The position numbers and the translations under genes are program-made. DNA of 64,000 bases. Source: an uncultured Holophaga sp. (lineage in GTDB: Bacteria > Acidobacteriota > Holophagae > Holophagales > Holophagaceae). The stretch is taken from the NCBI GenBank assembly GCA_963664825.1, contig OY761614.1, positions 96,001 to 160,000 of the forward strand. Reading direction: 5' to 3'. Below the pieces are notes generated by a model that saw only the letters and a list, made by a program, of their open reading frames with translations, did not search any database and was not told where the DNA came from. Positions 1-64,000 of the stretch are shown here, piece after piece; position 1 is the stretch's first letter, and every line of letters starts with the position of its first letter.

Positions 1-2482
1 GCAGCTGTTCCTCCAGGCGCTGGAGCCCGTAGAGTTCCCCCACTTGGTTCATGGCCTCGGTGAGGCCATCGCTGTACATCACGATCCATTCTCCGGGTCG
101 AAGCGTGCCTTCCTGGATCTCCCAGGCTCCGTCGGAAGAGGGCCTCAGGCCCAGACCGCGTCCGACGCAGTTGAGCTCCTGGATATCCTCCCGGCGAGGT
201 CCCCGCAGAACCAAGGCTGGCGGATGCCCCGCCCGGGCTATGCGATACCTGCCGGAATCGTCCCACTCCAGGAGGGCTAGGGTGAGGAAATCCCGGCGCC
301 CCATGAGGTTCCGGAGCGTCTTATCCAGGGCGGGGAGGATCTGATCAAAGGATAGCTTCTCACTTTGGGTGGCAAACTTGAGCAGCGCCATGGCCTGGCT
401 CATGTAGAGGGCCGCGGCGAGGCCCTTGCCGCTCACATCCCCCACGGCCGCGATCCACTTCCCCGAACTGCGGCGCTTGACCCAGAGCAGATCCCCCCCG
501 GTCTCCAGGGCCGGTTCCAGCCTCAGGGCCAGCTGATAGCCCTCGATGGAGGGCGCATCGAAGGTGATCAGGCTCTCCTGGATCCTGCGGGCGGTCTGCA
601 ACTCCAATTCCAGGCGCCCCTGGTCCAGGAGGCGCCGATGGAGGATGGTCGTCTCGATGATGGTCCCGGCGATCTGGGCCACCTCCCGGAGCAATTCCCG
701 GTCCTCCCGGCCATAGTTCAATTCGGCGTACTTCCCGCCCAGGAGGATGACCGTGTGGGGCTCCTGGTTGGCCATGAGCAGCACCAGCACCTGGGCCCCC
801 AGGGCATCCACATGGGCGCGCAGTTCGGGAGCCTGCTCGCGAATCCAATCGGATTCATCCCCACCCAGGCCCAGCACCAGTTCCAGATTCTCCCGGGCGT
901 GGCGCAGCAGCTGGGGAGGCAGTTCCAGCTGCCGACCCCTCATCAGGCCTTCCTCCCCATCGGGAGCCTGGATGGAAGGCAACAGGATCGAATGGGCCTC
1001 CACCGGCAGCACCAGCAGCAGCTGGGGACGGAAAGCCTCCCGCAGGCTCTCCTTGAGCCCCGCCAGCAGGACATCCTCCGCCAGGCGCTTCCGGGTTTCC
1101 CGCAGGCTCCCGAGAATCAGCTCCCGAGCCTGGTTCAGGTCCCGGCGGAACGTGCGCCGCAGCGTCAGCAGTAGCCAGCGCAGGAGCCATCCGATGGGCA
1201 GGGCCGAGAGGCCCACCAGGGCCCCGATCCATCCCACGGGCACCACCTGGACCCCTTGGGCGAAGAGCCAGGCGAGGGCGGCCAGATAGGCCACCAGGGT
1301 GATCCCCAACACCGCGAAATAGGTGGCCCAGCGGATGAGCGCCCTTTGGACATCGAAAAAGCCGTGGCGCAGGATGGCGTAGGCGAAGGAAATCGGAAGC
1401 AGGGGCAGGGGCGCGAAGAAGATCCAACTCTCGCGCTGGAACATAAGGCTGTCCCCTGCGCGGGCCGCCAGCAGGGAATAGGCCAGCAGATCCAGGAGGA
1501 TCGCCGAGCTGAAGATCAGCGCTGAGAGCAGGGCCCAGCGCCGCCGCTCCTCCAGCTTGAAGGCCCCCACCCAGAAGAGGACCATGCCTGTGACCAGGGT
1601 GCTGGTGATGGCCCAATAGAACAGCGTATTGAGCAGGGGGAAGAACCAGCCGATCGGCGAGGTGCGGATGAGCTCGCCGATCAGGCTCGCCCCGAAGAGC
1701 ACAGCCGCCATCTGACGAATGAAGACCAGAAGCCCCAGACAGAGGAAGCTCCCGTAGAGCCCCGTGAGGAACGTGCGATTGATGCGCAGGGGAAAGGCGT
1801 GGGGGAAGCGGAGGAAGAAGTGCAGCCAGAGGGGGGGCGCCAAGGCCAGCACTAGCTGGGACACGAACAGGGTGGGCACCTGGATATAGACCGGTACATT
1901 CCCCGTGAAGCCCCGCACCGCAAGAGGCAATAGGAGCGCCATGAGGCCGAGGTAGTAGAAGTGGCGGGAAGTCTTCCGCTGGGGAGAGGAGACCACCACC
2001 AGCAGCCCCAGGGCCCAGGTGATGAGGCCCGAGAGGAGCACGATGAGGGGCGTGAGATGGAAGGGTTTGGTGACCCGCACCGGAAGCTGGAGGATGCGGT
2101 ATTCCTTTTTCCCGTAGTCGTAGCGGCGCACGACATAGATGAGGATCCGCCCTTCGGCCTGCTCGTTGACGAAGGCCTGGGTCTCCTCCACGAGGCGATC
2201 CGGATTGACCTTCTTCCCCTGGATGATCAGGAGTTCGTCCCCCTCCAGAAGTCCGGCCTCCTCGGCCACGCCCTCGGGCAGGATCTCCCGGATGAGCACC
2301 CGCTTGCGAACCACCTTCTTGCCGCTTTCCGGGCCCCGGTAGGTTTCCCTCACCCAGGTGCACTGGTCATCGGAGAAGGAGAAGACCCACTGGTTCAGGT
2401 AGAAGGAGCCCAGGGAAAGGACCAGAGCGATGACGCTGGTCCAGATCAACCGCCATCGGATGCGTCGGAGCGTGGGAGACAC
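1..2482 (-). CDS. Membrane Ser/Thr phosphatase, PDZ + TM helices + GAF-like + SpoIIE/PP2C (3' end runs off the window)
   Basis: Translated by hand; absent from the ORF track because it has no stop in the window. GTG at 2482 gives MSPTLRRIRWRLIW...IREILPEGVAEEAGLLEGDELLII (PDZ-like). The same frame near base 1 reads ARAGHPPALV...IVMYSDGLTEAMNQVGELYG (PP2C motifs). Confidence 0.85.
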   Translation of the reverse strand, partial: MSPTLRRIRWRLIWTSVIALVLSLGSFYLNQWVFSFSDDQCTWVRETYRGPESGKKVVRKRVLIREILPEGVAEEAGLLEGDELLIIQGKKVNPDRLVEETQAFVNEQAEGRILIYVVRRYDYGKKEYRILQLPVRVTKPFHLTPLIVLLSGLITWALGLLVVVSSPQRKTSRHFYYLGLMALLLPLAVRGFTGNVPVYIQVPTLFVSQLVLALAPPLWLHFFLRFPHAFPLRINRTFLTGLYGSFLCLGLLVFIRQMAAVLFGASLIGELIRTSPIGWFFPLLNTLFYWAITSTLVTGMVLFWVGAFKLEERRRWALLSALIFSSAILLDLLAYSLLAARAGDSLMFQRESWIFFAPLPLLPISFAYAILRHGFFDVQRALIRWATYFAVLGITLVAYLAALAWLFAQGVQVVPVGWIGALVGLSALPIGWLLRWLLLTLRRTFRRDLNQARELILGSLRETRKRLAEDVLLAGLKESLREAFRPQLLLVLPVEAHSILLPSIQAPDGEEGLMRGRQLELPPQLLRHARENLELVLGLGGDESDWIREQAPELRAHVDALGAQVLVLLMANQEPHTVILLGGKYAELNYGREDRELLREVAQIAGTIIETTILHRRLLDQGRLELELQTARRIQESLITFDAPSIEGYQLALRLEPALETGGDLLWVKRRSSGKWIAAVGDVSGKGLAAALYMSQAMALLKFATQSEKLSFDQILPALDKTLRNLMGRRDFLTLALLEWDDSGRYRIARAGHPPALVLRGPRREDIQELNCVGRGLGLRPSSDGAWEIQEGTLRPGEWIVMYSDGLTEAMNQVGELYGLQRLEEQL

Positions 2483-2511
2483 GGTAGCCTTGGAGGAACC
2501 TGGGGGGTGAT

Positions 2512-3231
2512 GTGAAAGAAAACAAGTCCTGGTGGATGCTGGTAGGGGGTGGCCGCCGCCTGGGACGGGCCCTAGCGGAAGGCTTGGCACTCGGACACAA
2601 CCTCGTGCTCACGAGTTCCCGGCCTTGGATGGACGAGGACCATTGGAAAACAAAGCTGTCAAAGGGAACCCAGGTGCGGACGTTGCGATGGGATGCGGCG
2701 GACCCGGACCTAGTTTCCCAGATGATGGCAGATATGGAGTGTCTCGGCGCAGAAGGGATTCGCTTCCAGAGCGCCGTCCTGGTGGCCGGGACCTTTCCGG
2801 AACAGCCCTTCGGCACCTGGACGCCCGCCTCCCTCCGGGACACCCTCGCCATGAACCTAGCCTTCCCCATGCTCGCCGCCCAGGCCCTCGCCCCCTGGAT
2901 CCAGGACCGGGGCAGCCTGCAAATCCTCCTGGATACCGCCATCCACCGGCCCATGCTGAAGCGACTCCCCTATTCCGCGGCCAAGGCAGGCCTTGCCGCC
3001 CTGGTGCCCGCCCTGGCCCGCCTCCTGGCGCCCCGGGTCCGGGTGGCGGGTCATGCCCTGGGCGTCCTGCTCCCGGACGAAGCCAGCGATGCGGAGGCCC
3101 TGGCAGGACGGAACCTCCTCAAGCAGAACGGGTGCCCCGAGGATTTGCTGCGGGCCCTGCGGTATGTGGCCGAAAGCCCCTATCTCACGGGGGAGATCCT
3201 GACCTTGGATGGAGGCAGACGGTGGAACTAG
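2512..3231 (+). CDS. SDR oxidoreductase, pteridine reductase/FolM-like
   Basis: GGGRRLG nucleotide-binding motif, YSAAK catalytic motif, C-terminal TGEILTLDGG. Confidence 0.75.
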   Translation: MKENKSWWMLVGGGRRLGRALAEGLALGHNLVLTSSRPWMDEDHWKTKLSKGTQVRTLRWDAADPDLVSQMMADMECLGAEGIRFQSAVLVAGTFPEQPFGTWTPASLRDTLAMNLAFPMLAAQALAPWIQDRGSLQILLDTAIHRPMLKRLPYSAAKAGLAALVPALARLLAPRVRVAGHALGVLLPDEASDAEALAGRNLLKQNGCPEDLLRALRYVAESPYLTGEILTLDGGRRWN

Positions 3232-3899
3232 GGAAGTTTAAAGTTAATGAAATATTTTTCAGTCTTCAGGGAGAAGGCTCCCGGGCGGGTCGCCCCTGCC
3301 TCTTCATCCGTCTCACGGGCTGTCCGCTCCGCTGCGCCTACTGCGACACGACCTATGCCTACGAGGAAGGCACCTTCATGAAGGAGGATGAGATCCTGCT
3401 TGAAGTGCAGCGGCGCCTGGGCCCTCCCGGGAAAGGCCCCAACGCGCCCTTCGTGGAGATCACAGGAGGCGAGCCCCTGGCCCATCCTGGCACGCCCGAA
3501 CTGCTGCGCGCCCTACTGGGACTAGGCTTCGAGGTAGCCCTGGAGACCGCGGGCAGCCACGATATCTCCCGGGTCCCCCGGGAGGTCGTCAAGATCCTGG
3601 ACCGCAAGACCCCGGATAGCGGCGAAAGCGCGCGCTGGCTGGAATCCAACCTGGAGCACCTAGTGCCAGGCCAGGACGAGCTCAAGTTCGTGCTGGCCAG
3701 CCAGGCCGACTACGCCTGGTCCCGGGCCTGGTGCGAGGAACGGCACCTCTTCGATCGCTTCGATCTCCTCTTCAGCCCCGTCTGGGGCAAGCTGGATATC
3801 CGCTGGCTCGCCGAGCGCATCATCGCCGACCAGCTGCCCGTGCGCTACCAGCTCCAGCTGCACAAGATCGTCTGGGGACCGGACCAGAAAGGCGTCTAA
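3222..3899 (+). CDS. queE: 7-carboxy-7-deazaguanine synthase (radical SAM)
   Basis: EIFFSLQGEG, FIRLTGCPLRCAYCDT (CxxxCxxC), ITGGEPL, QLHK. GTG start at 3222 overlaps the SDR stop; the upstream part of ORF 2532..3899 is spurious. Confidence 0.9.
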   Translation: MELGKFKVNEIFFSLQGEGSRAGRPCLFIRLTGCPLRCAYCDTTYAYEEGTFMKEDEILLEVQRRLGPPGKGPNAPFVEITGGEPLAHPGTPELLRALLGLGFEVALETAGSHDISRVPREVVKILDRKTPDSGESARWLESNLEHLVPGQDELKFVLASQADYAWSRAWCEERHLFDRFDLLFSPVWGKLDIRWLAERIIADQLPVRYQLQLHKIVWGPDQKGV

Positions 3900-3902
3900 G
3901 GG

Positions 3903-5021
3903 TCATAACGTCCGATCCAGGGGCAGCGTGAAGGAAAACGTGCTGCCCCTGGATATTTGGCTATCCACGCTGATATGGCCGCCATGCGCGTCGACGGCCA
4001 TCTTCGCGAAAGCGAGCCCCAGGCCCGCGCCCGATTTCCGCAGGGGTCCTTCCAATTGGGCGAATTTTTCGAAGATTCGTTCCTGAAGCGCGGCTTCGAT
4101 CCCAGGTCCGTTATCGGAAACAGAAACGCAAGCGAATCGGTCATTCCGGCTGATGTGGACGGAGACCTCGCCATCCGACGGTGTAAATTTGAGGGCATTG
4201 CCCACCAGGTTGGCAATCACGCGACGGACCACATCCGCGTCACAAACCACGGTTACGGGCTCAAGACACGAAAGGCTCACGTGCTTGTGTCCCGTCAGGG
4301 GCCTCAGCGCATCCAGCACATGGCGTGCGATGGATGCGAGATCCGACATTTCAAGCTGAAGCTTCATCTGCCCCGCATCCATGCGGCTCACATCCAGCAT
4401 TTGGGAAACCATGTCGGAAAGCAAATCGACGCTACCGCGAGCATTCGAGACCAGTTTACAACATGCAGCATCCTGTTCGGACGTCTTCATCTGGACCATC
4501 TCAAGGTTCAACTGAAGGACCGCCAGCGGGGAACGCATGTCGTGAACGATCATGTGCGTCAGGCTGTCTCTCATGGATTCCAGGTGTCGCAGCCGTTCCA
4601 GGCTGGCTTCCAGTTCGCGCTTCTGACGACACAACTCCAGGTGCGTTTTCACGCGGGCCAAGACCTCGTCGAATTGGAAGGGCTTGCTGACGTAGTCCAC
4701 GCCGCCGACCTGAAAAGCGAGGGTCTTGTCTTCAGGACCGCTCAGGGCGCTGATGAAGAGCACTGGGATTTCCGCAAACGCCGGGTTGGCCTTCAAGCGG
4801 CGGCACACTTCATATCCATCCAGCTCGGGCATCGTGATATCGAGCAGGATCAGGTTCGGCAGTTCGGCCTGGACGGCCCGAAGGGCAAGTTCTCCGCTGT
4901 TGACGGGTCGCACTCGGTATCCGTGGCCTTTCAGCATGCCCGCGAGCAGTTGCAGATTGGCCGGTGTGTCGTCTACGACCAGGATATTGGCTGGGGGAGA
5001 TGGAGGAAGGGCGTCGTTCAT
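3903..5021 (-). CDS. Hybrid receiver-histidine kinase (REC-HisKA-HATPase)
   Basis: ILVVDD/LILLDITMP receiver, HDMRSPL H-box, NLVGNALKF, DNGPGI, GAGLGL. ATG at 5021 overlaps the upstream stop (ATGA). Confidence 0.9.
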   Translation of the reverse strand: MNDALPPSPPANILVVDDTPANLQLLAGMLKGHGYRVRPVNSGELALRAVQAELPNLILLDITMPELDGYEVCRRLKANPAFAEIPVLFISALSGPEDKTLAFQVGGVDYVSKPFQFDEVLARVKTHLELCRQKRELEASLERLRHLESMRDSLTHMIVHDMRSPLAVLQLNLEMVQMKTSEQDAACCKLVSNARGSVDLLSDMVSQMLDVSRMDAGQMKLQLEMSDLASIARHVLDALRPLTGHKHVSLSCLEPVTVVCDADVVRRVIANLVGNALKFTPSDGEVSVHISRNDRFACVSVSDNGPGIEAALQERIFEKFAQLEGPLRKSGAGLGLAFAKMAVDAHGGHISVDSQISRGSTFSFTLPLDRTL

Positions 5022-5385
5022 GGCGTTTCCTTTGATCCGGGCTTTGGCAGCATCATCGAGATCCGTTCCCAATTGAACTCCCCAGCATATTGCCGCATCC
5101 GGCTGGCCGTTTCGGGCGCTGTTGAACTCAACGCTTCGATGAGGGCGAGGATGTTGTCCAGGTTGGCGGCATTCAGCGCTTCCCGAAGGGGCTGGACGAA
5201 GGCCTCGGGAACGTCGAATTCCACAGGGGGTGGGGCGATGGCTTGCAGCTTGGGAGCCTCATAGTCGTACCGAATGCCCAGCGCGATGTGTAGGATTTCC
5301 AGAAGATCCTTTTCTCTGAAAGGCTTTCCAAGAAAGAAGTCCACGCCGGCCATCGGTTCGCTGGCTACCCGGATAACGCTGGCGG

Positions 5386-6843
5386 GCCCGTGTCCCGTCA
5401 AGTGGTGTAGGAAGGTCGGCGCAGCCGATTCCGTAAGGTTGTCAAAGTTCTGTTGCTGATTGTCAGGCTGTGGGCGGTGTGGAAAGGCCGAAGGGCTTTC
5501 CAAGGGGCGGTGGGCAACCGCAGGTTGTCCATGGCCCCGGCACCGTCCATGGCCGGGTCAGGGGGGGCGTTTGAGCCCATCTTGTTTCATGCATCCATCC
5601 GGATGTAGGCGATGCGGGCGCTGACCCACTCGGCATGCTGATCGAGGAGTAAGCTCCCGAGCAGGCGCAACACCGCGGCCCGATTGGGGAAGATCCCCAC
5701 CACATCGGAACGGCGGCGCAGTTCGCGATTCTCCCGTTCCAGGACGTTCGTGGAGTGGATCTTTCGCCAGTGGGCCTTCGGGAAGTCCATGAAGGCGGTG
5801 ACGTCCTCCACGGCCTCATCCAGCAGGGCTGCGAACCCTGGGTGCTTGCGCTCGGTGTCCCGCGCCAGGGCCGCGATCAGGGCCTGGGCCTCCTCCTTGG
5901 TGGGGGCCTGGAAAACCCGCTTGAGGCGATCCAGCATCTGCTCCTGAACGGACTTCGGTAACCGTACGGCAGCGTTGCGCATGAAATGGACGCGGCATCG
6001 CTGCCAGGTGACCCCATTCAGCACCTTCCTGACGGCGGCTTTCAGCCCGGCGTGAGAATCCGAGATGACCAGATCTACACCCGCGAGACCGCGCTGCACA
6101 AGGCTTTCCAGGAATGCTGACCAGGCGCTCTCCATCTCGCCTTCAGCCACGGTCAGCCCCAGCACCTCGCGTTTACCCTCCGCATTCACGGCCATGGCCA
6201 CCATCACCGCCAGCCCTACCACGCGCCCGCCTTCCCGAACCTTCGGATAGAGGGCGTCCAGCCAGAGGTAGCGGAAAGAACCTTCCAGCGGGCGGTTCCG
6301 GAACGCCTCCACCTCCGCATCCAACTCCTGCGCCAGCCGGGAGACCTCGGACTTCGACATCCCCCGGCAGCCTAGGGCCTCCACCAACGCCTCGACCTTT
6401 CGCGTGCTCACGCCCGCGACGTAGGCCTCTGCCGCCACGTTCACGAAGGCCTGTTCCCACCGACGGCGCGGCTCCAGGAAGTTCGGGAAGTAGCTGCCCT
6501 GCCGGAGCTTTGGGATGGCCAGCGGCAGCGTGCCCAGCCGCGTTTCCAGTTCCCGGTCGCGGTAGCCGTTTCGGTGGTTCTCCCGTGACGGCGTCCGCTC
6601 CCCAGGGCCCGCTTGGCAGAGCCCCGAAACGTCGGACTCCATCACCGCCTCCAGCCCCATCAGCAGCACACGCCGCAGGAAATCACCGTTCCCCTCCTCC
6701 AAAACCTTGCTCAGGGCTTCCAGCCCAGACACCCTATTGATGGCCATCGGTCTCTCCGTTCGGTAAGTTCGCAAACCTCACCTTACGGAACCGGTGGCCA
6801 CCTCTCACTGAACCACTGCTACACCACTTGATGGGACTCTATC
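5386..6843 (-). mobile_element. IS256-family insertion sequence (1458 bp)
   Basis: Imperfect terminal IRs GCCCGTGTCCCGTCAAGTGGTGTAG / CTACACCACTTGATGGGACTCTATC; 9-bp direct repeat CGCTGGCGG at 5377-5385 and 6844-6852. Confidence 0.9.
5587..6747 (-). CDS. IS256-family (mutator) transposase
   Basis: [60 protein letters not shown]. Confidence 0.95.
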
Positions 6844-7999
6844 CGCTGGCGGAGAGGCCGATGATTTTGGTGTGGCCCGTCGCGTCAATCAATCGAATGC
6901 GGCGGGTGGCCTCCACGCCATCCATTCCGGGCATCCGCATATCCATCAGCACGGCATCCGGCGCCTGGGCTTCGAAGGCCTGGATCGCCTCCAGGCCATT
7001 GGTGGCTTCCTGGACTTCGAAACCTAGAGATCCCAGCAGTTCAACCAAAAGGCGCCGATTGTCTTCCTGATCATCGACGACCAGGATCTTGCATGGCGGC
7101 TGATCTGCGGAAAGCCGAAGCACCCGACCAACGCTCAGGTCATCCTGGGGCGCCTGATCGTCTGAAGCACCCACTTGCAGCCTTACCGTGAAAACGGCTC
7201 CCCTGCCGACTTCGCTGCGCACGGTGATGTCTCCGTCCATCATCCTGGCAAATTCCCGGCTGATGGCCAAGCCCAATCCTGTGCCTGTTCCGTGTCGAAT
7301 GCCGATTTCGGTCTGCCGGAAGGCTTGGAACAAGCTTTCCATATCCGAGGCCGCGATGCCGGGGCCGGAATCTTCGACCTCGGCCTGGAGCAGCCATGCG
7401 TTCTCGTCGGTGGACAGGAGATTGAACCTGAAGGCGATGAATCCGTTCAGCGTGAACTTCAAGGAGTTGCCCAGAAGATTGACGAAGATCTGGCGGATCT
7501 TGCTTTCGTCTCCGATCACGCGATCAGGAATACTGCTGGGCATTTCGATCTTCAGGACCAGCCCCTTCGCATCCGCCCGTGTCTGGAACATGGCTTGGAG
7601 ATCCCGAACCATCACCGCCAGAGAGAAGGGAGCTGGCTTTAGCACCATTCGCTGGGCTTCGATCTTGGACATCTCGAGCACATCGTTGAGGAGATCGAGC
7701 AGGTGCGCACCGTTCCGATCGATGGTCTGAAGGCGTTCGTGCTGAAGCTCAGTCAGTTGAGGGTCTCGCAGCATCAGTTGCGCGAAGCCCAGGATCGCGT
7801 TCATGGGGGTCCGGATCTCGTGCGACATGTTGGCCAGGAACGCACTTTTCGCGCGGTTGGCCATTTCCGCCTGGGCCTTCGCAGCCTGGATCTCGGCCAG
7901 TCGCTTGTGTTCGGTGATATCGAGGCAGGTGCCCTCGAAATACAAGAGTTCCCCCGAATCGTTATTGACGACCCTTCCGTTGAGCAGGACCCAAAAAAG

Positions 8000-9329
8000 G
8001 GTTCTTCGCGGATTTGCGTGAAGTAGGTCGGCAGTGGCGGATTTCAGGCATCTTGGGTTTGTCGAGAACTCGAGATGAAGGAGGCCGCCACTGCCTACCA
8101 AAGAGCTTATGTCCCGCTTGGGCGGGTGGAAAGGGCAACGCGTCGGAATCGTGGAGCGCTTCGAAGCCGGGGTGAAGGGGCCGCGGGCCGAGGTGTGGAT
8201 CGAGTTGCTTGGGTTCGGCGATCATCCCCGGAAGTGCAGCGGTTGTGGGCATTTCGTGCGGAGCGTCCACGACTGGTCAGAGCGGGAGATCCGCGACCTT
8301 CCGCTGTTCGACGCCGACACAGTCCTAGTGGTGTGGCGGGCTCGAGTAGCCTGCCCCCGGTGCGGCCCGAAGCTGGAAGCCCTGGACTGGTTGGAGCCCC
8401 ATGCCCGGATCACGAACCGGCTTGCCGCGAGCGTGGCGCGGCTTTGCAAGGTCATGCCCATCAAACAGGTCGCGGAGCACTATGACCTGCACTGGGGCAC
8501 GGTGAAGGCGATCGACAAGGCTTACCTGGACCGAGAACTTGGGCCCGTGAAGCTGAGCAAGGCGAGGCTTCTTCTGATGGACGAATTCGCCATCCACAAG
8601 GGACAGAGCTATGCCACGGTCATCACGGATGCGGAAACGCGTCGCGTGCTCTGGGTCGGGAAAGGGCGTGGCCGCGAGGACATCCGCCCGTTCTTCGATC
8701 TGATCGGGAAGAAGGGCTGCAAACGGATCCAGGCCGTGGGCATAGACATGTCGGCGGCCTTCGAAGGCGAAGTCCGGGCGCGCTGTCCCAACGCCGAGAT
8801 CGTCTACGACCAGTTTCATGTCGTGGCAAAGTACGGCCATGACGTCATCGACCGGATCCGGGTGGATGAGGCCAATCGATACCGGCACGACAAGGCCTCG
8901 CGGGAGCTCGTCAAGGGCGCGAAGTGGCTCCTGCTGGGCAATTGGGAGAACCTGCCGAATCGGGATGCCAAAGTCCGCCTCAACGAGTTATTGGACGCGA
9001 ACCAGCCTCTGATGACCGCCTACGTGCTGAAAGACGCCCTGAAGGCACTGTGGCGCTACACGCGGGAGGGCTGGGCTCTGAAGGCCTGGGAGAACTGGAT
9101 GGAACTCGCCACCTCAAGTGGACTCCAGCCCCTCGTGAAGTTCGCCAAGAATCTCGCCCAGCGGATCGACGGAATCCTCTCCCATTGCCGCTGGCCGCTC
9201 AATACCAGCGTCCAGGAAGGGATCAACAACAAGATCAAAGTCCTCAAGCGCATCGCCTACGGCTACCGGGATGAGGGCTACTTCTTCCTTAAGATCCGTG
9301 CGGCCTTCCCCGGAAAAACGTGAAGAACC
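8000..9329 (+). mobile_element. ISL3-family insertion sequence (1330 bp)
   Basis: Ends GGTTCTTCGCG... / ...CGTGAAGAACC; A-rich 8-bp target repeat CAAAAAAG (7992-7999) and TAAAAAAG (9330-9337) with one mismatch. Confidence 0.9.
8109..9323 (+). CDS. ISL3-family transposase
   Basis: CSGCG...CPRC zinc finger, [34 protein letters not shown]. Confidence 0.95.
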
Positions 9330-12300
9330 TAAAAAAGGTGGCCATCTCGGTGGCGGGCTTGATACTCGTAGGTGTCCACCCGCCCCGTTTGGGCCAAGGA
9401 ACGCAGAATTTCCGTTCGATCCTGGGGGTCGACGTAAACCTGATGGGCCATGTCGGTGACCATGTGGACCATCTCGTCGGGGGAATCGTACCCATGCATG
9501 CGAGCCATGGTGGGGTTCACCGTCAGGTAGCGCCCTTGGGGTGTGGTGCGGAAGATTCCCTCCAGGGCGTTCTCGAAAATACCGCGGTAGTTCGCTTCGC
9601 TTTGGCGCAGGGCTTCATCGGCGCGTTTTCGTTCGGTGATATCGATGCAGCTGCCTTCGTAATAGGTCTGCCCGGAGACCTCGTCCCTCATCTGATGAAC
9701 GCTGAGCTGGGTCCAGAACAGGTGTCCATCCCGGTGACGAACCGGATTTTCCAGGTGATCGATTCGGCCATGGGTCCTGAGGCTTTGCATGACATGATCC
9801 CGGTTTTCTTGAACCGCGTAGACCTGGGTCGCGATATCCGTGATTTCCGTCCGCATCTCTTCAGGGGTTGTGTATCCGAACATCTGCGCCATGGCTGGAT
9901 TGATGCTCAGAAACCGCCCATCAGGCGTGCTTTCGAAGACGCCGACCAGAAGATTATTGAAGATGGATCGGTATTTCGTCTCGCTTTCCCGGAGGGCCTT
10001 CTCGACACGCTTGAGTTCCGAAATATCGAAGATAAAACCTTCAAGTCCCTCAAGGTTTCCGTTTTTGTCACAGATGCCTTGGCCCTGCTCCGAGACCCAG
10101 ACCTCGCGGTCTTTGCGCGTATGGACGCGGTACGTCAACCGATAGGGCTCGCGGTTTGCGATGCTGCGCTGGACTTCTTCCCGGATGAAGGGGCGTTGCT
10201 CGGGGGGAATGATGTCTTCCAGGATCGCCCTTCGCGTGACGAGGAAATCTTCTTCCGGGATGCCGAAGAGATCCCGGCACTTCGCGCTGACGAATTCGGC
10301 GGTCCAGTGCGGGTCGTTGGCGCAACGGTACATGACGCCGGGCAGATTCCCGACCAGCGTGCTCCACTGGCGTTCCTGCTCCCGGGCGGCCAGTTCCGCT
10401 TGCTTGAGGGTTGTGATGTCCTGGATGGTGCCCGAGATGAACTGAAGCCTGCCTTCCGCGTCCTCGGTGGCCAGCATGGAGGTCGAATAGATGCGCTCGG
10501 GTCCATCCTCCGGGTTGGTCCGGTATTCGCAGGTGCTCGGAATGTGTTGTTCAAGGGTGCGCTGGAACGCTTCCATGACTGCGGCGCGGTCGTCTGGATG
10601 CACGCGCTCGATGGTGATCTCGCTGGCGGGGGGGGTGACTTGGGATTCCAATCCGAACATGCGGAACATCTGCTTGGACCAGCAAAGCTGCCGAGTCGTG
10701 GGATCGAACTCCCAGCTTCCGATTCCCGCATGGGCCTGGGCTGTCTCCAGTCGCGTCTCGCTGAGTCGCAGCGATGCCTCAGCGGCTTTCCGCTGGGTGA
10801 TATCCCGGCCGTTCAGGAGAATGCCCTGGATATCGGGATCAGGCAGCCAGTTGACGCCCACCGTTTCGAGGGTGATCCAGCGCCCGTCCTTGTGGCGGTA
10901 GCGGTACTCCGAACGATAGGCGATCCCCGGGTGCGCAACGGCCTCCCGGAGGACGGCTTCAGACTGCGAGAGGTCCTGTAGATGGATGTGGTCCAGTCCG
11001 TTTTGTCCGATCAGCTCCTGCGGCTCGTAGCCCAGGATGGCCTTGACGGGACCCATCGCCTCTTTGAAGAGGCCTTCCTCATTGATGATGAAAAAAAGAT
11101 CGTTCGAATTATCCACGAGCAGCTTGATGCGCTTCTCGCTTTCCCGCAGGGCGTTCTCGATGTGCTTGCGCTCCGTGATGTCCTGGATGGTGCCCGAAAG
11201 ATGCAGCGGCTTTCCCTGGGCATCGCTGTCGGCGCAAACGGTATTCTCCAGCACGCGCGGTGTACACCTCGCCGGGTTGGTTCGGTATTCGCGCGTTGAG
11301 GTGATGCCTGATTGGACGACTTGCTGGAAGGCTTCGCGGACGGCTGCTCGATCGTCCGGATGCACCAGCTCGAGGTAATCCTGGAAGGCCGGGGGGAATG
11401 GGGCGGGCTCAAGGTCGAAAAGGCGATACATCTGCTTGGACCAGAACCCCCGGTTCAAGCCGAGATCAAGCGTCCAGCTTCCCATGTGGGCGTGGCTCTG
11501 GGCGGCTTCCAGATGGGCCTCGCTTTCGCGCAAGGCGTTCTCGATGTTCCGGTGTTCCGTCGTATCGTTCAGGATCACCAGCCGCAGCGTATTCCCATCC
11601 CGTTCGATCTCGCGGGCCGTGAAGGACGCGATGAACGAATGGCCGTCCTTCTTGCGCATGCGGAATTCCAGGCCGCGGACCAAGGGCGTGTCTTGGATGG
11701 CGGCCACGAGGCGGTCCTGATCCTCGGGGTGCTCCCAAAGGCCCAATTCCAGAGAGGTGCGCCCGATCAATTCGCCGCGTGAATAGTCAAATTGGTCTTC
11801 AAAGGCCTGGTTGATCTCGGCGAAGGTATTGTCCGTCACGCGGGTGAGGCAGACGGCGTCCGGGATCTGGTCGAAGATGCGGGCAAAGTACGGCTCATCG
11901 ATGGAATCCTGGGGGCCCCGCTCGAGCAGGGTCAGAGCGTAGCCGCGGCCCGGCGCATCTGGATCGACCAGAGCCCCCGTGATCTTCAAGCTTTGGGAAC
12001 GACCATCCTTGCGAATGCAGATGGCTTCAGCTGAGCAGGGACGGGCTCCTGACGCCTCCAGCGCGCGCTCGAACGTGTCGTGTCCGGGATGGAACAGGCG
12101 GGGCTGCTCTCCGATCAGCTCTTCCCGGCTGTATCCGAGCAGTTCAAGGGCCTGTTCGTTAATTTCGTGGATGGTGTGATCGTCGCCCAGCAGAAGGACG
12201 CCCATGGGCGAGGCGCGAAGCACGCTCCGCAGCTCCCACTCGCATGGGCTGGGATCGGGGCGGGGCGATGGATTCGTCGGATCTGAGGGTTTCATCATGA

Positions 12301-12372
12301 GCACCAAGAACGGCTGGAGGCGGGTGCCAGATTCTTCTTTTCGGTCGGATCGCGGTTCTGGCTGAATTCCGA

Positions 12373-12996
12373 TCAATCCTTGCTTTCCAGCCAATTCGAG
12401 CCGCGATGGACTTCGGCCGCCAGGGCGAGTTCCAGGAAGCGCTCCAGGTCCCCGGGCTGATCCAGATCCAGCTCCCCTCCGGGAAAGGGGATCTCCAGCG
12501 CATCCCCATCCTGAAGGAGGCCACGGGCGCCCTTGTCCCCGCGAAGGACGCTCAGTGCCGGGAAGAAGCGCCTCGGGAAGAGGGCCGGAATGCCGAGGAC
12601 GCCCCCATAGCGCGAAGCCACCCCACGGTCCGGATGCGCCTGGTGGGCCGCGAGGATCTGCCCCAGGATTTCCCCCGTGAGCGCCACCTGATCGCACACC
12701 AGCAGCAGCACGGCGTCGACATCTGGGGGCAGGTCGGCCATGCCCGCCCGGAGGGAACTGCCCATGCCCTCCTCCCAATGGGGGTTGAGGAGCACCTGGA
12801 CCTCCAACCCGGAGAGGGCCTCGCGGCAGGATTCCACTTCAGCCCCCAGGACGACGCGCACGGGCCGAAGACCGGCTCCCCAGGCCAGGCGAGCCCCCCG
12901 GCGCAGCAGGGGTTCCCCCTTCCAGGGCACCAGCTGCTTGGGGTGGCCCAGCCTCCGGGAGGCTCCCGCAGCCAGGATGATCGCCGCGACGTTCAT
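12373..12996 (-). CDS. mocA: Molybdenum cofactor cytidylyltransferase-like nucleotidyltransferase
   Basis: IILAAGASRRLGHPKQL, GMGSSL, CDQ, GDKGAR, DLDQPGD; ATG at 12996 overlaps the xdhC stop. Confidence 0.8.
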   Translation of the reverse strand: MNVAAIILAAGASRRLGHPKQLVPWKGEPLLRRGARLAWGAGLRPVRVVLGAEVESCREALSGLEVQVLLNPHWEEGMGSSLRAGMADLPPDVDAVLLLVCDQVALTGEILGQILAAHQAHPDRGVASRYGGVLGIPALFPRRFFPALSVLRGDKGARGLLQDGDALEIPFPGGELDLDQPGDLERFLELALAAEVHRGSNWLESKD

Positions 12997-14108
12997 CCGT
13001 GGATGGATGCCTGGCGGTCCCGCAGATGGCCGCCCGGCCGCCCCGAGAGCACAGCCTGGATTTCCGCCAGGATGGAAAGGGCGATGCCTTCGGGGGCCTC
13101 GGCCCCCAGATCCAGGCCGATGGGATAGTAGAAACGGGCCTTGGCCGCCTCGGTGAAGACCTGCCCCTCGGCTTCCAGTTGGGCCAGCAGCTTCTCGCTG
13201 CGCTTGCGGTTTCCCTGCAATCCCACGAAGGCCGCCCCGCTCTTCAGGAAGTAGCCGAGGGCCTCCAGGTCCTTGGCGTAGATGTGGCTGAGCACCACCG
13301 CCGCACTCCGGGAGTCCAGGCCGAGGCCCGGCATGGTTTCCGAGGGATGGCCCGGGATCACCTGGTCGGCCTCGGGGAATCGCGTGGGCGTGGCCAGCGC
13401 CGGACGGTGATCGAGGATCCCCACGCACCACCCGAGCTCCCGGGCCATGCGCGAAAGGGGCCTGGCGTTCTCCCCGGCTCCGTAAAGCCACAGGGCGATG
13501 GGCGGGTGCAGCGGCTCGATGAGCAGTTCGAGGGTGCCCCCGGGCACGGGGAAGCGCTCCCGGAAGGCCTTTCCCTCTTCCCGCGCCCGCGTGCAGGCCC
13601 TGGCGAGGGCGATGGAGAGCTGGGCGTCGAAGGGCAGGAGCCCGTGATGGCTTTGATCATCGTAGGCGAAGCGATCGCCCAGGGCGTAGGGCAGGGCCTC
13701 CCCTTGGATCCCTAGCACGGTGGCCAGGGCGCAGCTCCTGCGATGGCCCAGATGCTGGGCGCAGAAGTGGATCCAGGGCGCCAGCCGACCCGGCAGGACG
13801 GGTTCCAGCAGGATCTCCGCCCTGCCCTCGCAGCCCATGCCCGTGCCCCAGACCAGATCGAGTTCAGCTCCCATGTCGTAGCGCACCAGACAGGGCTGGC
13901 CGGCCTCCAGGACGCCCTGGGCCCGGGCCTGGATATCCGATTCCATGCATCCGGCGCTCACGCATCCAACTGCGGAAGCCTGGGGCTCCAGGAGCATCCG
14001 CGCGCCGGGTTCCCGGTAGGAGGAACCTTCGACCCCCACCAGGGTGGCGAGCACCGAAGGCACTTGGATTTTCTGGAGCGCGTCGAAGATTTCCTGTGAG
14101 CCCGTCAT
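12993..14108 (-). CDS. xdhC: XdhC/CoxI family Moco insertion chaperone
   Basis: GSSYREPGARM, VSAGCME, GMGCEG, PIGLDLGAEAPEGIALSILAEI. Confidence 0.88.
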   Translation of the reverse strand: MTGSQEIFDALQKIQVPSVLATLVGVEGSSYREPGARMLLEPQASAVGCVSAGCMESDIQARAQGVLEAGQPCLVRYDMGAELDLVWGTGMGCEGRAEILLEPVLPGRLAPWIHFCAQHLGHRRSCALATVLGIQGEALPYALGDRFAYDDQSHHGLLPFDAQLSIALARACTRAREEGKAFRERFPVPGGTLELLIEPLHPPIALWLYGAGENARPLSRMARELGWCVGILDHRPALATPTRFPEADQVIPGHPSETMPGLGLDSRSAAVVLSHIYAKDLEALGYFLKSGAAFVGLQGNRKRSEKLLAQLEAEGQVFTEAAKARFYYPIGLDLGAEAPEGIALSILAEIQAVLSGRPGGHLRDRQASIHG

Positions 14109-14186
14109 GCCAACCTCACTCGAATCCTGAGGGTAGCAGGGGGCCGGGATCCGTCGACACGCACGAATACCTCCGGATCCGCCCGA

Positions 14187-14203
14187 TTGGCACAACCGTC
14201 GCA
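14187..14203 (+). promoter_or_regulatory. Candidate sigma54 (-24/-12) promoter for fliOPQR-flhB
   Basis: TTGGCAC-AACCG-TCGCA with GG and GC separated by 10 nt, ending 34 nt before the fliO ATG. Confidence 0.6.
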
Positions 14204-14236
14204 CGGGAAGGGTCCCCCTGTCGGGAGACCGTCCCT

Positions 14237-14749
14237 ATGCGAAAAGTCCTGTTTTGTCTTGGAATCCTTGTAGTTTCAGGCTTTAGCCTGATGGCCCAGG
14301 CTCCGCCCGCCAGCCCTGCTGAGAAGGAGTTGCAGCAACCCCTGGTGCTCAATGACGTTTCACCGACGCAGGGGCAGTCCGCCCATTCCGAGCCCTCGGC
14401 GTGGCGGGCCTTCGGTTCCACCCTGCTGGTCATCGGCATCGCGGGAGGGGCGCTCTGGGCCTTCCGAAAATATGGCATGAAGCGATTTCCCGGCAGCGGC
14501 GGCGGCCGCTTGAAGGTAATGGAGACCCTTGCCCTGGGGGACCGCCGCTTCGTTTCCCTCCTGCGGGCCGATGAGGAGCAGTTCCTCATCGCCATGAGCC
14601 CCCAGGGCATCACCCTCCTCGCCCGCATGGATGGCGTGGAGACCGCCCCCCCGGAGACCTTCAACGAGGCCCTGGAGCACCATGTGGAGGTGACCCGCCC
14701 CACCTCCGTGAGGGAGGTGGAGGCCATGCTGAAGGGGGAGCGGCCATGA
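14237..14749 (+). CDS. fliO: Flagellar export protein FliO
   Basis: TM helix then LKVMETLALGDRRFVSLLRADEEQFLIAMSPQGITLL; overlaps the fliP start. Confidence 0.8.
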   Translation: MRKVLFCLGILVVSGFSLMAQAPPASPAEKELQQPLVLNDVSPTQGQSAHSEPSAWRAFGSTLLVIGIAGGALWAFRKYGMKRFPGSGGGRLKVMETLALGDRRFVSLLRADEEQFLIAMSPQGITLLARMDGVETAPPETFNEALEHHVEVTRPTSVREVEAMLKGERP

Positions 14750-15504
14750 GGCGCGTTCTCCGGCTCCTGCCCATCCTGCTCCTCCTGAGCGCCGGTCTCG
14801 CCCTCCAGGCCCACCAGGGCCCCTCGGGCCTGCCCACCGTCACCATCGATTTCGGCAAGACGCCCCAGGGCCCGGCCCTCAGTTCCACCCTCCAGGCCCT
14901 CCTTCTGCTGACGGTACTGACCCTGGCCCCGGCCATCCTCATGACCACCACGTGCTTCACCCGCATCGCGGTGGTGCTGAGTTTCCTCCGGCAGGGCATG
15001 GGCACCCAGAACACGCCGTCGAACCAGGTGCTCCTCAGCCTCTCCCTGGTCCTGACCTTCTTCGTCATGGCCCCCGTGGGCCGGGAGATCAACCAGACCG
15101 TGCTTCAGCCCCTGAGCCGCAACGAGCTGACCGTCGACCAGGCCATGGAACGCACGGCGGCGCCCCTGAAGGTCTTCATGCTCAAGCACACGCGCAAGAA
15201 GGATATCTCCCTGTTCCTCTCCATCGCCAAGGCCCCGGCCCCCCAGACCAAGGCCGACGTGCCCCTGGAGGTCCTGGTCCCGGCCTTCCTCATCAGCGAG
15301 CTGAAGACCGCCTTCGAGATCGGCTTCATGATCTTCCTGCCCTTCCTGATCGTGGACATGGTGGTGGCTTCCATCCTCCTGGCCATGGGCATGATGATGC
15401 TGCCGCCGGTGACGATATCCCTGCCCTTCAAGGTGCTGCTCTTCGTGATGGTGGATGGCTGGTACCTGGTGGTGGGAAGCCTCGTCAGGGGGTATACGGG
15501 ATGA
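14746..15504 (+). CDS. fliP: Flagellar export gate protein FliP
   Basis: TTCFTRIAVVL, PSNQVL, PAFLISELKTAF, MGMMMLPP, FVMVDGW. Confidence 0.97.
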   Translation: MRRVLRLLPILLLLSAGLALQAHQGPSGLPTVTIDFGKTPQGPALSSTLQALLLLTVLTLAPAILMTTTCFTRIAVVLSFLRQGMGTQNTPSNQVLLSLSLVLTFFVMAPVGREINQTVLQPLSRNELTVDQAMERTAAPLKVFMLKHTRKKDISLFLSIAKAPAPQTKADVPLEVLVPAFLISELKTAFEIGFMIFLPFLIVDMVVASILLAMGMMMLPPVTISLPFKVLLFVMVDGWYLVVGSLVRGYTG

Positions 15505-15574
15505 ACGGTCGACCCTCACTCGCATTTCCCGCTCGGCGCACGCGTCACGCGCAACGGCCTGAACCGGAGCACCC

Positions 15575-15853
15575 ATGAACGAACTCATCATCGTCCAGAT
15601 TGCCCGCGAAGCTCTCAAGACCGCCATCTACGTGGCGGGCCCCGCCTTGATCGTCTCCATGGTGGTGGGACTGGCCATCTCCATCTTCCAGGTCGTCACC
15701 AGCCTCCAGGATCAGACGGTGGCCTTCGTGCCCAAGGTCCTGGCCGTGATGCTCGTGGTGGTCATCAGCTTCCCCTGGATGGTCCGGATCCTGGTGCAAT
15801 TCACCACCAAGATGTTCACCGACTTCAATCTCGTGGTCAGGCAACTGCCTTGA
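15575..15853 (+). CDS. fliQ: Flagellar export gate protein FliQ
   Basis: VGLAISIFQVVTSLQDQTVAFVPK. Confidence 0.95.
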   Translation: MNELIIVQIAREALKTAIYVAGPALIVSMVVGLAISIFQVVTSLQDQTVAFVPKVLAVMLVVVISFPWMVRILVQFTTKMFTDFNLVVRQLP

Positions 15854-15873
15854 AGCCCGCAGGCGCCCTGTAG

Positions 15874-16656
15874 ATGCCCTCCACCCTCGGCAACCCCGCC
15901 CTCTGGGCCCTCACCCAGGGCAAGGTGCTGATGTGGCTGCTGGTCATCGTCCGGATCTCGGGCCTCATGACCACCCTGCCGGGCCTGGGCCAGGAGCGGA
16001 TCCCCGTGGAGATCCGGGCGGCCCTGGCGGTGCTGTTCTCGGTCATCATCGCCCCCGTGGTCCCGGGCCCGAAGGAGATGCCCGGCGATATGTGGCAGTT
16101 GCTGGCGGTGATGGTCATGGAATTTGCGACAGGCATGCTCCTGGGCCTCTTCGTGTCCTGGATCGTGGAGGCTGTGGCCTTCGCGGGCCACCTCATGGAT
16201 ATCCAGATGGGTTTCTCCTTCGTGCAGTTCCTCGATCCCGCCAGCGCCCGCCCCAGCTCGATCTCGGGTTCGCTCCTGACCCAGCTCACCCTGCTCTTCA
16301 TCCTCATCTCGGGGCTGCACCATCAGATGATCCTGGCCCTGGTGGAGAGCTACAGGATCGTCCCCATCGGATCGGGCATGCCCGGGAACCCCATGCAGAT
16401 CGTCTCCATGGTGGGCCTGCTGCTGGCCCGAGGCCTGCAATTGGCCTTCCCCGTGATGTTGACGCTCTTTTTCGTGGACGCCCTGGAGGGCATCAGCGCC
16501 CGGTTCATGCCCCAACTCCAGCTCATGCAGCTCGTCTTCCCCTTCAAGATCGCCGTCGGGCTGACGGTGCTGGCGGTGCTCCTGAGGGATTTCCAGGCCT
16601 GGCTCCTGCCCATCCTGGAAGCCGCTCCGCGCGAAGCCTTGCGCTTCCTGAGGTAG
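15874..16656 (+). CDS. fliR: Flagellar export gate protein FliR
   Basis: AGHLMDIQMGFSF, ARFMPQLQ, FPFKI; lies between fliQ and flhB. Confidence 0.93.
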   Translation: MPSTLGNPALWALTQGKVLMWLLVIVRISGLMTTLPGLGQERIPVEIRAALAVLFSVIIAPVVPGPKEMPGDMWQLLAVMVMEFATGMLLGLFVSWIVEAVAFAGHLMDIQMGFSFVQFLDPASARPSSISGSLLTQLTLLFILISGLHHQMILALVESYRIVPIGSGMPGNPMQIVSMVGLLLARGLQLAFPVMLTLFFVDALEGISARFMPQLQLMQLVFPFKIAVGLTVLAVLLRDFQAWLLPILEAAPREALRFLR

Positions 16657-16659
16657 CCC

Positions 16660-17718
16660 ATGGCCCAGGATCCTTCACGCACGGAAAAAGCGACCCCCAA
16701 ACGCCGCGCGAAGGCCCGGGAGGACGGTTCGGTCCTGCGGGTGCCGGATCTGGATTCCACCGTGATGCTCTGGGGCAATCTCTTTCTCTTCAGCGCCGCC
16801 TGGGGAGCCACGTCCCTCCTGATGGCCCAGCAGACCGCCTACTTCCTGCGGCGCGCCACCGAACGGGGTCTGCTGGCCCCCGAGAACCTGCACACCCTGG
16901 CCATGGATCTCCTGGGCACGGTGCTCCGCATCCTGCTGCCCTTCCTGGGCGCCAATCTCCTGATGGCCCTGGCCAACCAGTTCATCCAGCATGGTTTCCA
17001 GCCGAACTTCAAGGCTCTCACGCCCAAGTTCGAGAAGCTGAACCCCTTCCCTGGTTTCAAGCGCCTCTTCTCCGCCCGGTCCGTGGTGGAAATCTTCAAG
17101 AGCCTGGGGAAGTTCCTGATCATCATCTGGATGGCCTACGCCATCCTCGCTTCCCGGATGCCTCTGGTGATGAGCACGCTCAAGCTCCCCCTTCACGAGA
17201 GCCTCCGCTTCCTCCAGGAGACCCTCTTCCTGCTCTACCGGAACGTCATGATCGCCATGCTGGTGCTGGCCCTGGCCGATTACCTCTTCCAGCGCCATGA
17301 GTTCGAAAAGAGCATCCGCATGACCAAGCAGGAATTGAAGGACGAGGCCAAGGATTCGGAGGGGAATCCGGAGATCAAGGGCAAGCAGAAATCGATTATG
17401 TTCAGTTCGGTGATGCGGCGGATCCGCACCCAAGTGCCCAAGGCCACCGTGGTCATCACCAATCCCACGCATTTCGCCGTGGCGTTGAGATATGACCCGA
17501 AGACCGCCGCCCCCATCTGCGTGGCCAAGGGCATCGATCACCTCGCCCTCAAGATCAAGGAGCGGGCTAAGGCCACCGGCGTCCCCATCGTGGAGAACCG
17601 TCCCCTGGCCAGGAGCCTGTACCGGAGCGTGGAGCTGGACCGCCCCATCCCACCGGAGCTCTACCAGGCCGTGGCCCAGGTACTGGCCTTCGTCTACCGC
17701 CTGCGAGGCGCGGCTTGA
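16660..17718 (+). CDS. flhB: Flagellar export substrate-specificity protein FlhB
   Basis: TEKATPKR, EGNPEIK, NPTH autocleavage motif, AVAQVLAFVY. Confidence 0.97.
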   Translation: MAQDPSRTEKATPKRRAKAREDGSVLRVPDLDSTVMLWGNLFLFSAAWGATSLLMAQQTAYFLRRATERGLLAPENLHTLAMDLLGTVLRILLPFLGANLLMALANQFIQHGFQPNFKALTPKFEKLNPFPGFKRLFSARSVVEIFKSLGKFLIIIWMAYAILASRMPLVMSTLKLPLHESLRFLQETLFLLYRNVMIAMLVLALADYLFQRHEFEKSIRMTKQELKDEAKDSEGNPEIKGKQKSIMFSSVMRRIRTQVPKATVVITNPTHFAVALRYDPKTAAPICVAKGIDHLALKIKERAKATGVPIVENRPLARSLYRSVELDRPIPPELYQAVAQVLAFVYRLRGAA

Positions 17719-17807
17719 AATGTTGAAATGAAAGGGATTCAGGGAAAGACTACTGTTTCCCCGGCAAATGGCCGAAAGGAATATGTGTCCTCCCTTGCAG
17801 AGAAGGT

Positions 17808-18458
17808 TTGCCTTTGCCCCCCCCCGTCATCCCACCCCATCTTCCTCCGCACCAGCTCTTACTGGTCGACGATGATCCTGTCCTCCTGGAGACCCTGACG
17901 GACCTGTTGCAGCATGAGGGTTTCAACGTCACCACCGCAGAATCCGGCGAGGGGGCCGAACGCCTCCTGGGGACCGCCCAGCCCCCCTTCGATCTGGTAC
18001 TCACGGACCTGGTGATGCCCGGCAAATCAGGCCTCGATGTCCTTCGGAAGGCCCTGGAGGTCAACTCCAGCTGCACCGTCCTCATCCTGAGCGGTTTCGG
18101 CACCGTGCGGGAAGCCACGGAAGCCATGGACCTGGGCGCCTATGGCATGGTGACCAAGCCCCTCCACCTGGACCAGTTCCGCAACATGCTCCGGCGTCTC
18201 CTGGAGCGCATCGAACTGATCCATGAACGGGATCTCCTCCAGAGAGAGGTCCGGAAACTCCAGGGGCGCATCGAATCCCTGGAAGCCACCAAGGGCCGCA
18301 TGGAAATGCTCGCCCACCGCATCAATCCCATGGCCGATAGCGGCTCGGAGGCCCTGGACGACCTGGAGCGCCTGGCTGGACTGAAGGCCCGGGGCATGCT
18401 CACCGAGGAGCAGTTTGAGGCCGCCAAAAAGGCCCTGCTATCGAGGTGGCTGGCATGA
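17808..18458 (+). CDS. Response regulator: receiver + coiled coil + SHOCT-like C-terminus
   Basis: LLLVDDD, LVLTDLVMP, KP; tail LERLAGLKARGMLTEEQFEAAKKALL. Confidence 0.8.
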   Translation: MPLPPPVIPPHLPPHQLLLVDDDPVLLETLTDLLQHEGFNVTTAESGEGAERLLGTAQPPFDLVLTDLVMPGKSGLDVLRKALEVNSSCTVLILSGFGTVREATEAMDLGAYGMVTKPLHLDQFRNMLRRLLERIELIHERDLLQREVRKLQGRIESLEATKGRMEMLAHRINPMADSGSEALDDLERLAGLKARGMLTEEQFEAAKKALLSRWLA

Positions 18459-18573
18459 GGGGACGGAATCTCGCCCCATCCGACATTCAAGGGAACTTGC
18501 GTCTCGCGCATCCCCTCAGCCGATACCGAGCGAACGGCTCTACTATCGAGATGGCTGCCACGAGGGGCCGCGC

Positions 18574-20325
18574 TTGAGATCCATCCTCGGATTCGCCCTG
18601 GCGTTGCCCGCCCTGGTGTCCTCCCTGGGGGCCACCGAGACCAAGCCCTCCCCCCAGGATGACGGAATCGAGGCCCTGGCCCGCAAGGCCCTGACCTCCC
18701 AGGACCCGGCCTTCCAGAAGGAAACCCTGCGCCAGCTCCGGGCCCATCGCTTCCGCTCCACCCGGGCACCTCAACGCGAATACGCCCTCTTCGCCCAAGG
18801 GATCCTGGAGGATCGCTTCGAGGATGTCTTCAAGGCCGCCGCGACCCTGCGAAAGCTGGAGAGGGTCTGGCCCAGCTCCGCCTATCTTCCCGAGGCCCAG
18901 ACCATCCTGGGCCAGGAGGCGGTCGAGCGCCGGCGTTTCAAGGAGGCTGAAACCCGGTTAAGGAAGGCCCTCGATGCCGATATCCCGGTGGAAGGCAAGC
19001 GCCGAGCCCAGGAACTGCTGCTGTGGGTCTACGCCGAACAGACCCAGCCCGAGAAGGGGCTCCCCATTCTGGAATCGCTCCATCCCCTGGGCACGGCCAA
19101 ACCTTCCGAGAAGGGCCTGGTGGCCATGACCGAGGTGCTGGCCGCGGCCAAACAGAAGCATCAGGCCGAAGCGGCCCGCAAGGACTACCACACCCTCTAT
19201 CCCAAGGGTTCTTTCGGCCCCAGGGTCGATCTGGCCTGCGGCCGCATGCTTGGCACCCTGGGGGAAGCCAGGGCGAGCGCCGAAGCCCTTAGGCGGATCA
19301 TCCTGGAGACCCCCAATGCCCCGGAGGCCGACGAAGCCCGTCTCGCCCTGGCCTCCCTGCTCAGCGAGGGCAAGCTCAACGCTCGGGAAGCCAAGGCCTT
19401 CCCGGATCCCGATAAGCTCCTCTCGGAAATCCGGAAGGCTGAAAATAAGGGCGACCTGGGCCACAGGGCCCTGCTGGTCAAGCTGCGCATGCAGGTGAAC
19501 GCCTCCCATTGGAAGGAAGCCGTCGATATCGCCACTCAGATCCGCGCTGGGGGCCCCCATGGGGAAGAGGCGGGCGTGGTCACCAAGCTGCGAGCCGATG
19601 CCTTCCGGGCCTGGGCCCAGGAGCTCCTCGACAAGCAACAGATCGACCCCCTGCTCCCCTACCTGGACCGGGAAGGCCTCCAGTCCCTCACCCCTGAACA
19701 GCGCAGCCGTCTGACCCAGCGCCTCTCCCAGGTGGGCCTCACCACCGCCGCCCTCACGGTGATGGAACTGGCTCCCGCCGCCGAAAGGCCGCCCCTGAAG
19801 AAGGGCATCCTGGAGAGGACCTCGGCCGATGTCCATCCAGCCGAGGCCCTGAAGGCGATGCCGGGCCGGGGTGAATCGGGCGCAGTCTCCCTGAAGCGGG
19901 CCCAGGCGGCCCTGGCCATGAAGGACTGGAAGGCCGCCCGGCCTGCCCTGGGCAAGGCCAAACCCGGTGCCGAGCGAATACTGGCGATCACCTCCTTCCT
20001 CCGGCGGCCCTCGGAGGGCCCGGAAAGTGCCCGCCTGCGGGAGGCCGAGGCCTGGCTGGCCCGCAGTCCAGAAAAGGGCGGGGACCGGGAACCCCTGGTC
20101 CTGCTGGTGGCCGATCTCAGGGCCAAGGCCGGGAGCTGGAAGGGCGCCCTGGCCCTCTATCCAGCCCAACCGAGCAAGGAGCAGCGGGGCTGGGTCGCCC
20201 TGATGCGGGCCACCTGCCTCTCGAAACTGGGCCAGCAGGAAGCCGCCAGGACCGCGCTCCAGCAGGCCGCCAATGAACCTGGCTTTCGGATGGAGCGCGA
20301 AAGCCTCGCCCGCCAACTGAAGTAG
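18574..20325 (+). CDS. Exported TPR/helical-repeat protein
   Basis: Signal-peptide-like LGFALALPALVSSLGA after TTG at 18574; TPR-like repeats (WPSSAYLPEA, YPKGSFGPRV, TPNAPEADEA); start uncertain. Confidence 0.65.
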   Translation: MRSILGFALALPALVSSLGATETKPSPQDDGIEALARKALTSQDPAFQKETLRQLRAHRFRSTRAPQREYALFAQGILEDRFEDVFKAAATLRKLERVWPSSAYLPEAQTILGQEAVERRRFKEAETRLRKALDADIPVEGKRRAQELLLWVYAEQTQPEKGLPILESLHPLGTAKPSEKGLVAMTEVLAAAKQKHQAEAARKDYHTLYPKGSFGPRVDLACGRMLGTLGEARASAEALRRIILETPNAPEADEARLALASLLSEGKLNAREAKAFPDPDKLLSEIRKAENKGDLGHRALLVKLRMQVNASHWKEAVDIATQIRAGGPHGEEAGVVTKLRADAFRAWAQELLDKQQIDPLLPYLDREGLQSLTPEQRSRLTQRLSQVGLTTAALTVMELAPAAERPPLKKGILERTSADVHPAEALKAMPGRGESGAVSLKRAQAALAMKDWKAARPALGKAKPGAERILAITSFLRRPSEGPESARLREAEAWLARSPEKGGDREPLVLLVADLRAKAGSWKGALALYPAQPSKEQRGWVALMRATCLSKLGQQEAARTALQQAANEPGFRMERESLARQLK

Positions 20326-20339
20326 GCCGCGCTGCTACC

Positions 20340-21257
20340 GTGGAAGGAAGCCTTGGAGGCCGCTTGCCCTTCTCTTTCGCCCATGCCCTTTCCCCCCGGA
20401 GCAAGGGAGTCCTATATGTGGCCACGGCCGCCCTGCTCTGGAGCACCAGCGGCATCTTCATCAAGGCCCTGCCCATGGGGCCCTTCCCCATCGCCCTCTG
20501 GCGATCGCTGATCGCGGCCCTGACCATGCTGGCGGTCATGAAATACCGCCGACAACCCACGGGCATCGGGTTCCAGCCCCTGGATCTCGCCTGCGCCGGA
20601 TGCTACGCCGGCGTGCTGATCACCTTCGTGGTCGCCACCAAGCTCACCACCGCCGCCAACGCCATCTTCCTCCAGTTCTCCGCCCCCATCTACCTGCTCT
20701 TCCTGGAGCCCTGGGCCTTTCACCGCCGCATGCAGAAGCGCGATCTCTGGACCGTGGCGGCCTGTCTGGCGGGCATGGCGCTCTTCTTCGGGGGGCGCAT
20801 GGAACGCGGAGGCATGTTCGGCAACGGGCTGGCGGTCTGCTCCGGGCTCTGCCTGGCGGCCTTCTCCCTCCTGCTCAAATGGAAGCGGGAGCATGAACCC
20901 GGGCGGAACCCCGCCGGGGCCATCGTGCTGGGCAACTTCGCGGTGGCCCTTGTGTGCCTGCCCCTGGCCCTGCCCCTGGTCCGGATTACCCCCGGCCAGG
21001 GGGCGGCCCTGCTCTACCTGGGCATCTTCCAGATCGGCTTCGCCTACCTGATCTTCACGGCGGGCATCCGCTACATCTCGGCCACGGCCGCCATGATCAT
21101 CAGCATGCTGGAGGCGGTCTTCAATCCGGTCTGGGTCTTCCTGGGCGTGGGAGAGCGCCCCAGCCCCTCGGCGCTGGCGGGGGCGGCGGTGATCCTGGGC
21201 GTCATTTTCTGGTACAGCCTCAAGGGGGCCCCGGAGGCTCCGGTGGCCGCGGGCTGA
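20340..21257 (+). CDS. DMT/EamA family transporter
   Basis: About 10 TM helices; LWSTSG, TTAANAIFLQFSAP, LEAVFNPVW..GERP. Confidence 0.88.
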   Translation: MEGSLGGRLPFSFAHALSPRSKGVLYVATAALLWSTSGIFIKALPMGPFPIALWRSLIAALTMLAVMKYRRQPTGIGFQPLDLACAGCYAGVLITFVVATKLTTAANAIFLQFSAPIYLLFLEPWAFHRRMQKRDLWTVAACLAGMALFFGGRMERGGMFGNGLAVCSGLCLAAFSLLLKWKREHEPGRNPAGAIVLGNFAVALVCLPLALPLVRITPGQGAALLYLGIFQIGFAYLIFTAGIRYISATAAMIISMLEAVFNPVWVFLGVGERPSPSALAGAAVILGVIFWYSLKGAPEAPVAAG

Positions 21258-21485
21258 TCCAGGCAGGACGACCAAAGGCAATCAGGAAGGGGCCTTTGGA
21301 GGCCTGGAGGAAAAGGATCGATTTTCCTGCAATATCCCCCTGGACCCGGCCCTCGGGTGGGACTAGCATGGGGCCCTCCCCCAACACATCTAGGATGAAC
21401 AAGCCCATGCTGGCAAGCCTGTGCCTGCCCATCCCCAGCCCCTGACCCCCGACCCGCCCAGGTGGCGGAATCCAAGGAGATTGAC

Positions 21486-21857
21486 ATGGCCAAGGTCCTC
21501 ATCGTCGATGACGATCCCGATATCGTCGAAGCGAGTCAACTCTTCCTCGAAAAGGCGGGCCACCAGATCGCGACGGCCGGAAGCCGCCGGGAGGGCATGG
21601 AGAAGGTGGAGAGCTTCCAGCCCGATTTGCTGATCCTGGACGTGATGATGGAGCAGCCCGACGACGGCTTCGCCATGGCCCAGGATCTGCGCCGCCTAGG
21701 GAAGCACTTCCCCATCCTCATGCTGACCAGCGTGGCCTCGGCCTCGGGACTAGCCTTCGACAAGGATGCGGAGATGGTCCCCGTGGACGACTTCCAGGCC
21801 AAACCCGTGGAACCCGCCACCCTCGTCCAGAAGGTGGCCGAACTCCTGAAGCGCTAG
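21486..21857 (+). CDS. Single-domain response regulator
   Basis: VLIVDDD, LLILDVMM, KP; GGAG RBS; first gene of the hydrogenase cluster. Confidence 0.88.
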   Translation: MAKVLIVDDDPDIVEASQLFLEKAGHQIATAGSRREGMEKVESFQPDLLILDVMMEQPDDGFAMAQDLRRLGKHFPILMLTSVASASGLAFDKDAEMVPVDDFQAKPVEPATLVQKVAELLKR

Positions 21858-21866
21858 GGGGCTCCC

Positions 21867-22388
21867 ATGCTGATGACCGAACGAGACCGCATCACAAGCG
21901 AGATCAAGAGCCTCGCCGACAAGCTGGGCCACAACCGCACCTCCCTGGTGCCCATCCTTCAGGATGTGAAACGCACCTACCACCGCATCGATAGCTTCGC
22001 CATGCAGATCATCGCCGACGAACTGGGCATCCACCCCGTGGAGGTCTACAGCGTGGCCTCCTTTTATGCCTTTCTCGGCCAGCACACCCAGGGCAAGTTC
22101 GTGATCCGCCTCTGCCGCACGATCTCCTGCGATATGCAGGACAAGGACCGAGTCGCCCGCCAGCTGGAGAACGATCTGGGCATCCCCTTCGGCCAGACCA
22201 CGCCGGACGGCAAGTTCACCCTCGAATGGGCCAATTGCATGGGCATGTGCGACCAGGGCCCGGCCCTACTCGTCAATGACAGGGTCTTCACCCGGGTGAC
22301 CCCGGAAAAGGTGCACGAAATCCTCCAGGAGTGCCGCAGCGCCTTCGGCCAGCACGCCACGGAGCGGAAGGAGGTCCATCTCGCATGA
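21867..22388 (+). CDS. hydC: [FeFe] hydrogenase gamma subunit (NuoE-like, 2Fe-2S)
   Basis: VASFY, CRTISC, CMGMCDQGP. Confidence 0.9.
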   Translation: MLMTERDRITSEIKSLADKLGHNRTSLVPILQDVKRTYHRIDSFAMQIIADELGIHPVEVYSVASFYAFLGQHTQGKFVIRLCRTISCDMQDKDRVARQLENDLGIPFGQTTPDGKFTLEWANCMGMCDQGPALLVNDRVFTRVTPEKVHEILQECRSAFGQHATERKEVHLA

Positions 22389-23566
22389 ACAGCATCCCGA
22401 CTTTCTCTTCCATGCAGCCCGAGGCGGGCCTTCACAAGGCCCTCGCCATGCCCAGGCCCGATATCATCGCCGAGATCAGCGCCTCGGGGCTCAAGGGCCG
22501 GGGCGGCGCGGGCTTTCCCACCGGCGTGAAGTGGAATTTCGCGGCCTCCGCCAAGGCCGACCGGAAATACATCATTTGCAACGCCGATGAGGGGGAACCC
22601 GGCACCTTCAAGGACCGGGTGATCCTCCAGGAATACGCCGATCTCGTCTTCGAGGGCATGACGCTAGCGGGCAAAGCCATCGGCGCCAAGGAGGGCATCC
22701 TCTTCCTGAGGGGCGAATACACCTACCTGAAGCCCCAGCTCGAGGAAACCCTCCAGCGCCGCCGGGCACAGAACCTCCTGGGCAAGAACGTGCTCGGCGC
22801 AGATATCGCCTTCGATATCCGCATCTTCATGGGGGCCGGGGCCTATATCTGCGGTGAGGAGACCGCGCTCATCGAATGCCTGGAGGGCTTCCGCGGCGAG
22901 CCCAGGAACCGCCCCCCCTTCCCGGTCAACACCGGTTTCCTGGATCGGCCATCCATTGTCAATAACGTGGAGACCCTCGCCTGGGCCGCCTGCATCCTCC
23001 AGCAGGGTGCCGACTGGTTCAAGAGCAAGGGCACCGAACGCTCCACGGGCATCAAGATATTCAGCGTCTCCGGGGACTGCAAGCGCCCGGGCGTCTACGA
23101 ATTTCCCTTAGGGATTTCCGTGGCCCAACTCCTCAAGCATGTGGGCGGCGAAAACGCCCGGGCCGTACAGATCGGCGGAGCCGCGGGCCAGTGCATCCCG
23201 GCCTCCGAATTCAAGCGGAGCATCGCCTTCGAGGACATTCCCACAGGCGGTTCCATCATCGTCTTCGGCCCCCAGCGGGACATGCTCGACGTGCTCCAGA
23301 ACTTCCTGGAATTCTTCACCGACGAAAGCTGCGGCCAGTGCACACCCTGCCGCCTGGGCAACCGCAAGCTCCTGGAAGGCGTCCAAATGCTGAAGGCCGG
23401 CAGCTGTTCCATGGCCTACCTGCAGGAGCTCTGCGCGCTTGGGGAGACCATGCAGTTGGCCTCCAAGTGCGGCCTGGGCCAGAGCAGCCCCAGCGCCTTC
23501 CTCTCGGTGGTGAAACATTTCCGGGACGAACTCATGGGCCGCACCAGCCCCCTCACCCACGCCTAG
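22385..23566 (+). CDS. hydB: [FeFe] hydrogenase beta subunit (NuoF-like NADH/FMN), short form
   Basis: GRGGAGFPTG, NADEGEPGTFKD, GAYICGEETA, ESCGQCTPCR...CGLG; ATG at 22385. Confidence 0.9.
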   Translation: MNSIPTFSSMQPEAGLHKALAMPRPDIIAEISASGLKGRGGAGFPTGVKWNFAASAKADRKYIICNADEGEPGTFKDRVILQEYADLVFEGMTLAGKAIGAKEGILFLRGEYTYLKPQLEETLQRRRAQNLLGKNVLGADIAFDIRIFMGAGAYICGEETALIECLEGFRGEPRNRPPFPVNTGFLDRPSIVNNVETLAWAACILQQGADWFKSKGTERSTGIKIFSVSGDCKRPGVYEFPLGISVAQLLKHVGGENARAVQIGGAAGQCIPASEFKRSIAFEDIPTGGSIIVFGPQRDMLDVLQNFLEFFTDESCGQCTPCRLGNRKLLEGVQMLKAGSCSMAYLQELCALGETMQLASKCGLGQSSPSAFLSVVKHFRDELMGRTSPLTHA

Positions 23567-23581
23567 AGCCGAGGAGCCCCC

Positions 23582-25507
23582 ATGACCGAGTCCAGCCCCC
23601 TCGAAACCGCTCGCCGCAGCCCGGCCAGCCAGCAGTCCCAGACCATCCCGCCCCCGGCCAATGCTCAGGCCATCGGCGGCCAGGTGACCCTCAGCATCGA
23701 CGGACAAGAGGTGAAGGTCCCCCTGGGCACCACCATCCTGGAGGCCGCCCGCAGGATCGGCGCCCATATCCCCACCCTCTGCCACCACCCGGATCTCTGC
23801 GTGGCCGGCGTCTGCCGGGTCTGCTCGGTGGAAGTGGAGGGAATGCGCACACTCCAAGCCGCCTGCGCCTTCCCCGTGACCTCCCCCATCAAGGTCAGGA
23901 CCCACACGGAAAAGGTCCGCCTGGCGCGCCGCCACATCATCGATCTCCTGCTCTCCGACCACTGCGGCGAGTGCTACGCCTGCCATCGCAACAACAATTG
24001 CGAGCTGCAGAGCCTGGCCATGGAACACGGCGTGGATTTCTTCCGCTTCGGCCATCCCGAGAAGCCCACTCACCCCATCGATAGCTCCAGCTACTCGGTG
24101 GTGCGCGATCTCAACAAGTGCGTGCTCTGCCGTCGCTGCGTAAGGACCTGCATCGATCTCCAGGAGGTGGGCACCATCGAAGTGGTGGGCCGCGGCGACG
24201 GCAGCCACATCCGGCCCTTCCTGGACAAGCCCCTGGGAGAAGTGGTCTGCATCAACTGCGGCCAGTGCATCAATCGTTGCCCCACGGGAGCCCTGCATGC
24301 CCAGGACTACACCGACGAAGTATGGGCCGCCATCGATGACCCCAGGAAGCACGTGGTCATCCAGACCGCTCCGAGCCCGCGAGCGGCCATCGGCGAATGC
24401 TTCGGATTGCCCGCAGGAAGGGCCCTCACCTTCGAGCTCAACACGGCCCTGCGCCGCTGCGGCTTCGACCGGGTCTTCGATACTAATTTCTCGGCAGACC
24501 TCACCATCATGGAAGAGGGCACGGAGCTGCTCCTGCGGCTCAAGAGCGCCCTGCTGCTTCGGGAGCCCACGGCCTTCCCCCAATTCACCAGTTGCAGCCC
24601 GGGTTGGGTGAAGTATCTGGAGCACTTCTACCCCGAATACATCCCCAATCTCAGCACGGCCAAGAGCCCCCAGCAGATGTTCGGCGCGGTCATCAAGACC
24701 TGGTACGCCCAGCAGCACGGCCTCGACCCCAAGGATATCGTCACCGTGGCCCTCATGCCTTGCTCGGCCAAGAAGTTCGAATGCAATCGCCCAGAGATGG
24801 ACGACAGCGGCTTCAAGGATGTGGACTACGGCCTCACCACCCGGGAACTGGCCAAGATGATCCGGGAATCGGGCATCCATCTGCCGGATATGCCCAAATC
24901 CGATTTCGATACCCCCTTCGGCACGGCCACGGGTTCGGGCGTGATCTTCGGGGCCACCGGGGGCGTGATGGAGGCCGCGCTCCGCACCGTCATCGAGTTG
25001 GTCTGCGGCATCAAGGTGGAGGATCTCTTCGAACACGCCAATATCAAGCCCCTCCGCGGCTTCGAGGGCGTCCGCTACGTGGAGCTGCCCATCAAGGCCG
25101 TGGGCCCGGTGCCTGCGACGCTGGCCCATCTGTTCCCCCACTGGAATTTTCTGAAGGGCCAGACCCTCAGGGTTGCCGTCGCCCACGGCACGGCCAACGC
25201 CAAGAAGGTCATGGAGGATATCAAGAGGGGCGGGCAGTTCAGCAAGTGCCACTTCATCGAATTCATGGGATGCCCCGGGGGGTGCATCGGCGGGGGCGGA
25301 CAGCCCATCCCCACCAGCCCCGAGATCCGCGCCGCCCGTGCCGCGGCCATCTATGCCGAGGACGCGGCCTACACCGTGCGGAAGTCTCACGAGAACCCTG
25401 ATGTGGCCCGGATCTACAGCGAGTTCCTCACGGAAGGCCCTTGCGGGCAGAGGAGCCACGAGCTTCTGCACACGCACTACACGGCCCGAGGGAAGTACAT
25501 CGATTGA
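23582..25507 (+). CDS. hydA: [FeFe] hydrogenase catalytic subunit (group A; 2Fe-2S, His-ligated 4Fe-4S, 2x4Fe-4S, H-cluster)
   Basis: H-cluster motifs TSCSPGW, MPCSAKKFE, EFMGCPGGCIGGGGQP; ferredoxin motifs CVLCRRCVRTC and CINCGQCINRCP. Confidence 0.95.
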   Translation: MTESSPLETARRSPASQQSQTIPPPANAQAIGGQVTLSIDGQEVKVPLGTTILEAARRIGAHIPTLCHHPDLCVAGVCRVCSVEVEGMRTLQAACAFPVTSPIKVRTHTEKVRLARRHIIDLLLSDHCGECYACHRNNNCELQSLAMEHGVDFFRFGHPEKPTHPIDSSSYSVVRDLNKCVLCRRCVRTCIDLQEVGTIEVVGRGDGSHIRPFLDKPLGEVVCINCGQCINRCPTGALHAQDYTDEVWAAIDDPRKHVVIQTAPSPRAAIGECFGLPAGRALTFELNTALRRCGFDRVFDTNFSADLTIMEEGTELLLRLKSALLLREPTAFPQFTSCSPGWVKYLEHFYPEYIPNLSTAKSPQQMFGAVIKTWYAQQHGLDPKDIVTVALMPCSAKKFECNRPEMDDSGFKDVDYGLTTRELAKMIRESGIHLPDMPKSDFDTPFGTATGSGVIFGATGGVMEAALRTVIELVCGIKVEDLFEHANIKPLRGFEGVRYVELPIKAVGPVPATLAHLFPHWNFLKGQTLRVAVAHGTANAKKVMEDIKRGGQFSKCHFIEFMGCPGGCIGGGGQPIPTSPEIRAARAAAIYAEDAAYTVRKSHENPDVARIYSEFLTEGPCGQRSHELLHTHYTARGKYID

Positions 25508-25523
25508 TTTTTGCCGACTTCCG

Positions 25524-25558
25524 ACAAATCGCACGCGCCAGGGGCTCGTGCGATTTGT
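25524..25558 (+). terminator. Stem-loop after hydA (terminator or mRNA-stabilising hairpin)
   Basis: ACAAATCGCACG-N11-CGTGCGATTTGT, perfect 12-bp stem. Confidence 0.55.
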
Positions 25559-25591
25559 AATGATAAGAAGGCATCCATCCCAGGCCTCCCC

Positions 25592-26896
25592 ATGGTCGAA
25601 CTGAATCCAAACCTCCACTTCCTGAGCACCTTCGAAGGCGCCGAGGAGGAGCGCTTCCCGGTCGACGAGCAGGCCATTCTCGATCACGTCAACGACAAGG
25701 TGGCCGCCAAGGCATCTTTAAGTGAACTGATGGAATTCCTCTTCGGCGCCGTGCAGGAGCTCTACCCCTGCGACCGCATCGGCCTGGCCTTCCTGGATGA
25801 CGAGGGCCGTCGCATCGTCTCCCATTGGACGAAGGCCCTCTACGAGCCCCTACTCCTGACGCCGGGCTACGGCGAGGATCTGGCCCACAGCTCCCTGCGC
25901 ACGGTCATCGGTTCGGCCTGCGCCCGGATCATCTACGATCTGGAGCGCTACGAAGAGGAGCATCCCATGAGCGCCTCCACGCGCCTCCTGGTGCGCGAGG
26001 GTGTGCGCAGCAGCATGACCTGCCCCCTCATGGTCGAAGACCGGGTGCTGGGCGTGCTCTTCCTCAGCGCCCGGGAGCCCAAGGTCTACACGCCCTATCA
26101 CGCGCGACTCTGGCGGGCCCTGGCCGAGCGCATCAGCCAGGCGGTGGAGAAGGCCTGGCGCATCGAACAGCTCACGGCCGCCAACCAGGCCTACAACGAA
26201 GTGCTGGCCTTCGTCAGCCACGAGCTGAAGAACCCCGTGGCCTCCATGATGACCGACGCCCGGGTGCTCGTGGACGGCTACCTGGGGGAACTGGAGCTCC
26301 GGCAGAGCCAGAAGCTGGAGCGCCTCATCAAGAAGGGCGGCTACCTGCTGGACCTCATCGGGGAATACCTGGATCTGGCCCGCATGGAGGGCGGCAGCCT
26401 CCGCCTGAACGCCGCCGAGATTTCCCTGGTGGAAGAGGTGCTGGAGCCCTCCTTCGAGATCATCCAGCCCCAGTTCCAGGACCGCCACATGCGCCTCGAA
26501 CGCCAGTATCCCGAGCGCCCAGGGCCCGTCGTCTGCGATCCCTCCCTGTTGAAGATCGTGCTGGTGAACCTGCTGGGCAACGCGGTGAAATACGGCCAGG
26601 AAGGCGGCCTCATCCGCCTGCGCTACGAGCGCCTTCCCGACCACTTCAGGGTTTCGGTCTGGAACGAGGGGCCGGGCTTCGCTTCAGAAGAACGCCCGCG
26701 CCTCTTCCGTAAGTTCAGCCGCCTCCAGAGCCCCGAACTCAAGGCCCGCAAGGGCACGGGCGTGGGGCTCTACACCTCCTGGCGCATCGCCCATCTCCAC
26801 GGAGGCCGCATGGACGCCACCTCCAAGCAGGGGGCCTGGGCGGAATTCAGCCTGGAGATCCCCCAGCCCCTGCCGGAGACTCCGCAGGGAGAGTGA
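25592..26896 (+). CDS. Soluble GAF-domain sensor histidine kinase
   Basis: GAF (EGVRSSMTCPL...VLGVL), SHELKNP, NLLGNAVKY, GTGVGL. Confidence 0.88.
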   Translation: MVELNPNLHFLSTFEGAEEERFPVDEQAILDHVNDKVAAKASLSELMEFLFGAVQELYPCDRIGLAFLDDEGRRIVSHWTKALYEPLLLTPGYGEDLAHSSLRTVIGSACARIIYDLERYEEEHPMSASTRLLVREGVRSSMTCPLMVEDRVLGVLFLSAREPKVYTPYHARLWRALAERISQAVEKAWRIEQLTAANQAYNEVLAFVSHELKNPVASMMTDARVLVDGYLGELELRQSQKLERLIKKGGYLLDLIGEYLDLARMEGGSLRLNAAEISLVEEVLEPSFEIIQPQFQDRHMRLERQYPERPGPVVCDPSLLKIVLVNLLGNAVKYGQEGGLIRLRYERLPDHFRVSVWNEGPGFASEERPRLFRKFSRLQSPELKARKGTGVGLYTSWRIAHLHGGRMDATSKQGAWAEFSLEIPQPLPETPQGE

Positions 26897-26903
26897 TGAG
26901 GGC

Positions 26904-27140
26904 TCAGGCGCCGGGATGGGCCAGAGCCTTGAGCGCCATCAGCACACCGAATACCGTCGACCAGATGGCGCAGACCAGATAACCCGAAAAAGTCACCCAA
27001 TACATGATGGGGTCGCTATCGCGGCGATAGATGCGAGAACTGAAGCCCCATCCCCGTCCCTTGATCTCCGCTGTGGATATGGCCTGGATGATCAGCCACA
27101 GGAAGATCATTCCAAGGATGAGAAAGAAGGCTGGGACCAT
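26904..27140 (-). CDS. Small two-TM hypothetical protein
   Basis: 78-aa ORF with two hydrophobic segments and AGGAG upstream. Confidence 0.55.
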   Translation of the reverse strand: MVPAFFLILGMIFLWLIIQAISTAEIKGRGWGFSSRIYRRDSDPIMYWVTFSGYLVCAIWSTVFGVLMALKALAHPGA

Positions 27141-27191
27141 GGATGCTCCTACTGTTTTCCCGAGGGGCGTTGGAAGCAGGATCCTCCGCGT

Positions 27192-27581
27192 CTATCGCGT
27201 GATCACGGGATCGATGGGAGTCTCCGAGAGGAGCTTGACGGCCTTTTCCTCTTCGAGATAGGCCGGTGTCGTCCTTTGGTTGGCCACCCATTTCAGGGTC
27301 TGCTTGGCAATGACCCCGGCATCGTCATCCTTCCGGGCGAGGGCTTCGGCCTTGAGTGCATGGATGGCCAGCTGGTGGTTCAGATTGAGCTTGGCTTTCT
27401 CGAGATCGGATCGGTTCAGCAGATCCATTTGTTCGCTGATGAAGAGCGTCGTCCCGTAGTTGCCGATGGATTCGCGTTTCCGTGCCTCTTTGCCGGAGCT
27501 GCTTTGGACGATCCACGCCCCCAGGATTCCGCCCACGAGCAGGGCAGCGATCGCGACAAGGACTGTTTTGGTGGGTGTCAT
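27192..27581 (-). CDS. Hypothetical protein with N-terminal TM/signal
   Basis: 129-aa ORF with hydrophobic N-terminus and GAGG RBS. Confidence 0.55.
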   Translation of the reverse strand: MTPTKTVLVAIAALLVGGILGAWIVQSSSGKEARKRESIGNYGTTLFISEQMDLLNRSDLEKAKLNLNHQLAIHALKAEALARKDDDAGVIAKQTLKWVANQRTTPAYLEEEKAVKLLSETPIDPVITR

Positions 27582-27633
27582 CGTGCGCCTCGGGAGAAAA
27601 GGGACCGGCAGGCCGGGAGTGAGAATCCGCCCC

Positions 27634-28512
27634 CTACCGCGTGCTCCAGTGCAGCTTCTGCTGGAGGACGCGAAAGAACGGCAGGGCGGGGTTCTGAAGC
27701 AGGATCAGGTCCGAGTCGGCCTTCCGCAGTTCCACCCGGTCCCCGGGCTGCAGGGGGTATTCGATCTGGCCATCCAGGGTGAGGTGGGCGTCTTCGGTGG
27801 CCCCGACGGTGATATTGACGTTCAGGGCACTGGGCACGACGGTGGGACGCAGGGTCAGGCTATGGGGGCAGATGGGGGAGATGACCCAGGCATCCAGGAG
27901 GGGATGGAGGATGGGGCCACCGGCGGAGAGGGAATAGGCCGTGGAACCCGTGGGGGTGGCGACGATGAGCCCATCGGCCTTGAGGGTGGCGGCATCGAAG
28001 CCATCGATCTGGAGGTGGAACTCCATGATCCGGGCCAGGGAGCCCTTGCTGAGCACGGCGTCGTTGAGCACGCACTGCCTGCCCACGACTTCCCCATGGC
28101 GGAGCAGCTCGGCCTTGAGCATGCTGCGGGTCTCCGGGACCAGGCCACCCTCGAAGTAGAGGCGCACGATTTCGGAGGCCTCTTCCACAGGGTGGGCGGT
28201 GAGGAATCCCAGGGAGCCCAGGTTGATGCCCAGGATGGGGGTGCCCCGTCCACTCATCTGCCGAGCGGCGCCCAGGAGCGTGCCATCGCCTCCCAGGACC
28301 AGGCACAGATCCGGGGCCTCTGCCCCGCCGAAGGTGGCGTCGACCTGGAAGCCCTCGACGGGAAGGCCCGCCTGCTGCCAGGCGGGCAGGATCCCGCCAT
28401 GGCCCAGGATCCTCCAACCCCGGTCCAGGAAGGAGGGCATCACCTCCCGGAGGGTAGAGGCGAGGCGTTCGGATTTGGTCTTGGCAACCAGAGCCAGGGT
28501 GGAGGACATCAC
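27634..28512 (-). CDS. nadK: NAD(+) kinase
   Basis: GGDGT, GINLGSLGFL, LND, ADGLIVATPTGSTAYSLSAGG. Confidence 0.95.
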   Translation of the reverse strand: MMSSTLALVAKTKSERLASTLREVMPSFLDRGWRILGHGGILPAWQQAGLPVEGFQVDATFGGAEAPDLCLVLGGDGTLLGAARQMSGRGTPILGINLGSLGFLTAHPVEEASEIVRLYFEGGLVPETRSMLKAELLRHGEVVGRQCVLNDAVLSKGSLARIMEFHLQIDGFDAATLKADGLIVATPTGSTAYSLSAGGPILHPLLDAWVISPICPHSLTLRPTVVPSALNVNITVGATEDAHLTLDGQIEYPLQPGDRVELRKADSDLILLQNPALPFFRVLQQKLHWSTR

Positions 28513-28532
28513 CCTAGGTTAACCTTGGAGTC

Positions 28533-30974
28533 ATGGCCACCAAAGTTTCCAGATCCCTGAAATCCTCCCTGCCCAAGGGGCGCCTCTGGCGATGGGCCTT
28601 CTGGGGCGGTCTGGCCTGCGCGGCGGCGAGCCTGGTGGCCTTCGCCATCGCCTGGTCGGTGCTGAGCCGGGACGCCGACGATTTCCTGGTGCTCTTCGCG
28701 AACCGATCCCCCAAGACGATCTCGAAGGTCTACGACCGCAACGGCGACATCATCGGCACCTTCTACGAGGAACGCCGGGTCCATATCCCGTACGGCGATA
28801 TCCCCCCGGCCTTCGTGAAGGCCATCGTCTCCACGGAGGATGCGGATTTCTGGAGCCACGGCGGCGTCTCGGCCCGGGGCTTCGTGAGGGCGGGTTGGCA
28901 TTTCCTCAGCAGCTTCGGAAGGCGGCGCGAGGGCGCGTCCACCCTCACGATGCAGCTGGTGCGTAACGTCACAGCCAAGCGCCAGAAGCGCCTGGACCGC
29001 AAGCTCAAGGAGATCATCCTGGCTCGCAAGCTGGAGAACGCCTACACCAAGAAGCAGATCCTGGAACAGTATGCCAACGAGGTCAATTTCGGGGGCGGGC
29101 GCTACGGCATCGAGGCCGCGGCCCAGTTCTACTTCGGCAAGAGCGCGCCCCAGCTCAATGTGGAGGAATGCGCGCTCCTGGCAGGCATGGTGCAGGCGCC
29201 CGAATACTTCCAGCGCTGCCTCTTCAGCACCGATCCCAAGGCCCGAGCCGTCGTCAAGAACCGGCGGAATATCGTCCTGCATCGCATGGTGGAAGAGGAT
29301 CACCTGAGGGAGGCCGATGCCCGAATGCTGATGGAACATCCCATCCGCCTGGCCCGGGAGAACGCCCAGGAGGAAGACATCGCCTCCTACGCCGTGGAGG
29401 AAGTGCGCAAGCACCTGTACGAGAAATATGGCCGGGACGCGGTGCTCACCGGCGGTCTCGAGGTCTACACCACCATCGACAGTCATTGGCAACAGGCCGC
29501 CAACGAGGCCATGCGCAGGGGCTTGAAGGCCGTGGACCGCAGGCGAGGCTTCCGCAAGGAGGCCCTCCAGTTCGTGGGTGAGCCCGAGAAGGCCACCCTG
29601 CCGGGCTGGAACCGCTTCTTCGAGAAGGAAGATAGCGTGCGCGGCATCATCCTGGGCTGGCAGGGCGATTCGGCCAGGGTGCGCATTGCCAAGACGACCC
29701 TGGATGTGCCCGGAAGCGCCTTCGCCTGGGCGGGCAAGGATATCCAGAAGCTCCTGCCCCGGGGCGCTTCGCCATTATTCTTGATCAAGGAGACCCAAGG
29801 GGACGGCACCCCCAGCAAGGTGGAGCTCGACCAGGAGCCGGACGTGCAGGGTGCCCTGCTGGCCGCGGACCCCGCCACCGGCGAGATCCGCGCCATGGTC
29901 GGCGGCTACGACTTCAACAAGAGCAAGTTCAACCGGACCTTCCAGGCCGAGCGCCAGGTGGGTTCCACCATGAAGGCCTTCGTCTACGGCTGCGCCTTCA
30001 CCCAGGGCAAGACCCCCGCCACCATGGTGCAGGACATCCCCACCCGCTTCACCTTCGACCACACCGTCTACGAACCCAAGAACTATGAACGGGAATTCTG
30101 GGGCCCGATCCCCATCTGGGAGGCCATCCGGGATTCCCGGAATATCCCGGCCGTGCGCACGCTGGAGGAAACGGGCATCGATAATGTCATCCAGTTCGCC
30201 CACCGATGCGGCGTGGGTGGGAATATCCGCCAGTACCCCAGCATGGCCCTGGGCGCTTCGGACCTGACCCTCAAGGACATGGTGAGGGGCTACGGCACCT
30301 TCGCCAATGGCGGGAAACAGGCGCCGCCGCTCTTCCTCATCAAGAAGATCGTGGACCGCAATGGCCGCGTGCTGGAGGCCTACGGCGGCAGCCCCGGCGA
30401 AGACGTGACCGATCCCATGAGCAACTTCCAGCTCATCCAGTGCCTCCAGGGCGTGGCCCAGCGCGGCACGGGAGCCCGCGCCAATGAGCTGGGATGGCCC
30501 ACGGCGGGCAAGACCGGCACCACCGACGACCATACCGACGCGTGGTACATCGGATTTTCCACCCACATCGTATGCGGCACCTGGGTGGGCCTGGACGCCA
30601 AGAAGACCATCTACCGGGGCGGGGCCGATGGCGGCCACGTGGCGCTTCCCATCTGGATCGATTTCATGAAGGTGGCCCTGCCCACCACGCCCAGGGAGGA
30701 TTTCCCCGTTCCCGAAGGCATGGAATGGGCCGAGATCGACCGCCTCACAGGGGCTGTGGCCACCAGCGCCACGGCTCCCGGTGACATGGTGCGTCTGGCC
30801 TTCAAGCCCGGCGCCATGCCCAAGGTCGCCAGCACCCCCGACCTGATCCAGACGGTCAAGGAAGCCCGGGCCAAGGCCGCGAGCCAGGGCGTCGAAAACC
30901 GCGCCTGGGGCGCGCCCCAGGTTTCAGCCAAGCCCGAAGAAGAAGGACAATCCGAAGACCCGAATGCCAAGTGA
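28533..30974 (+). CDS. mrcA: Class A penicillin-binding protein 1A
   Basis: GT51 EDADF..H.G, GASTLTMQL, RKLKE; transpeptidase STMK, SRN, KTG. Confidence 0.9.
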   Translation: MATKVSRSLKSSLPKGRLWRWAFWGGLACAAASLVAFAIAWSVLSRDADDFLVLFANRSPKTISKVYDRNGDIIGTFYEERRVHIPYGDIPPAFVKAIVSTEDADFWSHGGVSARGFVRAGWHFLSSFGRRREGASTLTMQLVRNVTAKRQKRLDRKLKEIILARKLENAYTKKQILEQYANEVNFGGGRYGIEAAAQFYFGKSAPQLNVEECALLAGMVQAPEYFQRCLFSTDPKARAVVKNRRNIVLHRMVEEDHLREADARMLMEHPIRLARENAQEEDIASYAVEEVRKHLYEKYGRDAVLTGGLEVYTTIDSHWQQAANEAMRRGLKAVDRRRGFRKEALQFVGEPEKATLPGWNRFFEKEDSVRGIILGWQGDSARVRIAKTTLDVPGSAFAWAGKDIQKLLPRGASPLFLIKETQGDGTPSKVELDQEPDVQGALLAADPATGEIRAMVGGYDFNKSKFNRTFQAERQVGSTMKAFVYGCAFTQGKTPATMVQDIPTRFTFDHTVYEPKNYEREFWGPIPIWEAIRDSRNIPAVRTLEETGIDNVIQFAHRCGVGGNIRQYPSMALGASDLTLKDMVRGYGTFANGGKQAPPLFLIKKIVDRNGRVLEAYGGSPGEDVTDPMSNFQLIQCLQGVAQRGTGARANELGWPTAGKTGTTDDHTDAWYIGFSTHIVCGTWVGLDAKKTIYRGGADGGHVALPIWIDFMKVALPTTPREDFPVPEGMEWAEIDRLTGAVATSATAPGDMVRLAFKPGAMPKVASTPDLIQTVKEARAKAASQGVENRAWGAPQVSAKPEEEGQSEDPNAK

Positions 30975-31274
30975 GCCTTGGACCATTCGGGACAGTGCAT
31001 GACGAAAACGTGAAGAAAGGCCGCCAACGCCACATCGCCGTAATATTACGCAGCGAGCATTGACGGCCCTTCGCGCGGACCGAACCTAGTGCAAACGATC
31101 TTTGGGACTCGAGTAAGGGAGCGGAAACCAGCCTAGGCCCGCGATCCCATACGGACGCACGGTTCCCCAAGGCTCGAAGCCCCAGGGAAACCGGCCGCGG
31201 ACGGTGCGCCCATGGACTTGCAGATTCCGGCGGCGCCTCGAACAGCCCAGGATCCTCATCCCCAGGAGGTCCCC

Positions 31275-32024
31275 ATGTCCGCCCAGGATCCAGCCTTCGG
31301 CCTGCCGCCCACCCTCACCCCCAACGCCGTCCTGGCCATGGCCCCTCCCGCGCCGCGGGCCCTGAGCCTCCTGGGAGCCTGCCTGGTCTACACCGTGTGC
31401 GGCGCGGCCCTCGTGCTCGCCCCGGTCCCCCGGACGTCCCCATCGGGACCCACCACCAAGCCTGAATTCTTCTCCGAGCCCTCCACCCCGGGCGTGGTCC
31501 CCTGCGTCGTCCAACTGAAGCCCCCGACGCCTCTCCCGGGCCAGGTGGCCGAGCACGCCCCCCGGCGGCCGGAGGGTTGGACACCCCCTGTGGATTCCGA
31601 TGTGGTGCCCACCACCGCCACCACGCTGCCCACCCGGGATGGCAGCCGGGATAGCCTTCGCGCCCCCACACCCGAGGATGCCCTGCGGCCCACAACGTCC
31701 GCCCCGCGAGGAACCCTTGGCACCATCGCCCCACCCGCCGCGATGGTGGAATTCGACTTCCAGCAGATGCGGGTCCTCCAAGCCGTGAATCCCGTCTATC
31801 CCCCCATGGCCAGGCTGGCCAGGATCCAAGGCGAGGTGGTGCTCCTGATGGCCGTCGATCCCCGGGGCGTCCCCACGGAAGTCAGGGCCCTCTCGGGGCC
31901 CCACCCCTCCCTGGAACAGGAGGCCATGCGCGTGGCGCGGCTCTGGCGCTTCGAACCCGCCACCCTCAACGGACAGCCCGTGTCCGCCCAGTTCAGGCTC
32001 ACCATCCAGTTCCGGCTCAAATAG
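31275..32024 (+). CDS. Energy transducer TonB family protein
   Basis: AGGAGGT RBS, TM helix, Pro-rich linker, TonB-C (PVYPPMARLARIQGEV...WRFEPATLNGQPV). Confidence 0.85.
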   Translation: MSAQDPAFGLPPTLTPNAVLAMAPPAPRALSLLGACLVYTVCGAALVLAPVPRTSPSGPTTKPEFFSEPSTPGVVPCVVQLKPPTPLPGQVAEHAPRRPEGWTPPVDSDVVPTTATTLPTRDGSRDSLRAPTPEDALRPTTSAPRGTLGTIAPPAAMVEFDFQQMRVLQAVNPVYPPMARLARIQGEVVLLMAVDPRGVPTEVRALSGPHPSLEQEAMRVARLWRFEPATLNGQPVSAQFRLTIQFRLK

Positions 32025-32102
32025 AACCCTTGGCAGCCAGTCCAGAGGAAGGGGGCCCTTGGAAGATGGTCCCCTTGCCCTGGATGGGTTAGGCTTCTGC
32101 CT

Positions 32103-33275
32103 ATGGAAAAAGGACGCCCCGTCGTGGTCACGGGTCAGCAGATCGGCGTGGGGTGGACCCCCGCGCTTTCTGTCGTCAAGGCCCTGGCCGCGCTTTCCCT
32201 TGCGAAAAGGCTGGGGGGCGAGGCCATCTACTGGCTCGCCGACGAGGACCATGATCGCCTGGAGGTGGCCTCTACGGTCATCTTCCAGGAGGATCGCCTG
32301 CTGCGGAGGCGCATCCCCTTCGTGGCCCCGGAGGGCACGGCTGCGGGCTGGCTGCCCTGGACTGCGGCCCATCAGCAGGAGGTCGAAAGCTACTGGGGCC
32401 CCCTGCCCCGCCCGGATCGGCCCACCCTGCGGGGTCATGTGCTCGCCCTGGGGAAACCGCTCTGGCGCAGGGGCCTGCGTTTCTTCTCACCCACCGACAG
32501 AACCCTCCGGGATGCCATCCAGCCTGAACTGACGCGCTGGCGGGCCCTCGACCTGGAGGCCCACCTGCTACGACAGGCCCAACGCCTGGAAGCCGAAGGG
32601 GTCGCGCTCCCCTTGGATCCCCGGGAACAGGCCGCCTGGTTCAGCCTGGACCCGGCCACGGGCCTGCGGAGGCGGCTCGAGAGGGGGGCGCCCTGTCCCG
32701 CCGGAGCCTGGCTCAGCCCCGGCGCCGCCCTGCGCCCCCTGATGCAGTCCCTACTCCTCCCCGCCACCCACGCGGTCCTGGGCCCCGCCGAGCGCGCCTA
32801 CTGGCGCCTCACGGAACCCCTCTGGAACCTGGTGGGGCTCAACCCTCCGGAGATCGTCCCCCGCCCCAGCGCCTTCGTATTGCCCAGGGGCCTGGCCCTG
32901 GCCCCCAGCCAGCTGGAGGCCCTGCGGGCGGGCTACTGGGAGGCCTTTCTCCCCGACCATCCCCCCCTTCCCAGCCAGACCCTCGGCGCCCAGCCCGATC
33001 CCGCCTGGGGGCCGACCCTGGGCCACCGCTTCCGCCAGGAACTGGCCCGCACCCGCCAGCGCCTGCTCAAGCTGGATCGGCGCCTGTACCGGGACCATGT
33101 GGCAAAAATCCTGGGGGAAGACCCCGAACGCCTTCGCCAGAGGCTCTTCCCCTTCGGCAGGCCCCAGGAGCGGGTCCTCCCCGGCGCCCTCTGGCTCAAG
33201 GATGAGGCCCTTCTGGATCGCCTGCTGGAGGCGCTGGGCTCGGGAAGCCCGCTGGTGCTGGTGGAGGAGACATGA
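32103..33275 (+). CDS. bshC: Bacillithiol biosynthesis cysteine-adding enzyme, short form
   Basis: VVTGQQ, YWLADEDHD, SPGAALRPLMQ..LLP...LGPAERAYW, PQERV; coupled to bshB1. Confidence 0.75.
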   Translation: MEKGRPVVVTGQQIGVGWTPALSVVKALAALSLAKRLGGEAIYWLADEDHDRLEVASTVIFQEDRLLRRRIPFVAPEGTAAGWLPWTAAHQQEVESYWGPLPRPDRPTLRGHVLALGKPLWRRGLRFFSPTDRTLRDAIQPELTRWRALDLEAHLLRQAQRLEAEGVALPLDPREQAAWFSLDPATGLRRRLERGAPCPAGAWLSPGAALRPLMQSLLLPATHAVLGPAERAYWRLTEPLWNLVGLNPPEIVPRPSAFVLPRGLALAPSQLEALRAGYWEAFLPDHPPLPSQTLGAQPDPAWGPTLGHRFRQELARTRQRLLKLDRRLYRDHVAKILGEDPERLRQRLFPFGRPQERVLPGALWLKDEALLDRLLEALGSGSPLVLVEET

Positions 33276-33991
33276 CCGAGAAACTGGATCTGCTGGTCCT
33301 GGGCGCCCATCCCGACGACGCCGAAGTGCATGTGGGGGGCATCCTGGCCCTTTGCGCCAAGCGCGGCCTGAGGGCGGCCATCCTGGACGCCACCGGCGGG
33401 GACCTGGGCACACGGGGCACCCTTGAGACCCGGGAGCTTGAGGCCCGGGAGGCCGCGCGCATCCTGGGCGTGGACCGGATCATCCTGGATTTCCCGGACG
33501 CCCGCTTCGACGAATCCGAAGGCTTCCGGGTCAAGCTCATGGAAGTGCTGCGCCGCACCCGCCCCGAGGTGCTGGTGCTGCCCCATCCCGAGGACCAACA
33601 CCCCGATCACCGCCGGATCTTCCGCCTGGGGCGGGAGGCCGCCTACTACGCGGGTCTGAAGAACTTCCCCTGTGCAGGGGAACCCTGGCGCCCCAAGGCC
33701 CTGGCCTGGGTGGGGGGCATCAATCCCCCCACGGCCCCGGATCTGGTGGTGGATGTGAGCGAGGTCTGGGAGAGGCGCATGGCGGCCTTCGACGCCTTCG
33801 GCAGCCAATTCGGCAAGGGGGAAGGTCAACCCTGGACGCGCATCGCCCACCCCAGTTTCCGCGCCGGCATCCTCGGCCGGGCCATGCACTGGGGCAGCCT
33901 CATCCTGGCCGAACGAGCCGAGGGGCTCTGGTGCGAGAAGCCCGTGCCCCAGGCCCTGCTGAGGCTCATCCAGAGCCTGAACCCGAGCTGA
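33272..33991 (+). CDS. bshB1: Bacillithiol biosynthesis deacetylase (PIG-L family)
   Basis: GAHPDDAE, GDLGTRG, HPDH, YYAGL, SQF. Confidence 0.8.
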   Translation: MTEKLDLLVLGAHPDDAEVHVGGILALCAKRGLRAAILDATGGDLGTRGTLETRELEAREAARILGVDRIILDFPDARFDESEGFRVKLMEVLRRTRPEVLVLPHPEDQHPDHRRIFRLGREAAYYAGLKNFPCAGEPWRPKALAWVGGINPPTAPDLVVDVSEVWERRMAAFDAFGSQFGKGEGQPWTRIAHPSFRAGILGRAMHWGSLILAERAEGLWCEKPVPQALLRLIQSLNPS

Positions 33992-34049
33992 AGCCTCCAT
34001 TCCAATCGCGGGAAAGCCCTGGGGGTTATTCCCCTGGTACTCTTGGTCC

Positions 34050-35924
34050 ATGGGTCTAGAACTGCTCGCCCCCGCACGAAACGCCGATCAGGGAATCCTC
34101 GCGCTGCGCTGCGGGGCCGACGCGGTCTACATGGGTGGAGCCCGCTTCGGCGCCCGGCAGGCCGCCGGGAACGCGATTAAGGACTTTGAAAGGCTCAGTT
34201 CGGAGGCCAGGCTCTGGGGCGCGAAGGTGCATGCGACCCTCAACACCCTGCTCTTCGATGGCGAACTGGAGGACGCTCGGCTCCAAGCTTGGGAACTGTA
34301 CGAGGCCGGTGTCGACGCCCTCATCATCCAGGACATGGCCTACCTGGAGCTGGATCTCCCGCCGCTGCCCCTGCATGCCAGCACCCAGGCGGCCTGCGAT
34401 AGCCCCGAGAAGGTGGCCTTCCTCGCCAGCGCGGGCTTCAGCCGGGCCATCCTCGCCCGGGAGCTGAGCCTGACTGAGATCCGGGCCATTCACGAGGCCA
34501 CAGACGTCGAACTGGAGGCCTTCGTCTTCGGGGCCCTCTGCGTGGGGGAAAGCGGACACTGCTACCTGAGCGGCGCCATCTGCGGGCGCAGCGGCAACCG
34601 GGGCGAATGCGCCCAGCCCTGCCGCGCCCCCTGGAGCCTGGTGGACGGGTCCGGCCGCATGCTCCTGCGGGACAAGCATCTCCTGAGCATCCGGGATCTG
34701 GACCTCTCCGGCCATCTGGAAGAGCTGGCGGATTCAGGCATCCGGAGCTTCAAGATCGAGGGCCGCCTCAAGGACGGGGATTACGTCAAGAACGTGGTCA
34801 GCCATCTGCGGAGTCGGCTCGACGCGCTCCTGGAGAAGCGTCCCGAGCTGGGGAGAGCCTCCCTGGGGCGCGTGAGCCGCGCCTTCGAACCCGATCCCTC
34901 CAGGACCTTCAACCGGGGCCTCTCCACCTACCGCCTCCAGGGGGAGCGCCAGCCCATGGGCACCCCCGAAGGAGCCAAGCACCTGGGCGAATTCGTCGGC
35001 GAGGTGCGCTCCATCCAAAGGGATCGGCTGGTGCTGGAGACGGCCGTGGAACTCCATCCCGGGGATGGCCTGGCCTTCGTGGATGGGGCCGAGGTGAGCG
35101 GCACGGTGGTCAATGCCGTGGAGACAGGGCGACCGAAGCCAAACCCGCAACGACCGGGCCATGCCCTGCGCCCGGTCTTCGTGCAGAACCCCTCCCGCAT
35201 TCAGCCGGGCACGCGCCTTCACCGCAACCTGGACCTCCGCTGGCTCAAGGCCTTGCGAAGCGCGAAAGTGGAGCGCCGGATCCCGGTGAAGGCCCTCCTG
35301 GACTTCCCAGAAGGGGCCGTGCGCCTGCGCCTGGAGGATGAGACAGGCCTCGGGGCCCAATCCCAGATCCCGGGTCCCTTCGCTTCCCCCAAGGAGCCTG
35401 AAGCCGCGCAGCAGGCCATCGGGGAAGCCCTCCGCCGCCTGGGGAATACGCCCTTCGCCTTGGCTGAGCTGGAGGTGGCCGAACCTCGCTTCGTGCCCGC
35501 CAGCGCCCTCAATGCCCTGCGCCGGGAGGCCGCGGCGTCCCTGGAGGCCCAGCGCCGGATGCCGAAGGAAAAATCGCGTCGGCCGGACTCCCCCCGGCCC
35601 TGCCCCCTGCCAACGCGGGAGCTGGACTTCACCTGGAATATCGCCAACCAGGCCGCCCGCGCCTTCTACGAACGCCTGGGCGCGCAGGTCCTGGAAGAGG
35701 CCGCCGAGCTGCAGCCGAGTCTCCAGGGCCGGGTGGTGATGACCACCCGCCACTGCCTGCGCTTCGAGCTGGGCTGGTGCCGCGTCCACACCAACCCGGA
35801 TCCCTGGGTGCGCCTCCAGGAGCCTTCGAGCCCCCTCTTCCTGGAAAACGGGCCCACCCGCCTGGAATGCCGCTTCGATTGCGCCCTGTGCCGCATGGAA
35901 CTACTCCTCCGGGAGCGGAGATGA
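34050..35924 (+). CDS. rlhA: U32-family Fe-S protein, RlhA/YdcP-like (DUF3656-type C-terminus)
   Basis: GADAVYMG, HASTQ, ARELS, C-x6-C-x15-C-x3-C (LCVGESGHC...NRGECAQPCR), FKIEGRLK, C-terminal MTTRHC...FDC. Confidence 0.75.
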   Translation: MGLELLAPARNADQGILALRCGADAVYMGGARFGARQAAGNAIKDFERLSSEARLWGAKVHATLNTLLFDGELEDARLQAWELYEAGVDALIIQDMAYLELDLPPLPLHASTQAACDSPEKVAFLASAGFSRAILARELSLTEIRAIHEATDVELEAFVFGALCVGESGHCYLSGAICGRSGNRGECAQPCRAPWSLVDGSGRMLLRDKHLLSIRDLDLSGHLEELADSGIRSFKIEGRLKDGDYVKNVVSHLRSRLDALLEKRPELGRASLGRVSRAFEPDPSRTFNRGLSTYRLQGERQPMGTPEGAKHLGEFVGEVRSIQRDRLVLETAVELHPGDGLAFVDGAEVSGTVVNAVETGRPKPNPQRPGHALRPVFVQNPSRIQPGTRLHRNLDLRWLKALRSAKVERRIPVKALLDFPEGAVRLRLEDETGLGAQSQIPGPFASPKEPEAAQQAIGEALRRLGNTPFALAELEVAEPRFVPASALNALRREAAASLEAQRRMPKEKSRRPDSPRPCPLPTRELDFTWNIANQAARAFYERLGAQVLEEAAELQPSLQGRVVMTTRHCLRFELGWCRVHTNPDPWVRLQEPSSPLFLENGPTRLECRFDCALCRMELLLRERR

Positions 35925-37210
35925 GGGGACCCTGGGATGTGGTGGTGATCGGCGCGGGGCCCGCCGGGCTGCTGGCGGCGGGGCGCGCCGCCATGCTGGG
36001 GGCCCGGGTCCTGCTCCTGGAGAAGATGGAAAAGCCCGGCCGCAAGCTGCGGATCACGGGCAAGGGAAGGGGCAATATCACCAACATGAGGACCCTGGAG
36101 GAGCACCTTCAGGAGATCCACCCGGAGCCGAGATTCCTCCGCCAGGCCTTCCAGGCCTTCTTCAATGGCGATCTGATCGAGCTGCTGCGGGCCCAAGGGG
36201 TCGAGACCAAGACGGAGCGGGGCGACCGGGTCTTCCCGGTGAGCGACCGGGCCTGGGATGTGGCGGAGGCCCTGGTGGCCTGGGCGAGGCAGCAGGGCGT
36301 CGATATTCTCCATCACGCCAAGGTCGAGAGCCTGACCCTCCAGGAGGGGGCCTTCACGGGCCTCCTGTGCACACGCACGCCCTCGGGGCGGGTGGAGAGC
36401 ATCGAGGCTGGGTGCTGCATCCTGGCCACGGGGGGTCAGTCCTATCCCGCCACGGGTTCCACCGGGGACGGCTACCGCTGGGCCCAGGCCACAGGGCATC
36501 GGGTCACAGCCCTCCGGCCCTCCCTGGTGGGGATCGCAACCCGTCCTGCCTTTGGGGGCGCCCGGGGCTTGAGCCTCAAGAATGTGCAGCTGAGCCTCTG
36601 GATCGACGGCAAGAAGAAGGAGAGCGAATTCGGAGAGGCCGAATTCACCTCCCAGGGCCTGGGCGGCCCCATCGTCCTCAGGCTCAGCCGCCAGATCGTC
36701 GAGGCCAAGGCCGCAGGCCGGAAGGTGGAAGTGACCCTGGACCTGAAACCGGCCCTGGGTGCCCAGAAGCTGGAGGCCAGATTGCTCCGGGATCTCGAGG
36801 CCCATCGGGGCGACACCTGTCGGAATCTGCTGAAGCAGCTCCTGCCAGCCCAGCTCGTCGATGTGTTCCTCCGTGCCCTCGCCCTGGGACCGGCCGGATC
36901 CGCATCGCAGATCAAGGGCCCAAAGCTCAAGCAGCTGCAGGACCTCCTCAAGGAGCTGCGCTTCGAGGTGACCGGCCACGGGAGCTGGGAGGAGGCCATC
37001 GTGACGGCCGGGGGCGTCTCCCTCAAGGACATCGACCCCCGGACCATGGCCTCGAAAAAAATCGAGAACCTCTATTTCGCCGGCGAGGTCATAGATTTGG
37101 ACGCGAGCACGGGGGGCTACAACCTCCAGATCGCCTTCTCCACGGGCTGGCTGGCGGGGGAATCCGCCGCGCGGCAAGCGGCTCTGCCCGCACCTGCGCC
37201 GGGAGTGTGA
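35921..37210 (+). CDS. HI0933/BaiN/YhiN-family flavoprotein
   Basis: GAGPAG, GRKLRITGKGR.N.TN, RVFP, ATGGQSYPATGSTGDG, VTAGGV, GGYNLQ.A.STG; ATG overlaps the U32 stop. Confidence 0.88.
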   Translation: MRGPWDVVVIGAGPAGLLAAGRAAMLGARVLLLEKMEKPGRKLRITGKGRGNITNMRTLEEHLQEIHPEPRFLRQAFQAFFNGDLIELLRAQGVETKTERGDRVFPVSDRAWDVAEALVAWARQQGVDILHHAKVESLTLQEGAFTGLLCTRTPSGRVESIEAGCCILATGGQSYPATGSTGDGYRWAQATGHRVTALRPSLVGIATRPAFGGARGLSLKNVQLSLWIDGKKKESEFGEAEFTSQGLGGPIVLRLSRQIVEAKAAGRKVEVTLDLKPALGAQKLEARLLRDLEAHRGDTCRNLLKQLLPAQLVDVFLRALALGPAGSASQIKGPKLKQLQDLLKELRFEVTGHGSWEEAIVTAGGVSLKDIDPRTMASKKIENLYFAGEVIDLDASTGGYNLQIAFSTGWLAGESAARQAALPAPAPGV

Positions 37211-37223
37211 TGGCTTGCTCATA

Positions 37224-37364
37224 CTAAGTTGCGTTCAAAAGAAGAGGAATGAAGTCCAGGCGATCAAAGTCGCTCTGCTCTGGAATGGGCCCTATGGGCC
37301 GATTCCAGAGCTGCCGCTCTACGCAATCTGCTAACGCAGATCGCTATCCTTGATCGCACCCTAG
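37224..37364. mobile_element. MITE-like element (141 bp) with imperfect terminal IRs and flanking TA
   Basis: TA|CTAAGTTGCGTTCAA...TTGATCGCACCCTAG|TA; internal hairpins GCTCTGGAAT..ATTCCAGAGC and ATCTGC..GCAGAT. Confidence 0.6.
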
Positions 37365-37366
37365 TA

Positions 37367-37654
37367 TCAGGCCCCTTCGAGCCTAGCCACTTCGCGCTTG
37401 GTCCATTCCAGGATGAATCCGCAGATCTCCCCCAGCCCCTCGCTGGAGGCCAGGCCGCTGGCCTGACGCCAGGCAGCCAGGACCCGCGCTTCCCGGGCCG
37501 CGTCCAGGAAGCCGAGTCCCCGAGCTTCCTTGTAGTCCTTGAGGTGCTTCACCAGCTCGATCCGCCGATTGAGCGATTCCAGGATCTTCAGATCGATCTG
37601 GGAGATCTGCTCCCGGTAGTCTTGGATGACCGGATCGGTGTTCGAGCTTGCCAC
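37367..37654 (-). CDS. Monofunctional chorismate mutase (AroQ type)
   Basis: REQISQIDLKILESLNRR...KDYK...DAAREARVL; GGAGG RBS before GTG at 37654. Confidence 0.75.
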   Translation of the reverse strand: MASSNTDPVIQDYREQISQIDLKILESLNRRIELVKHLKDYKEARGLGFLDAAREARVLAAWRQASGLASSEGLGEICGFILEWTKREVARLEGA

Positions 37655-37807
37655 ATGCCCTCCCTTTTCGAGGGTCCAGCGGCGCCCCCTGGCCAGTGTA
37701 AGGCGTCCTCCCAAGCTACAATTCACGTTTCCGCCCATCCCCCCTTTCCACCGGCATCTTCCTCCGTGCCTCCGTGGTGAACCTGCTCTTTTGAAGAGCG
37801 AAACCCT

Positions 37808-38791
37808 ATGAACCGTACCGAAGCCACCTGGCTCGACCAGATCCGCCACCGGGATGACGCCGTGCAGGGCCGCGTCCTGGTGGCCTGCTCCGGGGGCGGG
37901 GATTCCACGGCCCTCCTGGTCTTCCTCTGGAGCCTCCGGAAGAGCCTGGGCCTGGAGCTGGTGGTGGCCCACGGGAATCACGGATTACGCCCGGAGGCCG
38001 AGGCCGACGCGGCCTCCGTCCGGGAGCTGTGCCGCCATCTGGACCTCGACTTGGTGGAGGCCCACCTCGAGGTGAAGGCCCATGCCGCCCAGGCGGGGAT
38101 CGGCCTGGAGACGGCCGCCCGGGAACTCCGCTGGGCCTGGCTGAAGGCCGAGGCCGCTTCCGTGGGAGCGGCCTCGATCGCCACGGGCCATACCCTGGAT
38201 GACCACACGGAAACGGTCCTGGTGCGCATCGCCCGGGGGGGCGGCCTGGGTGCCCTCACGCCCCTGGCCGCCCGCCAGGGGTTGCGCTGGTCCCCCCTCA
38301 TCGAGGCCCGCCGGGAGGAACTGCGGGGCTACCTCCGGCAGAAAAACCTGCCCTGGCGGGAGGACGCCAGCAATGAGGAGGGCTTCACGGCCCGAAACCG
38401 CTGGCGGAAGCTGCTGGAGGAGATGCGCCGAGAGGCCCCGGCCCTGGACGCGCACCTCTGGGAGACCCATGCCCAGGCCGCCGAACTGCTGGACTTCCGG
38501 GAGGCCCAGGTCGCCGCCGGGGAAGGCCTCCGGTGGTGCATCCAGGACGCAAGGCTCAGCCTGAAGGGCCCCTTCCGGGAGGTGGAACTCCGCTGGACGC
38601 TGGAGGCCGCCTGCAGGACCCTGGGCTGGCCCCGGGAGGCCGCCCTCCTGCGGGATCTCAGCGCCTGGGTGCGGCCCCTCCTGGAGCGGAAACGCCGAAA
38701 AACCAAGCAGTGGGGCGGCTGGAGGCTGGAACCAACGAGCGGGAATTTCCCATGGACCCTCTCCCCTCCCCCGAATCTGCCCCGGAACTAG
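37808..38791 (+). CDS. tilS: tRNA(Ile)-lysidine synthase
   Basis: SGGGDS PP-loop, NHGLR, AARELR, TGHTLDD..ET, EDASN, RNR. Confidence 0.92.
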   Translation: MNRTEATWLDQIRHRDDAVQGRVLVACSGGGDSTALLVFLWSLRKSLGLELVVAHGNHGLRPEAEADAASVRELCRHLDLDLVEAHLEVKAHAAQAGIGLETAARELRWAWLKAEAASVGAASIATGHTLDDHTETVLVRIARGGGLGALTPLAARQGLRWSPLIEARREELRGYLRQKNLPWREDASNEEGFTARNRWRKLLEEMRREAPALDAHLWETHAQAAELLDFREAQVAAGEGLRWCIQDARLSLKGPFREVELRWTLEAACRTLGWPREAALLRDLSAWVRPLLERKRRKTKQWGGWRLEPTSGNFPWTLSPPPNLPRN

Positions 38792-38863
38792 CGCATCCTT
38801 GGCCACAGAATGCGTCTTCCTTCCGGTTAGACTGGGTGGGAAGACGATCCCGTCGGAGGCTCC

Positions 38864-40798
<1,935 letters not shown>

Positions 40799-40803
40799 CA
40801 GCC

Positions 40804-42150
40804 ATGCTCTGGCACACCTCCAGCGGCAGTCTCTCCCTGAAGGAGCCGCTCTACTTAGGCATCCTCAATATCACGCCGGATTCCTTCAGCGACGGGGGCC
40901 GCTTCCGCGATCGGGAAGCGGCTCTTGTCCAGGGAAGGCGCCTGGTGGACTCCGGAGCGGCGGCCCTGGATCTGGGAGCCGAGAGCACCCGTCCGGGCGC
41001 CCAGCCCCTGGAGGAGGGCGAGGAATGGGCCAGGCTTCAGCCCGTATTGGAGGGCCTAGGGACAGCGCTGCCCCGGCTCCCCTTGAGCCTGGACACCCGC
41101 CATGTGCCCGTGGCCCTGAAGGGGCTCGGGAGAGGCGCCGCCATCCTCAATGACGTGGGCGGTTTCGCCGAAGGGGCCATGCTGGATCTCGCCCGGCACA
41201 GCGCCTGCGGCCTCATTGCCATGCGCAGCCGCATGGCCGATGGCCGCCTCCTGATGCCGCCCTACGACGACCCCACGCCCAAAAGCGCCGAAGAAGCCAT
41301 CGCGGAACTCCGGGGGATCGGCGACCGGCTCCGGAAGGCGGGCATCGCCCAGGAGCGGATCCTGCTGGATCCGGGCTTCGGCTTCGGCACCACCTACCTG
41401 GAAGACCTGGCCCTCTGGGAGGCCCTGCCCCGCCTCCCGGAGGCCCTGGGATGGCCCGCGGAAAGGATCTGCATCGCCATCTCCCGCAAGCGCTTCCTCG
41501 CGCGGAAGGCAGGCCAGCCTGAGCTTGCCCCCGACCAGCGGGATGGCCTCACGGAAGAGGCCCACCAAGAGGCCCGGAGCCTGGGTTTCAGGGTATTCCG
41601 CACCCATGCCATTCCGGAGCCCAGGATCCGCCCCGCCCGAATCGACGACGCCGCCGCCCTGGCAAGGGTGCATGTGGCCTCCTGGCGCGCCGCCTACCGG
41701 GGCATGCTCCCGGAATCCCATCTGGAGAGCCTCTCCGAAACCGAGCAGGAGACTCGCACCCGGGACCTCATCGCGCAACCCCTTGGCCCCCATCATCACC
41801 TGCTGGCCCTGGACCGGGGCGGGTTCATCCTGGGATTCGCAGCCACCGGCCCGACCCGGGACACGTCCAATGAAAACCTCGGAGAAATCTACGCCATCTA
41901 CCTCCATCCTGCGGTCTGGGGCCGAGGCTTCGGAGGGCTCCTCATGGCCCAGGCCCAGGCCACCCTGTGGAGGGATGGCTTCCAGGAAGCCATCCTCTGG
42001 GTGCTCGAGCGCAATGACCGGGCCCGGGCCTTCTACAAGGCCGGAGGCTGGACCCCGGACGGGCAAACCCGCACACAGTGGCAGGGAGGCATCGCCCTCA
42101 GGGAAGTGCGCTACGGTGTAAATCTCCAACATCCGATAGCCCTCGGATGA
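40804..42150 (+). CDS. folP: Dihydropteroate synthase fused to a C-terminal GNAT acetyltransferase
   Basis: GILNITPDSFSDGG, GAESTRPG, DPGFGF, SRK, then in frame IRPARIDD...WGRGFG...LWVLERNDRARAFY. Confidence 0.85.
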   Translation: MLWHTSSGSLSLKEPLYLGILNITPDSFSDGGRFRDREAALVQGRRLVDSGAAALDLGAESTRPGAQPLEEGEEWARLQPVLEGLGTALPRLPLSLDTRHVPVALKGLGRGAAILNDVGGFAEGAMLDLARHSACGLIAMRSRMADGRLLMPPYDDPTPKSAEEAIAELRGIGDRLRKAGIAQERILLDPGFGFGTTYLEDLALWEALPRLPEALGWPAERICIAISRKRFLARKAGQPELAPDQRDGLTEEAHQEARSLGFRVFRTHAIPEPRIRPARIDDAAALARVHVASWRAAYRGMLPESHLESLSETEQETRTRDLIAQPLGPHHHLLALDRGGFILGFAATGPTRDTSNENLGEIYAIYLHPAVWGRGFGGLLMAQAQATLWRDGFQEAILWVLERNDRARAFYKAGGWTPDGQTRTQWQGGIALREVRYGVNLQHPIALG

Positions 42151-42181
42151 AGGGAAACCGAATCTTGAATGGGGTCTGAGC

Positions 42182-43489
42182 GTGGAATTACGGTATTTCG
42201 GAACGGACGGCGTGCGGGGAAGGGCCCTGGCCACCCCCTTGACCCTGGAGGAAACGGCCCGCTGGGGCCGCGCTTGGGGAGAGGTGGCGCGGGAGAAGGG
42301 CATCTGGGAACTGGTCATCGGCTGGGACCCCAGGACGAGTTCCGTGCCCCTGGCCGAGGCCTTCCTGAGGGGCCTGGACGGGAGGCTGCGCCCGGAAGTC
42401 CTGGGCATGGTCCCCACCCCCGCCGTGGCCTGGGTGACCCAGCGCCGCCCGGAAGCCTGGGGTCTGATGATCAGCGCCAGCCACAACCCCCCCGAGGATA
42501 ACGGCCTGAAGGGCTTCAACGGGGATGGGGAGAAGCTCGCCGAGGACGAGGAAGGAGCCGTGGAAGCGGCCTTCGAAGCCACGGCTCCCATCGGAGCCGA
42601 CCGCGTCGAAATCTCCCCGGATGCCGGGGCCCTGGAGGCCTACCTCGCCCACCTGGAAGGCCTGGAGCTGCCCCAGGACTTCCCGCTCATCGTGGATTGC
42701 GCCCACGGCGCCACGGCCCCCTGGGCGCCGCGGCTGCTGAAGGGTCCCATCCACTGGCTGGGCACGCCCTCGGACGGCCACCGCATCAACGTGGGGGTGG
42801 GTTCCACCCATCTCGAGGGTTTGCAGGCCGCCGTGCGGGCGCGCGGAGCGGCCGCAGGCGTGGCCTTCGACGGCGACGGCGATCGCTGTCTCTTCATCGA
42901 TCCCAGCGGCGAAGTGGTGGACGGGGACCAGCTCCTCTGGCTCCTCGTCCAGGATTTCCATCGCCAGGGCAAGGTCCTGCCGGGCCTGGTGGGCACTCTG
43001 ATGACCAATGGCGGCCTGGAGGAAGCCCTGGGCACCCTGGGCATCCCCCTGGTCCGAACGGCCGTGGGGGACAAGTTCATGGTCCGGGAACTGGCCGCCC
43101 GGGGCTGGGATCTGGCCGCAGAGGCCTCCGGCCACGTCATCCAGAAGCACATCGGCCCCTCCGGGGACGGCCTGGCCACCACCCTGGCCGTGCTCCGAGC
43201 CCTTCTCCACCGAAGCCCGGAACGGCGCTGGGACTGGCGCTTCCGCCCCTGGCCCCTGAAGCTGATCAACCTGGTGGCCTCCGAACGCCGCCCCGTGGAG
43301 GATTGCCAGCGGCTCCAGGGAGCCATGACGGACCTGGAAGCTAGACACGGCCAGGCCATCCGCATGGTGGTCCGCTGGTCCGGCACCGAACCCAAGCTGC
43401 GACTCATGGTCGAGGCTCGAGAGCTTTCCCGCATGCAGGAGGCCATCGAACATCTGGAGGAGGCGGCCAGGGCGGACCTTTCCCTCTGA
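42182..43489 (+). CDS. glmM: Phosphoglucosamine mutase
   Basis: FGTDGVRG, ISASHNP, DGDGDR, VGD, SGTEP; canonical position after folP. Confidence 0.9.
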   Translation: MELRYFGTDGVRGRALATPLTLEETARWGRAWGEVAREKGIWELVIGWDPRTSSVPLAEAFLRGLDGRLRPEVLGMVPTPAVAWVTQRRPEAWGLMISASHNPPEDNGLKGFNGDGEKLAEDEEGAVEAAFEATAPIGADRVEISPDAGALEAYLAHLEGLELPQDFPLIVDCAHGATAPWAPRLLKGPIHWLGTPSDGHRINVGVGSTHLEGLQAAVRARGAAAGVAFDGDGDRCLFIDPSGEVVDGDQLLWLLVQDFHRQGKVLPGLVGTLMTNGGLEEALGTLGIPLVRTAVGDKFMVRELAARGWDLAAEASGHVIQKHIGPSGDGLATTLAVLRALLHRSPERRWDWRFRPWPLKLINLVASERRPVEDCQRLQGAMTDLEARHGQAIRMVVRWSGTEPKLRLMVEARELSRMQEAIEHLEEAARADLSL

Positions 43490-43573
43490 AGGTCGCGGTG
43501 CGATGCCCCGTCAATTCCTGCTAGGCTTTGATCGATAGTAAGCCCGCCCTCAGCACTTCCAGGAGCCTCTCAG

Positions 43574-44302
43574 GTGACGACCCGCCTCGGTGTGAATATC
43601 GATCATGTGGCAACCCTTCGGCAGGCCCGTTCGGCCCACGATCCTGAACCCATCGCCGCGGCTCTGCTGGCTCAGAGCGCCGGGGCCCATGGCATCACGG
43701 TGCATCTCCGGGGGGATCGCCGGCACATCCAGGAGCGGGATGTGCGCCTCCTCCGCGAGGTGCTCTCCGTGCCCCTCAATGTCGAGTGCGCCGCCTCCCC
43801 GGAGGCCATGCAGGCCATCGTGCCGCTGAAACCCCATTGGGTGACCCTCGTGCCTGAAACCCGGGAGGAGCTCACCACCCAGGGAGGCCTGGACGTGGTC
43901 TTCCTCCAGGCCCACCTGCGCACCGTGATCCGGGAACTCCGCACCTCGGATATCCGCGTGAGCCTCTTCATCGATCCCCAGCTGGAACAGGTCAAGATGG
44001 CCTCGCGCATCGAGGCCGACGCCGTGGAATTCAATACCGGCGTCTACGCCGATCTCCCCGCAGGAAGCGACCCCGGCCCGGAACTCGAGCGGATTCGGGA
44101 ATCGGCCCGGCTCGCCGCTCGCCTCGGCCTGCGAAGCCTGGCGGGACACGGGTTGAACCTGCAAAATGTCGGTCCCATCGCGGCCATTCCGGAGATCGTC
44201 GAACTCAATATCGGCCACAGCCTCATCGGTCGGGCCGTACTCGTGGGCCTCGAACGCGCCGTCCAGGAGATGCAATCGGCCATCACAGAGGCCAATGCAT
44301 GA
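43574..44302 (+). CDS. pdxJ: Pyridoxine 5'-phosphate synthase
   Basis: LGVNIDHVATLRQAR, HLR.DRRHIQ, VPETREELTT.GG, AGHGL, NIGHS. Confidence 0.96.
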   Translation: MTTRLGVNIDHVATLRQARSAHDPEPIAAALLAQSAGAHGITVHLRGDRRHIQERDVRLLREVLSVPLNVECAASPEAMQAIVPLKPHWVTLVPETREELTTQGGLDVVFLQAHLRTVIRELRTSDIRVSLFIDPQLEQVKMASRIEADAVEFNTGVYADLPAGSDPGPELERIRESARLAARLGLRSLAGHGLNLQNVGPIAAIPEIVELNIGHSLIGRAVLVGLERAVQEMQSAITEANA

Positions 44303-44387
44303 AAATGCCTGGACCCGCCCCCGCCACCCGGGGTCCTCGCCCCTGGGGCGAAGCGTGTCCCCCCTGCTTGGCAAAGGTTCGGGCCTG

Positions 44388-45209
44388 ATGTCCAACCTCC
44401 GCGGCAACCTCCAGAGCATCTCCCTCACGGATGTCGTTCAGCTCCTGAACGTCAACCGGAAGACCGGCAAACTCTACGTCATCGACGGCAAGCGCACCGG
44501 CACCCTCTATGTCGTCAATGGCGAGGTGGTGCATGCCGAGACGCCGCAGACGGTGGGCGAAAGCGCCGCCTTCGAAGTGCTGGAATGGGACAAGGGTGAA
44601 TTCGAATTCGCCGCCTCCAAATTCAAGGTGCCCACCAGCATCCACCGCGGCCTGCAGGACCTCCTCATGGAATCGGCCCGCACCGCCGATTCCCGCAAGC
44701 GCTTCCGCACCATCTTCCCCAATCTCCACGCGGTGCCTTGGCTCACCCTGAGGGAACCCCAACTCACCCAGGGACTGAAGCTCTTCCCCGAGGACCGGAA
44801 GGTGCTGCCCTTCATGGATGGATACCGCGATTTCACTGAAGTGATGGCCGTTTCCAACATGAGCGAAGTCAGCGTCCTTCAGACCTGCCTCACCCTCAAG
44901 GAGGCGGGCCGTCTCCAGGTCCTCGAACCCTCCATCACCGTCTCCACAGCCCCCATGAAGAGCGGCTTCTTCCGAAAGAGCGATCATGTGGAGCTTTCCA
45001 AGACCGTGGAATCCGTTTGGAAGATGATGGGCCCCTATCGGGTCGAGCCCATCTGCAATGTCCGCATCATCTGGCCTGAAGGCCCCGCCGTGGAGCCCGT
45101 CCAGTTCGTCTCCGGAGTGAATGACCAGAGCCTCAATGTTCCGAAGGAACTCATGCAGGCATGGAATCTTCCCGAAGGAATTTTCGTGAGCGTCCGCCCC
45201 GCTCCCTGA
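44388..45209 (+). CDS. DUF4388-domain protein
   Basis: LRGNLQSISLTDVVQLL...KTG.L...GEVVHA...W..GEF.F...LLME. Confidence 0.75.
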   Translation: MSNLRGNLQSISLTDVVQLLNVNRKTGKLYVIDGKRTGTLYVVNGEVVHAETPQTVGESAAFEVLEWDKGEFEFAASKFKVPTSIHRGLQDLLMESARTADSRKRFRTIFPNLHAVPWLTLREPQLTQGLKLFPEDRKVLPFMDGYRDFTEVMAVSNMSEVSVLQTCLTLKEAGRLQVLEPSITVSTAPMKSGFFRKSDHVELSKTVESVWKMMGPYRVEPICNVRIIWPEGPAVEPVQFVSGVNDQSLNVPKELMQAWNLPEGIFVSVRPAP

Positions 45210-45225
45210 TCACAAGAGGAACGCC

Positions 45226-46167
45226 ATGGAAGGCCAAGAGAATCCCGAAATCCAGCCCCAGACTCACTCAGTGGAGCCTGATTTGCTGTTGCAGGAATTC
45301 CGCGAGCGCAGCGAAACCCTGGATAACCGCCTGGACGCTCTCCAGGAGATGATCCAGGACATCCGCGGCGATCTCCACGACGAGGCCGCCCGGGGCCTCC
45401 ACCAGCTGGCCTCGGCCGCCGCCGATATGGCCAACGGCCAGGTCTACCAAAAGATCGACATGGAGGCCAAGGGTGAACTGGGCGCCCTGGTGGAGAGCAT
45501 CAACACCACCCTCACCAACCTCCAGCAGCTCGATGCTTCCGTGAAACACCAGAGCACCCAGGTGCCGGAACTGGCCGCCCAGTTGGACGCCATCACCGCA
45601 GACACCGAGGCGGCCACCCAGGTGGTGATGAATCGCCTGGACACCCTGATGAACGCCAGCGACGAAAGCGGCCGGGCACTGGAGACCGCCTTAAAGGCCC
45701 TGGAGGAGAACCGCGTCTCCCAGGTCCAGTTCCAGACTCGGATCGACGAATTCCTCACCCGTGCCAATGGCGGGGAGGATCCCACCCGGGTGGCCCAGCA
45801 AGTGCTCGATTTCCTCTTCGAGCGCCAGATGACCACCCATCTGCCGCCGGTGGATCTCAGTCAGGTCCAGGCCAATCTCAAGACCGTCTCCGACGAGGCC
45901 TTCGAAATCCTCAACACCCTTCAGTTCCAGGACATCACCCGGCAGAAGATCGAAAAGGTCGTGCTCCTGCTCAAGCAGTTCAAGGGCGGCCTCCAGCGCC
46001 TGCTGAACATCTTCAAGATCGAGGCCGGAGAGGTGGGCGAGACCGGCAAGGATGTCTTCGAAAACCGCACCGTCGCCACTCAGGACAATATCTTCGAAAC
46101 CACCATGGAGATGGACGAGAAGAAGGAATCCGTGGACGACATCATCGCCCAGTTCAAGAAGAAGTGA
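45226..46167 (+). CDS. CheZ-like phosphatase with an N-terminal HAMP-like segment
   Basis: TEAAT, LQFQDITRQKIEKV (DxxxQ), C-terminal VDDIIAQF. Confidence 0.7.
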   Translation: MEGQENPEIQPQTHSVEPDLLLQEFRERSETLDNRLDALQEMIQDIRGDLHDEAARGLHQLASAAADMANGQVYQKIDMEAKGELGALVESINTTLTNLQQLDASVKHQSTQVPELAAQLDAITADTEAATQVVMNRLDTLMNASDESGRALETALKALEENRVSQVQFQTRIDEFLTRANGGEDPTRVAQQVLDFLFERQMTTHLPPVDLSQVQANLKTVSDEAFEILNTLQFQDITRQKIEKVVLLLKQFKGGLQRLLNIFKIEAGEVGETGKDVFENRTVATQDNIFETTMEMDEKKESVDDIIAQFKKK

Positions 46168-46204
46168 TCTGGCGCTGAGGGCTTCCTCCAACGGATGGGA
46201 AGAC

Positions 46205-46253
46205 AACAAAAGTGCGGAAAACGGCTCCAGGAGCCGTTTCCCGCACTTTTGTT
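46205..46253. terminator. Bidirectional intrinsic terminator between convergent genes
   Basis: AACAAAAGTGCGGAAAACGGCTCC-A-GGAGCCGTTTCCCGCACTTTTGTT, with A and T tracts at the two ends. Confidence 0.75.
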
Positions 46254-46278
46254 CCATCGGTGGAATCGCGATCAGGGA

Positions 46279-47646
46279 TCAGTTCTGCACTTCTTCCACG
46301 AAGCTGTGGATGAGCTTCCGGGCGCCTTCGCGGCTGAAGACGAAGAAGAGTTCCTCTGGGCGCGGGGCGCGGCGGAAGTAATCCACGGCCATGACCCTGG
46401 GGAAGTCCTCCCGGCGGGGCTTGGTGCTCCCTTGAGCGCACTCGGCCTGCTCCGTGGGTGAGAGTCGGAGATCATGCATGCAGTCCAGGGCGAAGAGCTT
46501 GCGGCGCTGGGTATCAGCATCCACCGGGTGGGCGTAGACCCCTTCCACGGTCATGGGCCGACCTTCCCAGGGGGGCAGCGGTGCCGAGGTGCCGACCGGA
46601 CCATAGGGATACAGGTTCGGGCCGACATGGTTCGTGAAGAGCAGCAGCTTGACCGGGCTCTTCCATTTTTCGAGAGCCTCGATGGCCGCGACAGACGTGA
46701 ATTCGTGATCCCGGTGATTATCCAGGAAAGGATGGGGCATGACGATGATCGTGGGACGGACCTTCCGCAGGACGGCCCCCAGATCCTCCACCAGATGGGC
46801 CCAGGTGTTCGTCCGCGGCCCCTTGGACAGCATGTGGCCGATATTCGCCTTCCGGTACACCGAGACATCGCTATTGGGGCCGTACATCTCCGGAACGACC
46901 ACCGTGGGCTTGGTGTGCATGTCCTGGAGGCGAGCATCGAAGTACCCGAGATTGAAGCAGTGCTCAGGGGTAACGCCCCCCTGCCAAGGCACCGTCACGC
47001 TATCGACGGCCCTCAGGAAGCCCTTGAAACGGTACTGGGCCGCCGCATCACTGAACTGGTCGGCGTAGTTGGCGTCCCCGGCATTCCCGCAGGTGAGGGT
47101 GACGATGGTCGTGTTGCGACCCGCATAGAGTCCGAAGGCGGCGATCTCCGCATCGTCGGGATGGGGCGCCAGGATCAGGATCCGGGCCTTGGGATCCAGG
47201 CGATTGCTGAAGGTCCGCAGTGTGGCTCGTCCCGCATCGATCCCCACACCGTGACCCACGACCTCCACCACCTGGCCAACCGCAAAGTGTGCCCGGAGCC
47301 CCGTGAGATTCAGCCAGCGAAGGCCCTCAGCTCCCCGTTCGAGGTACTGTCGCACCCGGCAGGAACCGGTGGAGAATTCCACCCAGGGGTCGCCCTGCTC
47401 CCCTTCGAGAGCCCGCAGGCGCAGCCCCAGGAGCACCGTGTCCCAGGCCTGACCGCTGGGCCGGGTCCAGGACCAGCGCACGCCGCCGGCCATGGCTTCG
47501 AGATCCAGGGTGCGCGCCCCGGCCTCTTGGGTGAATTGGTAGGTGTCATCGCCCTTGCCGAGGGCGGGTAGGCCTGGCGCTAAGGCCGCCCCCAGAAGCG
47601 CAAGGGCGGCGGCCCGAATGGAATTCCGGATCAGAGAGGAGGGCAT
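46279..47646 (-). CDS. Exported PIG-L/LmbE (CE14) family deacetylase
   Basis: Signal peptide, ILAPHPDDAE, DNHRDH. Confidence 0.8.
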   Translation of the reverse strand: MPSSLIRNSIRAAALALLGAALAPGLPALGKGDDTYQFTQEAGARTLDLEAMAGGVRWSWTRPSGQAWDTVLLGLRLRALEGEQGDPWVEFSTGSCRVRQYLERGAEGLRWLNLTGLRAHFAVGQVVEVVGHGVGIDAGRATLRTFSNRLDPKARILILAPHPDDAEIAAFGLYAGRNTTIVTLTCGNAGDANYADQFSDAAAQYRFKGFLRAVDSVTVPWQGGVTPEHCFNLGYFDARLQDMHTKPTVVVPEMYGPNSDVSVYRKANIGHMLSKGPRTNTWAHLVEDLGAVLRKVRPTIIVMPHPFLDNHRDHEFTSVAAIEALEKWKSPVKLLLFTNHVGPNLYPYGPVGTSAPLPPWEGRPMTVEGVYAHPVDADTQRRKLFALDCMHDLRLSPTEQAECAQGSTKPRREDFPRVMAVDYFRRAPRPEELFFVFSREGARKLIHSFVEEVQN

Positions 47647-47667
47647 GGAACGGCTCCTTGGGCGCCA

Positions 47668-48318
47668 TCAAAGGCGCGATTTGTTTTCGAGAGCGAACTT
47701 GAGGAGACTGTAGCTCCCGTGGATATTAAGCTTCGTGCCGATGTGGGCGCGGTGGTTTTCGACGGTTCGCTGGCTGACGAAGAAGGCCTCGGCGATCTCC
47801 TTGCTGGTCTTGGATTCAGCGATCAGCTTCAGGACCTTCCGTTCCATGGGCGAGAGCGCGTTGAGGGGCATGTTGCGAATGCCTAGGGCGGGCTGCGCCC
47901 GGCGAGCGACCATCAGGTCCATGAGGGAGGGGCTGAGGAAATGGCGACCGCGCACGACGGTGTCGATGGCCGTCACTACATCGATGACGGCCGATTCCTT
48001 CGAGACGTAGCCCATGACGCCGAGATCCATCGCCTCATTGAAGGTCTCTTCGTCGTCGTACATCGTCAGGAAGATCACATCTGTGGCCAGGTTCTTCTGA
48101 TGCATCTCCCGCAGGACCTGGAGGCCGGTGAGATTGGGCATGCGGATATCCAGCACCGCCAGATCGGGCCGTCGCGTCTCGATCTCGCAGAGCGCAGCGG
48201 CGCCGTCGGAGGCCTCGGCCACCACTTCCAAGGTGGGAACCCCCTCGATGGCCTGGCGAATCCCCGCCAGAAACAGAGGATGATCGTCGGCGATCACCAC
48301 CGAGACCCTAGGCGCCAT
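47668..48318 (-). CDS. NarL/LuxR-family response regulator
   Basis: IADDH, LDIRMP, LSPMERKVL...TSKEIA...TVENHR HTH. Confidence 0.92.
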   Translation of the reverse strand: MAPRVSVVIADDHPLFLAGIRQAIEGVPTLEVVAEASDGAAALCEIETRRPDLAVLDIRMPNLTGLQVLREMHQKNLATDVIFLTMYDDEETFNEAMDLGVMGYVSKESAVIDVVTAIDTVVRGRHFLSPSLMDLMVARRAQPALGIRNMPLNALSPMERKVLKLIAESKTSKEIAEAFFVSQRTVENHRAHIGTKLNIHGSYSLLKFALENKSRL

Positions 48319-49516
48319 GGGCCCCTCCCAGGATCGGCAGGAGGACCGTGACCGTGGTGCCCCGCCCCCGCTCCGAATTCAGTTCCAGCTCCCCCCCGGC
48401 CATGTGTGCCCGCTCCGACATGATCATCAGCCCGAAACTCGCATGGCGTTCGGAGCCCTGGGTGAGGGATTCCACGTCGAAGCCGCACCCGTCATCGACG
48501 ATCCTCAGGAGCACGTTATCCCCGGTCCGGTGCAGCACCACCGCCAGGTTCTGCGCCGAGGCGTGCTTCACCAGGTTATTGAGACTCTCCTGGGCGATGC
48601 GGTAGAGATTGATTTCCGCATCCGTGGAAAGCAGCCGGTCCACGGGTTCAATATCGGTGGTGAAGGCGATGCCGGTGCTCTTAGACAAGCGCCGCACCAT
48701 CGATTCGATGCTCTTGCTGAGCCCCAGTTCATCGATCTGGTGGGGCCTGAGGGTGTGGGAGATCTCGCGCACATCCTGGATGCATTCGGTGACCAGGGCG
48801 ATGGCATCGTTGACCGCGCCGGAGGGTTCCTCCCCCTGCTGCACAGCCCGCAGCCCCAGCAGAAGCTGATTCTTGACCAGGAGGAGCTTCTGCCCGATGT
48901 GGTCGTGGAGTTCACCGGCGATCCGCTTGCGCTCCCCTTCTTGGGAATCGATGAGCTGGCGCGCGAACTTCTGATGCACAAGGCTCTCGCGCATCGCCTC
49001 TTCCATCTTCTTGTGGGAGGTGATGTCCCGGCTCACGCCCACGATCCCGATGACCTCTCCCTGGAGATCCCGCAAGGGCACGGTGGTGGTCAGGTGCCAG
49101 CCCCAGGAATCGGTCACGGGGTAGTAGTTCGGCTCCTCGCGGCTGATGAGGGACTGCCCCGTATCCATGACCCGCTGCTCGTCATCGTAGAATTGCTGGG
49201 CGAGATCCCTGGGGAAGAAATCGAAATCCGTCTTGCCGATCACCTGCTCGGGCTGGAAACCCAGGTTCTGAGCCACAGCAAGGTTGTTGACGATGAAGCG
49301 GCTCTTCCGGTCCTTAACGTAGATGTAGTCCGGCACGTTATCGATGACCGTACGCAGGAGCTTGCGCTCCACACCGAGTTCACCTTCGCGGCGTTCCCGT
49401 TCCGCGATCTCCGCGGCCAGCTCCCGGGTGCGCAGCTCCACCAGCCGTTCGAGATCGGCCTGGGAGTCCTGTGCGGGTTTCATCGGTTCAGCCATGCCTA
49501 CTCCAGGAGGGTTCAT
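48308..49516 (-). CDS. Soluble PAS sensor kinase (HisKA_3)
   Basis: PAS (IYVKDRKSRF, GKTDFDF), ERKRIAGELHD, ESLNNLVKH, DDGCGF; no TM helices. Confidence 0.9.
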   Translation of the reverse strand: MNPPGVGMAEPMKPAQDSQADLERLVELRTRELAAEIAERERREGELGVERKLLRTVIDNVPDYIYVKDRKSRFIVNNLAVAQNLGFQPEQVIGKTDFDFFPRDLAQQFYDDEQRVMDTGQSLISREEPNYYPVTDSWGWHLTTTVPLRDLQGEVIGIVGVSRDITSHKKMEEAMRESLVHQKFARQLIDSQEGERKRIAGELHDHIGQKLLLVKNQLLLGLRAVQQGEEPSGAVNDAIALVTECIQDVREISHTLRPHQIDELGLSKSIESMVRRLSKSTGIAFTTDIEPVDRLLSTDAEINLYRIAQESLNNLVKHASAQNLAVVLHRTGDNVLLRIVDDGCGFDVESLTQGSERHASFGLMIMSERAHMAGGELELNSERGRGTTVTVLLPILGGAHGA

Positions 49517-49536
49517 CCTCCATTCTCCCCTTTCGA

Positions 49537-50349
49537 TCAGCGGAGTGCCAGGCGCTCCAAGTCCCTGAATTCGGCCCATTCGGGTTCATTGGCGAATACC
49601 CACCGGTAGTATTCCTGGCCGCTCAAGGATGTGGCGGCCTCTTCGTCGACCACCACCTGGCAGCGGGGATGCAGTTGGAGTGCCGAGGCAGTCACCATGG
49701 CGGTGATGGGCCCCTCCACGGCCCGGGCCAGGATCGCGGCCTTGGAAGCCCCCGTGGCCAGGAGCAGGCAGCGCCGACAATCCAGGATGCTGCCCACGCC
49801 CATGGTGATGGCGCGCCGGGGCACCTTGGCAAGATCCCCCCCGAACATCTCGGCATTCTGCGCCAGGGTGGCCGGCGTCAGCGCCTTTTCGCGGGTGCGG
49901 GAGAGCAGCGCGGAGAGCGGTTCGTTGAAGCCGATATGGCCGTCTCCCCCGATACCCAGCAGCTGGAGATCGATGCCACCCAGCTCGCGGATGCGCTCCT
50001 CGTAGGCGCGGCATTCCGCCCCGAGATCCGCCGCCGTTCCATCGGGCAGATGCGTATGCTCCGGGCGAATATTCACCTTCCCGAAGAGATGTTCCTCCAT
50101 GTAATGCCGGTAGCTCCCGGCATCCCCCGAGGGGAGGCCGATGTACTCGTCGAGGTTGAAGGTGTGACAGCGGGAAAAATCCAGGCCCTCGCGCTCGTGA
50201 AAGACCGCCAGGTAGGCGTAGACCCGCTCCATGGTCCGCCCCGTGGCCAGGCCCAGTATCAGGTTGGGCTTGGCGCGCAGTTCCTTGGCGATGATCCGTG
50301 CCGTCAGAAGCGCGGCCTTATGGCGATCAGGAACGATGATGACTTCCAC
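49537..50349 (-). CDS. nagB: Glucosamine-6-phosphate deaminase
   Basis: GLATGRT, FNLDEY, GIGGDGHIGFNEP, TMGVG, AS.LQLH. Confidence 0.95.
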   Translation of the reverse strand: MEVIIVPDRHKAALLTARIIAKELRAKPNLILGLATGRTMERVYAYLAVFHEREGLDFSRCHTFNLDEYIGLPSGDAGSYRHYMEEHLFGKVNIRPEHTHLPDGTAADLGAECRAYEERIRELGGIDLQLLGIGGDGHIGFNEPLSALLSRTREKALTPATLAQNAEMFGGDLAKVPRRAITMGVGSILDCRRCLLLATGASKAAILARAVEGPITAMVTASALQLHPRCQVVVDEEAATSLSGQEYYRWVFANEPEWAEFRDLERLALR

Positions 50350-50364
50350 AAACTCTCCTCAGGT

Positions 50365-51216
50365 TCAGGCCAGTGCGTCCAGCCCAAGGGCGGCGGCCCC
50401 CAGGATGGCGATCTGGGGTTCCTCGCTCACGCGCACGATCAGACGCTGCAGGGCCCTCTGGTAGGCGAAATCCGAAAGGACCTTGTGCATGCTCTTCTCG
50501 AAAAAGGGGAAGGCCTTGGCAACCGATCCCCCCAGCACCACCACCTCGGGATCGAAGGCATAGAGGGTCGTCATCATCACTTGGCCGAAATCCTCGCCGA
50601 AGTCCGAAAGGATCTTCAGGGCCTCCGGGTCCCCCTTGATGGCTCGCGCGTGGATGATTGCGCCATTCTGGCCGTGATCCCGGGGAAATACCTGGCCGCT
50701 GGCGTAGTATTCGAAGGTCTTGCCCCGGTAGGGAATGCTGCCGAGTTCCCCAGAGCCACAGTTCGCCCCCGAGTACAGATGGCCGTTCAGGATGACGCCT
50801 GCACCCAGTCCCGTGCCCAGCGTCATGCCCACCATGTGGCGAAAGCCCCGCCCATGGCCATAGTGGAATTCCCCCACGGCAAAGCAGTTGGCGTCGTTGT
50901 TGACATAGACGGGAACGCCGAACCGCTGCTCCAGGAGATCCTTGAGAGGGACCTCCTGCCAGGAGGGAATGTTCTCGACGGTGTAGACGATGCCTCGCTC
51001 CACGTCCACCACACTGGGCACGCCGATGCCGATGGCGGCCGTCTGCGGCGTGAACACTTCACTGATCACCGAGCAGAGTTCTTCCAATACGATATCTGCC
51101 GAAGCCTTCGAAGGCGTGGCCCGGCTGGCATGGGCCACGATGGTTCCGGCCTCGATGCGGCCGACGCGCATGTGGCTTCCGCCCAGATCAACCCCGATGA
51201 GAATGCGTGAATCCAT
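50365..51216 (-). CDS. ROK-family sugar kinase (no HTH, no Cys-rich Zn motif)
   Basis: IGVDLGGS, VNNDAN, LGTGLG, GELG. Confidence 0.88.
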   Translation of the reverse strand: MDSRILIGVDLGGSHMRVGRIEAGTIVAHASRATPSKASADIVLEELCSVISEVFTPQTAAIGIGVPSVVDVERGIVYTVENIPSWQEVPLKDLLEQRFGVPVYVNNDANCFAVGEFHYGHGRGFRHMVGMTLGTGLGAGVILNGHLYSGANCGSGELGSIPYRGKTFEYYASGQVFPRDHGQNGAIIHARAIKGDPEALKILSDFGEDFGQVMMTTLYAFDPEVVVLGGSVAKAFPFFEKSMHKVLSDFAYQRALQRLIVRVSEEPQIAILGAAALGLDALA

Positions 51217-51226
51217 ATAGGTACCT

Positions 51227-52492
51227 TCAGACGTTTTCAGGCTTCGGTTCTTTGGCCTTCCCGATCGTCGCGTTGACGATCAGGGGGCGCGCCCAGAAGG
51301 CGATGCCGATGATGTAGGCGATGGTCCCCAGCAGAGGCAGCATGCCGAAGCGGAGCCCGAAATGATCCCCGATCCGGCCGATGAGGGGAGGCAGGATCGC
51401 GCCCCCCACGATGCCCGTGCAGAGGATGCCGGCGAAGGAACCGTGATGTTTCTCCACGGAATTCAGCGCCAGGGACAGGATGATGGGCCACCCCACCGAG
51501 CACCAGAAGCCCATCAGGGGCAGGCCGATGAGGGCCATGGAACGGCTCCCGAAGAGGGCCACCAGCAGCGTGATCGCGCCGCCCATGAAGAAGACCCCCA
51601 GGATCTTGCGGGAATCGAAGAACTGGAGCAGCACCAGGCTCACCGCGCAGCCCAGGGTCATGGCGCCCCAGAACCCGGCCACGGCCACCTTGTTCACCAG
51701 GTTGGGATCCACGTGGTGATAGTCCAGCAGGAATTTCTTGATCCAGATGGCCACCCCTTGTTCGGTGCCCACGTAGCAGATGACGCCGATGAAGTAGAGC
51801 CAGACGGTGCGGGTCTTGAGCAGCAGCAGGATCGTCTCGAAGGAGCCGACCTTCTCGTCATCCTTCAGCTGCATGGTGGGCAGCTTGACGCAGGAGACCA
51901 CCAGCACCATGGCCAGCAGCACGATGGCGAAGACCCAGTAGAGGGAGATCCAAGGCAGGCCGGGCTTCACCACCTTCTCCAAGAGGCCGAAGATGCCATG
52001 CTGGGCCAGGCTGGGATCCTTGAGATGGCCCACCAAATACCCGTAGATATAGGGGCTCACGGTGGAGCCCAGGGCGAAGATGAGCTGAGAGGCATTCCCC
52101 CAGAAGGCGTAGTGTTCCTCGCCCCCCGCCACTCGCAGCAGCGGGTTGATGACCACCTGGAGCATGGCGAACCCGGCGCCGATGAGGAAGAGCGAGGGCA
52201 GCGACAGGATGTAGGTGGGCCGGAAGGCAAACGCGAAGGCGCCCAGACAGGAGAGCAGGAACGCGCTGATGAGCACGGGCTTGGCCTTGTAGCGTTCCAC
52301 CAGCATGCCGGCGGGGATGGACATGACCGCGTAGGCGATGAAGAGGGCCGTGGCCATGTAGCCCAGCTGCTCGTTGGTCAGGCAGAAGGAGGCCTGCACA
52401 TCCGATCCCATGGGATCGATGATGTTGGTCACGAAGGAAATCGCCACGAAGATCAACATGATCAGCAGGACGATGAGGTGATTGCGTTTCAT
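51227..52492 (-). CDS. MFS sugar permease (FucP/GluP/NagP-like)
   Basis: 12-TM pattern, MSIPAG, LQVVINP, YVGTEQG, GIVGGAILP. Confidence 0.85.
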   Translation of the reverse strand: MKRNHLIVLLIMLIFVAISFVTNIIDPMGSDVQASFCLTNEQLGYMATALFIAYAVMSIPAGMLVERYKAKPVLISAFLLSCLGAFAFAFRPTYILSLPSLFLIGAGFAMLQVVINPLLRVAGGEEHYAFWGNASQLIFALGSTVSPYIYGYLVGHLKDPSLAQHGIFGLLEKVVKPGLPWISLYWVFAIVLLAMVLVVSCVKLPTMQLKDDEKVGSFETILLLLKTRTVWLYFIGVICYVGTEQGVAIWIKKFLLDYHHVDPNLVNKVAVAGFWGAMTLGCAVSLVLLQFFDSRKILGVFFMGGAITLLVALFGSRSMALIGLPLMGFWCSVGWPIILSLALNSVEKHHGSFAGILCTGIVGGAILPPLIGRIGDHFGLRFGMLPLLGTIAYIIGIAFWARPLIVNATIGKAKEPKPENV

Positions 52493-52508
52493 CGAGGGCC
52501 TTTCAGGG

Positions 52509-55109
52509 TTATTTGAGAAGGTTCCAACCATTGAGGGTGATGCGCGGTGTTTCACCGCGGAGCTCCACGCCCGGCAGGCGCACGCGGATCCTCCGAGCCT
52601 CGTGGGGCAGCAGCGAAAGGTAGTTGTCGTCCCAGAGCACCGGCAGCAGAGGTTCTCCGGAAGGCCTCACCACGCCCAATTCCAGGCAGAAGGCGATGTG
52701 CTCCGACGTATTGGTGAGTGTGATCTCCGCACTCCAGTCTTTGCCGGACACCGAACGCTGTTCCAGCTTCACCCGGGCCACAGGCAGCTTGGCCAACGCA
52801 GTGAAATCGGCGAAGGAGCTATTGGGTGTGACGAACCAGGTGGTCTTGGCCTCGTCGAGCACATCGGGCTGGGTAGAGAGCCAATAGAAATTGTCGGCCA
52901 GGGCCTTGCCGCCGGGCCCACTCAGGCGCAGATCCAGGAAGTGGATGGGGCCGCCGCCGGAGTCCTTCAGCTCGAGCACCTTGCGGGAATGGTTCGGCAG
53001 GCAGGGCACCGTGATCTCCTGGCTGGAGGCCAGGGTGGAATCGGCGCGGAAGATCCGAGCCCTCACCGTGACTGCCTTCAGCTCCTGGAGGGTGTCGTTC
53101 ACCAAATGCACGGACCCCGTTCCATAGTCGTAGACCACGTTCAGGGGCTGGGAACCCTTGCGGGCGCCGTAGAAGGCGCCATTGGGCATGAGGAAGGTGT
53201 CGTAGAGCTGCCAGAAGAACTTGGGCCAGGCGCCATTGAGCATCCACTGGACCACGCCGGTGGCCTTGGGCCGGTTGGCGCCGAAGGCCTCGTACATGGC
53301 CCGCATGGCCTCATAGTTGGCGGCCTGGGCCCTGAAGGCGAAGTCCTCCACGGATTTCGATTCCCCGTAGCGGGCGTTGAAGGCCTTCAGGTAGATATCC
53401 AGATTGCCGAACTGGAAGCGCCCGCAGTGGAAGTTCCAGGCCTCGTTGATGGGCCAGAGTTTATCGGCGGGAAGCATGCGCTGGAGGGTCGAGAGCGGGG
53501 GGATCTGCGGACCGGGGCCGGTCTCGGTATTGAAGCCGAAGGCCCCGCCGTTCTTGGTATCCACCCACCAGTAATTGGGCGTCACGTAATCGTAGGGCCC
53601 CGCCATCTTCACCGCGGAAGATCCGCTGAGAGGGCTGGTCAGCTCCTTGCAGGACCTGAGCAGAGGGCGCGAGGGATCCAGGACCTTGAGATCGGCGACG
53701 TAGCGTTTCTCCACCTCGGGCCAGGGCAGCTTGTCGCTGCCCACCACCCACACCAGGAGGCTGGGATGGTTGCGCAGCCAGCGCACCTGATCCCGCAGAT
53801 AGCCCGTCACCCGTTCGATCTCCAAGGGTTCCTTGGGACCTCCGAAGGTCTCGCTCTCCACGATGGGTTTGCCCAAGTACTCGGGCCATTCCCACTGGCA
53901 GCTCCACCCCACCATCAGCAGGATGCCTTCGCGGTCAGCCAGGTCATAGAGCCGCTGGCTGCTGCCCCAGAAGCCCTCCAGCCGCACGGTGTTGAGGTTC
54001 ATGTGCTTGACGTAATGGAACTGGGCCTCCAGGTTCTTCGGATCCTCCCGGAGAAACAGATCGTCCACCCAACCCGCCCCGCGGATGAGCACTTTCTGGC
54101 CATTCACCATGTAGCCGCGCTGTCCTTGAGCGTTGAGGTAGTCGGCTACCTGCCGGATGCCGAAGGTGACCCCGCATCCATCGCTGAGGCTGGAACCCGC
54201 TTGGGCGCTCAGTTCCAGACGATAGAGTTCGGCCTTGCCGAGGTTATGGGGCCACCAGAGGCGGGGATTGCGGATGCGCAGGGCGGGCACCTGGCTGGGC
54301 CCCAGGCGCAAGGCCTGCCGCTCACCGGCCTTCAGGACATAGGGCACCTGGAAGTGGATCTCCCCGATGGAACCCTTCAGAGTCCCGGTCTGGGCATGAT
54401 CCTCACGATTGATCAGTTTGAGACTGATTTCCAGGGAGGCTTCCTTCAGCGTCTTGAGATCCACGGTACTGCGGACGCAGACCTCCTCCATCGCCACGGC
54501 CCCCGTTCGGTGCAGCTTCACCTCGCGGAAGATCCCCATATTGCGATCGGGAGGCAGGGGGTTCCAATCCACGAAACCCATGGTGAAATCCCCGGGCTGG
54601 GGCGGGAAGACCTCCACGGCCAGGACATTGACGCCCTTGGCGAGGCCGGAGCCGATATCCAGATCGAAATTCCGGAAGGCGCCGCAAATCGCGTCCCGGC
54701 CCGCGATCTGTTTGCCGTTCAGCCAGATATCGGCCCGGAAGTTGAGCCCATCGAGGCGGAGCCGCGTGTGGGAGCCATCCCCGGGGTCTTCGACGATAAA
54801 TTCCGTGCGGTACCACCAGCCCTGTTTGAAGGGTTCCGAGGAGATGGCCGCCAGGTTCTGGCCGAAGAAGGGATCCTTGTGGACACCGTTCCGCACGAGA
54901 GTCGCCATCACGGTGGAAGGCACCTCGGTGGGGAGCCAACCCTTGGCCTTGAAACCGGGCCGCGAGATCTCGGCCCCCGGGGCCCCGGCCTTATCGGCGG
55001 CCTGGAGCACCCAACCCTGCTCCAGCCCTTGGGTGGAGCCCAGCTTCGGCTGGCTGGGCGCCGCCATCAGGATCGAGGCACAGAGCAACCCAGCCCATCT
55101 CGTCATCAT
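52509..55109 (-). CDS. Exported GH2 exo-beta-D-glucosaminidase (CsxA-like)
   Basis: Signal peptide, DWNP.PPD.N.GI, NTVRLEG, NHPS..VWVVGSD (SD in place of NE), GPYDY, FNTET, QWMLN.AWP. Confidence 0.8.
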   Translation of the reverse strand: MMTRWAGLLCASILMAAPSQPKLGSTQGLEQGWVLQAADKAGAPGAEISRPGFKAKGWLPTEVPSTVMATLVRNGVHKDPFFGQNLAAISSEPFKQGWWYRTEFIVEDPGDGSHTRLRLDGLNFRADIWLNGKQIAGRDAICGAFRNFDLDIGSGLAKGVNVLAVEVFPPQPGDFTMGFVDWNPLPPDRNMGIFREVKLHRTGAVAMEEVCVRSTVDLKTLKEASLEISLKLINREDHAQTGTLKGSIGEIHFQVPYVLKAGERQALRLGPSQVPALRIRNPRLWWPHNLGKAELYRLELSAQAGSSLSDGCGVTFGIRQVADYLNAQGQRGYMVNGQKVLIRGAGWVDDLFLREDPKNLEAQFHYVKHMNLNTVRLEGFWGSSQRLYDLADREGILLMVGWSCQWEWPEYLGKPIVESETFGGPKEPLEIERVTGYLRDQVRWLRNHPSLLVWVVGSDKLPWPEVEKRYVADLKVLDPSRPLLRSCKELTSPLSGSSAVKMAGPYDYVTPNYWWVDTKNGGAFGFNTETGPGPQIPPLSTLQRMLPADKLWPINEAWNFHCGRFQFGNLDIYLKAFNARYGESKSVEDFAFRAQAANYEAMRAMYEAFGANRPKATGVVQWMLNGAWPKFFWQLYDTFLMPNGAFYGARKGSQPLNVVYDYGTGSVHLVNDTLQELKAVTVRARIFRADSTLASSQEITVPCLPNHSRKVLELKDSGGGPIHFLDLRLSGPGGKALADNFYWLSTQPDVLDEAKTTWFVTPNSSFADFTALAKLPVARVKLEQRSVSGKDWSAEITLTNTSEHIAFCLELGVVRPSGEPLLPVLWDDNYLSLLPHEARRIRVRLPGVELRGETPRITLNGWNLLK

Positions 55110-55180
55110 GGAAGCCTCCTTGTGTGCCTAGATCGTCGTGTCACAGATCGTCGTATTCGTTCAAAGGCGAAGAGGATCGA

Positions 55181-55211
55181 AGGGCGTCAAGGGAAAGCCC
55201 CGAGACGCCCT
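55181..55211 (-). terminator. Intra-operon hairpin between the OM module and the GH2 gene
   Basis: AGGGCGTC...GACGCCCT stem with a weak U-tract. Confidence 0.4.
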
Positions 55212-55224
55212 CTAGGTTCGAAAC

Positions 55225-55815
55225 CTAGAAATGCCAGCGCAGCCCCAGTTCGCACCAGGCCGGGTTGATGCCGCCGCGGCGGACCAGGGGATCCTGCAGA
55301 TCCTTGCCCGCCAGCTCCGTCTGCTGGAAGACCAACTCGGCGCTCCAGCTCTTGGAGAAGGCGTAGCTCACGCCAAGGCGCAGGCCCATCTTGAGGCCCT
55401 TGACGTCGCGCACCGGGAAGTGGTGGGCCACATCGGCTTCATCTTCGGATTCCGTGCCCGTGCGGGACATGGAATAGCTGTTCAGGGATAGACCCACCAG
55501 GGCCTTCAAGGCCGGAGAGGGTGTCTCGATGAAGACATCCCCGTGGATCTGGGCCAGGGTGAGGGAGGTCTTGAGACCATTCGATTCGGAGCCGGGCATG
55601 CTGGCGAAGGTGAGGCCCAACCGCGCAGGGATATCGGTGCCCACGACCTGAGTGCCGTAATCGGCGCCCAGATGGAAGCCCGTCGTGCCATTGGTCGCCT
55701 TCTTCAGGCTATCAAAGCCCATCAGGACACCGCCTTCGACACTGAATCCAGTGCCCTGGGCCGCCAGGGGCAGCACCAACAGACCGAGCAAGGAGCCGCG
55801 TAGAGTCTTGAACAT
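55225..55815 (-). CDS. Small outer-membrane beta-barrel protein
   Basis: Signal peptide, alternating beta-strand pattern, C-terminal LGLRWHF. Confidence 0.7.
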   Translation of the reverse strand: MFKTLRGSLLGLLVLPLAAQGTGFSVEGGVLMGFDSLKKATNGTTGFHLGADYGTQVVGTDIPARLGLTFASMPGSESNGLKTSLTLAQIHGDVFIETPSPALKALVGLSLNSYSMSRTGTESEDEADVAHHFPVRDVKGLKMGLRLGVSYAFSKSWSAELVFQQTELAGKDLQDPLVRRGGINPAWCELGLRWHF

Positions 55816-55838
55816 GAATTCCCCTTCCTATGCCGAGA

Positions 55839-58800
55839 TCAGAACTTCAGGCCGACACTGAATTCAGTGAAGGTGCGGCCGCCGCTGTAATAGGTGTTGT
55901 CGTTGCCCGTGCCCCAAGCCTGGCTGAAACCGCCCAGGGGACGCCCGGTGATGGGCGAACTGTTGCCGACCGAACCGCCCGTGCCGAACTCGGCGGTGCC
56001 GTTGGAGGAGCCGCTCCAGTCGTAGACGCTGATTCTCTGAAGGTGATTGAAGATGTTCTTGATCTGCACGTAGGTCGTGAGCATGACCTTACCGGCGAGG
56101 GGCATCTGGGCCTGCAGCTTCACGTCGACGGTGTAGATATCCGTGCCCCGGGTGAAGGCACCCATGGGCGAGGAATAGGTGTTGTAGTTCAGCAGGATGT
56201 TCTGACCCGCGACGTTATCGATGGGCTGCACGCTGTAGCCGTGGAACGCGGCATTACCCGTATCGACGTCGGCCACCTTGAGGACCCCGACACCATTGGG
56301 TGTCCTCACACCGGAGGTGGAGTAGGTCGCCAGGGTCGAAGCCGAGACATTCCCCTTGCCGATGGGCACCACGTAGGTAAGGAAGGCATGCAGGACCTGG
56401 GAGCGGCTGAGCACACCCTCGGGTGCGAAGACATCCTCGCTCAGGCCATTCCGCAGTTTCTCGTCCCGGTAGTTGTAGTAATCCAGCGCATTCCGGCCCG
56501 TGATCTGGGACCAGGTGTAGTTGCCGCCGAAATTCAGCCGAGAGGTGATGGCCTCGTTCCAGGCCAGCTCGACCCCGCGGTAGATCTGCTCGAGACCCGA
56601 ATTCAGGAAACGATGGGTCTGTTGCCACTGGGGAGCGCCCAGGCCACTGGGATCCTGGACCAGGGTCAGGTACTTCGTGGGATCCGCAGGATCGTAGTAG
56701 CCATCATGGACGAAGGAGAGCCACTCCTTCTTGTAGGTGCGCTGCACGAAATTGAGGCGCACCGAACCGGTGTCGAAGTTCCGCATGTAGCCCAGGGAGA
56801 ATTCGATCGCGTAGGGCACCTGGAGGCCCGCAGTCTTGGCGGTCTGACTGAGATCGATGATGGCGCTGGGCGCGCCGTAGTTGGCAGGATCGATGAGGGT
56901 GTTGTAGTCCACCCAGCGGACGCCGCTCAGGGGGTCGGAGTCAATGTTATTATCATCGACCGCCAGCTGGCCGGGGAGCCCCTTCCAGGCATGCACCGTG
57001 CGGGTGGTCCAGCCGTTGGTGCGGAACCAGGCCGCCATCTCGTCGGAATAGGCGCTGGCCAGCTTGGCCGCCGTGAAGGTGTAGATCTCCTGGCCCTTGC
57101 CATCGGGGTTCCACTTCAACTGGAGGCGGGGCTCCGTGACATTGATATCGGCCAGGCTCCGTTCGCTGGTATCGCGGATGGCGAACCTGTTGTAGCGGAG
57201 GCCCAGCATCAGATTCCAGTTCGAATCGAGGGTCCAGGTGTCGTTGAGCCAAAGGCCCGTGCTGTTATTCTTGGCCGCCGACTGGCCGGCCCAATAGCGC
57301 TCCATGTAGGCACCGGGGCCGCGCATGGGGAGTTCCCCGTACTGCACGAGGGCCTGATCCGCCTGGCCATTGCTGTCCAGGGGCACCAGAGAGGCGGAGT
57401 TCGCATAGAAGGTGGGATAGAGGTAATCCTTGGTGTCCGGATTGTAGATGAAGCCACCCTCGAAGACCCCGCGGTTGCCGCTCCGCTCCCGTCCGAACTG
57501 ATGTTTGGTCTGGAAGTACTCGGCGCCGAAGTCGATCTCGTGCTGGCCCGCCGCCTCCTGGAAGGTCTTGACATTGAAATTGAGGGACTGGTTGCCCCGG
57601 ATATTGGGGGTGATATCACTGGAGGAGCGGCGATTGTAGAAGGAGCCGAAGTATCCGGCCTGGCCGTTGCCCGAGGCCATGCCCTGGTTGTCCGTGCTCA
57701 GGATCTGGATATTGGGATCGCCGGTGCTCAGCTGGGATTGAACGAAGATCGGGTATTGGGTCGGCCCCGTCACATCGTTGAGCTTGACTTCGGCCTTGAA
57801 GGCCCGCATTTCCAGGAACCAGTGCTCGTTGATCGTGGAATTCCACCCGAGGGTCCAGGCCTTGGTCTCCGTCGTGAGATCCCCGACGAAATCCTTGTCC
57901 AGGGCCGTGTTGGGGGGCGAGGTGCGCTCTCCGGTGTACCCGCCCTGCACGGTCTTGTCGGTGAGGTAGGTCAGGGCGAGCGTGTTGTTATCATTCACCA
58001 GGAAGGTGAGCTTGCCCTCGTACTTGTGGTAGGTGGTATCGGCGGGCACTACGGAATTCCAGTCCGTGTACTTCGAGATATCGAAGTTCCCATACCCCGT
58101 GGGATAGGGGGTGCCGACGCCCTTGAGCACATTGTCCACCTTGGGGAAGGCCCCCCAGGTGACCATGGGGTACTTCATCACCGACGACAGGGTGGCTCCG
58201 GGAATGACATCCCACCCGCCGCTGGCATTCTTCTGCACGGGCACACCGTTCCACCCCAGGGTGGCGGTACCTGACTGGGAGGGCTGGACGCGGGTTCCCA
58301 CGTAGAACCAGAGGCGATCCTTGATGATGGGGCCGCTGAAGGTGATATCGGTGAAGCGGGAATAGCTCTCCACCGCGTTACTCTCGCTGGCGGCGTAATC
58401 GCTCCCGGCCACCGGGCCGTGAGGCAGATCCGTGGTCCAGGAGGGACGGCTGAAGGTGGTGCGGATGCTGCCTTCGAAGGTATTGGAACCCGTCTTCGTG
58501 ACGACATTCACCTGGCCCCCCTGGCTCCGCCCATGGCGGGCATTCAGGGCCGAGAGCACCACCTGCACATCCTCGATGGAATCCGGAAGAGGCTCATAGA
58601 GCTGAGCCCGGGCCGGGCCATCCCACTGGGTGCCCGTATCGTCCTTCACATCGATGCCATCGATGCGGTACATGACCTGGGAATAGCCCCCCCCGGCCTT
58701 GGTCTGTCCTCCGAAGCTGCCGCCCCGGATGCTCGTGCCCAGGCCCGAGCCCGTGACGCCGGGGGCCAAGGCCAGCGCGCCATCAAAGGAGCGGTTCGTG

Positions 58801-59249
58801 GGCAGCTTGAGGAGTTCTTCGGCGGAATAATTGACGCTCACCTTATCGGCGGTCTTGGCTTCCTGAGCCGTGGCCACCACTTCCACGACGGCGCCGGTCT
58901 CCTTGAGGAGCGTGAGCGAAAAGTCCAGGCTGAGGTTGCTGCCCAGGCCCACGCGTACTCCCGTGGCCGTCTTGCCCAGCCAGCCATCGGCGCTGACCTT
59001 CACGGTATAGGTGCCCACGGGCAGGAGCTGGCCTCGGTACTCGCCCTTGGCATCGGTCTTCAGGACCCTGGGGTGGAAGAGAGCCGGGCTCTCGAGGCTG
59101 ACGCGCACGCCGGCAATGGGCCGGCCCGCGTTATCGGTGACATGCCCCGCCAGGGCACCGGTGGTGACCTGGGCCACCAGGGCGGCATTCCCCGCGAGGA
59201 GGACGGCCAGCGTCGAGAGTTTCAATCCATTACGAATAATCATGATCAT
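55839..59249 (-). CDS. TonB-dependent receptor with N-terminal carboxypeptidase-regulatory-like domain (Oar type)
   Basis: GALAGHVTD..G.PIAGV, plug LAPGV...YRIDG...GGQVNVVTKTGSN, SGPIIKDRLWF, C-terminal VGLKF. Confidence 0.9.
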   Translation of the reverse strand: MIMIIRNGLKLSTLAVLLAGNAALVAQVTTGALAGHVTDNAGRPIAGVRVSLESPALFHPRVLKTDAKGEYRGQLLPVGTYTVKVSADGWLGKTATGVRVGLGSNLSLDFSLTLLKETGAVVEVVATAQEAKTADKVSVNYSAEELLKLPTNRSFDGALALAPGVTGSGLGTSIRGGSFGGQTKAGGGYSQVMYRIDGIDVKDDTGTQWDGPARAQLYEPLPDSIEDVQVVLSALNARHGRSQGGQVNVVTKTGSNTFEGSIRTTFSRPSWTTDLPHGPVAGSDYAASESNAVESYSRFTDITFSGPIIKDRLWFYVGTRVQPSQSGTATLGWNGVPVQKNASGGWDVIPGATLSSVMKYPMVTWGAFPKVDNVLKGVGTPYPTGYGNFDISKYTDWNSVVPADTTYHKYEGKLTFLVNDNNTLALTYLTDKTVQGGYTGERTSPPNTALDKDFVGDLTTETKAWTLGWNSTINEHWFLEMRAFKAEVKLNDVTGPTQYPIFVQSQLSTGDPNIQILSTDNQGMASGNGQAGYFGSFYNRRSSSDITPNIRGNQSLNFNVKTFQEAAGQHEIDFGAEYFQTKHQFGRERSGNRGVFEGGFIYNPDTKDYLYPTFYANSASLVPLDSNGQADQALVQYGELPMRGPGAYMERYWAGQSAAKNNSTGLWLNDTWTLDSNWNLMLGLRYNRFAIRDTSERSLADINVTEPRLQLKWNPDGKGQEIYTFTAAKLASAYSDEMAAWFRTNGWTTRTVHAWKGLPGQLAVDDNNIDSDPLSGVRWVDYNTLIDPANYGAPSAIIDLSQTAKTAGLQVPYAIEFSLGYMRNFDTGSVRLNFVQRTYKKEWLSFVHDGYYDPADPTKYLTLVQDPSGLGAPQWQQTHRFLNSGLEQIYRGVELAWNEAITSRLNFGGNYTWSQITGRNALDYYNYRDEKLRNGLSEDVFAPEGVLSRSQVLHAFLTYVVPIGKGNVSASTLATYSTSGVRTPNGVGVLKVADVDTGNAAFHGYSVQPIDNVAGQNILLNYNTYSSPMGAFTRGTDIYTVDVKLQAQMPLAGKVMLTTYVQIKNIFNHLQRISVYDWSGSSNGTAEFGTGGSVGNSSPITGRPLGGFSQAWGTGNDNTYYSGGRTFTEFSVGLKF

Positions 59250-59273
59250 TCTCCGCGAATCGTCAGCCGCAGG

Positions 59274-60053
59274 CTAGAAATGGAAGACGTAGCCGAACTC
59301 GAAGTGCGGCACGAAGCGGGTGGTCTTGGTGAGCGTGTCGCCAGGGAAGGCGTTGTGGGGCGCGATTCGGCCCGCAGCCGGATCGGAATCGGGGTCCACA
59401 TCCCACGCGTAGGTGCCCGTCCCGGGCTGATGGAGGTAATTCAGGGCGGTGTAGCTCAGCGCCATGACATTGAGCTCCAGGTTGGAGTGAGGGCTGATCT
59501 TCCAGGACACACCCACGTAGGGGCTGACCTTGATTCCGCCCTCCGAGGGCGTTCCCGAGTAGGTGTCGCGCCAGGACGCGTAATTGTCGCCGGTCCAATT
59601 CACGCCGCTGACATCCCCGAAATATTCGTGTTTGAAGCGGGTCCCGCCGAGCATCACGCCGGCCTGCCAGCCCCAATCAGGATTGAAGGGACGGGCGAAG
59701 GAGAGACGCACGGAAAAGCCGTCCAGCTGATTGCGCCGGGAATCCCCGGATTTGGCCAGATCCACCGGGTCCAGCGTATAGGGAGCCGCTCCGGCCACGG
59801 GCTCGATATAGATATCCCCGGTCTTGTAGTAGTAGCCCACCTCCAGCCCAAGGGTCCCGAAGGACATGCCGTAGCCGAAGTTGAGCCCAAGGCCCAGCGA
59901 GGACTGCCGCAGATGATCCATGGACTGGGGAGACCAGGCCGTGCGGACCTTGAGTTCCTTGGTGAACCCCGTTTCCTGGGCCTGGGCGGTTCCGAACACC
60001 GCGGCTGCCACCAGCAGCCCCCGGCCGAACAGGGAAACACGATGCGTGAACAT
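59274..60053 (-). CDS. Outer-membrane beta-barrel protein
   Basis: Signal peptide ending AQA, aromatic-rich beta strands, C-terminal FGYVFHF. Confidence 0.7.
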   Translation of the reverse strand: MFTHRVSLFGRGLLVAAAVFGTAQAQETGFTKELKVRTAWSPQSMDHLRQSSLGLGLNFGYGMSFGTLGLEVGYYYKTGDIYIEPVAGAAPYTLDPVDLAKSGDSRRNQLDGFSVRLSFARPFNPDWGWQAGVMLGGTRFKHEYFGDVSGVNWTGDNYASWRDTYSGTPSEGGIKVSPYVGVSWKISPHSNLELNVMALSYTALNYLHQPGTGTYAWDVDPDSDPAAGRIAPHNAFPGDTLTKTTRFVPHFEFGYVFHF

Positions 60054-60155
60054 GAACTGACTCCTCACAATGAATGGACGCTGACTCATATCTCGATTCC
60101 AGGGCAGGCGGCCTCCGCGAGTGGCAGAGGGGCCGCCGTTCCTGCGATGAATGTC

Positions 60156-61232
60156 CTACTGCAACCCTGCGATCGCGGCCTTCCAGTACCTGGCATCCTC
60201 TTGACCCAGGGACCAGACGGAAAGGCCAGCCAGGTTGTACTTTTTCACGAGGGCCGCCTTGGCCTGGATGCTCTCGGGGTTCTCGAACCAGGCCTCGTGC
60301 TTGTGCCCATCCTTGCTCTCATAGGTCACGGAAGGCGAAAGCGTCGTGGCATCCCAGTGATTGACGGCCGTGGGATTGGCGAGCCATTCGCAGAACGTCG
60401 TCCAGGGCACGTAGGAGAAGGGATAGGCCCCGTCCTGGGCATAGGCTGTCAGATCCCAATCGTAGCCGTAGGCGGGAAGGCCCAGGAGCAGCTTGGAGGG
60501 GCTCACCACCGTGGCCGCGTACGCCGCGCATTCCTCCACCCAATCGGCGCCCGCGATGGGACCGGGATCGCTCCACGTGGGTCCATTCTCGTCGTAGGTC
60601 ATCAATTGGAGCAGGTCCGCGTCAATACCGATGGCCGCGTAATCGAAGGCTCCGGCCCAATCATCGGTGGGATCGTCCTCGCTCATCGCAGGCACGCTGA
60701 GCGCCAGCTTTAGGCCCGAGGCGTGGAGTTTGACCGCGAGTTCGTGCACGAACTGGCTGTAGGCGGCCCGGTCGGCGGGATAGAGGCCCTCGAAATCCAG
60801 ATTGAAACCCTGGAAGCCCCCATCCTTGGTCAGGGCCACGAAGCTATCGATGACCTTGTCCTTGTGGGTGACCAGGGCGCTGTGGCCCAGGTCGGCATTG
60901 AAATCACCGCCCAGGGCATTATCCACGTAGGTATAGGAACGGATGTTATTGGTCTTGTTGAAGGGGAGCAGCTCGCTATTGAAGAGGCTGCCGATCAGGT
61001 TGCAGTCCGCATCCAGGCTCATTCCGCCTTCGGCCACATCGCTGAGGCAGCTGCTATTGGATTTCACGGACTGGAGCACAAGAGGCGATCTGCCGGCGAA
61101 ATAGCCGTACACGATCTTGCTGGTGGCCTTGGGAGCGGGAGCCTTGTCGGAGTTTCCCCCCCCACAGGCCAAGGAGAGGGTGGCCAATAGCGCCACCCCC
61201 ATGGAAAGTCCCACTGAGCGAAGCTGCTTCAT
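60156..61232 (-). CDS. GH18 glycoside hydrolase lipoprotein (chitinase/N-acetylglucosaminidase-like)
   Basis: Lipobox LSLAC, FQGFNLDFE, LMTYD, LGLPAYGYDW, GLSVWSLGQED. Confidence 0.88.
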   Translation of the reverse strand: MKQLRSVGLSMGVALLATLSLACGGGNSDKAPAPKATSKIVYGYFAGRSPLVLQSVKSNSSCLSDVAEGGMSLDADCNLIGSLFNSELLPFNKTNNIRSYTYVDNALGGDFNADLGHSALVTHKDKVIDSFVALTKDGGFQGFNLDFEGLYPADRAAYSQFVHELAVKLHASGLKLALSVPAMSEDDPTDDWAGAFDYAAIGIDADLLQLMTYDENGPTWSDPGPIAGADWVEECAAYAATVVSPSKLLLGLPAYGYDWDLTAYAQDGAYPFSYVPWTTFCEWLANPTAVNHWDATTLSPSVTYESKDGHKHEAWFENPESIQAKAALVKKYNLAGLSVWSLGQEDARYWKAAIAGLQ

Positions 61233-61451
61233 GACTCGATCTCCAGAAGGTGCCGAGGGGAAGAATCCCGGATAGGGAACGTGATATTGGGGCAAGAACC
61301 GACTCTTCATCAGAAATGAATACTCATTCAAGATCCTTGATCCCGACCCCGGGGGCAATGATGGGGCCCACTCTTTATGCATGAGTAGAACCACTCAATC
61401 TCAAATGGATCCATCCTTGGATACGTAACGATTCACCCTTCCGAGGCATCC

Positions 61452-61880
61452 ATGCGAGCTATCTCCCTAGCCTTCCTCTTAGCCCTCCCCCTGCTGAGCC
61501 AAACACCAGCGGAGCGGATCAGCAGCGGATTCAAGACCCTCCGCACGGGCAGCTGGACGGACGCCTTCCGGGAATGGGAACAGCAGGCCCTGCCCTTCGC
61601 TCCGGTGGACCCGGAGCCCCGGAAGGTGCTGGAGGAATGGGTTCCCAAGACCTGGAGCCTCGGTACCTGGGAACTCCTCCAGACGAGCCCCTTGAGCACG
61701 ACTTGGCAGCGGCAATGGTGGCTGGCCAGCTTCGACCAGGGTGTGGTCTTCTTCACCTTCGATTGTGTGAAGCACAAGGGCGAATGGCGAGTGTTCCGCC
61801 TTCAGGTCTCGCGAGACCCCGCAGCCGTCCTGCCCGGCCTGGACCTCTATTCGGGGCTCGCGGCTCGCAACAGAGAATGA
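61452..61880 (+). CDS. Hypothetical exported protein
   Basis: Signal-peptide-like N-terminus, GAGG RBS, host-like codon usage. Confidence 0.6.
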   Translation: MRAISLAFLLALPLLSQTPAERISSGFKTLRTGSWTDAFREWEQQALPFAPVDPEPRKVLEEWVPKTWSLGTWELLQTSPLSTTWQRQWWLASFDQGVVFFTFDCVKHKGEWRVFRLQVSRDPAAVLPGLDLYSGLAARNRE

Positions 61881-61958
61881 GGTCGCCTTTACATCTGCAA
61901 CCACGCATCCCCATCAGGCGGTGCATGAAGGCAGAAGCCCCGGGTTCACAGACCCAGT

Positions 61959-62658
61959 TCAGTCTTCCACATCGAAACTCCCCACCGGGATGTTGCCGCT
62001 ACCCGGCAGGATCAGGGATTCGAAGCGCCAGCGGCGCTCCTTATCCGTGCCTCCATCCAGGATCACTTCCATCTGCACCCTGCGGGGATGGGCGTCCTCC
62101 GGCGACCACCAGCGCGAGGGCGCACCCGCGTTCCAGCAAAGCGTGTAGGTGCCCGAAGTGGGGTGCGTCTTTGCGAAGTCCCGGAGGCCTGAAGTGAGTT
62201 TCCCGCCGGGTTCCAGCACCTCCAGGCCCCAGGAGGGCCACCGCACGTCCCTTTCCTGAGCGATCACGCGCAAGCGCGGGGCGCGGTCCCCGCACCACCA
62301 CGAGCGCACCTGGAACTGGCCCGTGGCGGGGTCGAGGAGCTCCAGGCGGTTCTCGCCCTGGACGGGATGGATCGGGAAACGCTGTTCGCGGTTCACCTCC
62401 AACTCCAACTCCTGCGCCTCGCCATTGAACCAGGCCTGGATGCGGCGTTCACGGGACGCCTCGGCCGCCTCCAACTCCCGACGTGCCTCCCCTTCCGCCT
62501 TCAGCCATCGCGAGGCGAAGGAGATCTCCGCAGCGGAAACAGGCCCTTTCTCCAAATCCCTGTCCCGGATCCAGGCCCGAACCTCCTCGCACCGCCGTTC
62601 CCCGATGCCCGGCGGGCCTTCGAAGCGTTCCCATGTGCGAAGACGGAGGGCTTCCTCC
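61959..62658 (-). pseudogene. 3' remnant of a hypothetical gene truncated by IS66
   Basis: The frame stays open upstream of the listed TTG (EEALRLRTWERFEGPPG...) up to the proposed IS66 end and hits TGA just inside it. Confidence 0.6.
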
Positions 62659-64000
62659 GTATCGATTCACCCCCCCATGCAGGTTCAACTCGTGATTGAG
62701 GGGGGGGGAATCACTGCAAGTGAATAATTTACTTGTACTTCGGTCTCAAACCAGTCAGATTCTAAAGGATGGAGCTTGATCCCGTTCTGACTGATCCGCG
62801 TTATCTGGCGCTGGCTGCCGAGAACGGGGAACTGCGTGCGGAAATGACTCGCCTGCGGGAGACGATGGAACGTCTGGAGAAGCTGCTGGAGTCCCTCCAG
62901 GAGCGGCTCGGGAAAGACAGTCGCAACAGCAGCAAGCCTCCCAGCTCGGACGGGCCCGCAGCACCGCCCAAACCACCGACTCCGCCCACGGGGCGCAAGC
63001 GCGGCGGCCAACCGGGACGAAAGGGGTCCGCTCGGGTGATGTTGCCGGAGGGCAGCGAGGATCGGACGGTGGCGGTGCCCCTCGCCTGCTGTCCCCACTG
63101 CCGCGGCGAGGTTCCTTCAGGGGCCATCACCGGGACGCGCCTGCACCGGGTGGTGGATCTGGCTCAGCGCCTCACAGAAGTCATCGCTTACGCGCTGGAG
63201 GAGGGCATCTGCCCGCATTGCCAGCGAAAGGTCCGAGCTGCGCTACCACCGGAGGCCGCGCCCGGCGGGATCGGCCCGCGCCTCCAGGCTGCGGCGGCCT
63301 ATCTGCGCACGGAGGGCCGCATGAGCCTGACGCCGCTCCAACGTTTCCTCTCGGAGGTGACGGGCGTAGCGGTCTCACGCGGTTGGCTGCATGAGAGCGG
63401 CGTGGCCCTCGGGAACCATCTGCTGCCCGCCTGGGAGGACCTCTCCCAGCAGATCCGTACGGCGGACGTGCTCAACCTCGACGAGACTGGCTTTGGGCGG
63501 AAGGATCGGGACTGGATCTGGGTGGCCCTTTCCGCCCGCACGGCCCTCTTCCACTTCAGCGACACCCGTGGGGCGAGGGCCCTGACCGCCATGCTTCCCG
63601 AGGATTTCAGCGGCATCATCGGAACGGACCGGTATGGCGCCTACAACGCCTTGAAATCTGCCGTTCGCCAGTTCTGTTGGGCTCATTTGCGCCGAGAGTT
63701 TATTGCTCTGAGCGAATCCCAGAAGCCCGAGGTGGCCGCGCTAGGGAAGCGCCTCCTGGCCGAGCAGGAGGAGATCTTTGCGCTGTGGCACGCCTTCCGG
63801 GCCGGCGAGATCAGCCGCAAGGGTCTGCGGGCCTGCACCGCCCTCAATCTGGCGCGGCTCAAACGCGGCCTGATCCAGGCCAGCACGATGGATCACAGGG
63901 CCGCCCGGAACCTCGGGAAGGACCTCCTCCGAAAATGGGACAAACTCTGGGTGTTCCTGAAGGTCGAAGGCGTGGAACCCACCAACAACGCCGCCGAACG
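62659..64000 (+). mobile_element. IS66-family element (single-ORF ISBst12-like), partial
   Basis: Proposed left end GTATCGATTCACC (GTA..TTCA pattern) followed by the transposase; the right end lies outside the window. Confidence 0.75.
62769..64000 (+). CDS. IS66-family transposase (partial, runs off the window)
   Basis: Translated by hand: coiled coil, KDSRNSSKPPSSDG, CPHC/CPHC zinc finger, LDETG, TDRYGAY, QFCWAHLRR, PTNNAAE. Confidence 0.93.
   Translation, partial: MELDPVLTDPRYLALAAENGELRAEMTRLRETMERLEKLLESLQERLGKDSRNSSKPPSSDGPAAPPKPPTPPTGRKRGGQPGRKGSARVMLPEGSEDRTVAVPLACCPHCRGEVPSGAITGTRLHRVVDLAQRLTEVIAYALEEGICPHCQRKVRAALPPEAAPGGIGPRLQAAAAYLRTEGRMSLTPLQRFLSEVTGVAVSRGWLHESGVALGNHLLPAWEDLSQQIRTADVLNLDETGFGRKDRDWIWVALSARTALFHFSDTRGARALTAMLPEDFSGIIGTDRYGAYNALKSAVRQFCWAHLRREFIALSESQKPEVAALGKRLLAEQEEIFALWHAFRAGEISRKGLRACTALNLARLKRGLIQASTMDHRAARNLGKDLLRKWDKLWVFLKVEGVEPTNNAAE

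Follow-up and report, generated by a model that had tools for sequence, protein, structure and literature searches.

A predicted deacetylate-first route to glucosamine in a Holophagaceae locus pairing a CE14 deacetylase with a CsxA-type GH2 glucosaminidase

A locus identified in an uncultured Holophaga sp. is read in the current analysis as a glucosamine-oligomer module combined with a predicted exported CE14 deacetylase, which would unblock the imported oligomers so that a GH2 enzyme frees glucosamine (GlcN) stepwise. We hold this reading with moderate confidence. If true, it would mean that the deacetylate-first glucosamine route, so far shown in heat-loving archaea, also occurs in a Holophagaceae bacterium.

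The window, a stretch of 64,000 nucleotides of contig OY761614.1, belongs to a genome of 96.6% completeness, whose placement in Holophagaceae is supported. Positions 46279-61232 contain eleven ORFs, all on the minus strand, with gaps of -11 to 115 bp between neighbours. The ORF map and the family calls bear out the gene order given in the preliminary description. The term "exported" refers here to N-terminal hydrophobic stretches and not to a signal-peptide predictor. The features, in the order of transcription, are:

60156..61232, minus strand: GH18 single-domain predicted lipoprotein, SleL/YaaH-like (PF00704, E 8.6e-32)
59274..60053, minus strand: OMP2, predicted outer-membrane beta-barrel (Atlas lead, C-terminal Phe)
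55839..59249, minus strand: predicted TonB-dependent receptor (PF13620 E 1e-16, TIGR01786 E 4e-7)
55225..55815, minus strand: OMP1, small predicted outer-membrane beta-barrel (PF13505 E 1.5e-5, below cut-off)
52509..55109, minus strand: putative GH2 exo-beta-D-glucosaminidase, CsxA orthologue, predicted exported (2VZS match, PF18368)
51227..52492, minus strand: GluP/FucP-like MFS permease, predicted glucosamine importer (PF07690)
50365..51216, minus strand: short ROK-family sugar kinase, predicted glucosamine kinase (PF00480, E 1.4e-46)
49537..50349, minus strand: NagB glucosamine-6-phosphate deaminase (TIGR00502, 265.9 bits against a cut-off of 236.9)
48308..49516, minus strand: soluble PAS-HisKA_3 histidine kinase (PF08448, PF07730, PF02518)
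47668..48318, minus strand: NarL/LuxR-family response regulator (PF00072 and PF00196)
46279..47646, minus strand: CE14/PIG-L (LmbE-like) de-N-acetylase, predicted exported (PF02585, 58.1 bits)
46207..46251, minus strand: hairpin of 20 pairs with a T-rich tail (consensus match only)

The hairpin is situated directly 3' of the last locus gene, between the CE14 gene and a converging CheZ-like gene, and is likely to be the terminator ending the locus; the scan gave 6 sites resembling terminators where shuffled sequences gave 9.9, a count that is not significant. The assembly across the locus is supported by a public contig from run X1, possibly the source sample, that spans 49910-62707, and by a contig of run X3, from a separate study, that spans 46135-54083, both with 0 differences.

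The GH2 enzyme shares high similarity with CsxA of Amycolatopsis orientalis (2VZS; E 1.4e-160 over residues 31-863) and has the Ig_GlcNase domain (PF18368) of the Pfam database. The VVGSD stretch (residues 455-459) aligns S458-D459 with the acid/base pair S468-D469 of CsxA; E378 corresponds to the amine-binding E394, and E529 to E541, the residue changed to Ala in structure 2VZT, which we take to be the nucleophile. Equivalents of E394, S468-D469 and E541 are kept in 64 of the 65 GH2 matches covering those positions, the sole exception being a W/N-E paralogue that adjoins a GH5 gene in G110, a genome of the same genus. Roles of E394 and D469 in CsxA are described in PMC6566704, and the enzyme has been characterised on chitosan (PMC6097792). 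The assignment as an exo-beta-glucosaminidase by orthology is therefore strongly supported, and the CsxA type with an S-D acid/base pair proposed earlier stands. That the protein is a beta-mannosidase and the locus one for mannan or N-glycans is exceedingly improbable. Beta-mannosidases are the next GH2 matches (best E 1.5e-30), but they trail the CsxA match by 130 orders of magnitude. The protein has the Ig_GlcNase domain, the S-D acid/base and an equivalent of E394, a NagB gene lies in the same locus, and the G110 paralogue by GH5 illustrates the alternative type.

The CE14 protein (455 aa) is comprised of a hydrophobic N-terminus, a beta-sandwich (about residues 36-146) and a catalytic Rossmann domain. 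From motif resemblance we presume a kinship to DnpA (PA5002). The metal motif, defined in LmbE-like proteins as HxDD+H (PMC4101496), is intact (H162-P-D164-D165 and D309-x-H311-x-D313-H314), and both of its parts are also intact in 120 of 120 homologues among the matches listed. The AlphaFold model (mean pLDDT 85.3) matches seven LmbE-fold chains at Z 15.9-18.2, the next unrelated row being at Z 7.1, and the protein is thus predicted to have the LmbE Rossmann-type fold. These chains include BC1534 (Z 18.2, rmsd 3.3, 193 aligned) and PhDac (Z 17.5, rmsd 2.8, 204 aligned), the latter tied with BC1534, LnmX and GalB. Comparison with archaeal Dac gave phmmer E-values of 0.11-0.24 for the sequence alone and 0.005-0.02 with a profile. 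A Dac orthologue, which would be a single-domain protein of about 270 aa without signal peptide, is ruled out by these weak E-values, the length of 455 aa, the beta-sandwich and the hydrophobic N-terminus. The deacetylase proposed earlier is thus upheld in its metal motif and fold, and is only a remote relative of Dac. Its substrate is read solely from gene context; although a Dac-like action is predicted, the protein is not filed as Dac.

Genomic neighbourhoods were surveyed at 159 loci with CE14 homologues, loci too short to be informative being set aside. CsxA occurs within 10 kb in 23 of the 25 informative loci at identities of at least 50% (15 more too short), in 2 of 8 at 45-50% (9 too short) and in 0 of 59 below 45% (43 too short). 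Every CsxA-linked CE14 row belongs to one 45-row clade (SH support 99), and the linkage takes three gene orders across two phyla: RR-CE14 in Holophagaceae, adjacent CsxA-CE14 in Vicinamibacteria-like loci, and receptor-CsxA-sulfotransferase-MFS-CE14-(NagB/SIS) in Steroidobacteraceae-like loci. The GH2 partners fall in three separate subclades, which suggests repeated CE14-CsxA pairing. The functional coupling of the deacetylase to the GH2 enzyme, already claimed in the preliminary description, is supported by this clade-limited linkage, comparative genomics being firmer ground than that description could offer.

Two loci of the clade, L044 and L046, are without CsxA although their upstream 10 kb is present, and L122, L128, L129 and L143 have different upstream genes. 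Across the phylum sample, CsxA is encoded in 43 of 401 genomes and a close CE14 in just 3 of these 43, two of which (G187 and G202) carry it on a contig apart from CsxA; CsxA does not, therefore, need this CE14, and most CsxA loci are without it. Some other CsxA loci of Acidobacteriota have taken up CE4, YdjC or a different PIG-L (4 of 18 loci, selected ORFs only). Many of the genomes compared are MAGs of limited completeness (76% for G107, 84% for G038), and related genomes are non-independent.

More distant CE14 relatives are found in glycosyltransferase/LPS-type clusters, PQQ-dehydrogenase cassettes and arabinan-type loci, and some adjoin a protein of 1,240-1,275 aa with a DnaE-looking N-terminus. 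Glycosyltransferase neighbours are seen only among homologues below 45% identity. A DnpA-like placement of the CE14 gene in an LPS/glycosyltransferase cluster was rejected, the neighbours in the window being catabolic.

According to another reading, the locus serves fully deacetylated chitosan or free glucosamine only, CE14 being a DnpA-like cell-envelope passenger and GH18 a recent unrelated insertion. The CE14 gene is the last of the locus, behind the regulators, and missing from most CsxA loci; its distant relatives lie among GT9, GT4 and GT2 genes; dnpA itself is described as an LmbE-like gene of an LPS cluster with substrate unknown (PMC6048251); and an IS66 transposase is situated 1.5 kb upstream of GH18. 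The link with CsxA, confined to one clade and seen in three gene orders, and the mutual exclusion of CE14 and GH20, described below, nevertheless make this reading very unlikely, and a relative about 95% identical, from a separate study, likewise joins OMP2 to the 3' end of GH18.

The scan of the locus for nagA, GH20 and GH3 found none, as had been described before, and nagA and GH20 are missing genome-wide as well. The best nagA matches in the whole genome reach at most 20.5 bits against a cut-off of 225.65, and GH20 has no match in the whole 96.6%-complete genome; one GH3 with a NagZ motif is encoded elsewhere, with no evident signal peptide. The absence of nagA, on which the earlier idea of a NagA bypass drew, is not itself diagnostic: nagA is present in 11 of 133 genomes of the order and absent from 122, so that its lack is the lineage default. 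Eleven Holophagaceae genomes carry CsxA. Three of them have this CE14, with no GH20 found, seven have GH20 but not this CE14, and one, whose contig stops 190 bp past the regulator, has neither; the exported CE14 and GH20 are mutually exclusive in 10 of the 11. The slot past the regulator in G110 is occupied by an unassigned protein, a cytosolic PIG-L, a sugar transporter and a GH20. Among 14 genomes with CE14 linked to CsxA or its MFS, GH20 is found in 2 and nagA in 3.

CE14 could also act in the periplasm chiefly on free GlcNAc, as a CmCBDA-like deacetylase that feeds the permease, with GH2 acting separately on chitosan oligomers, in parallel rather than in alternation. This is unlikely, though it deserves some weight: the monomer-active GlcNAc deacetylase CmCBDA exists (PMC8619855), TkDac also acts on GlcNAc (PMC7880967), CE14 directly follows the MFS in Steroidobacteraceae-like loci, and certain members of the CE14 clade are without CsxA. 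The direct adjacency of CsxA and CE14 in Vicinamibacteria-like loci argues against it, and the CE14/GH20 exclusion fits the unblocking of oligomers better, since a GH20 would supply free GlcNAc. The beta-sandwich of CE14 also has CBM-like matches, at background Z 6-7 only.

The GH18 protein, whose ORF is open from 61394 and probably starts at 61232, has the catalytic motif QGFNLDFE, in which D-x-E is intact and N occupies the first Asp position of N-x-D-x-E; D146 and E148 are invariant across 14 aligned sequences. It is the only GH18 in the genome and has no chitin-binding domain, and neither a second GH18 nor a GH46 or GH8 was found in the organism, which would therefore scavenge oligomers that others make. 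No close orthologue was found among 132 relatives, whose matching loci are without it, and GH18 is found in just 2 of the 14 CE14-linked genomes. It is, from this distribution, apparently an accessory gene outside the conserved module. Its SleL/YaaH-like, single-domain and accessory character points to a scavenger of chito-oligomers rather than to the chitin degradation proposed earlier.

The substrate may instead be another beta-GlcNAc glycan, such as necromass peptidoglycan fragmented by the SleL/YaaH-like GH18, on which deacetylation followed by clipping would proceed in the same way. The GH18 does resemble spore-cortex N-acetylglucosaminidases (YaaH 4S3K, E 5.5e-33; 4S3J, E 1.5e-28), many of its homologues are named "spore germination protein YaaH", the lack of a chitin-binding domain agrees with this, and related modules have, close by, a sulfotransferase (14 loci) and NagX-like genes (3 loci) that are so far without explanation. 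The nearest structures are, however, 5JH8 (E 2e-50) and 4Q6T (E 1e-39), annotated as chitinases (PMC4684702); the GH18 has no LysM, a MurNAc-handling gene is absent among the scanned neighbours, and the characterised substrate of CsxA is chitosan. We regard such a glycan as a distinctly improbable substrate.

The calls of the receptor, OMP1 and OMP2 are weaker than the other family calls of the locus. The receptor has an N-terminal carboxypeptidase-regulatory-like (CarboxypepD_reg) domain, and orthologues 54-81% identical occupy the same slot in relatives; the genome has 7 TonB_C matches. OMP1 is kept between receptor and GH2 in relatives. OMP2 (ORF open from 60089), kept upstream of the receptor, has no match in the Pfam search and is assigned from an Atlas score of 0.96 against clusters of OMP beta-barrels, which is no more than a lead, together with a C-terminal Phe and a hydrophobic N-terminal stretch. 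The MFS permease (ORF open from 52555; TIGR01272 113.7 bits, below cut-off) has 11 TM-like segments and adjoins CsxA in many Acidobacteriota and Gammaproteobacteria loci. Its homologues at 45-47% also occur in arabinan-type Bacteroidales loci, so that the specificities of transporter and kinase stay predicted. The ROK kinase is below every NCBIfam cut-off, has no Cys-rich stretch past GELG, and belongs to a CsxA-MFS-ROK core, and nagB is the only copy in the genome. The PAS kinase, whose ORF is open from 49579 and probably starts at 49516 or 49495, has no TM-like segment; its orthologues (75-87% identical) and the NarL/LuxR regulator keep the same slots in relatives, and the two proteins are likely to control the locus.

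In the favoured deacetylate-first route, the GH18 lipoprotein would shorten soluble chito-oligomers, which the receptor, with a small beta-barrel on either side, could then take up in a TonB-dependent manner. CE14 would probably deacetylate the non-reducing terminal residue of the imported oligomers, be they of chitin or of partly acetylated chitosan, and in the periplasm deacetylation would alternate with GH2 cleavage, one glucosamine per round; the last GlcNAc would also require CE14, as with archaeal Dac. The GlcN would be imported by the MFS and phosphorylated by ROK, and NagB, as its equivalog match supports, would yield fructose-6-phosphate and ammonia. With only free glucosamine entering the cytoplasm, neither GH20 nor NagA would be needed.

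Among known systems, the LmbE-like/CE14 family including Pseudomonas aeruginosa DnpA shares the HxDD+H motif and Rossmann fold (PMC4101496, PMC6048251), and distant relatives of the CE14 lie in LPS/glycosyltransferase clusters, as reported for dnpA (PMC6048251), whereas the clade described here is tied to CsxA loci. With CsxA the GH2 shares the full-length catalytic module and its key residues; the match stops at residue 890 of 1032, the C-terminal binding module being missing, and the gene occurs in a diderm with those of a receptor, permease, kinase, NagB and deacetylase.

The chitin pathway of Thermococcus kodakarensis consists of ChiA, Dac (CE14) and GlmA (GH35) (PMC6566704, PMC7880967). 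In common with it, as these sources present it, is the predicted deacetylation of non-reducing GlcNAc by a CE14 and removal of GlcN by an exo-glucosaminidase, with no N-acetylhexosaminidase or NagA; deacetylase and exo-glucosaminidase genes are indeed found in one locus without GH20 or NagA. The glucosaminidase is, however, GH2 and not GH35, the CE14 is a two-domain, predicted exported protein of 455 aa (E 0.005-0.24), the GH18 is without chitin-binding domains, and the reactions are predicted to take place in the periplasm, preceded by TonB-dependent uptake and followed by MFS, ROK and NagB.

Although no description was found in the literature for this lineage or for this CE14/GH2 pair, the novelty claimed earlier is limited by an alternative route of deacetylase and GH9/GH2 predicted for Chitinispirillum alkaliphilum and Chitinivibrio alkaliphilus (PMC4814513). 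These are also diderm anaerobes, for which deacetylation in the periplasm and then the action of a glucosaminidase, a kinase and a deaminase have been proposed. In that account the route is a secondary one running alongside GH20 and NagA, cleavage is cytoplasmic, and the deacetylase candidates are 15 unspecified polysaccharide deacetylases, whereas here it would be the sole catabolic route, encoded in one operon with a deacetylase of a defined CE14 clade.

Eleven minus-strand open reading frames follow one another between 61232 and 46279: GH18 lipoprotein, OMP2, TonB-dependent receptor, OMP1, GH2, MFS transporter, ROK kinase, nagB, PAS kinase, NarL-type regulator and CE14 deacetylase. The co-oriented set of genes given in the preliminary description is thus confirmed from the reading frames and from Pfam and NCBIfam, with weaker family calls for the receptor and the two small barrels than for the other genes.

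46279 to 61232, minus strand: the eleven-gene locus
46279 to 47646, minus strand: CE14, a predicted exported PIG-L/LmbE-like de-N-acetylase
52509 to 55109, minus strand: GH2, an orthologue of CsxA
55225 to 60053, minus strand: the barrel/receptor/barrel triad

Domain searches confirm the GH18, MFS, ROK, PAS-HisKA_3 kinase, NarL-type regulator and PIG-L assignments; NagB scores above its NCBIfam equivalog cut-off and the GH2 has the exo-beta-D-glucosaminidase Ig domain of Pfam. Intergenic gaps range from -11 to 115 bp, GC3 of the genes is 0.79-0.91 and a 20-pair hairpin is situated 3' of the last gene, CE14. A promoter scan gave 2 sites, where 3.0 would be expected by chance. The stretches 49910-62707 and 46135-54083 are each spanned by a public contig with 0 differences, one of the runs possibly being the source sample, and a genome of the same family has a fully syntenic locus that lacks GH18 alone (fetched as L022 and L039, which are identical DNA). 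The locus is real and coherent.

A deacetylate-then-clip route from chito-oligomers to GlcN is the explanation that we favour, with rather better than even confidence. Oligomers would most likely enter via the TonB-dependent receptor, and deacetylation of their non-reducing end by CE14 would alternate with release of GlcN by the GH2. The MFS transporter would then take up the GlcN, the ROK kinase would phosphorylate it and NagB would carry out the deamination. The GH2 and NagB steps are supported by sequence orthology. We infer the substrate and localisation of CE14, the specificities of MFS and ROK, the role of GH18 and the regulation.

Residues 31-863 of the GH2 match Amycolatopsis CsxA with an E-value of 1.4e-160, as against 1.5e-30 for the best beta-mannosidase. 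In CsxA the free amine is described as being bound by E394, and the acid/base role is given to D469, which follows S468 (PMC6566704). The equivalent residues here are E378 and S458-D459, so the CsxA-like SD acid/base read earlier from the sequence holds; E529 aligns with E541, the position mutated to Ala in entry 2VZT. The fetched loci contain 69 distinct GH2 matches, 65 of which span all key positions and 64 retain the residues, the exception being a paralogue of 29% identity that has W and N-E instead and adjoins a GH5. Because of the CsxA match and the retention of the catalytic and amine-binding residues, the GH2 is filed as a CsxA-type exo-glucosaminidase, a predicted activity. On the two E-values and the key residues we reject a beta-mannosidase identity, and a locus built around a mannosidase is very improbable.

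In the CE14 protein (455 aa) the N-terminus is hydrophobic and is followed by a beta-sandwich and then by a domain of LmbE fold. Its model (pLDDT 85.3) matches seven LmbE-fold chains at Z 15.9-18.2, the next match scoring 7.1. The family has more than 1,000 members; among the 120 homologues listed, the HxDD+H metal motif described for the LmbE-like/CE14 family (PMC4101496) is intact in all and the N-terminal hydrophobic stretch is present in 109. A search of plasmids returned remote PIG-L matches alone. The beta-sandwich is rejected as a proven CBM, its matches at Z 6-7 being background and the domain having been folded with the rest of the protein. Orthology to Dac, the archaeal Thermococcus CE14 deacetylase, is likewise rejected by sequence comparison and fold matches; since the sequence is remote from Dac, the substrate has to be taken from context. 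That CE14 acts on the monomer alone we consider unlikely.

The source genome (G000) is a single contig, 96.6% complete. A profile search of the whole genome gave at most 20.5 bits for NagA against a cut-off of 225.65, and no GH20 match was found genome-wide. The preliminary description had reported no nagA and no GH20 or GH3 hexosaminidase in the locus; the first two absences extend to the genome, which does encode one GH3 with the NagZ motif, without an evident signal peptide, along with AnmK. By inference these two serve cell-wall recycling. That the locus serves another beta-GlcNAc glycan, such as peptidoglycan, is a little less probable still than a monomer-only deacetylase. GH18 and nagB have no second copy outside the locus, and TonB is present in the genome. 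The proposed bypass of NagA stands as far as the absence of the gene is concerned, but not as a diagnostic: nagA is missing from 122 of the 133 genomes of the order (present in 11), so its absence is the order default and is rejected as positive evidence for the pathway. The 29 of 133 genomes with nagB show zero overlap with those 11, and nagB is present in 10 of the 11 CsxA-bearing Holophagaceae genomes.

In the current analysis 159 loci with CE14 homologues were fetched, namely the best 79 of 143 confirmed in genomes and the best 80 of 175 in metagenomes; 67 were too short to judge CsxA linkage. Among these best 159, the informative loci divide by identity: a CsxA-type GH2 accompanies CE14 in 23 of 25 at 50% or above, in 2 of 8 at 45-50% and in 0 of 59 below 45%. 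All CsxA-linked members are inside one 45-member clade (SH support 99) of a FastTree tree made without 48 of the 159 loci (short matches, or short loci below 45% identity). In Holophagaceae CE14 stands behind the regulator, in Vicinamibacteria-like loci it directly follows CsxA, and Steroidobacteraceae-like Gammaproteobacteria have the operon receptor-CsxA-sulfotransferase-MFS-CE14-(NagB or SIS). The partner GH2s fall in three separate subclades of the GH2 tree (FastTree), which suggests that the pair arose more than once. Counter-evidence comes from two clade members (L044, L046) with 10 kb upstream free of CsxA and from four short clade loci with other genes upstream.

The sulfotransferase (PF13469) is found just upstream of MFS in 14 Steroidobacteraceae-like loci (L139:6014-6910; L047-L052, L055, L061, L135, L136, L140-L142), between CsxA and MFS wherever the contig includes CsxA, in a catabolic-locus context. 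Sister groups of the CE14 clade are tied to a nucleoside:H+ symporter-like MFS (L057, L058, L059, L148 and L150, and L063-L066, L070, L072, L075, L108, L155 and L163), frequently accompanied by a PQQ dehydrogenase, cytochrome c and a Gfo/Idh/MocA oxidoreductase, and may represent a different, undescribed pathway for sugar acids or amino sugars. The distant CE14 members have glycosyltransferases, PQQ cassettes and other genes as neighbours. CE14 may be kin to DnpA, an LmbE-like protein of Pseudomonas. The glycosyltransferase surroundings recall those of dnpA, which is located in an LPS cluster (PMC6048251).

Conversely, of the 401 Acidobacteriota genomes sampled 43 have CsxA, and only 3 of these have a close CE14 as well, in 2 of the 3 on another contig. 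The conserved core is CsxA-MFS-ROK and CE14 is an add-on to it. That CE14 is a mere passenger would agree with this sparse distribution; set against the tight linkage within its clade, it is improbable. A contribution of CE14 is suggested by its exclusion of GH20. Among the 11 CsxA-bearing Holophagaceae genomes, CE14 is present and GH20 not found in three (G000, G038, G107), GH20 is present and a close CE14 not found in seven (G110, G053, G041, G026, G015, G116, G008), and G105, whose contig stops 190 bp past the regulator, has neither. Where CE14 is linked to CsxA or to the MFS of CsxA (14 genomes), GH20 was found in 2 genomes, nagA in 3 and GH18 in 2. These counts are suggestive rather than statistical because the genomes are related and mostly incomplete MAGs.

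G110, with a GH2 of 84% identity, has the slot behind its regulator occupied by genes for an unassigned protein, a cytosolic PIG-L, a sugar transporter and GH20; the GH20 loci of G026, G041 and G015 also have a cytosolic PIG-L adjoining nagB. The PIG-L and an unassigned protein of 457-488 aa adjoin nagB in several GH20-bearing loci (L281:2846-5088; L026:7149-8615 and 16138-17004; L027, L028, L280). This conserved protein had no Pfam, NCBIfam or PDB match, its "kinase-like" label referring to a GxDLG motif spotted by eye. GH20, PIG-L, this protein and nagB make up a candidate second NagA-free route for GlcNAc. We regard as evenly poised the wider, joint proposal that the uncharacterised clade of two-domain exported CE14 proteins consists of bacterial exo-deacetylases acting on chito-oligosaccharides in the periplasm, that these have been combined more than once with GH2 CsxA enzymes (Holophagaceae, Vicinamibacteria, Steroidobacteraceae) into a complete route that takes chitin oligomers to fructose-6-phosphate with neither GH20 nor NagA, and that Holophagaceae alternate at the same locus with the second route (GH20, transporter, kinase-like protein, cytosolic PIG-L deacetylase).

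Other deacetylases also accompany CsxA: among the selected reading frames scanned in 18 other CsxA loci, 4 loci have CE4, YdjC or an unrelated PIG-L. In an Acidobacteriota CsxA locus (L245:1458-14071) deacetylases of three families adjoin one another, namely CE4, YdjC and an unrelated PIG-L whose N-terminus is hydrophobic, together with GH3, GH42-like, ROK and LacI genes. Its GH42-like protein was rejected as a GlmA-like enzyme, with an E-value of 2e-30 to beta-galactosidase and 1e-4 to archaeal 5GSL. Three CsxA loci have an inserted gene for a NagX-like membrane protein. It stands between ROK and nagB in L119:6066-7271, where the match to NF046061 (E 1e-49) is below cut-off; in L023:5358-6536 it replaces nagB, and in L031:2987-4189 it is directly 3' of CsxA.

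The GH18, a single-domain predicted lipoprotein, has its best matches in 5JH8 and 4Q6T, followed by YaaH/SleL; D146 and E148 are invariant, and the motif has Asn in place of its first Asp. A search of 132 relatives gave no close orthologue. That the GH18 belongs to the locus outside G000 as well is hinted at twice: a contig of about 95% identity from another study bridges OMP2 and the 3' end of GH18, and, circumstantially, the longest contigs of a 70%-identical CE14 cluster and of 54-56%-identical GH18s match in size twice (29,761; 56,164). No further chitinase or chitosanase (GH18, GH46, GH8) was found in G000, the GH46 and GH8 searches having working controls; a search of 23 related genomes gave GH46 in 0. 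As the GH18 lacks a binding module and no other enzyme of these families was found, the organism more probably lives by scavenging oligomers in solution.

The barrel/receptor/barrel triad recurs as a cassette (G000:C1:949963-961343, L033, L027/L028, L270), with two tandem paralogous triads elsewhere in G000 and another in G110 beside GH5 and the W/N-E GH2. The cassette may serve Holophagaceae for import in the manner of SusCD. Further features of the window are as follows.

5587 to 6774: IS256 transposase
8109 to 9323: ISL3 transposase
22331 to 25507: NuoF-like subunit and NADH-dependent group A6 [FeFe] hydrogenase (NF040763 above cut-off)
32103 to 33991: BshC-like gene, then BshB1 (above cut-off)
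40804 to 42150: dihydropteroate synthase (residues about 7-272) with a C-terminal domain, GNAT acetyltransferase-like by eye
62769 to 64000: IS66 transposase

The hydrogenase is consistent with an anaerobic lifestyle. The second PIG-L of the window (33272-33991) was rejected as part of the locus and assigned to bacillithiol synthesis, as it is above the BshB1 cut-off and beside the BshC-like gene; bacillithiol-type biosynthesis genes are thus seen in a diderm Acidobacteriota genome. Read depth of IS66 exceeds that of the locus more than 10-fold in three public sequencing runs (X1, X3, X4), so the element is multicopy in these samples.

In full-text searches of the open literature we found no description of a CE14 and GH2 CsxA operon or of the pathway in Holophagaceae, in keeping with the first impression that it is undescribed in the lineage. 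If true, the route would assign a substrate to a so-far unassayed CE14 clade, and soil and sediment bacteria without nagA and GH20, scored as non-users of chitin products, could use them, which bears on the flow of chitin carbon and nitrogen through secondary consumers. For Chitinispirillum and Chitinivibrio, periplasmic deacetylation combined with GH9 or GH2 has been predicted as a side path (PMC4814513). The same logic is described for Dac and the GH35 exo-glucosaminidase GlmA of Thermococcus (PMC6566704, PMC7880967); the present locus differs in its GH2 and in a non-orthologous CE14 that is predicted to be exported. The thermophilic Thermococcus enzymes are now used for glucosamine production from chitin (PMC7880967), and the mesophilic exported deacetylase/glucosaminidase pair would, if the reading is true, be their natural counterpart.
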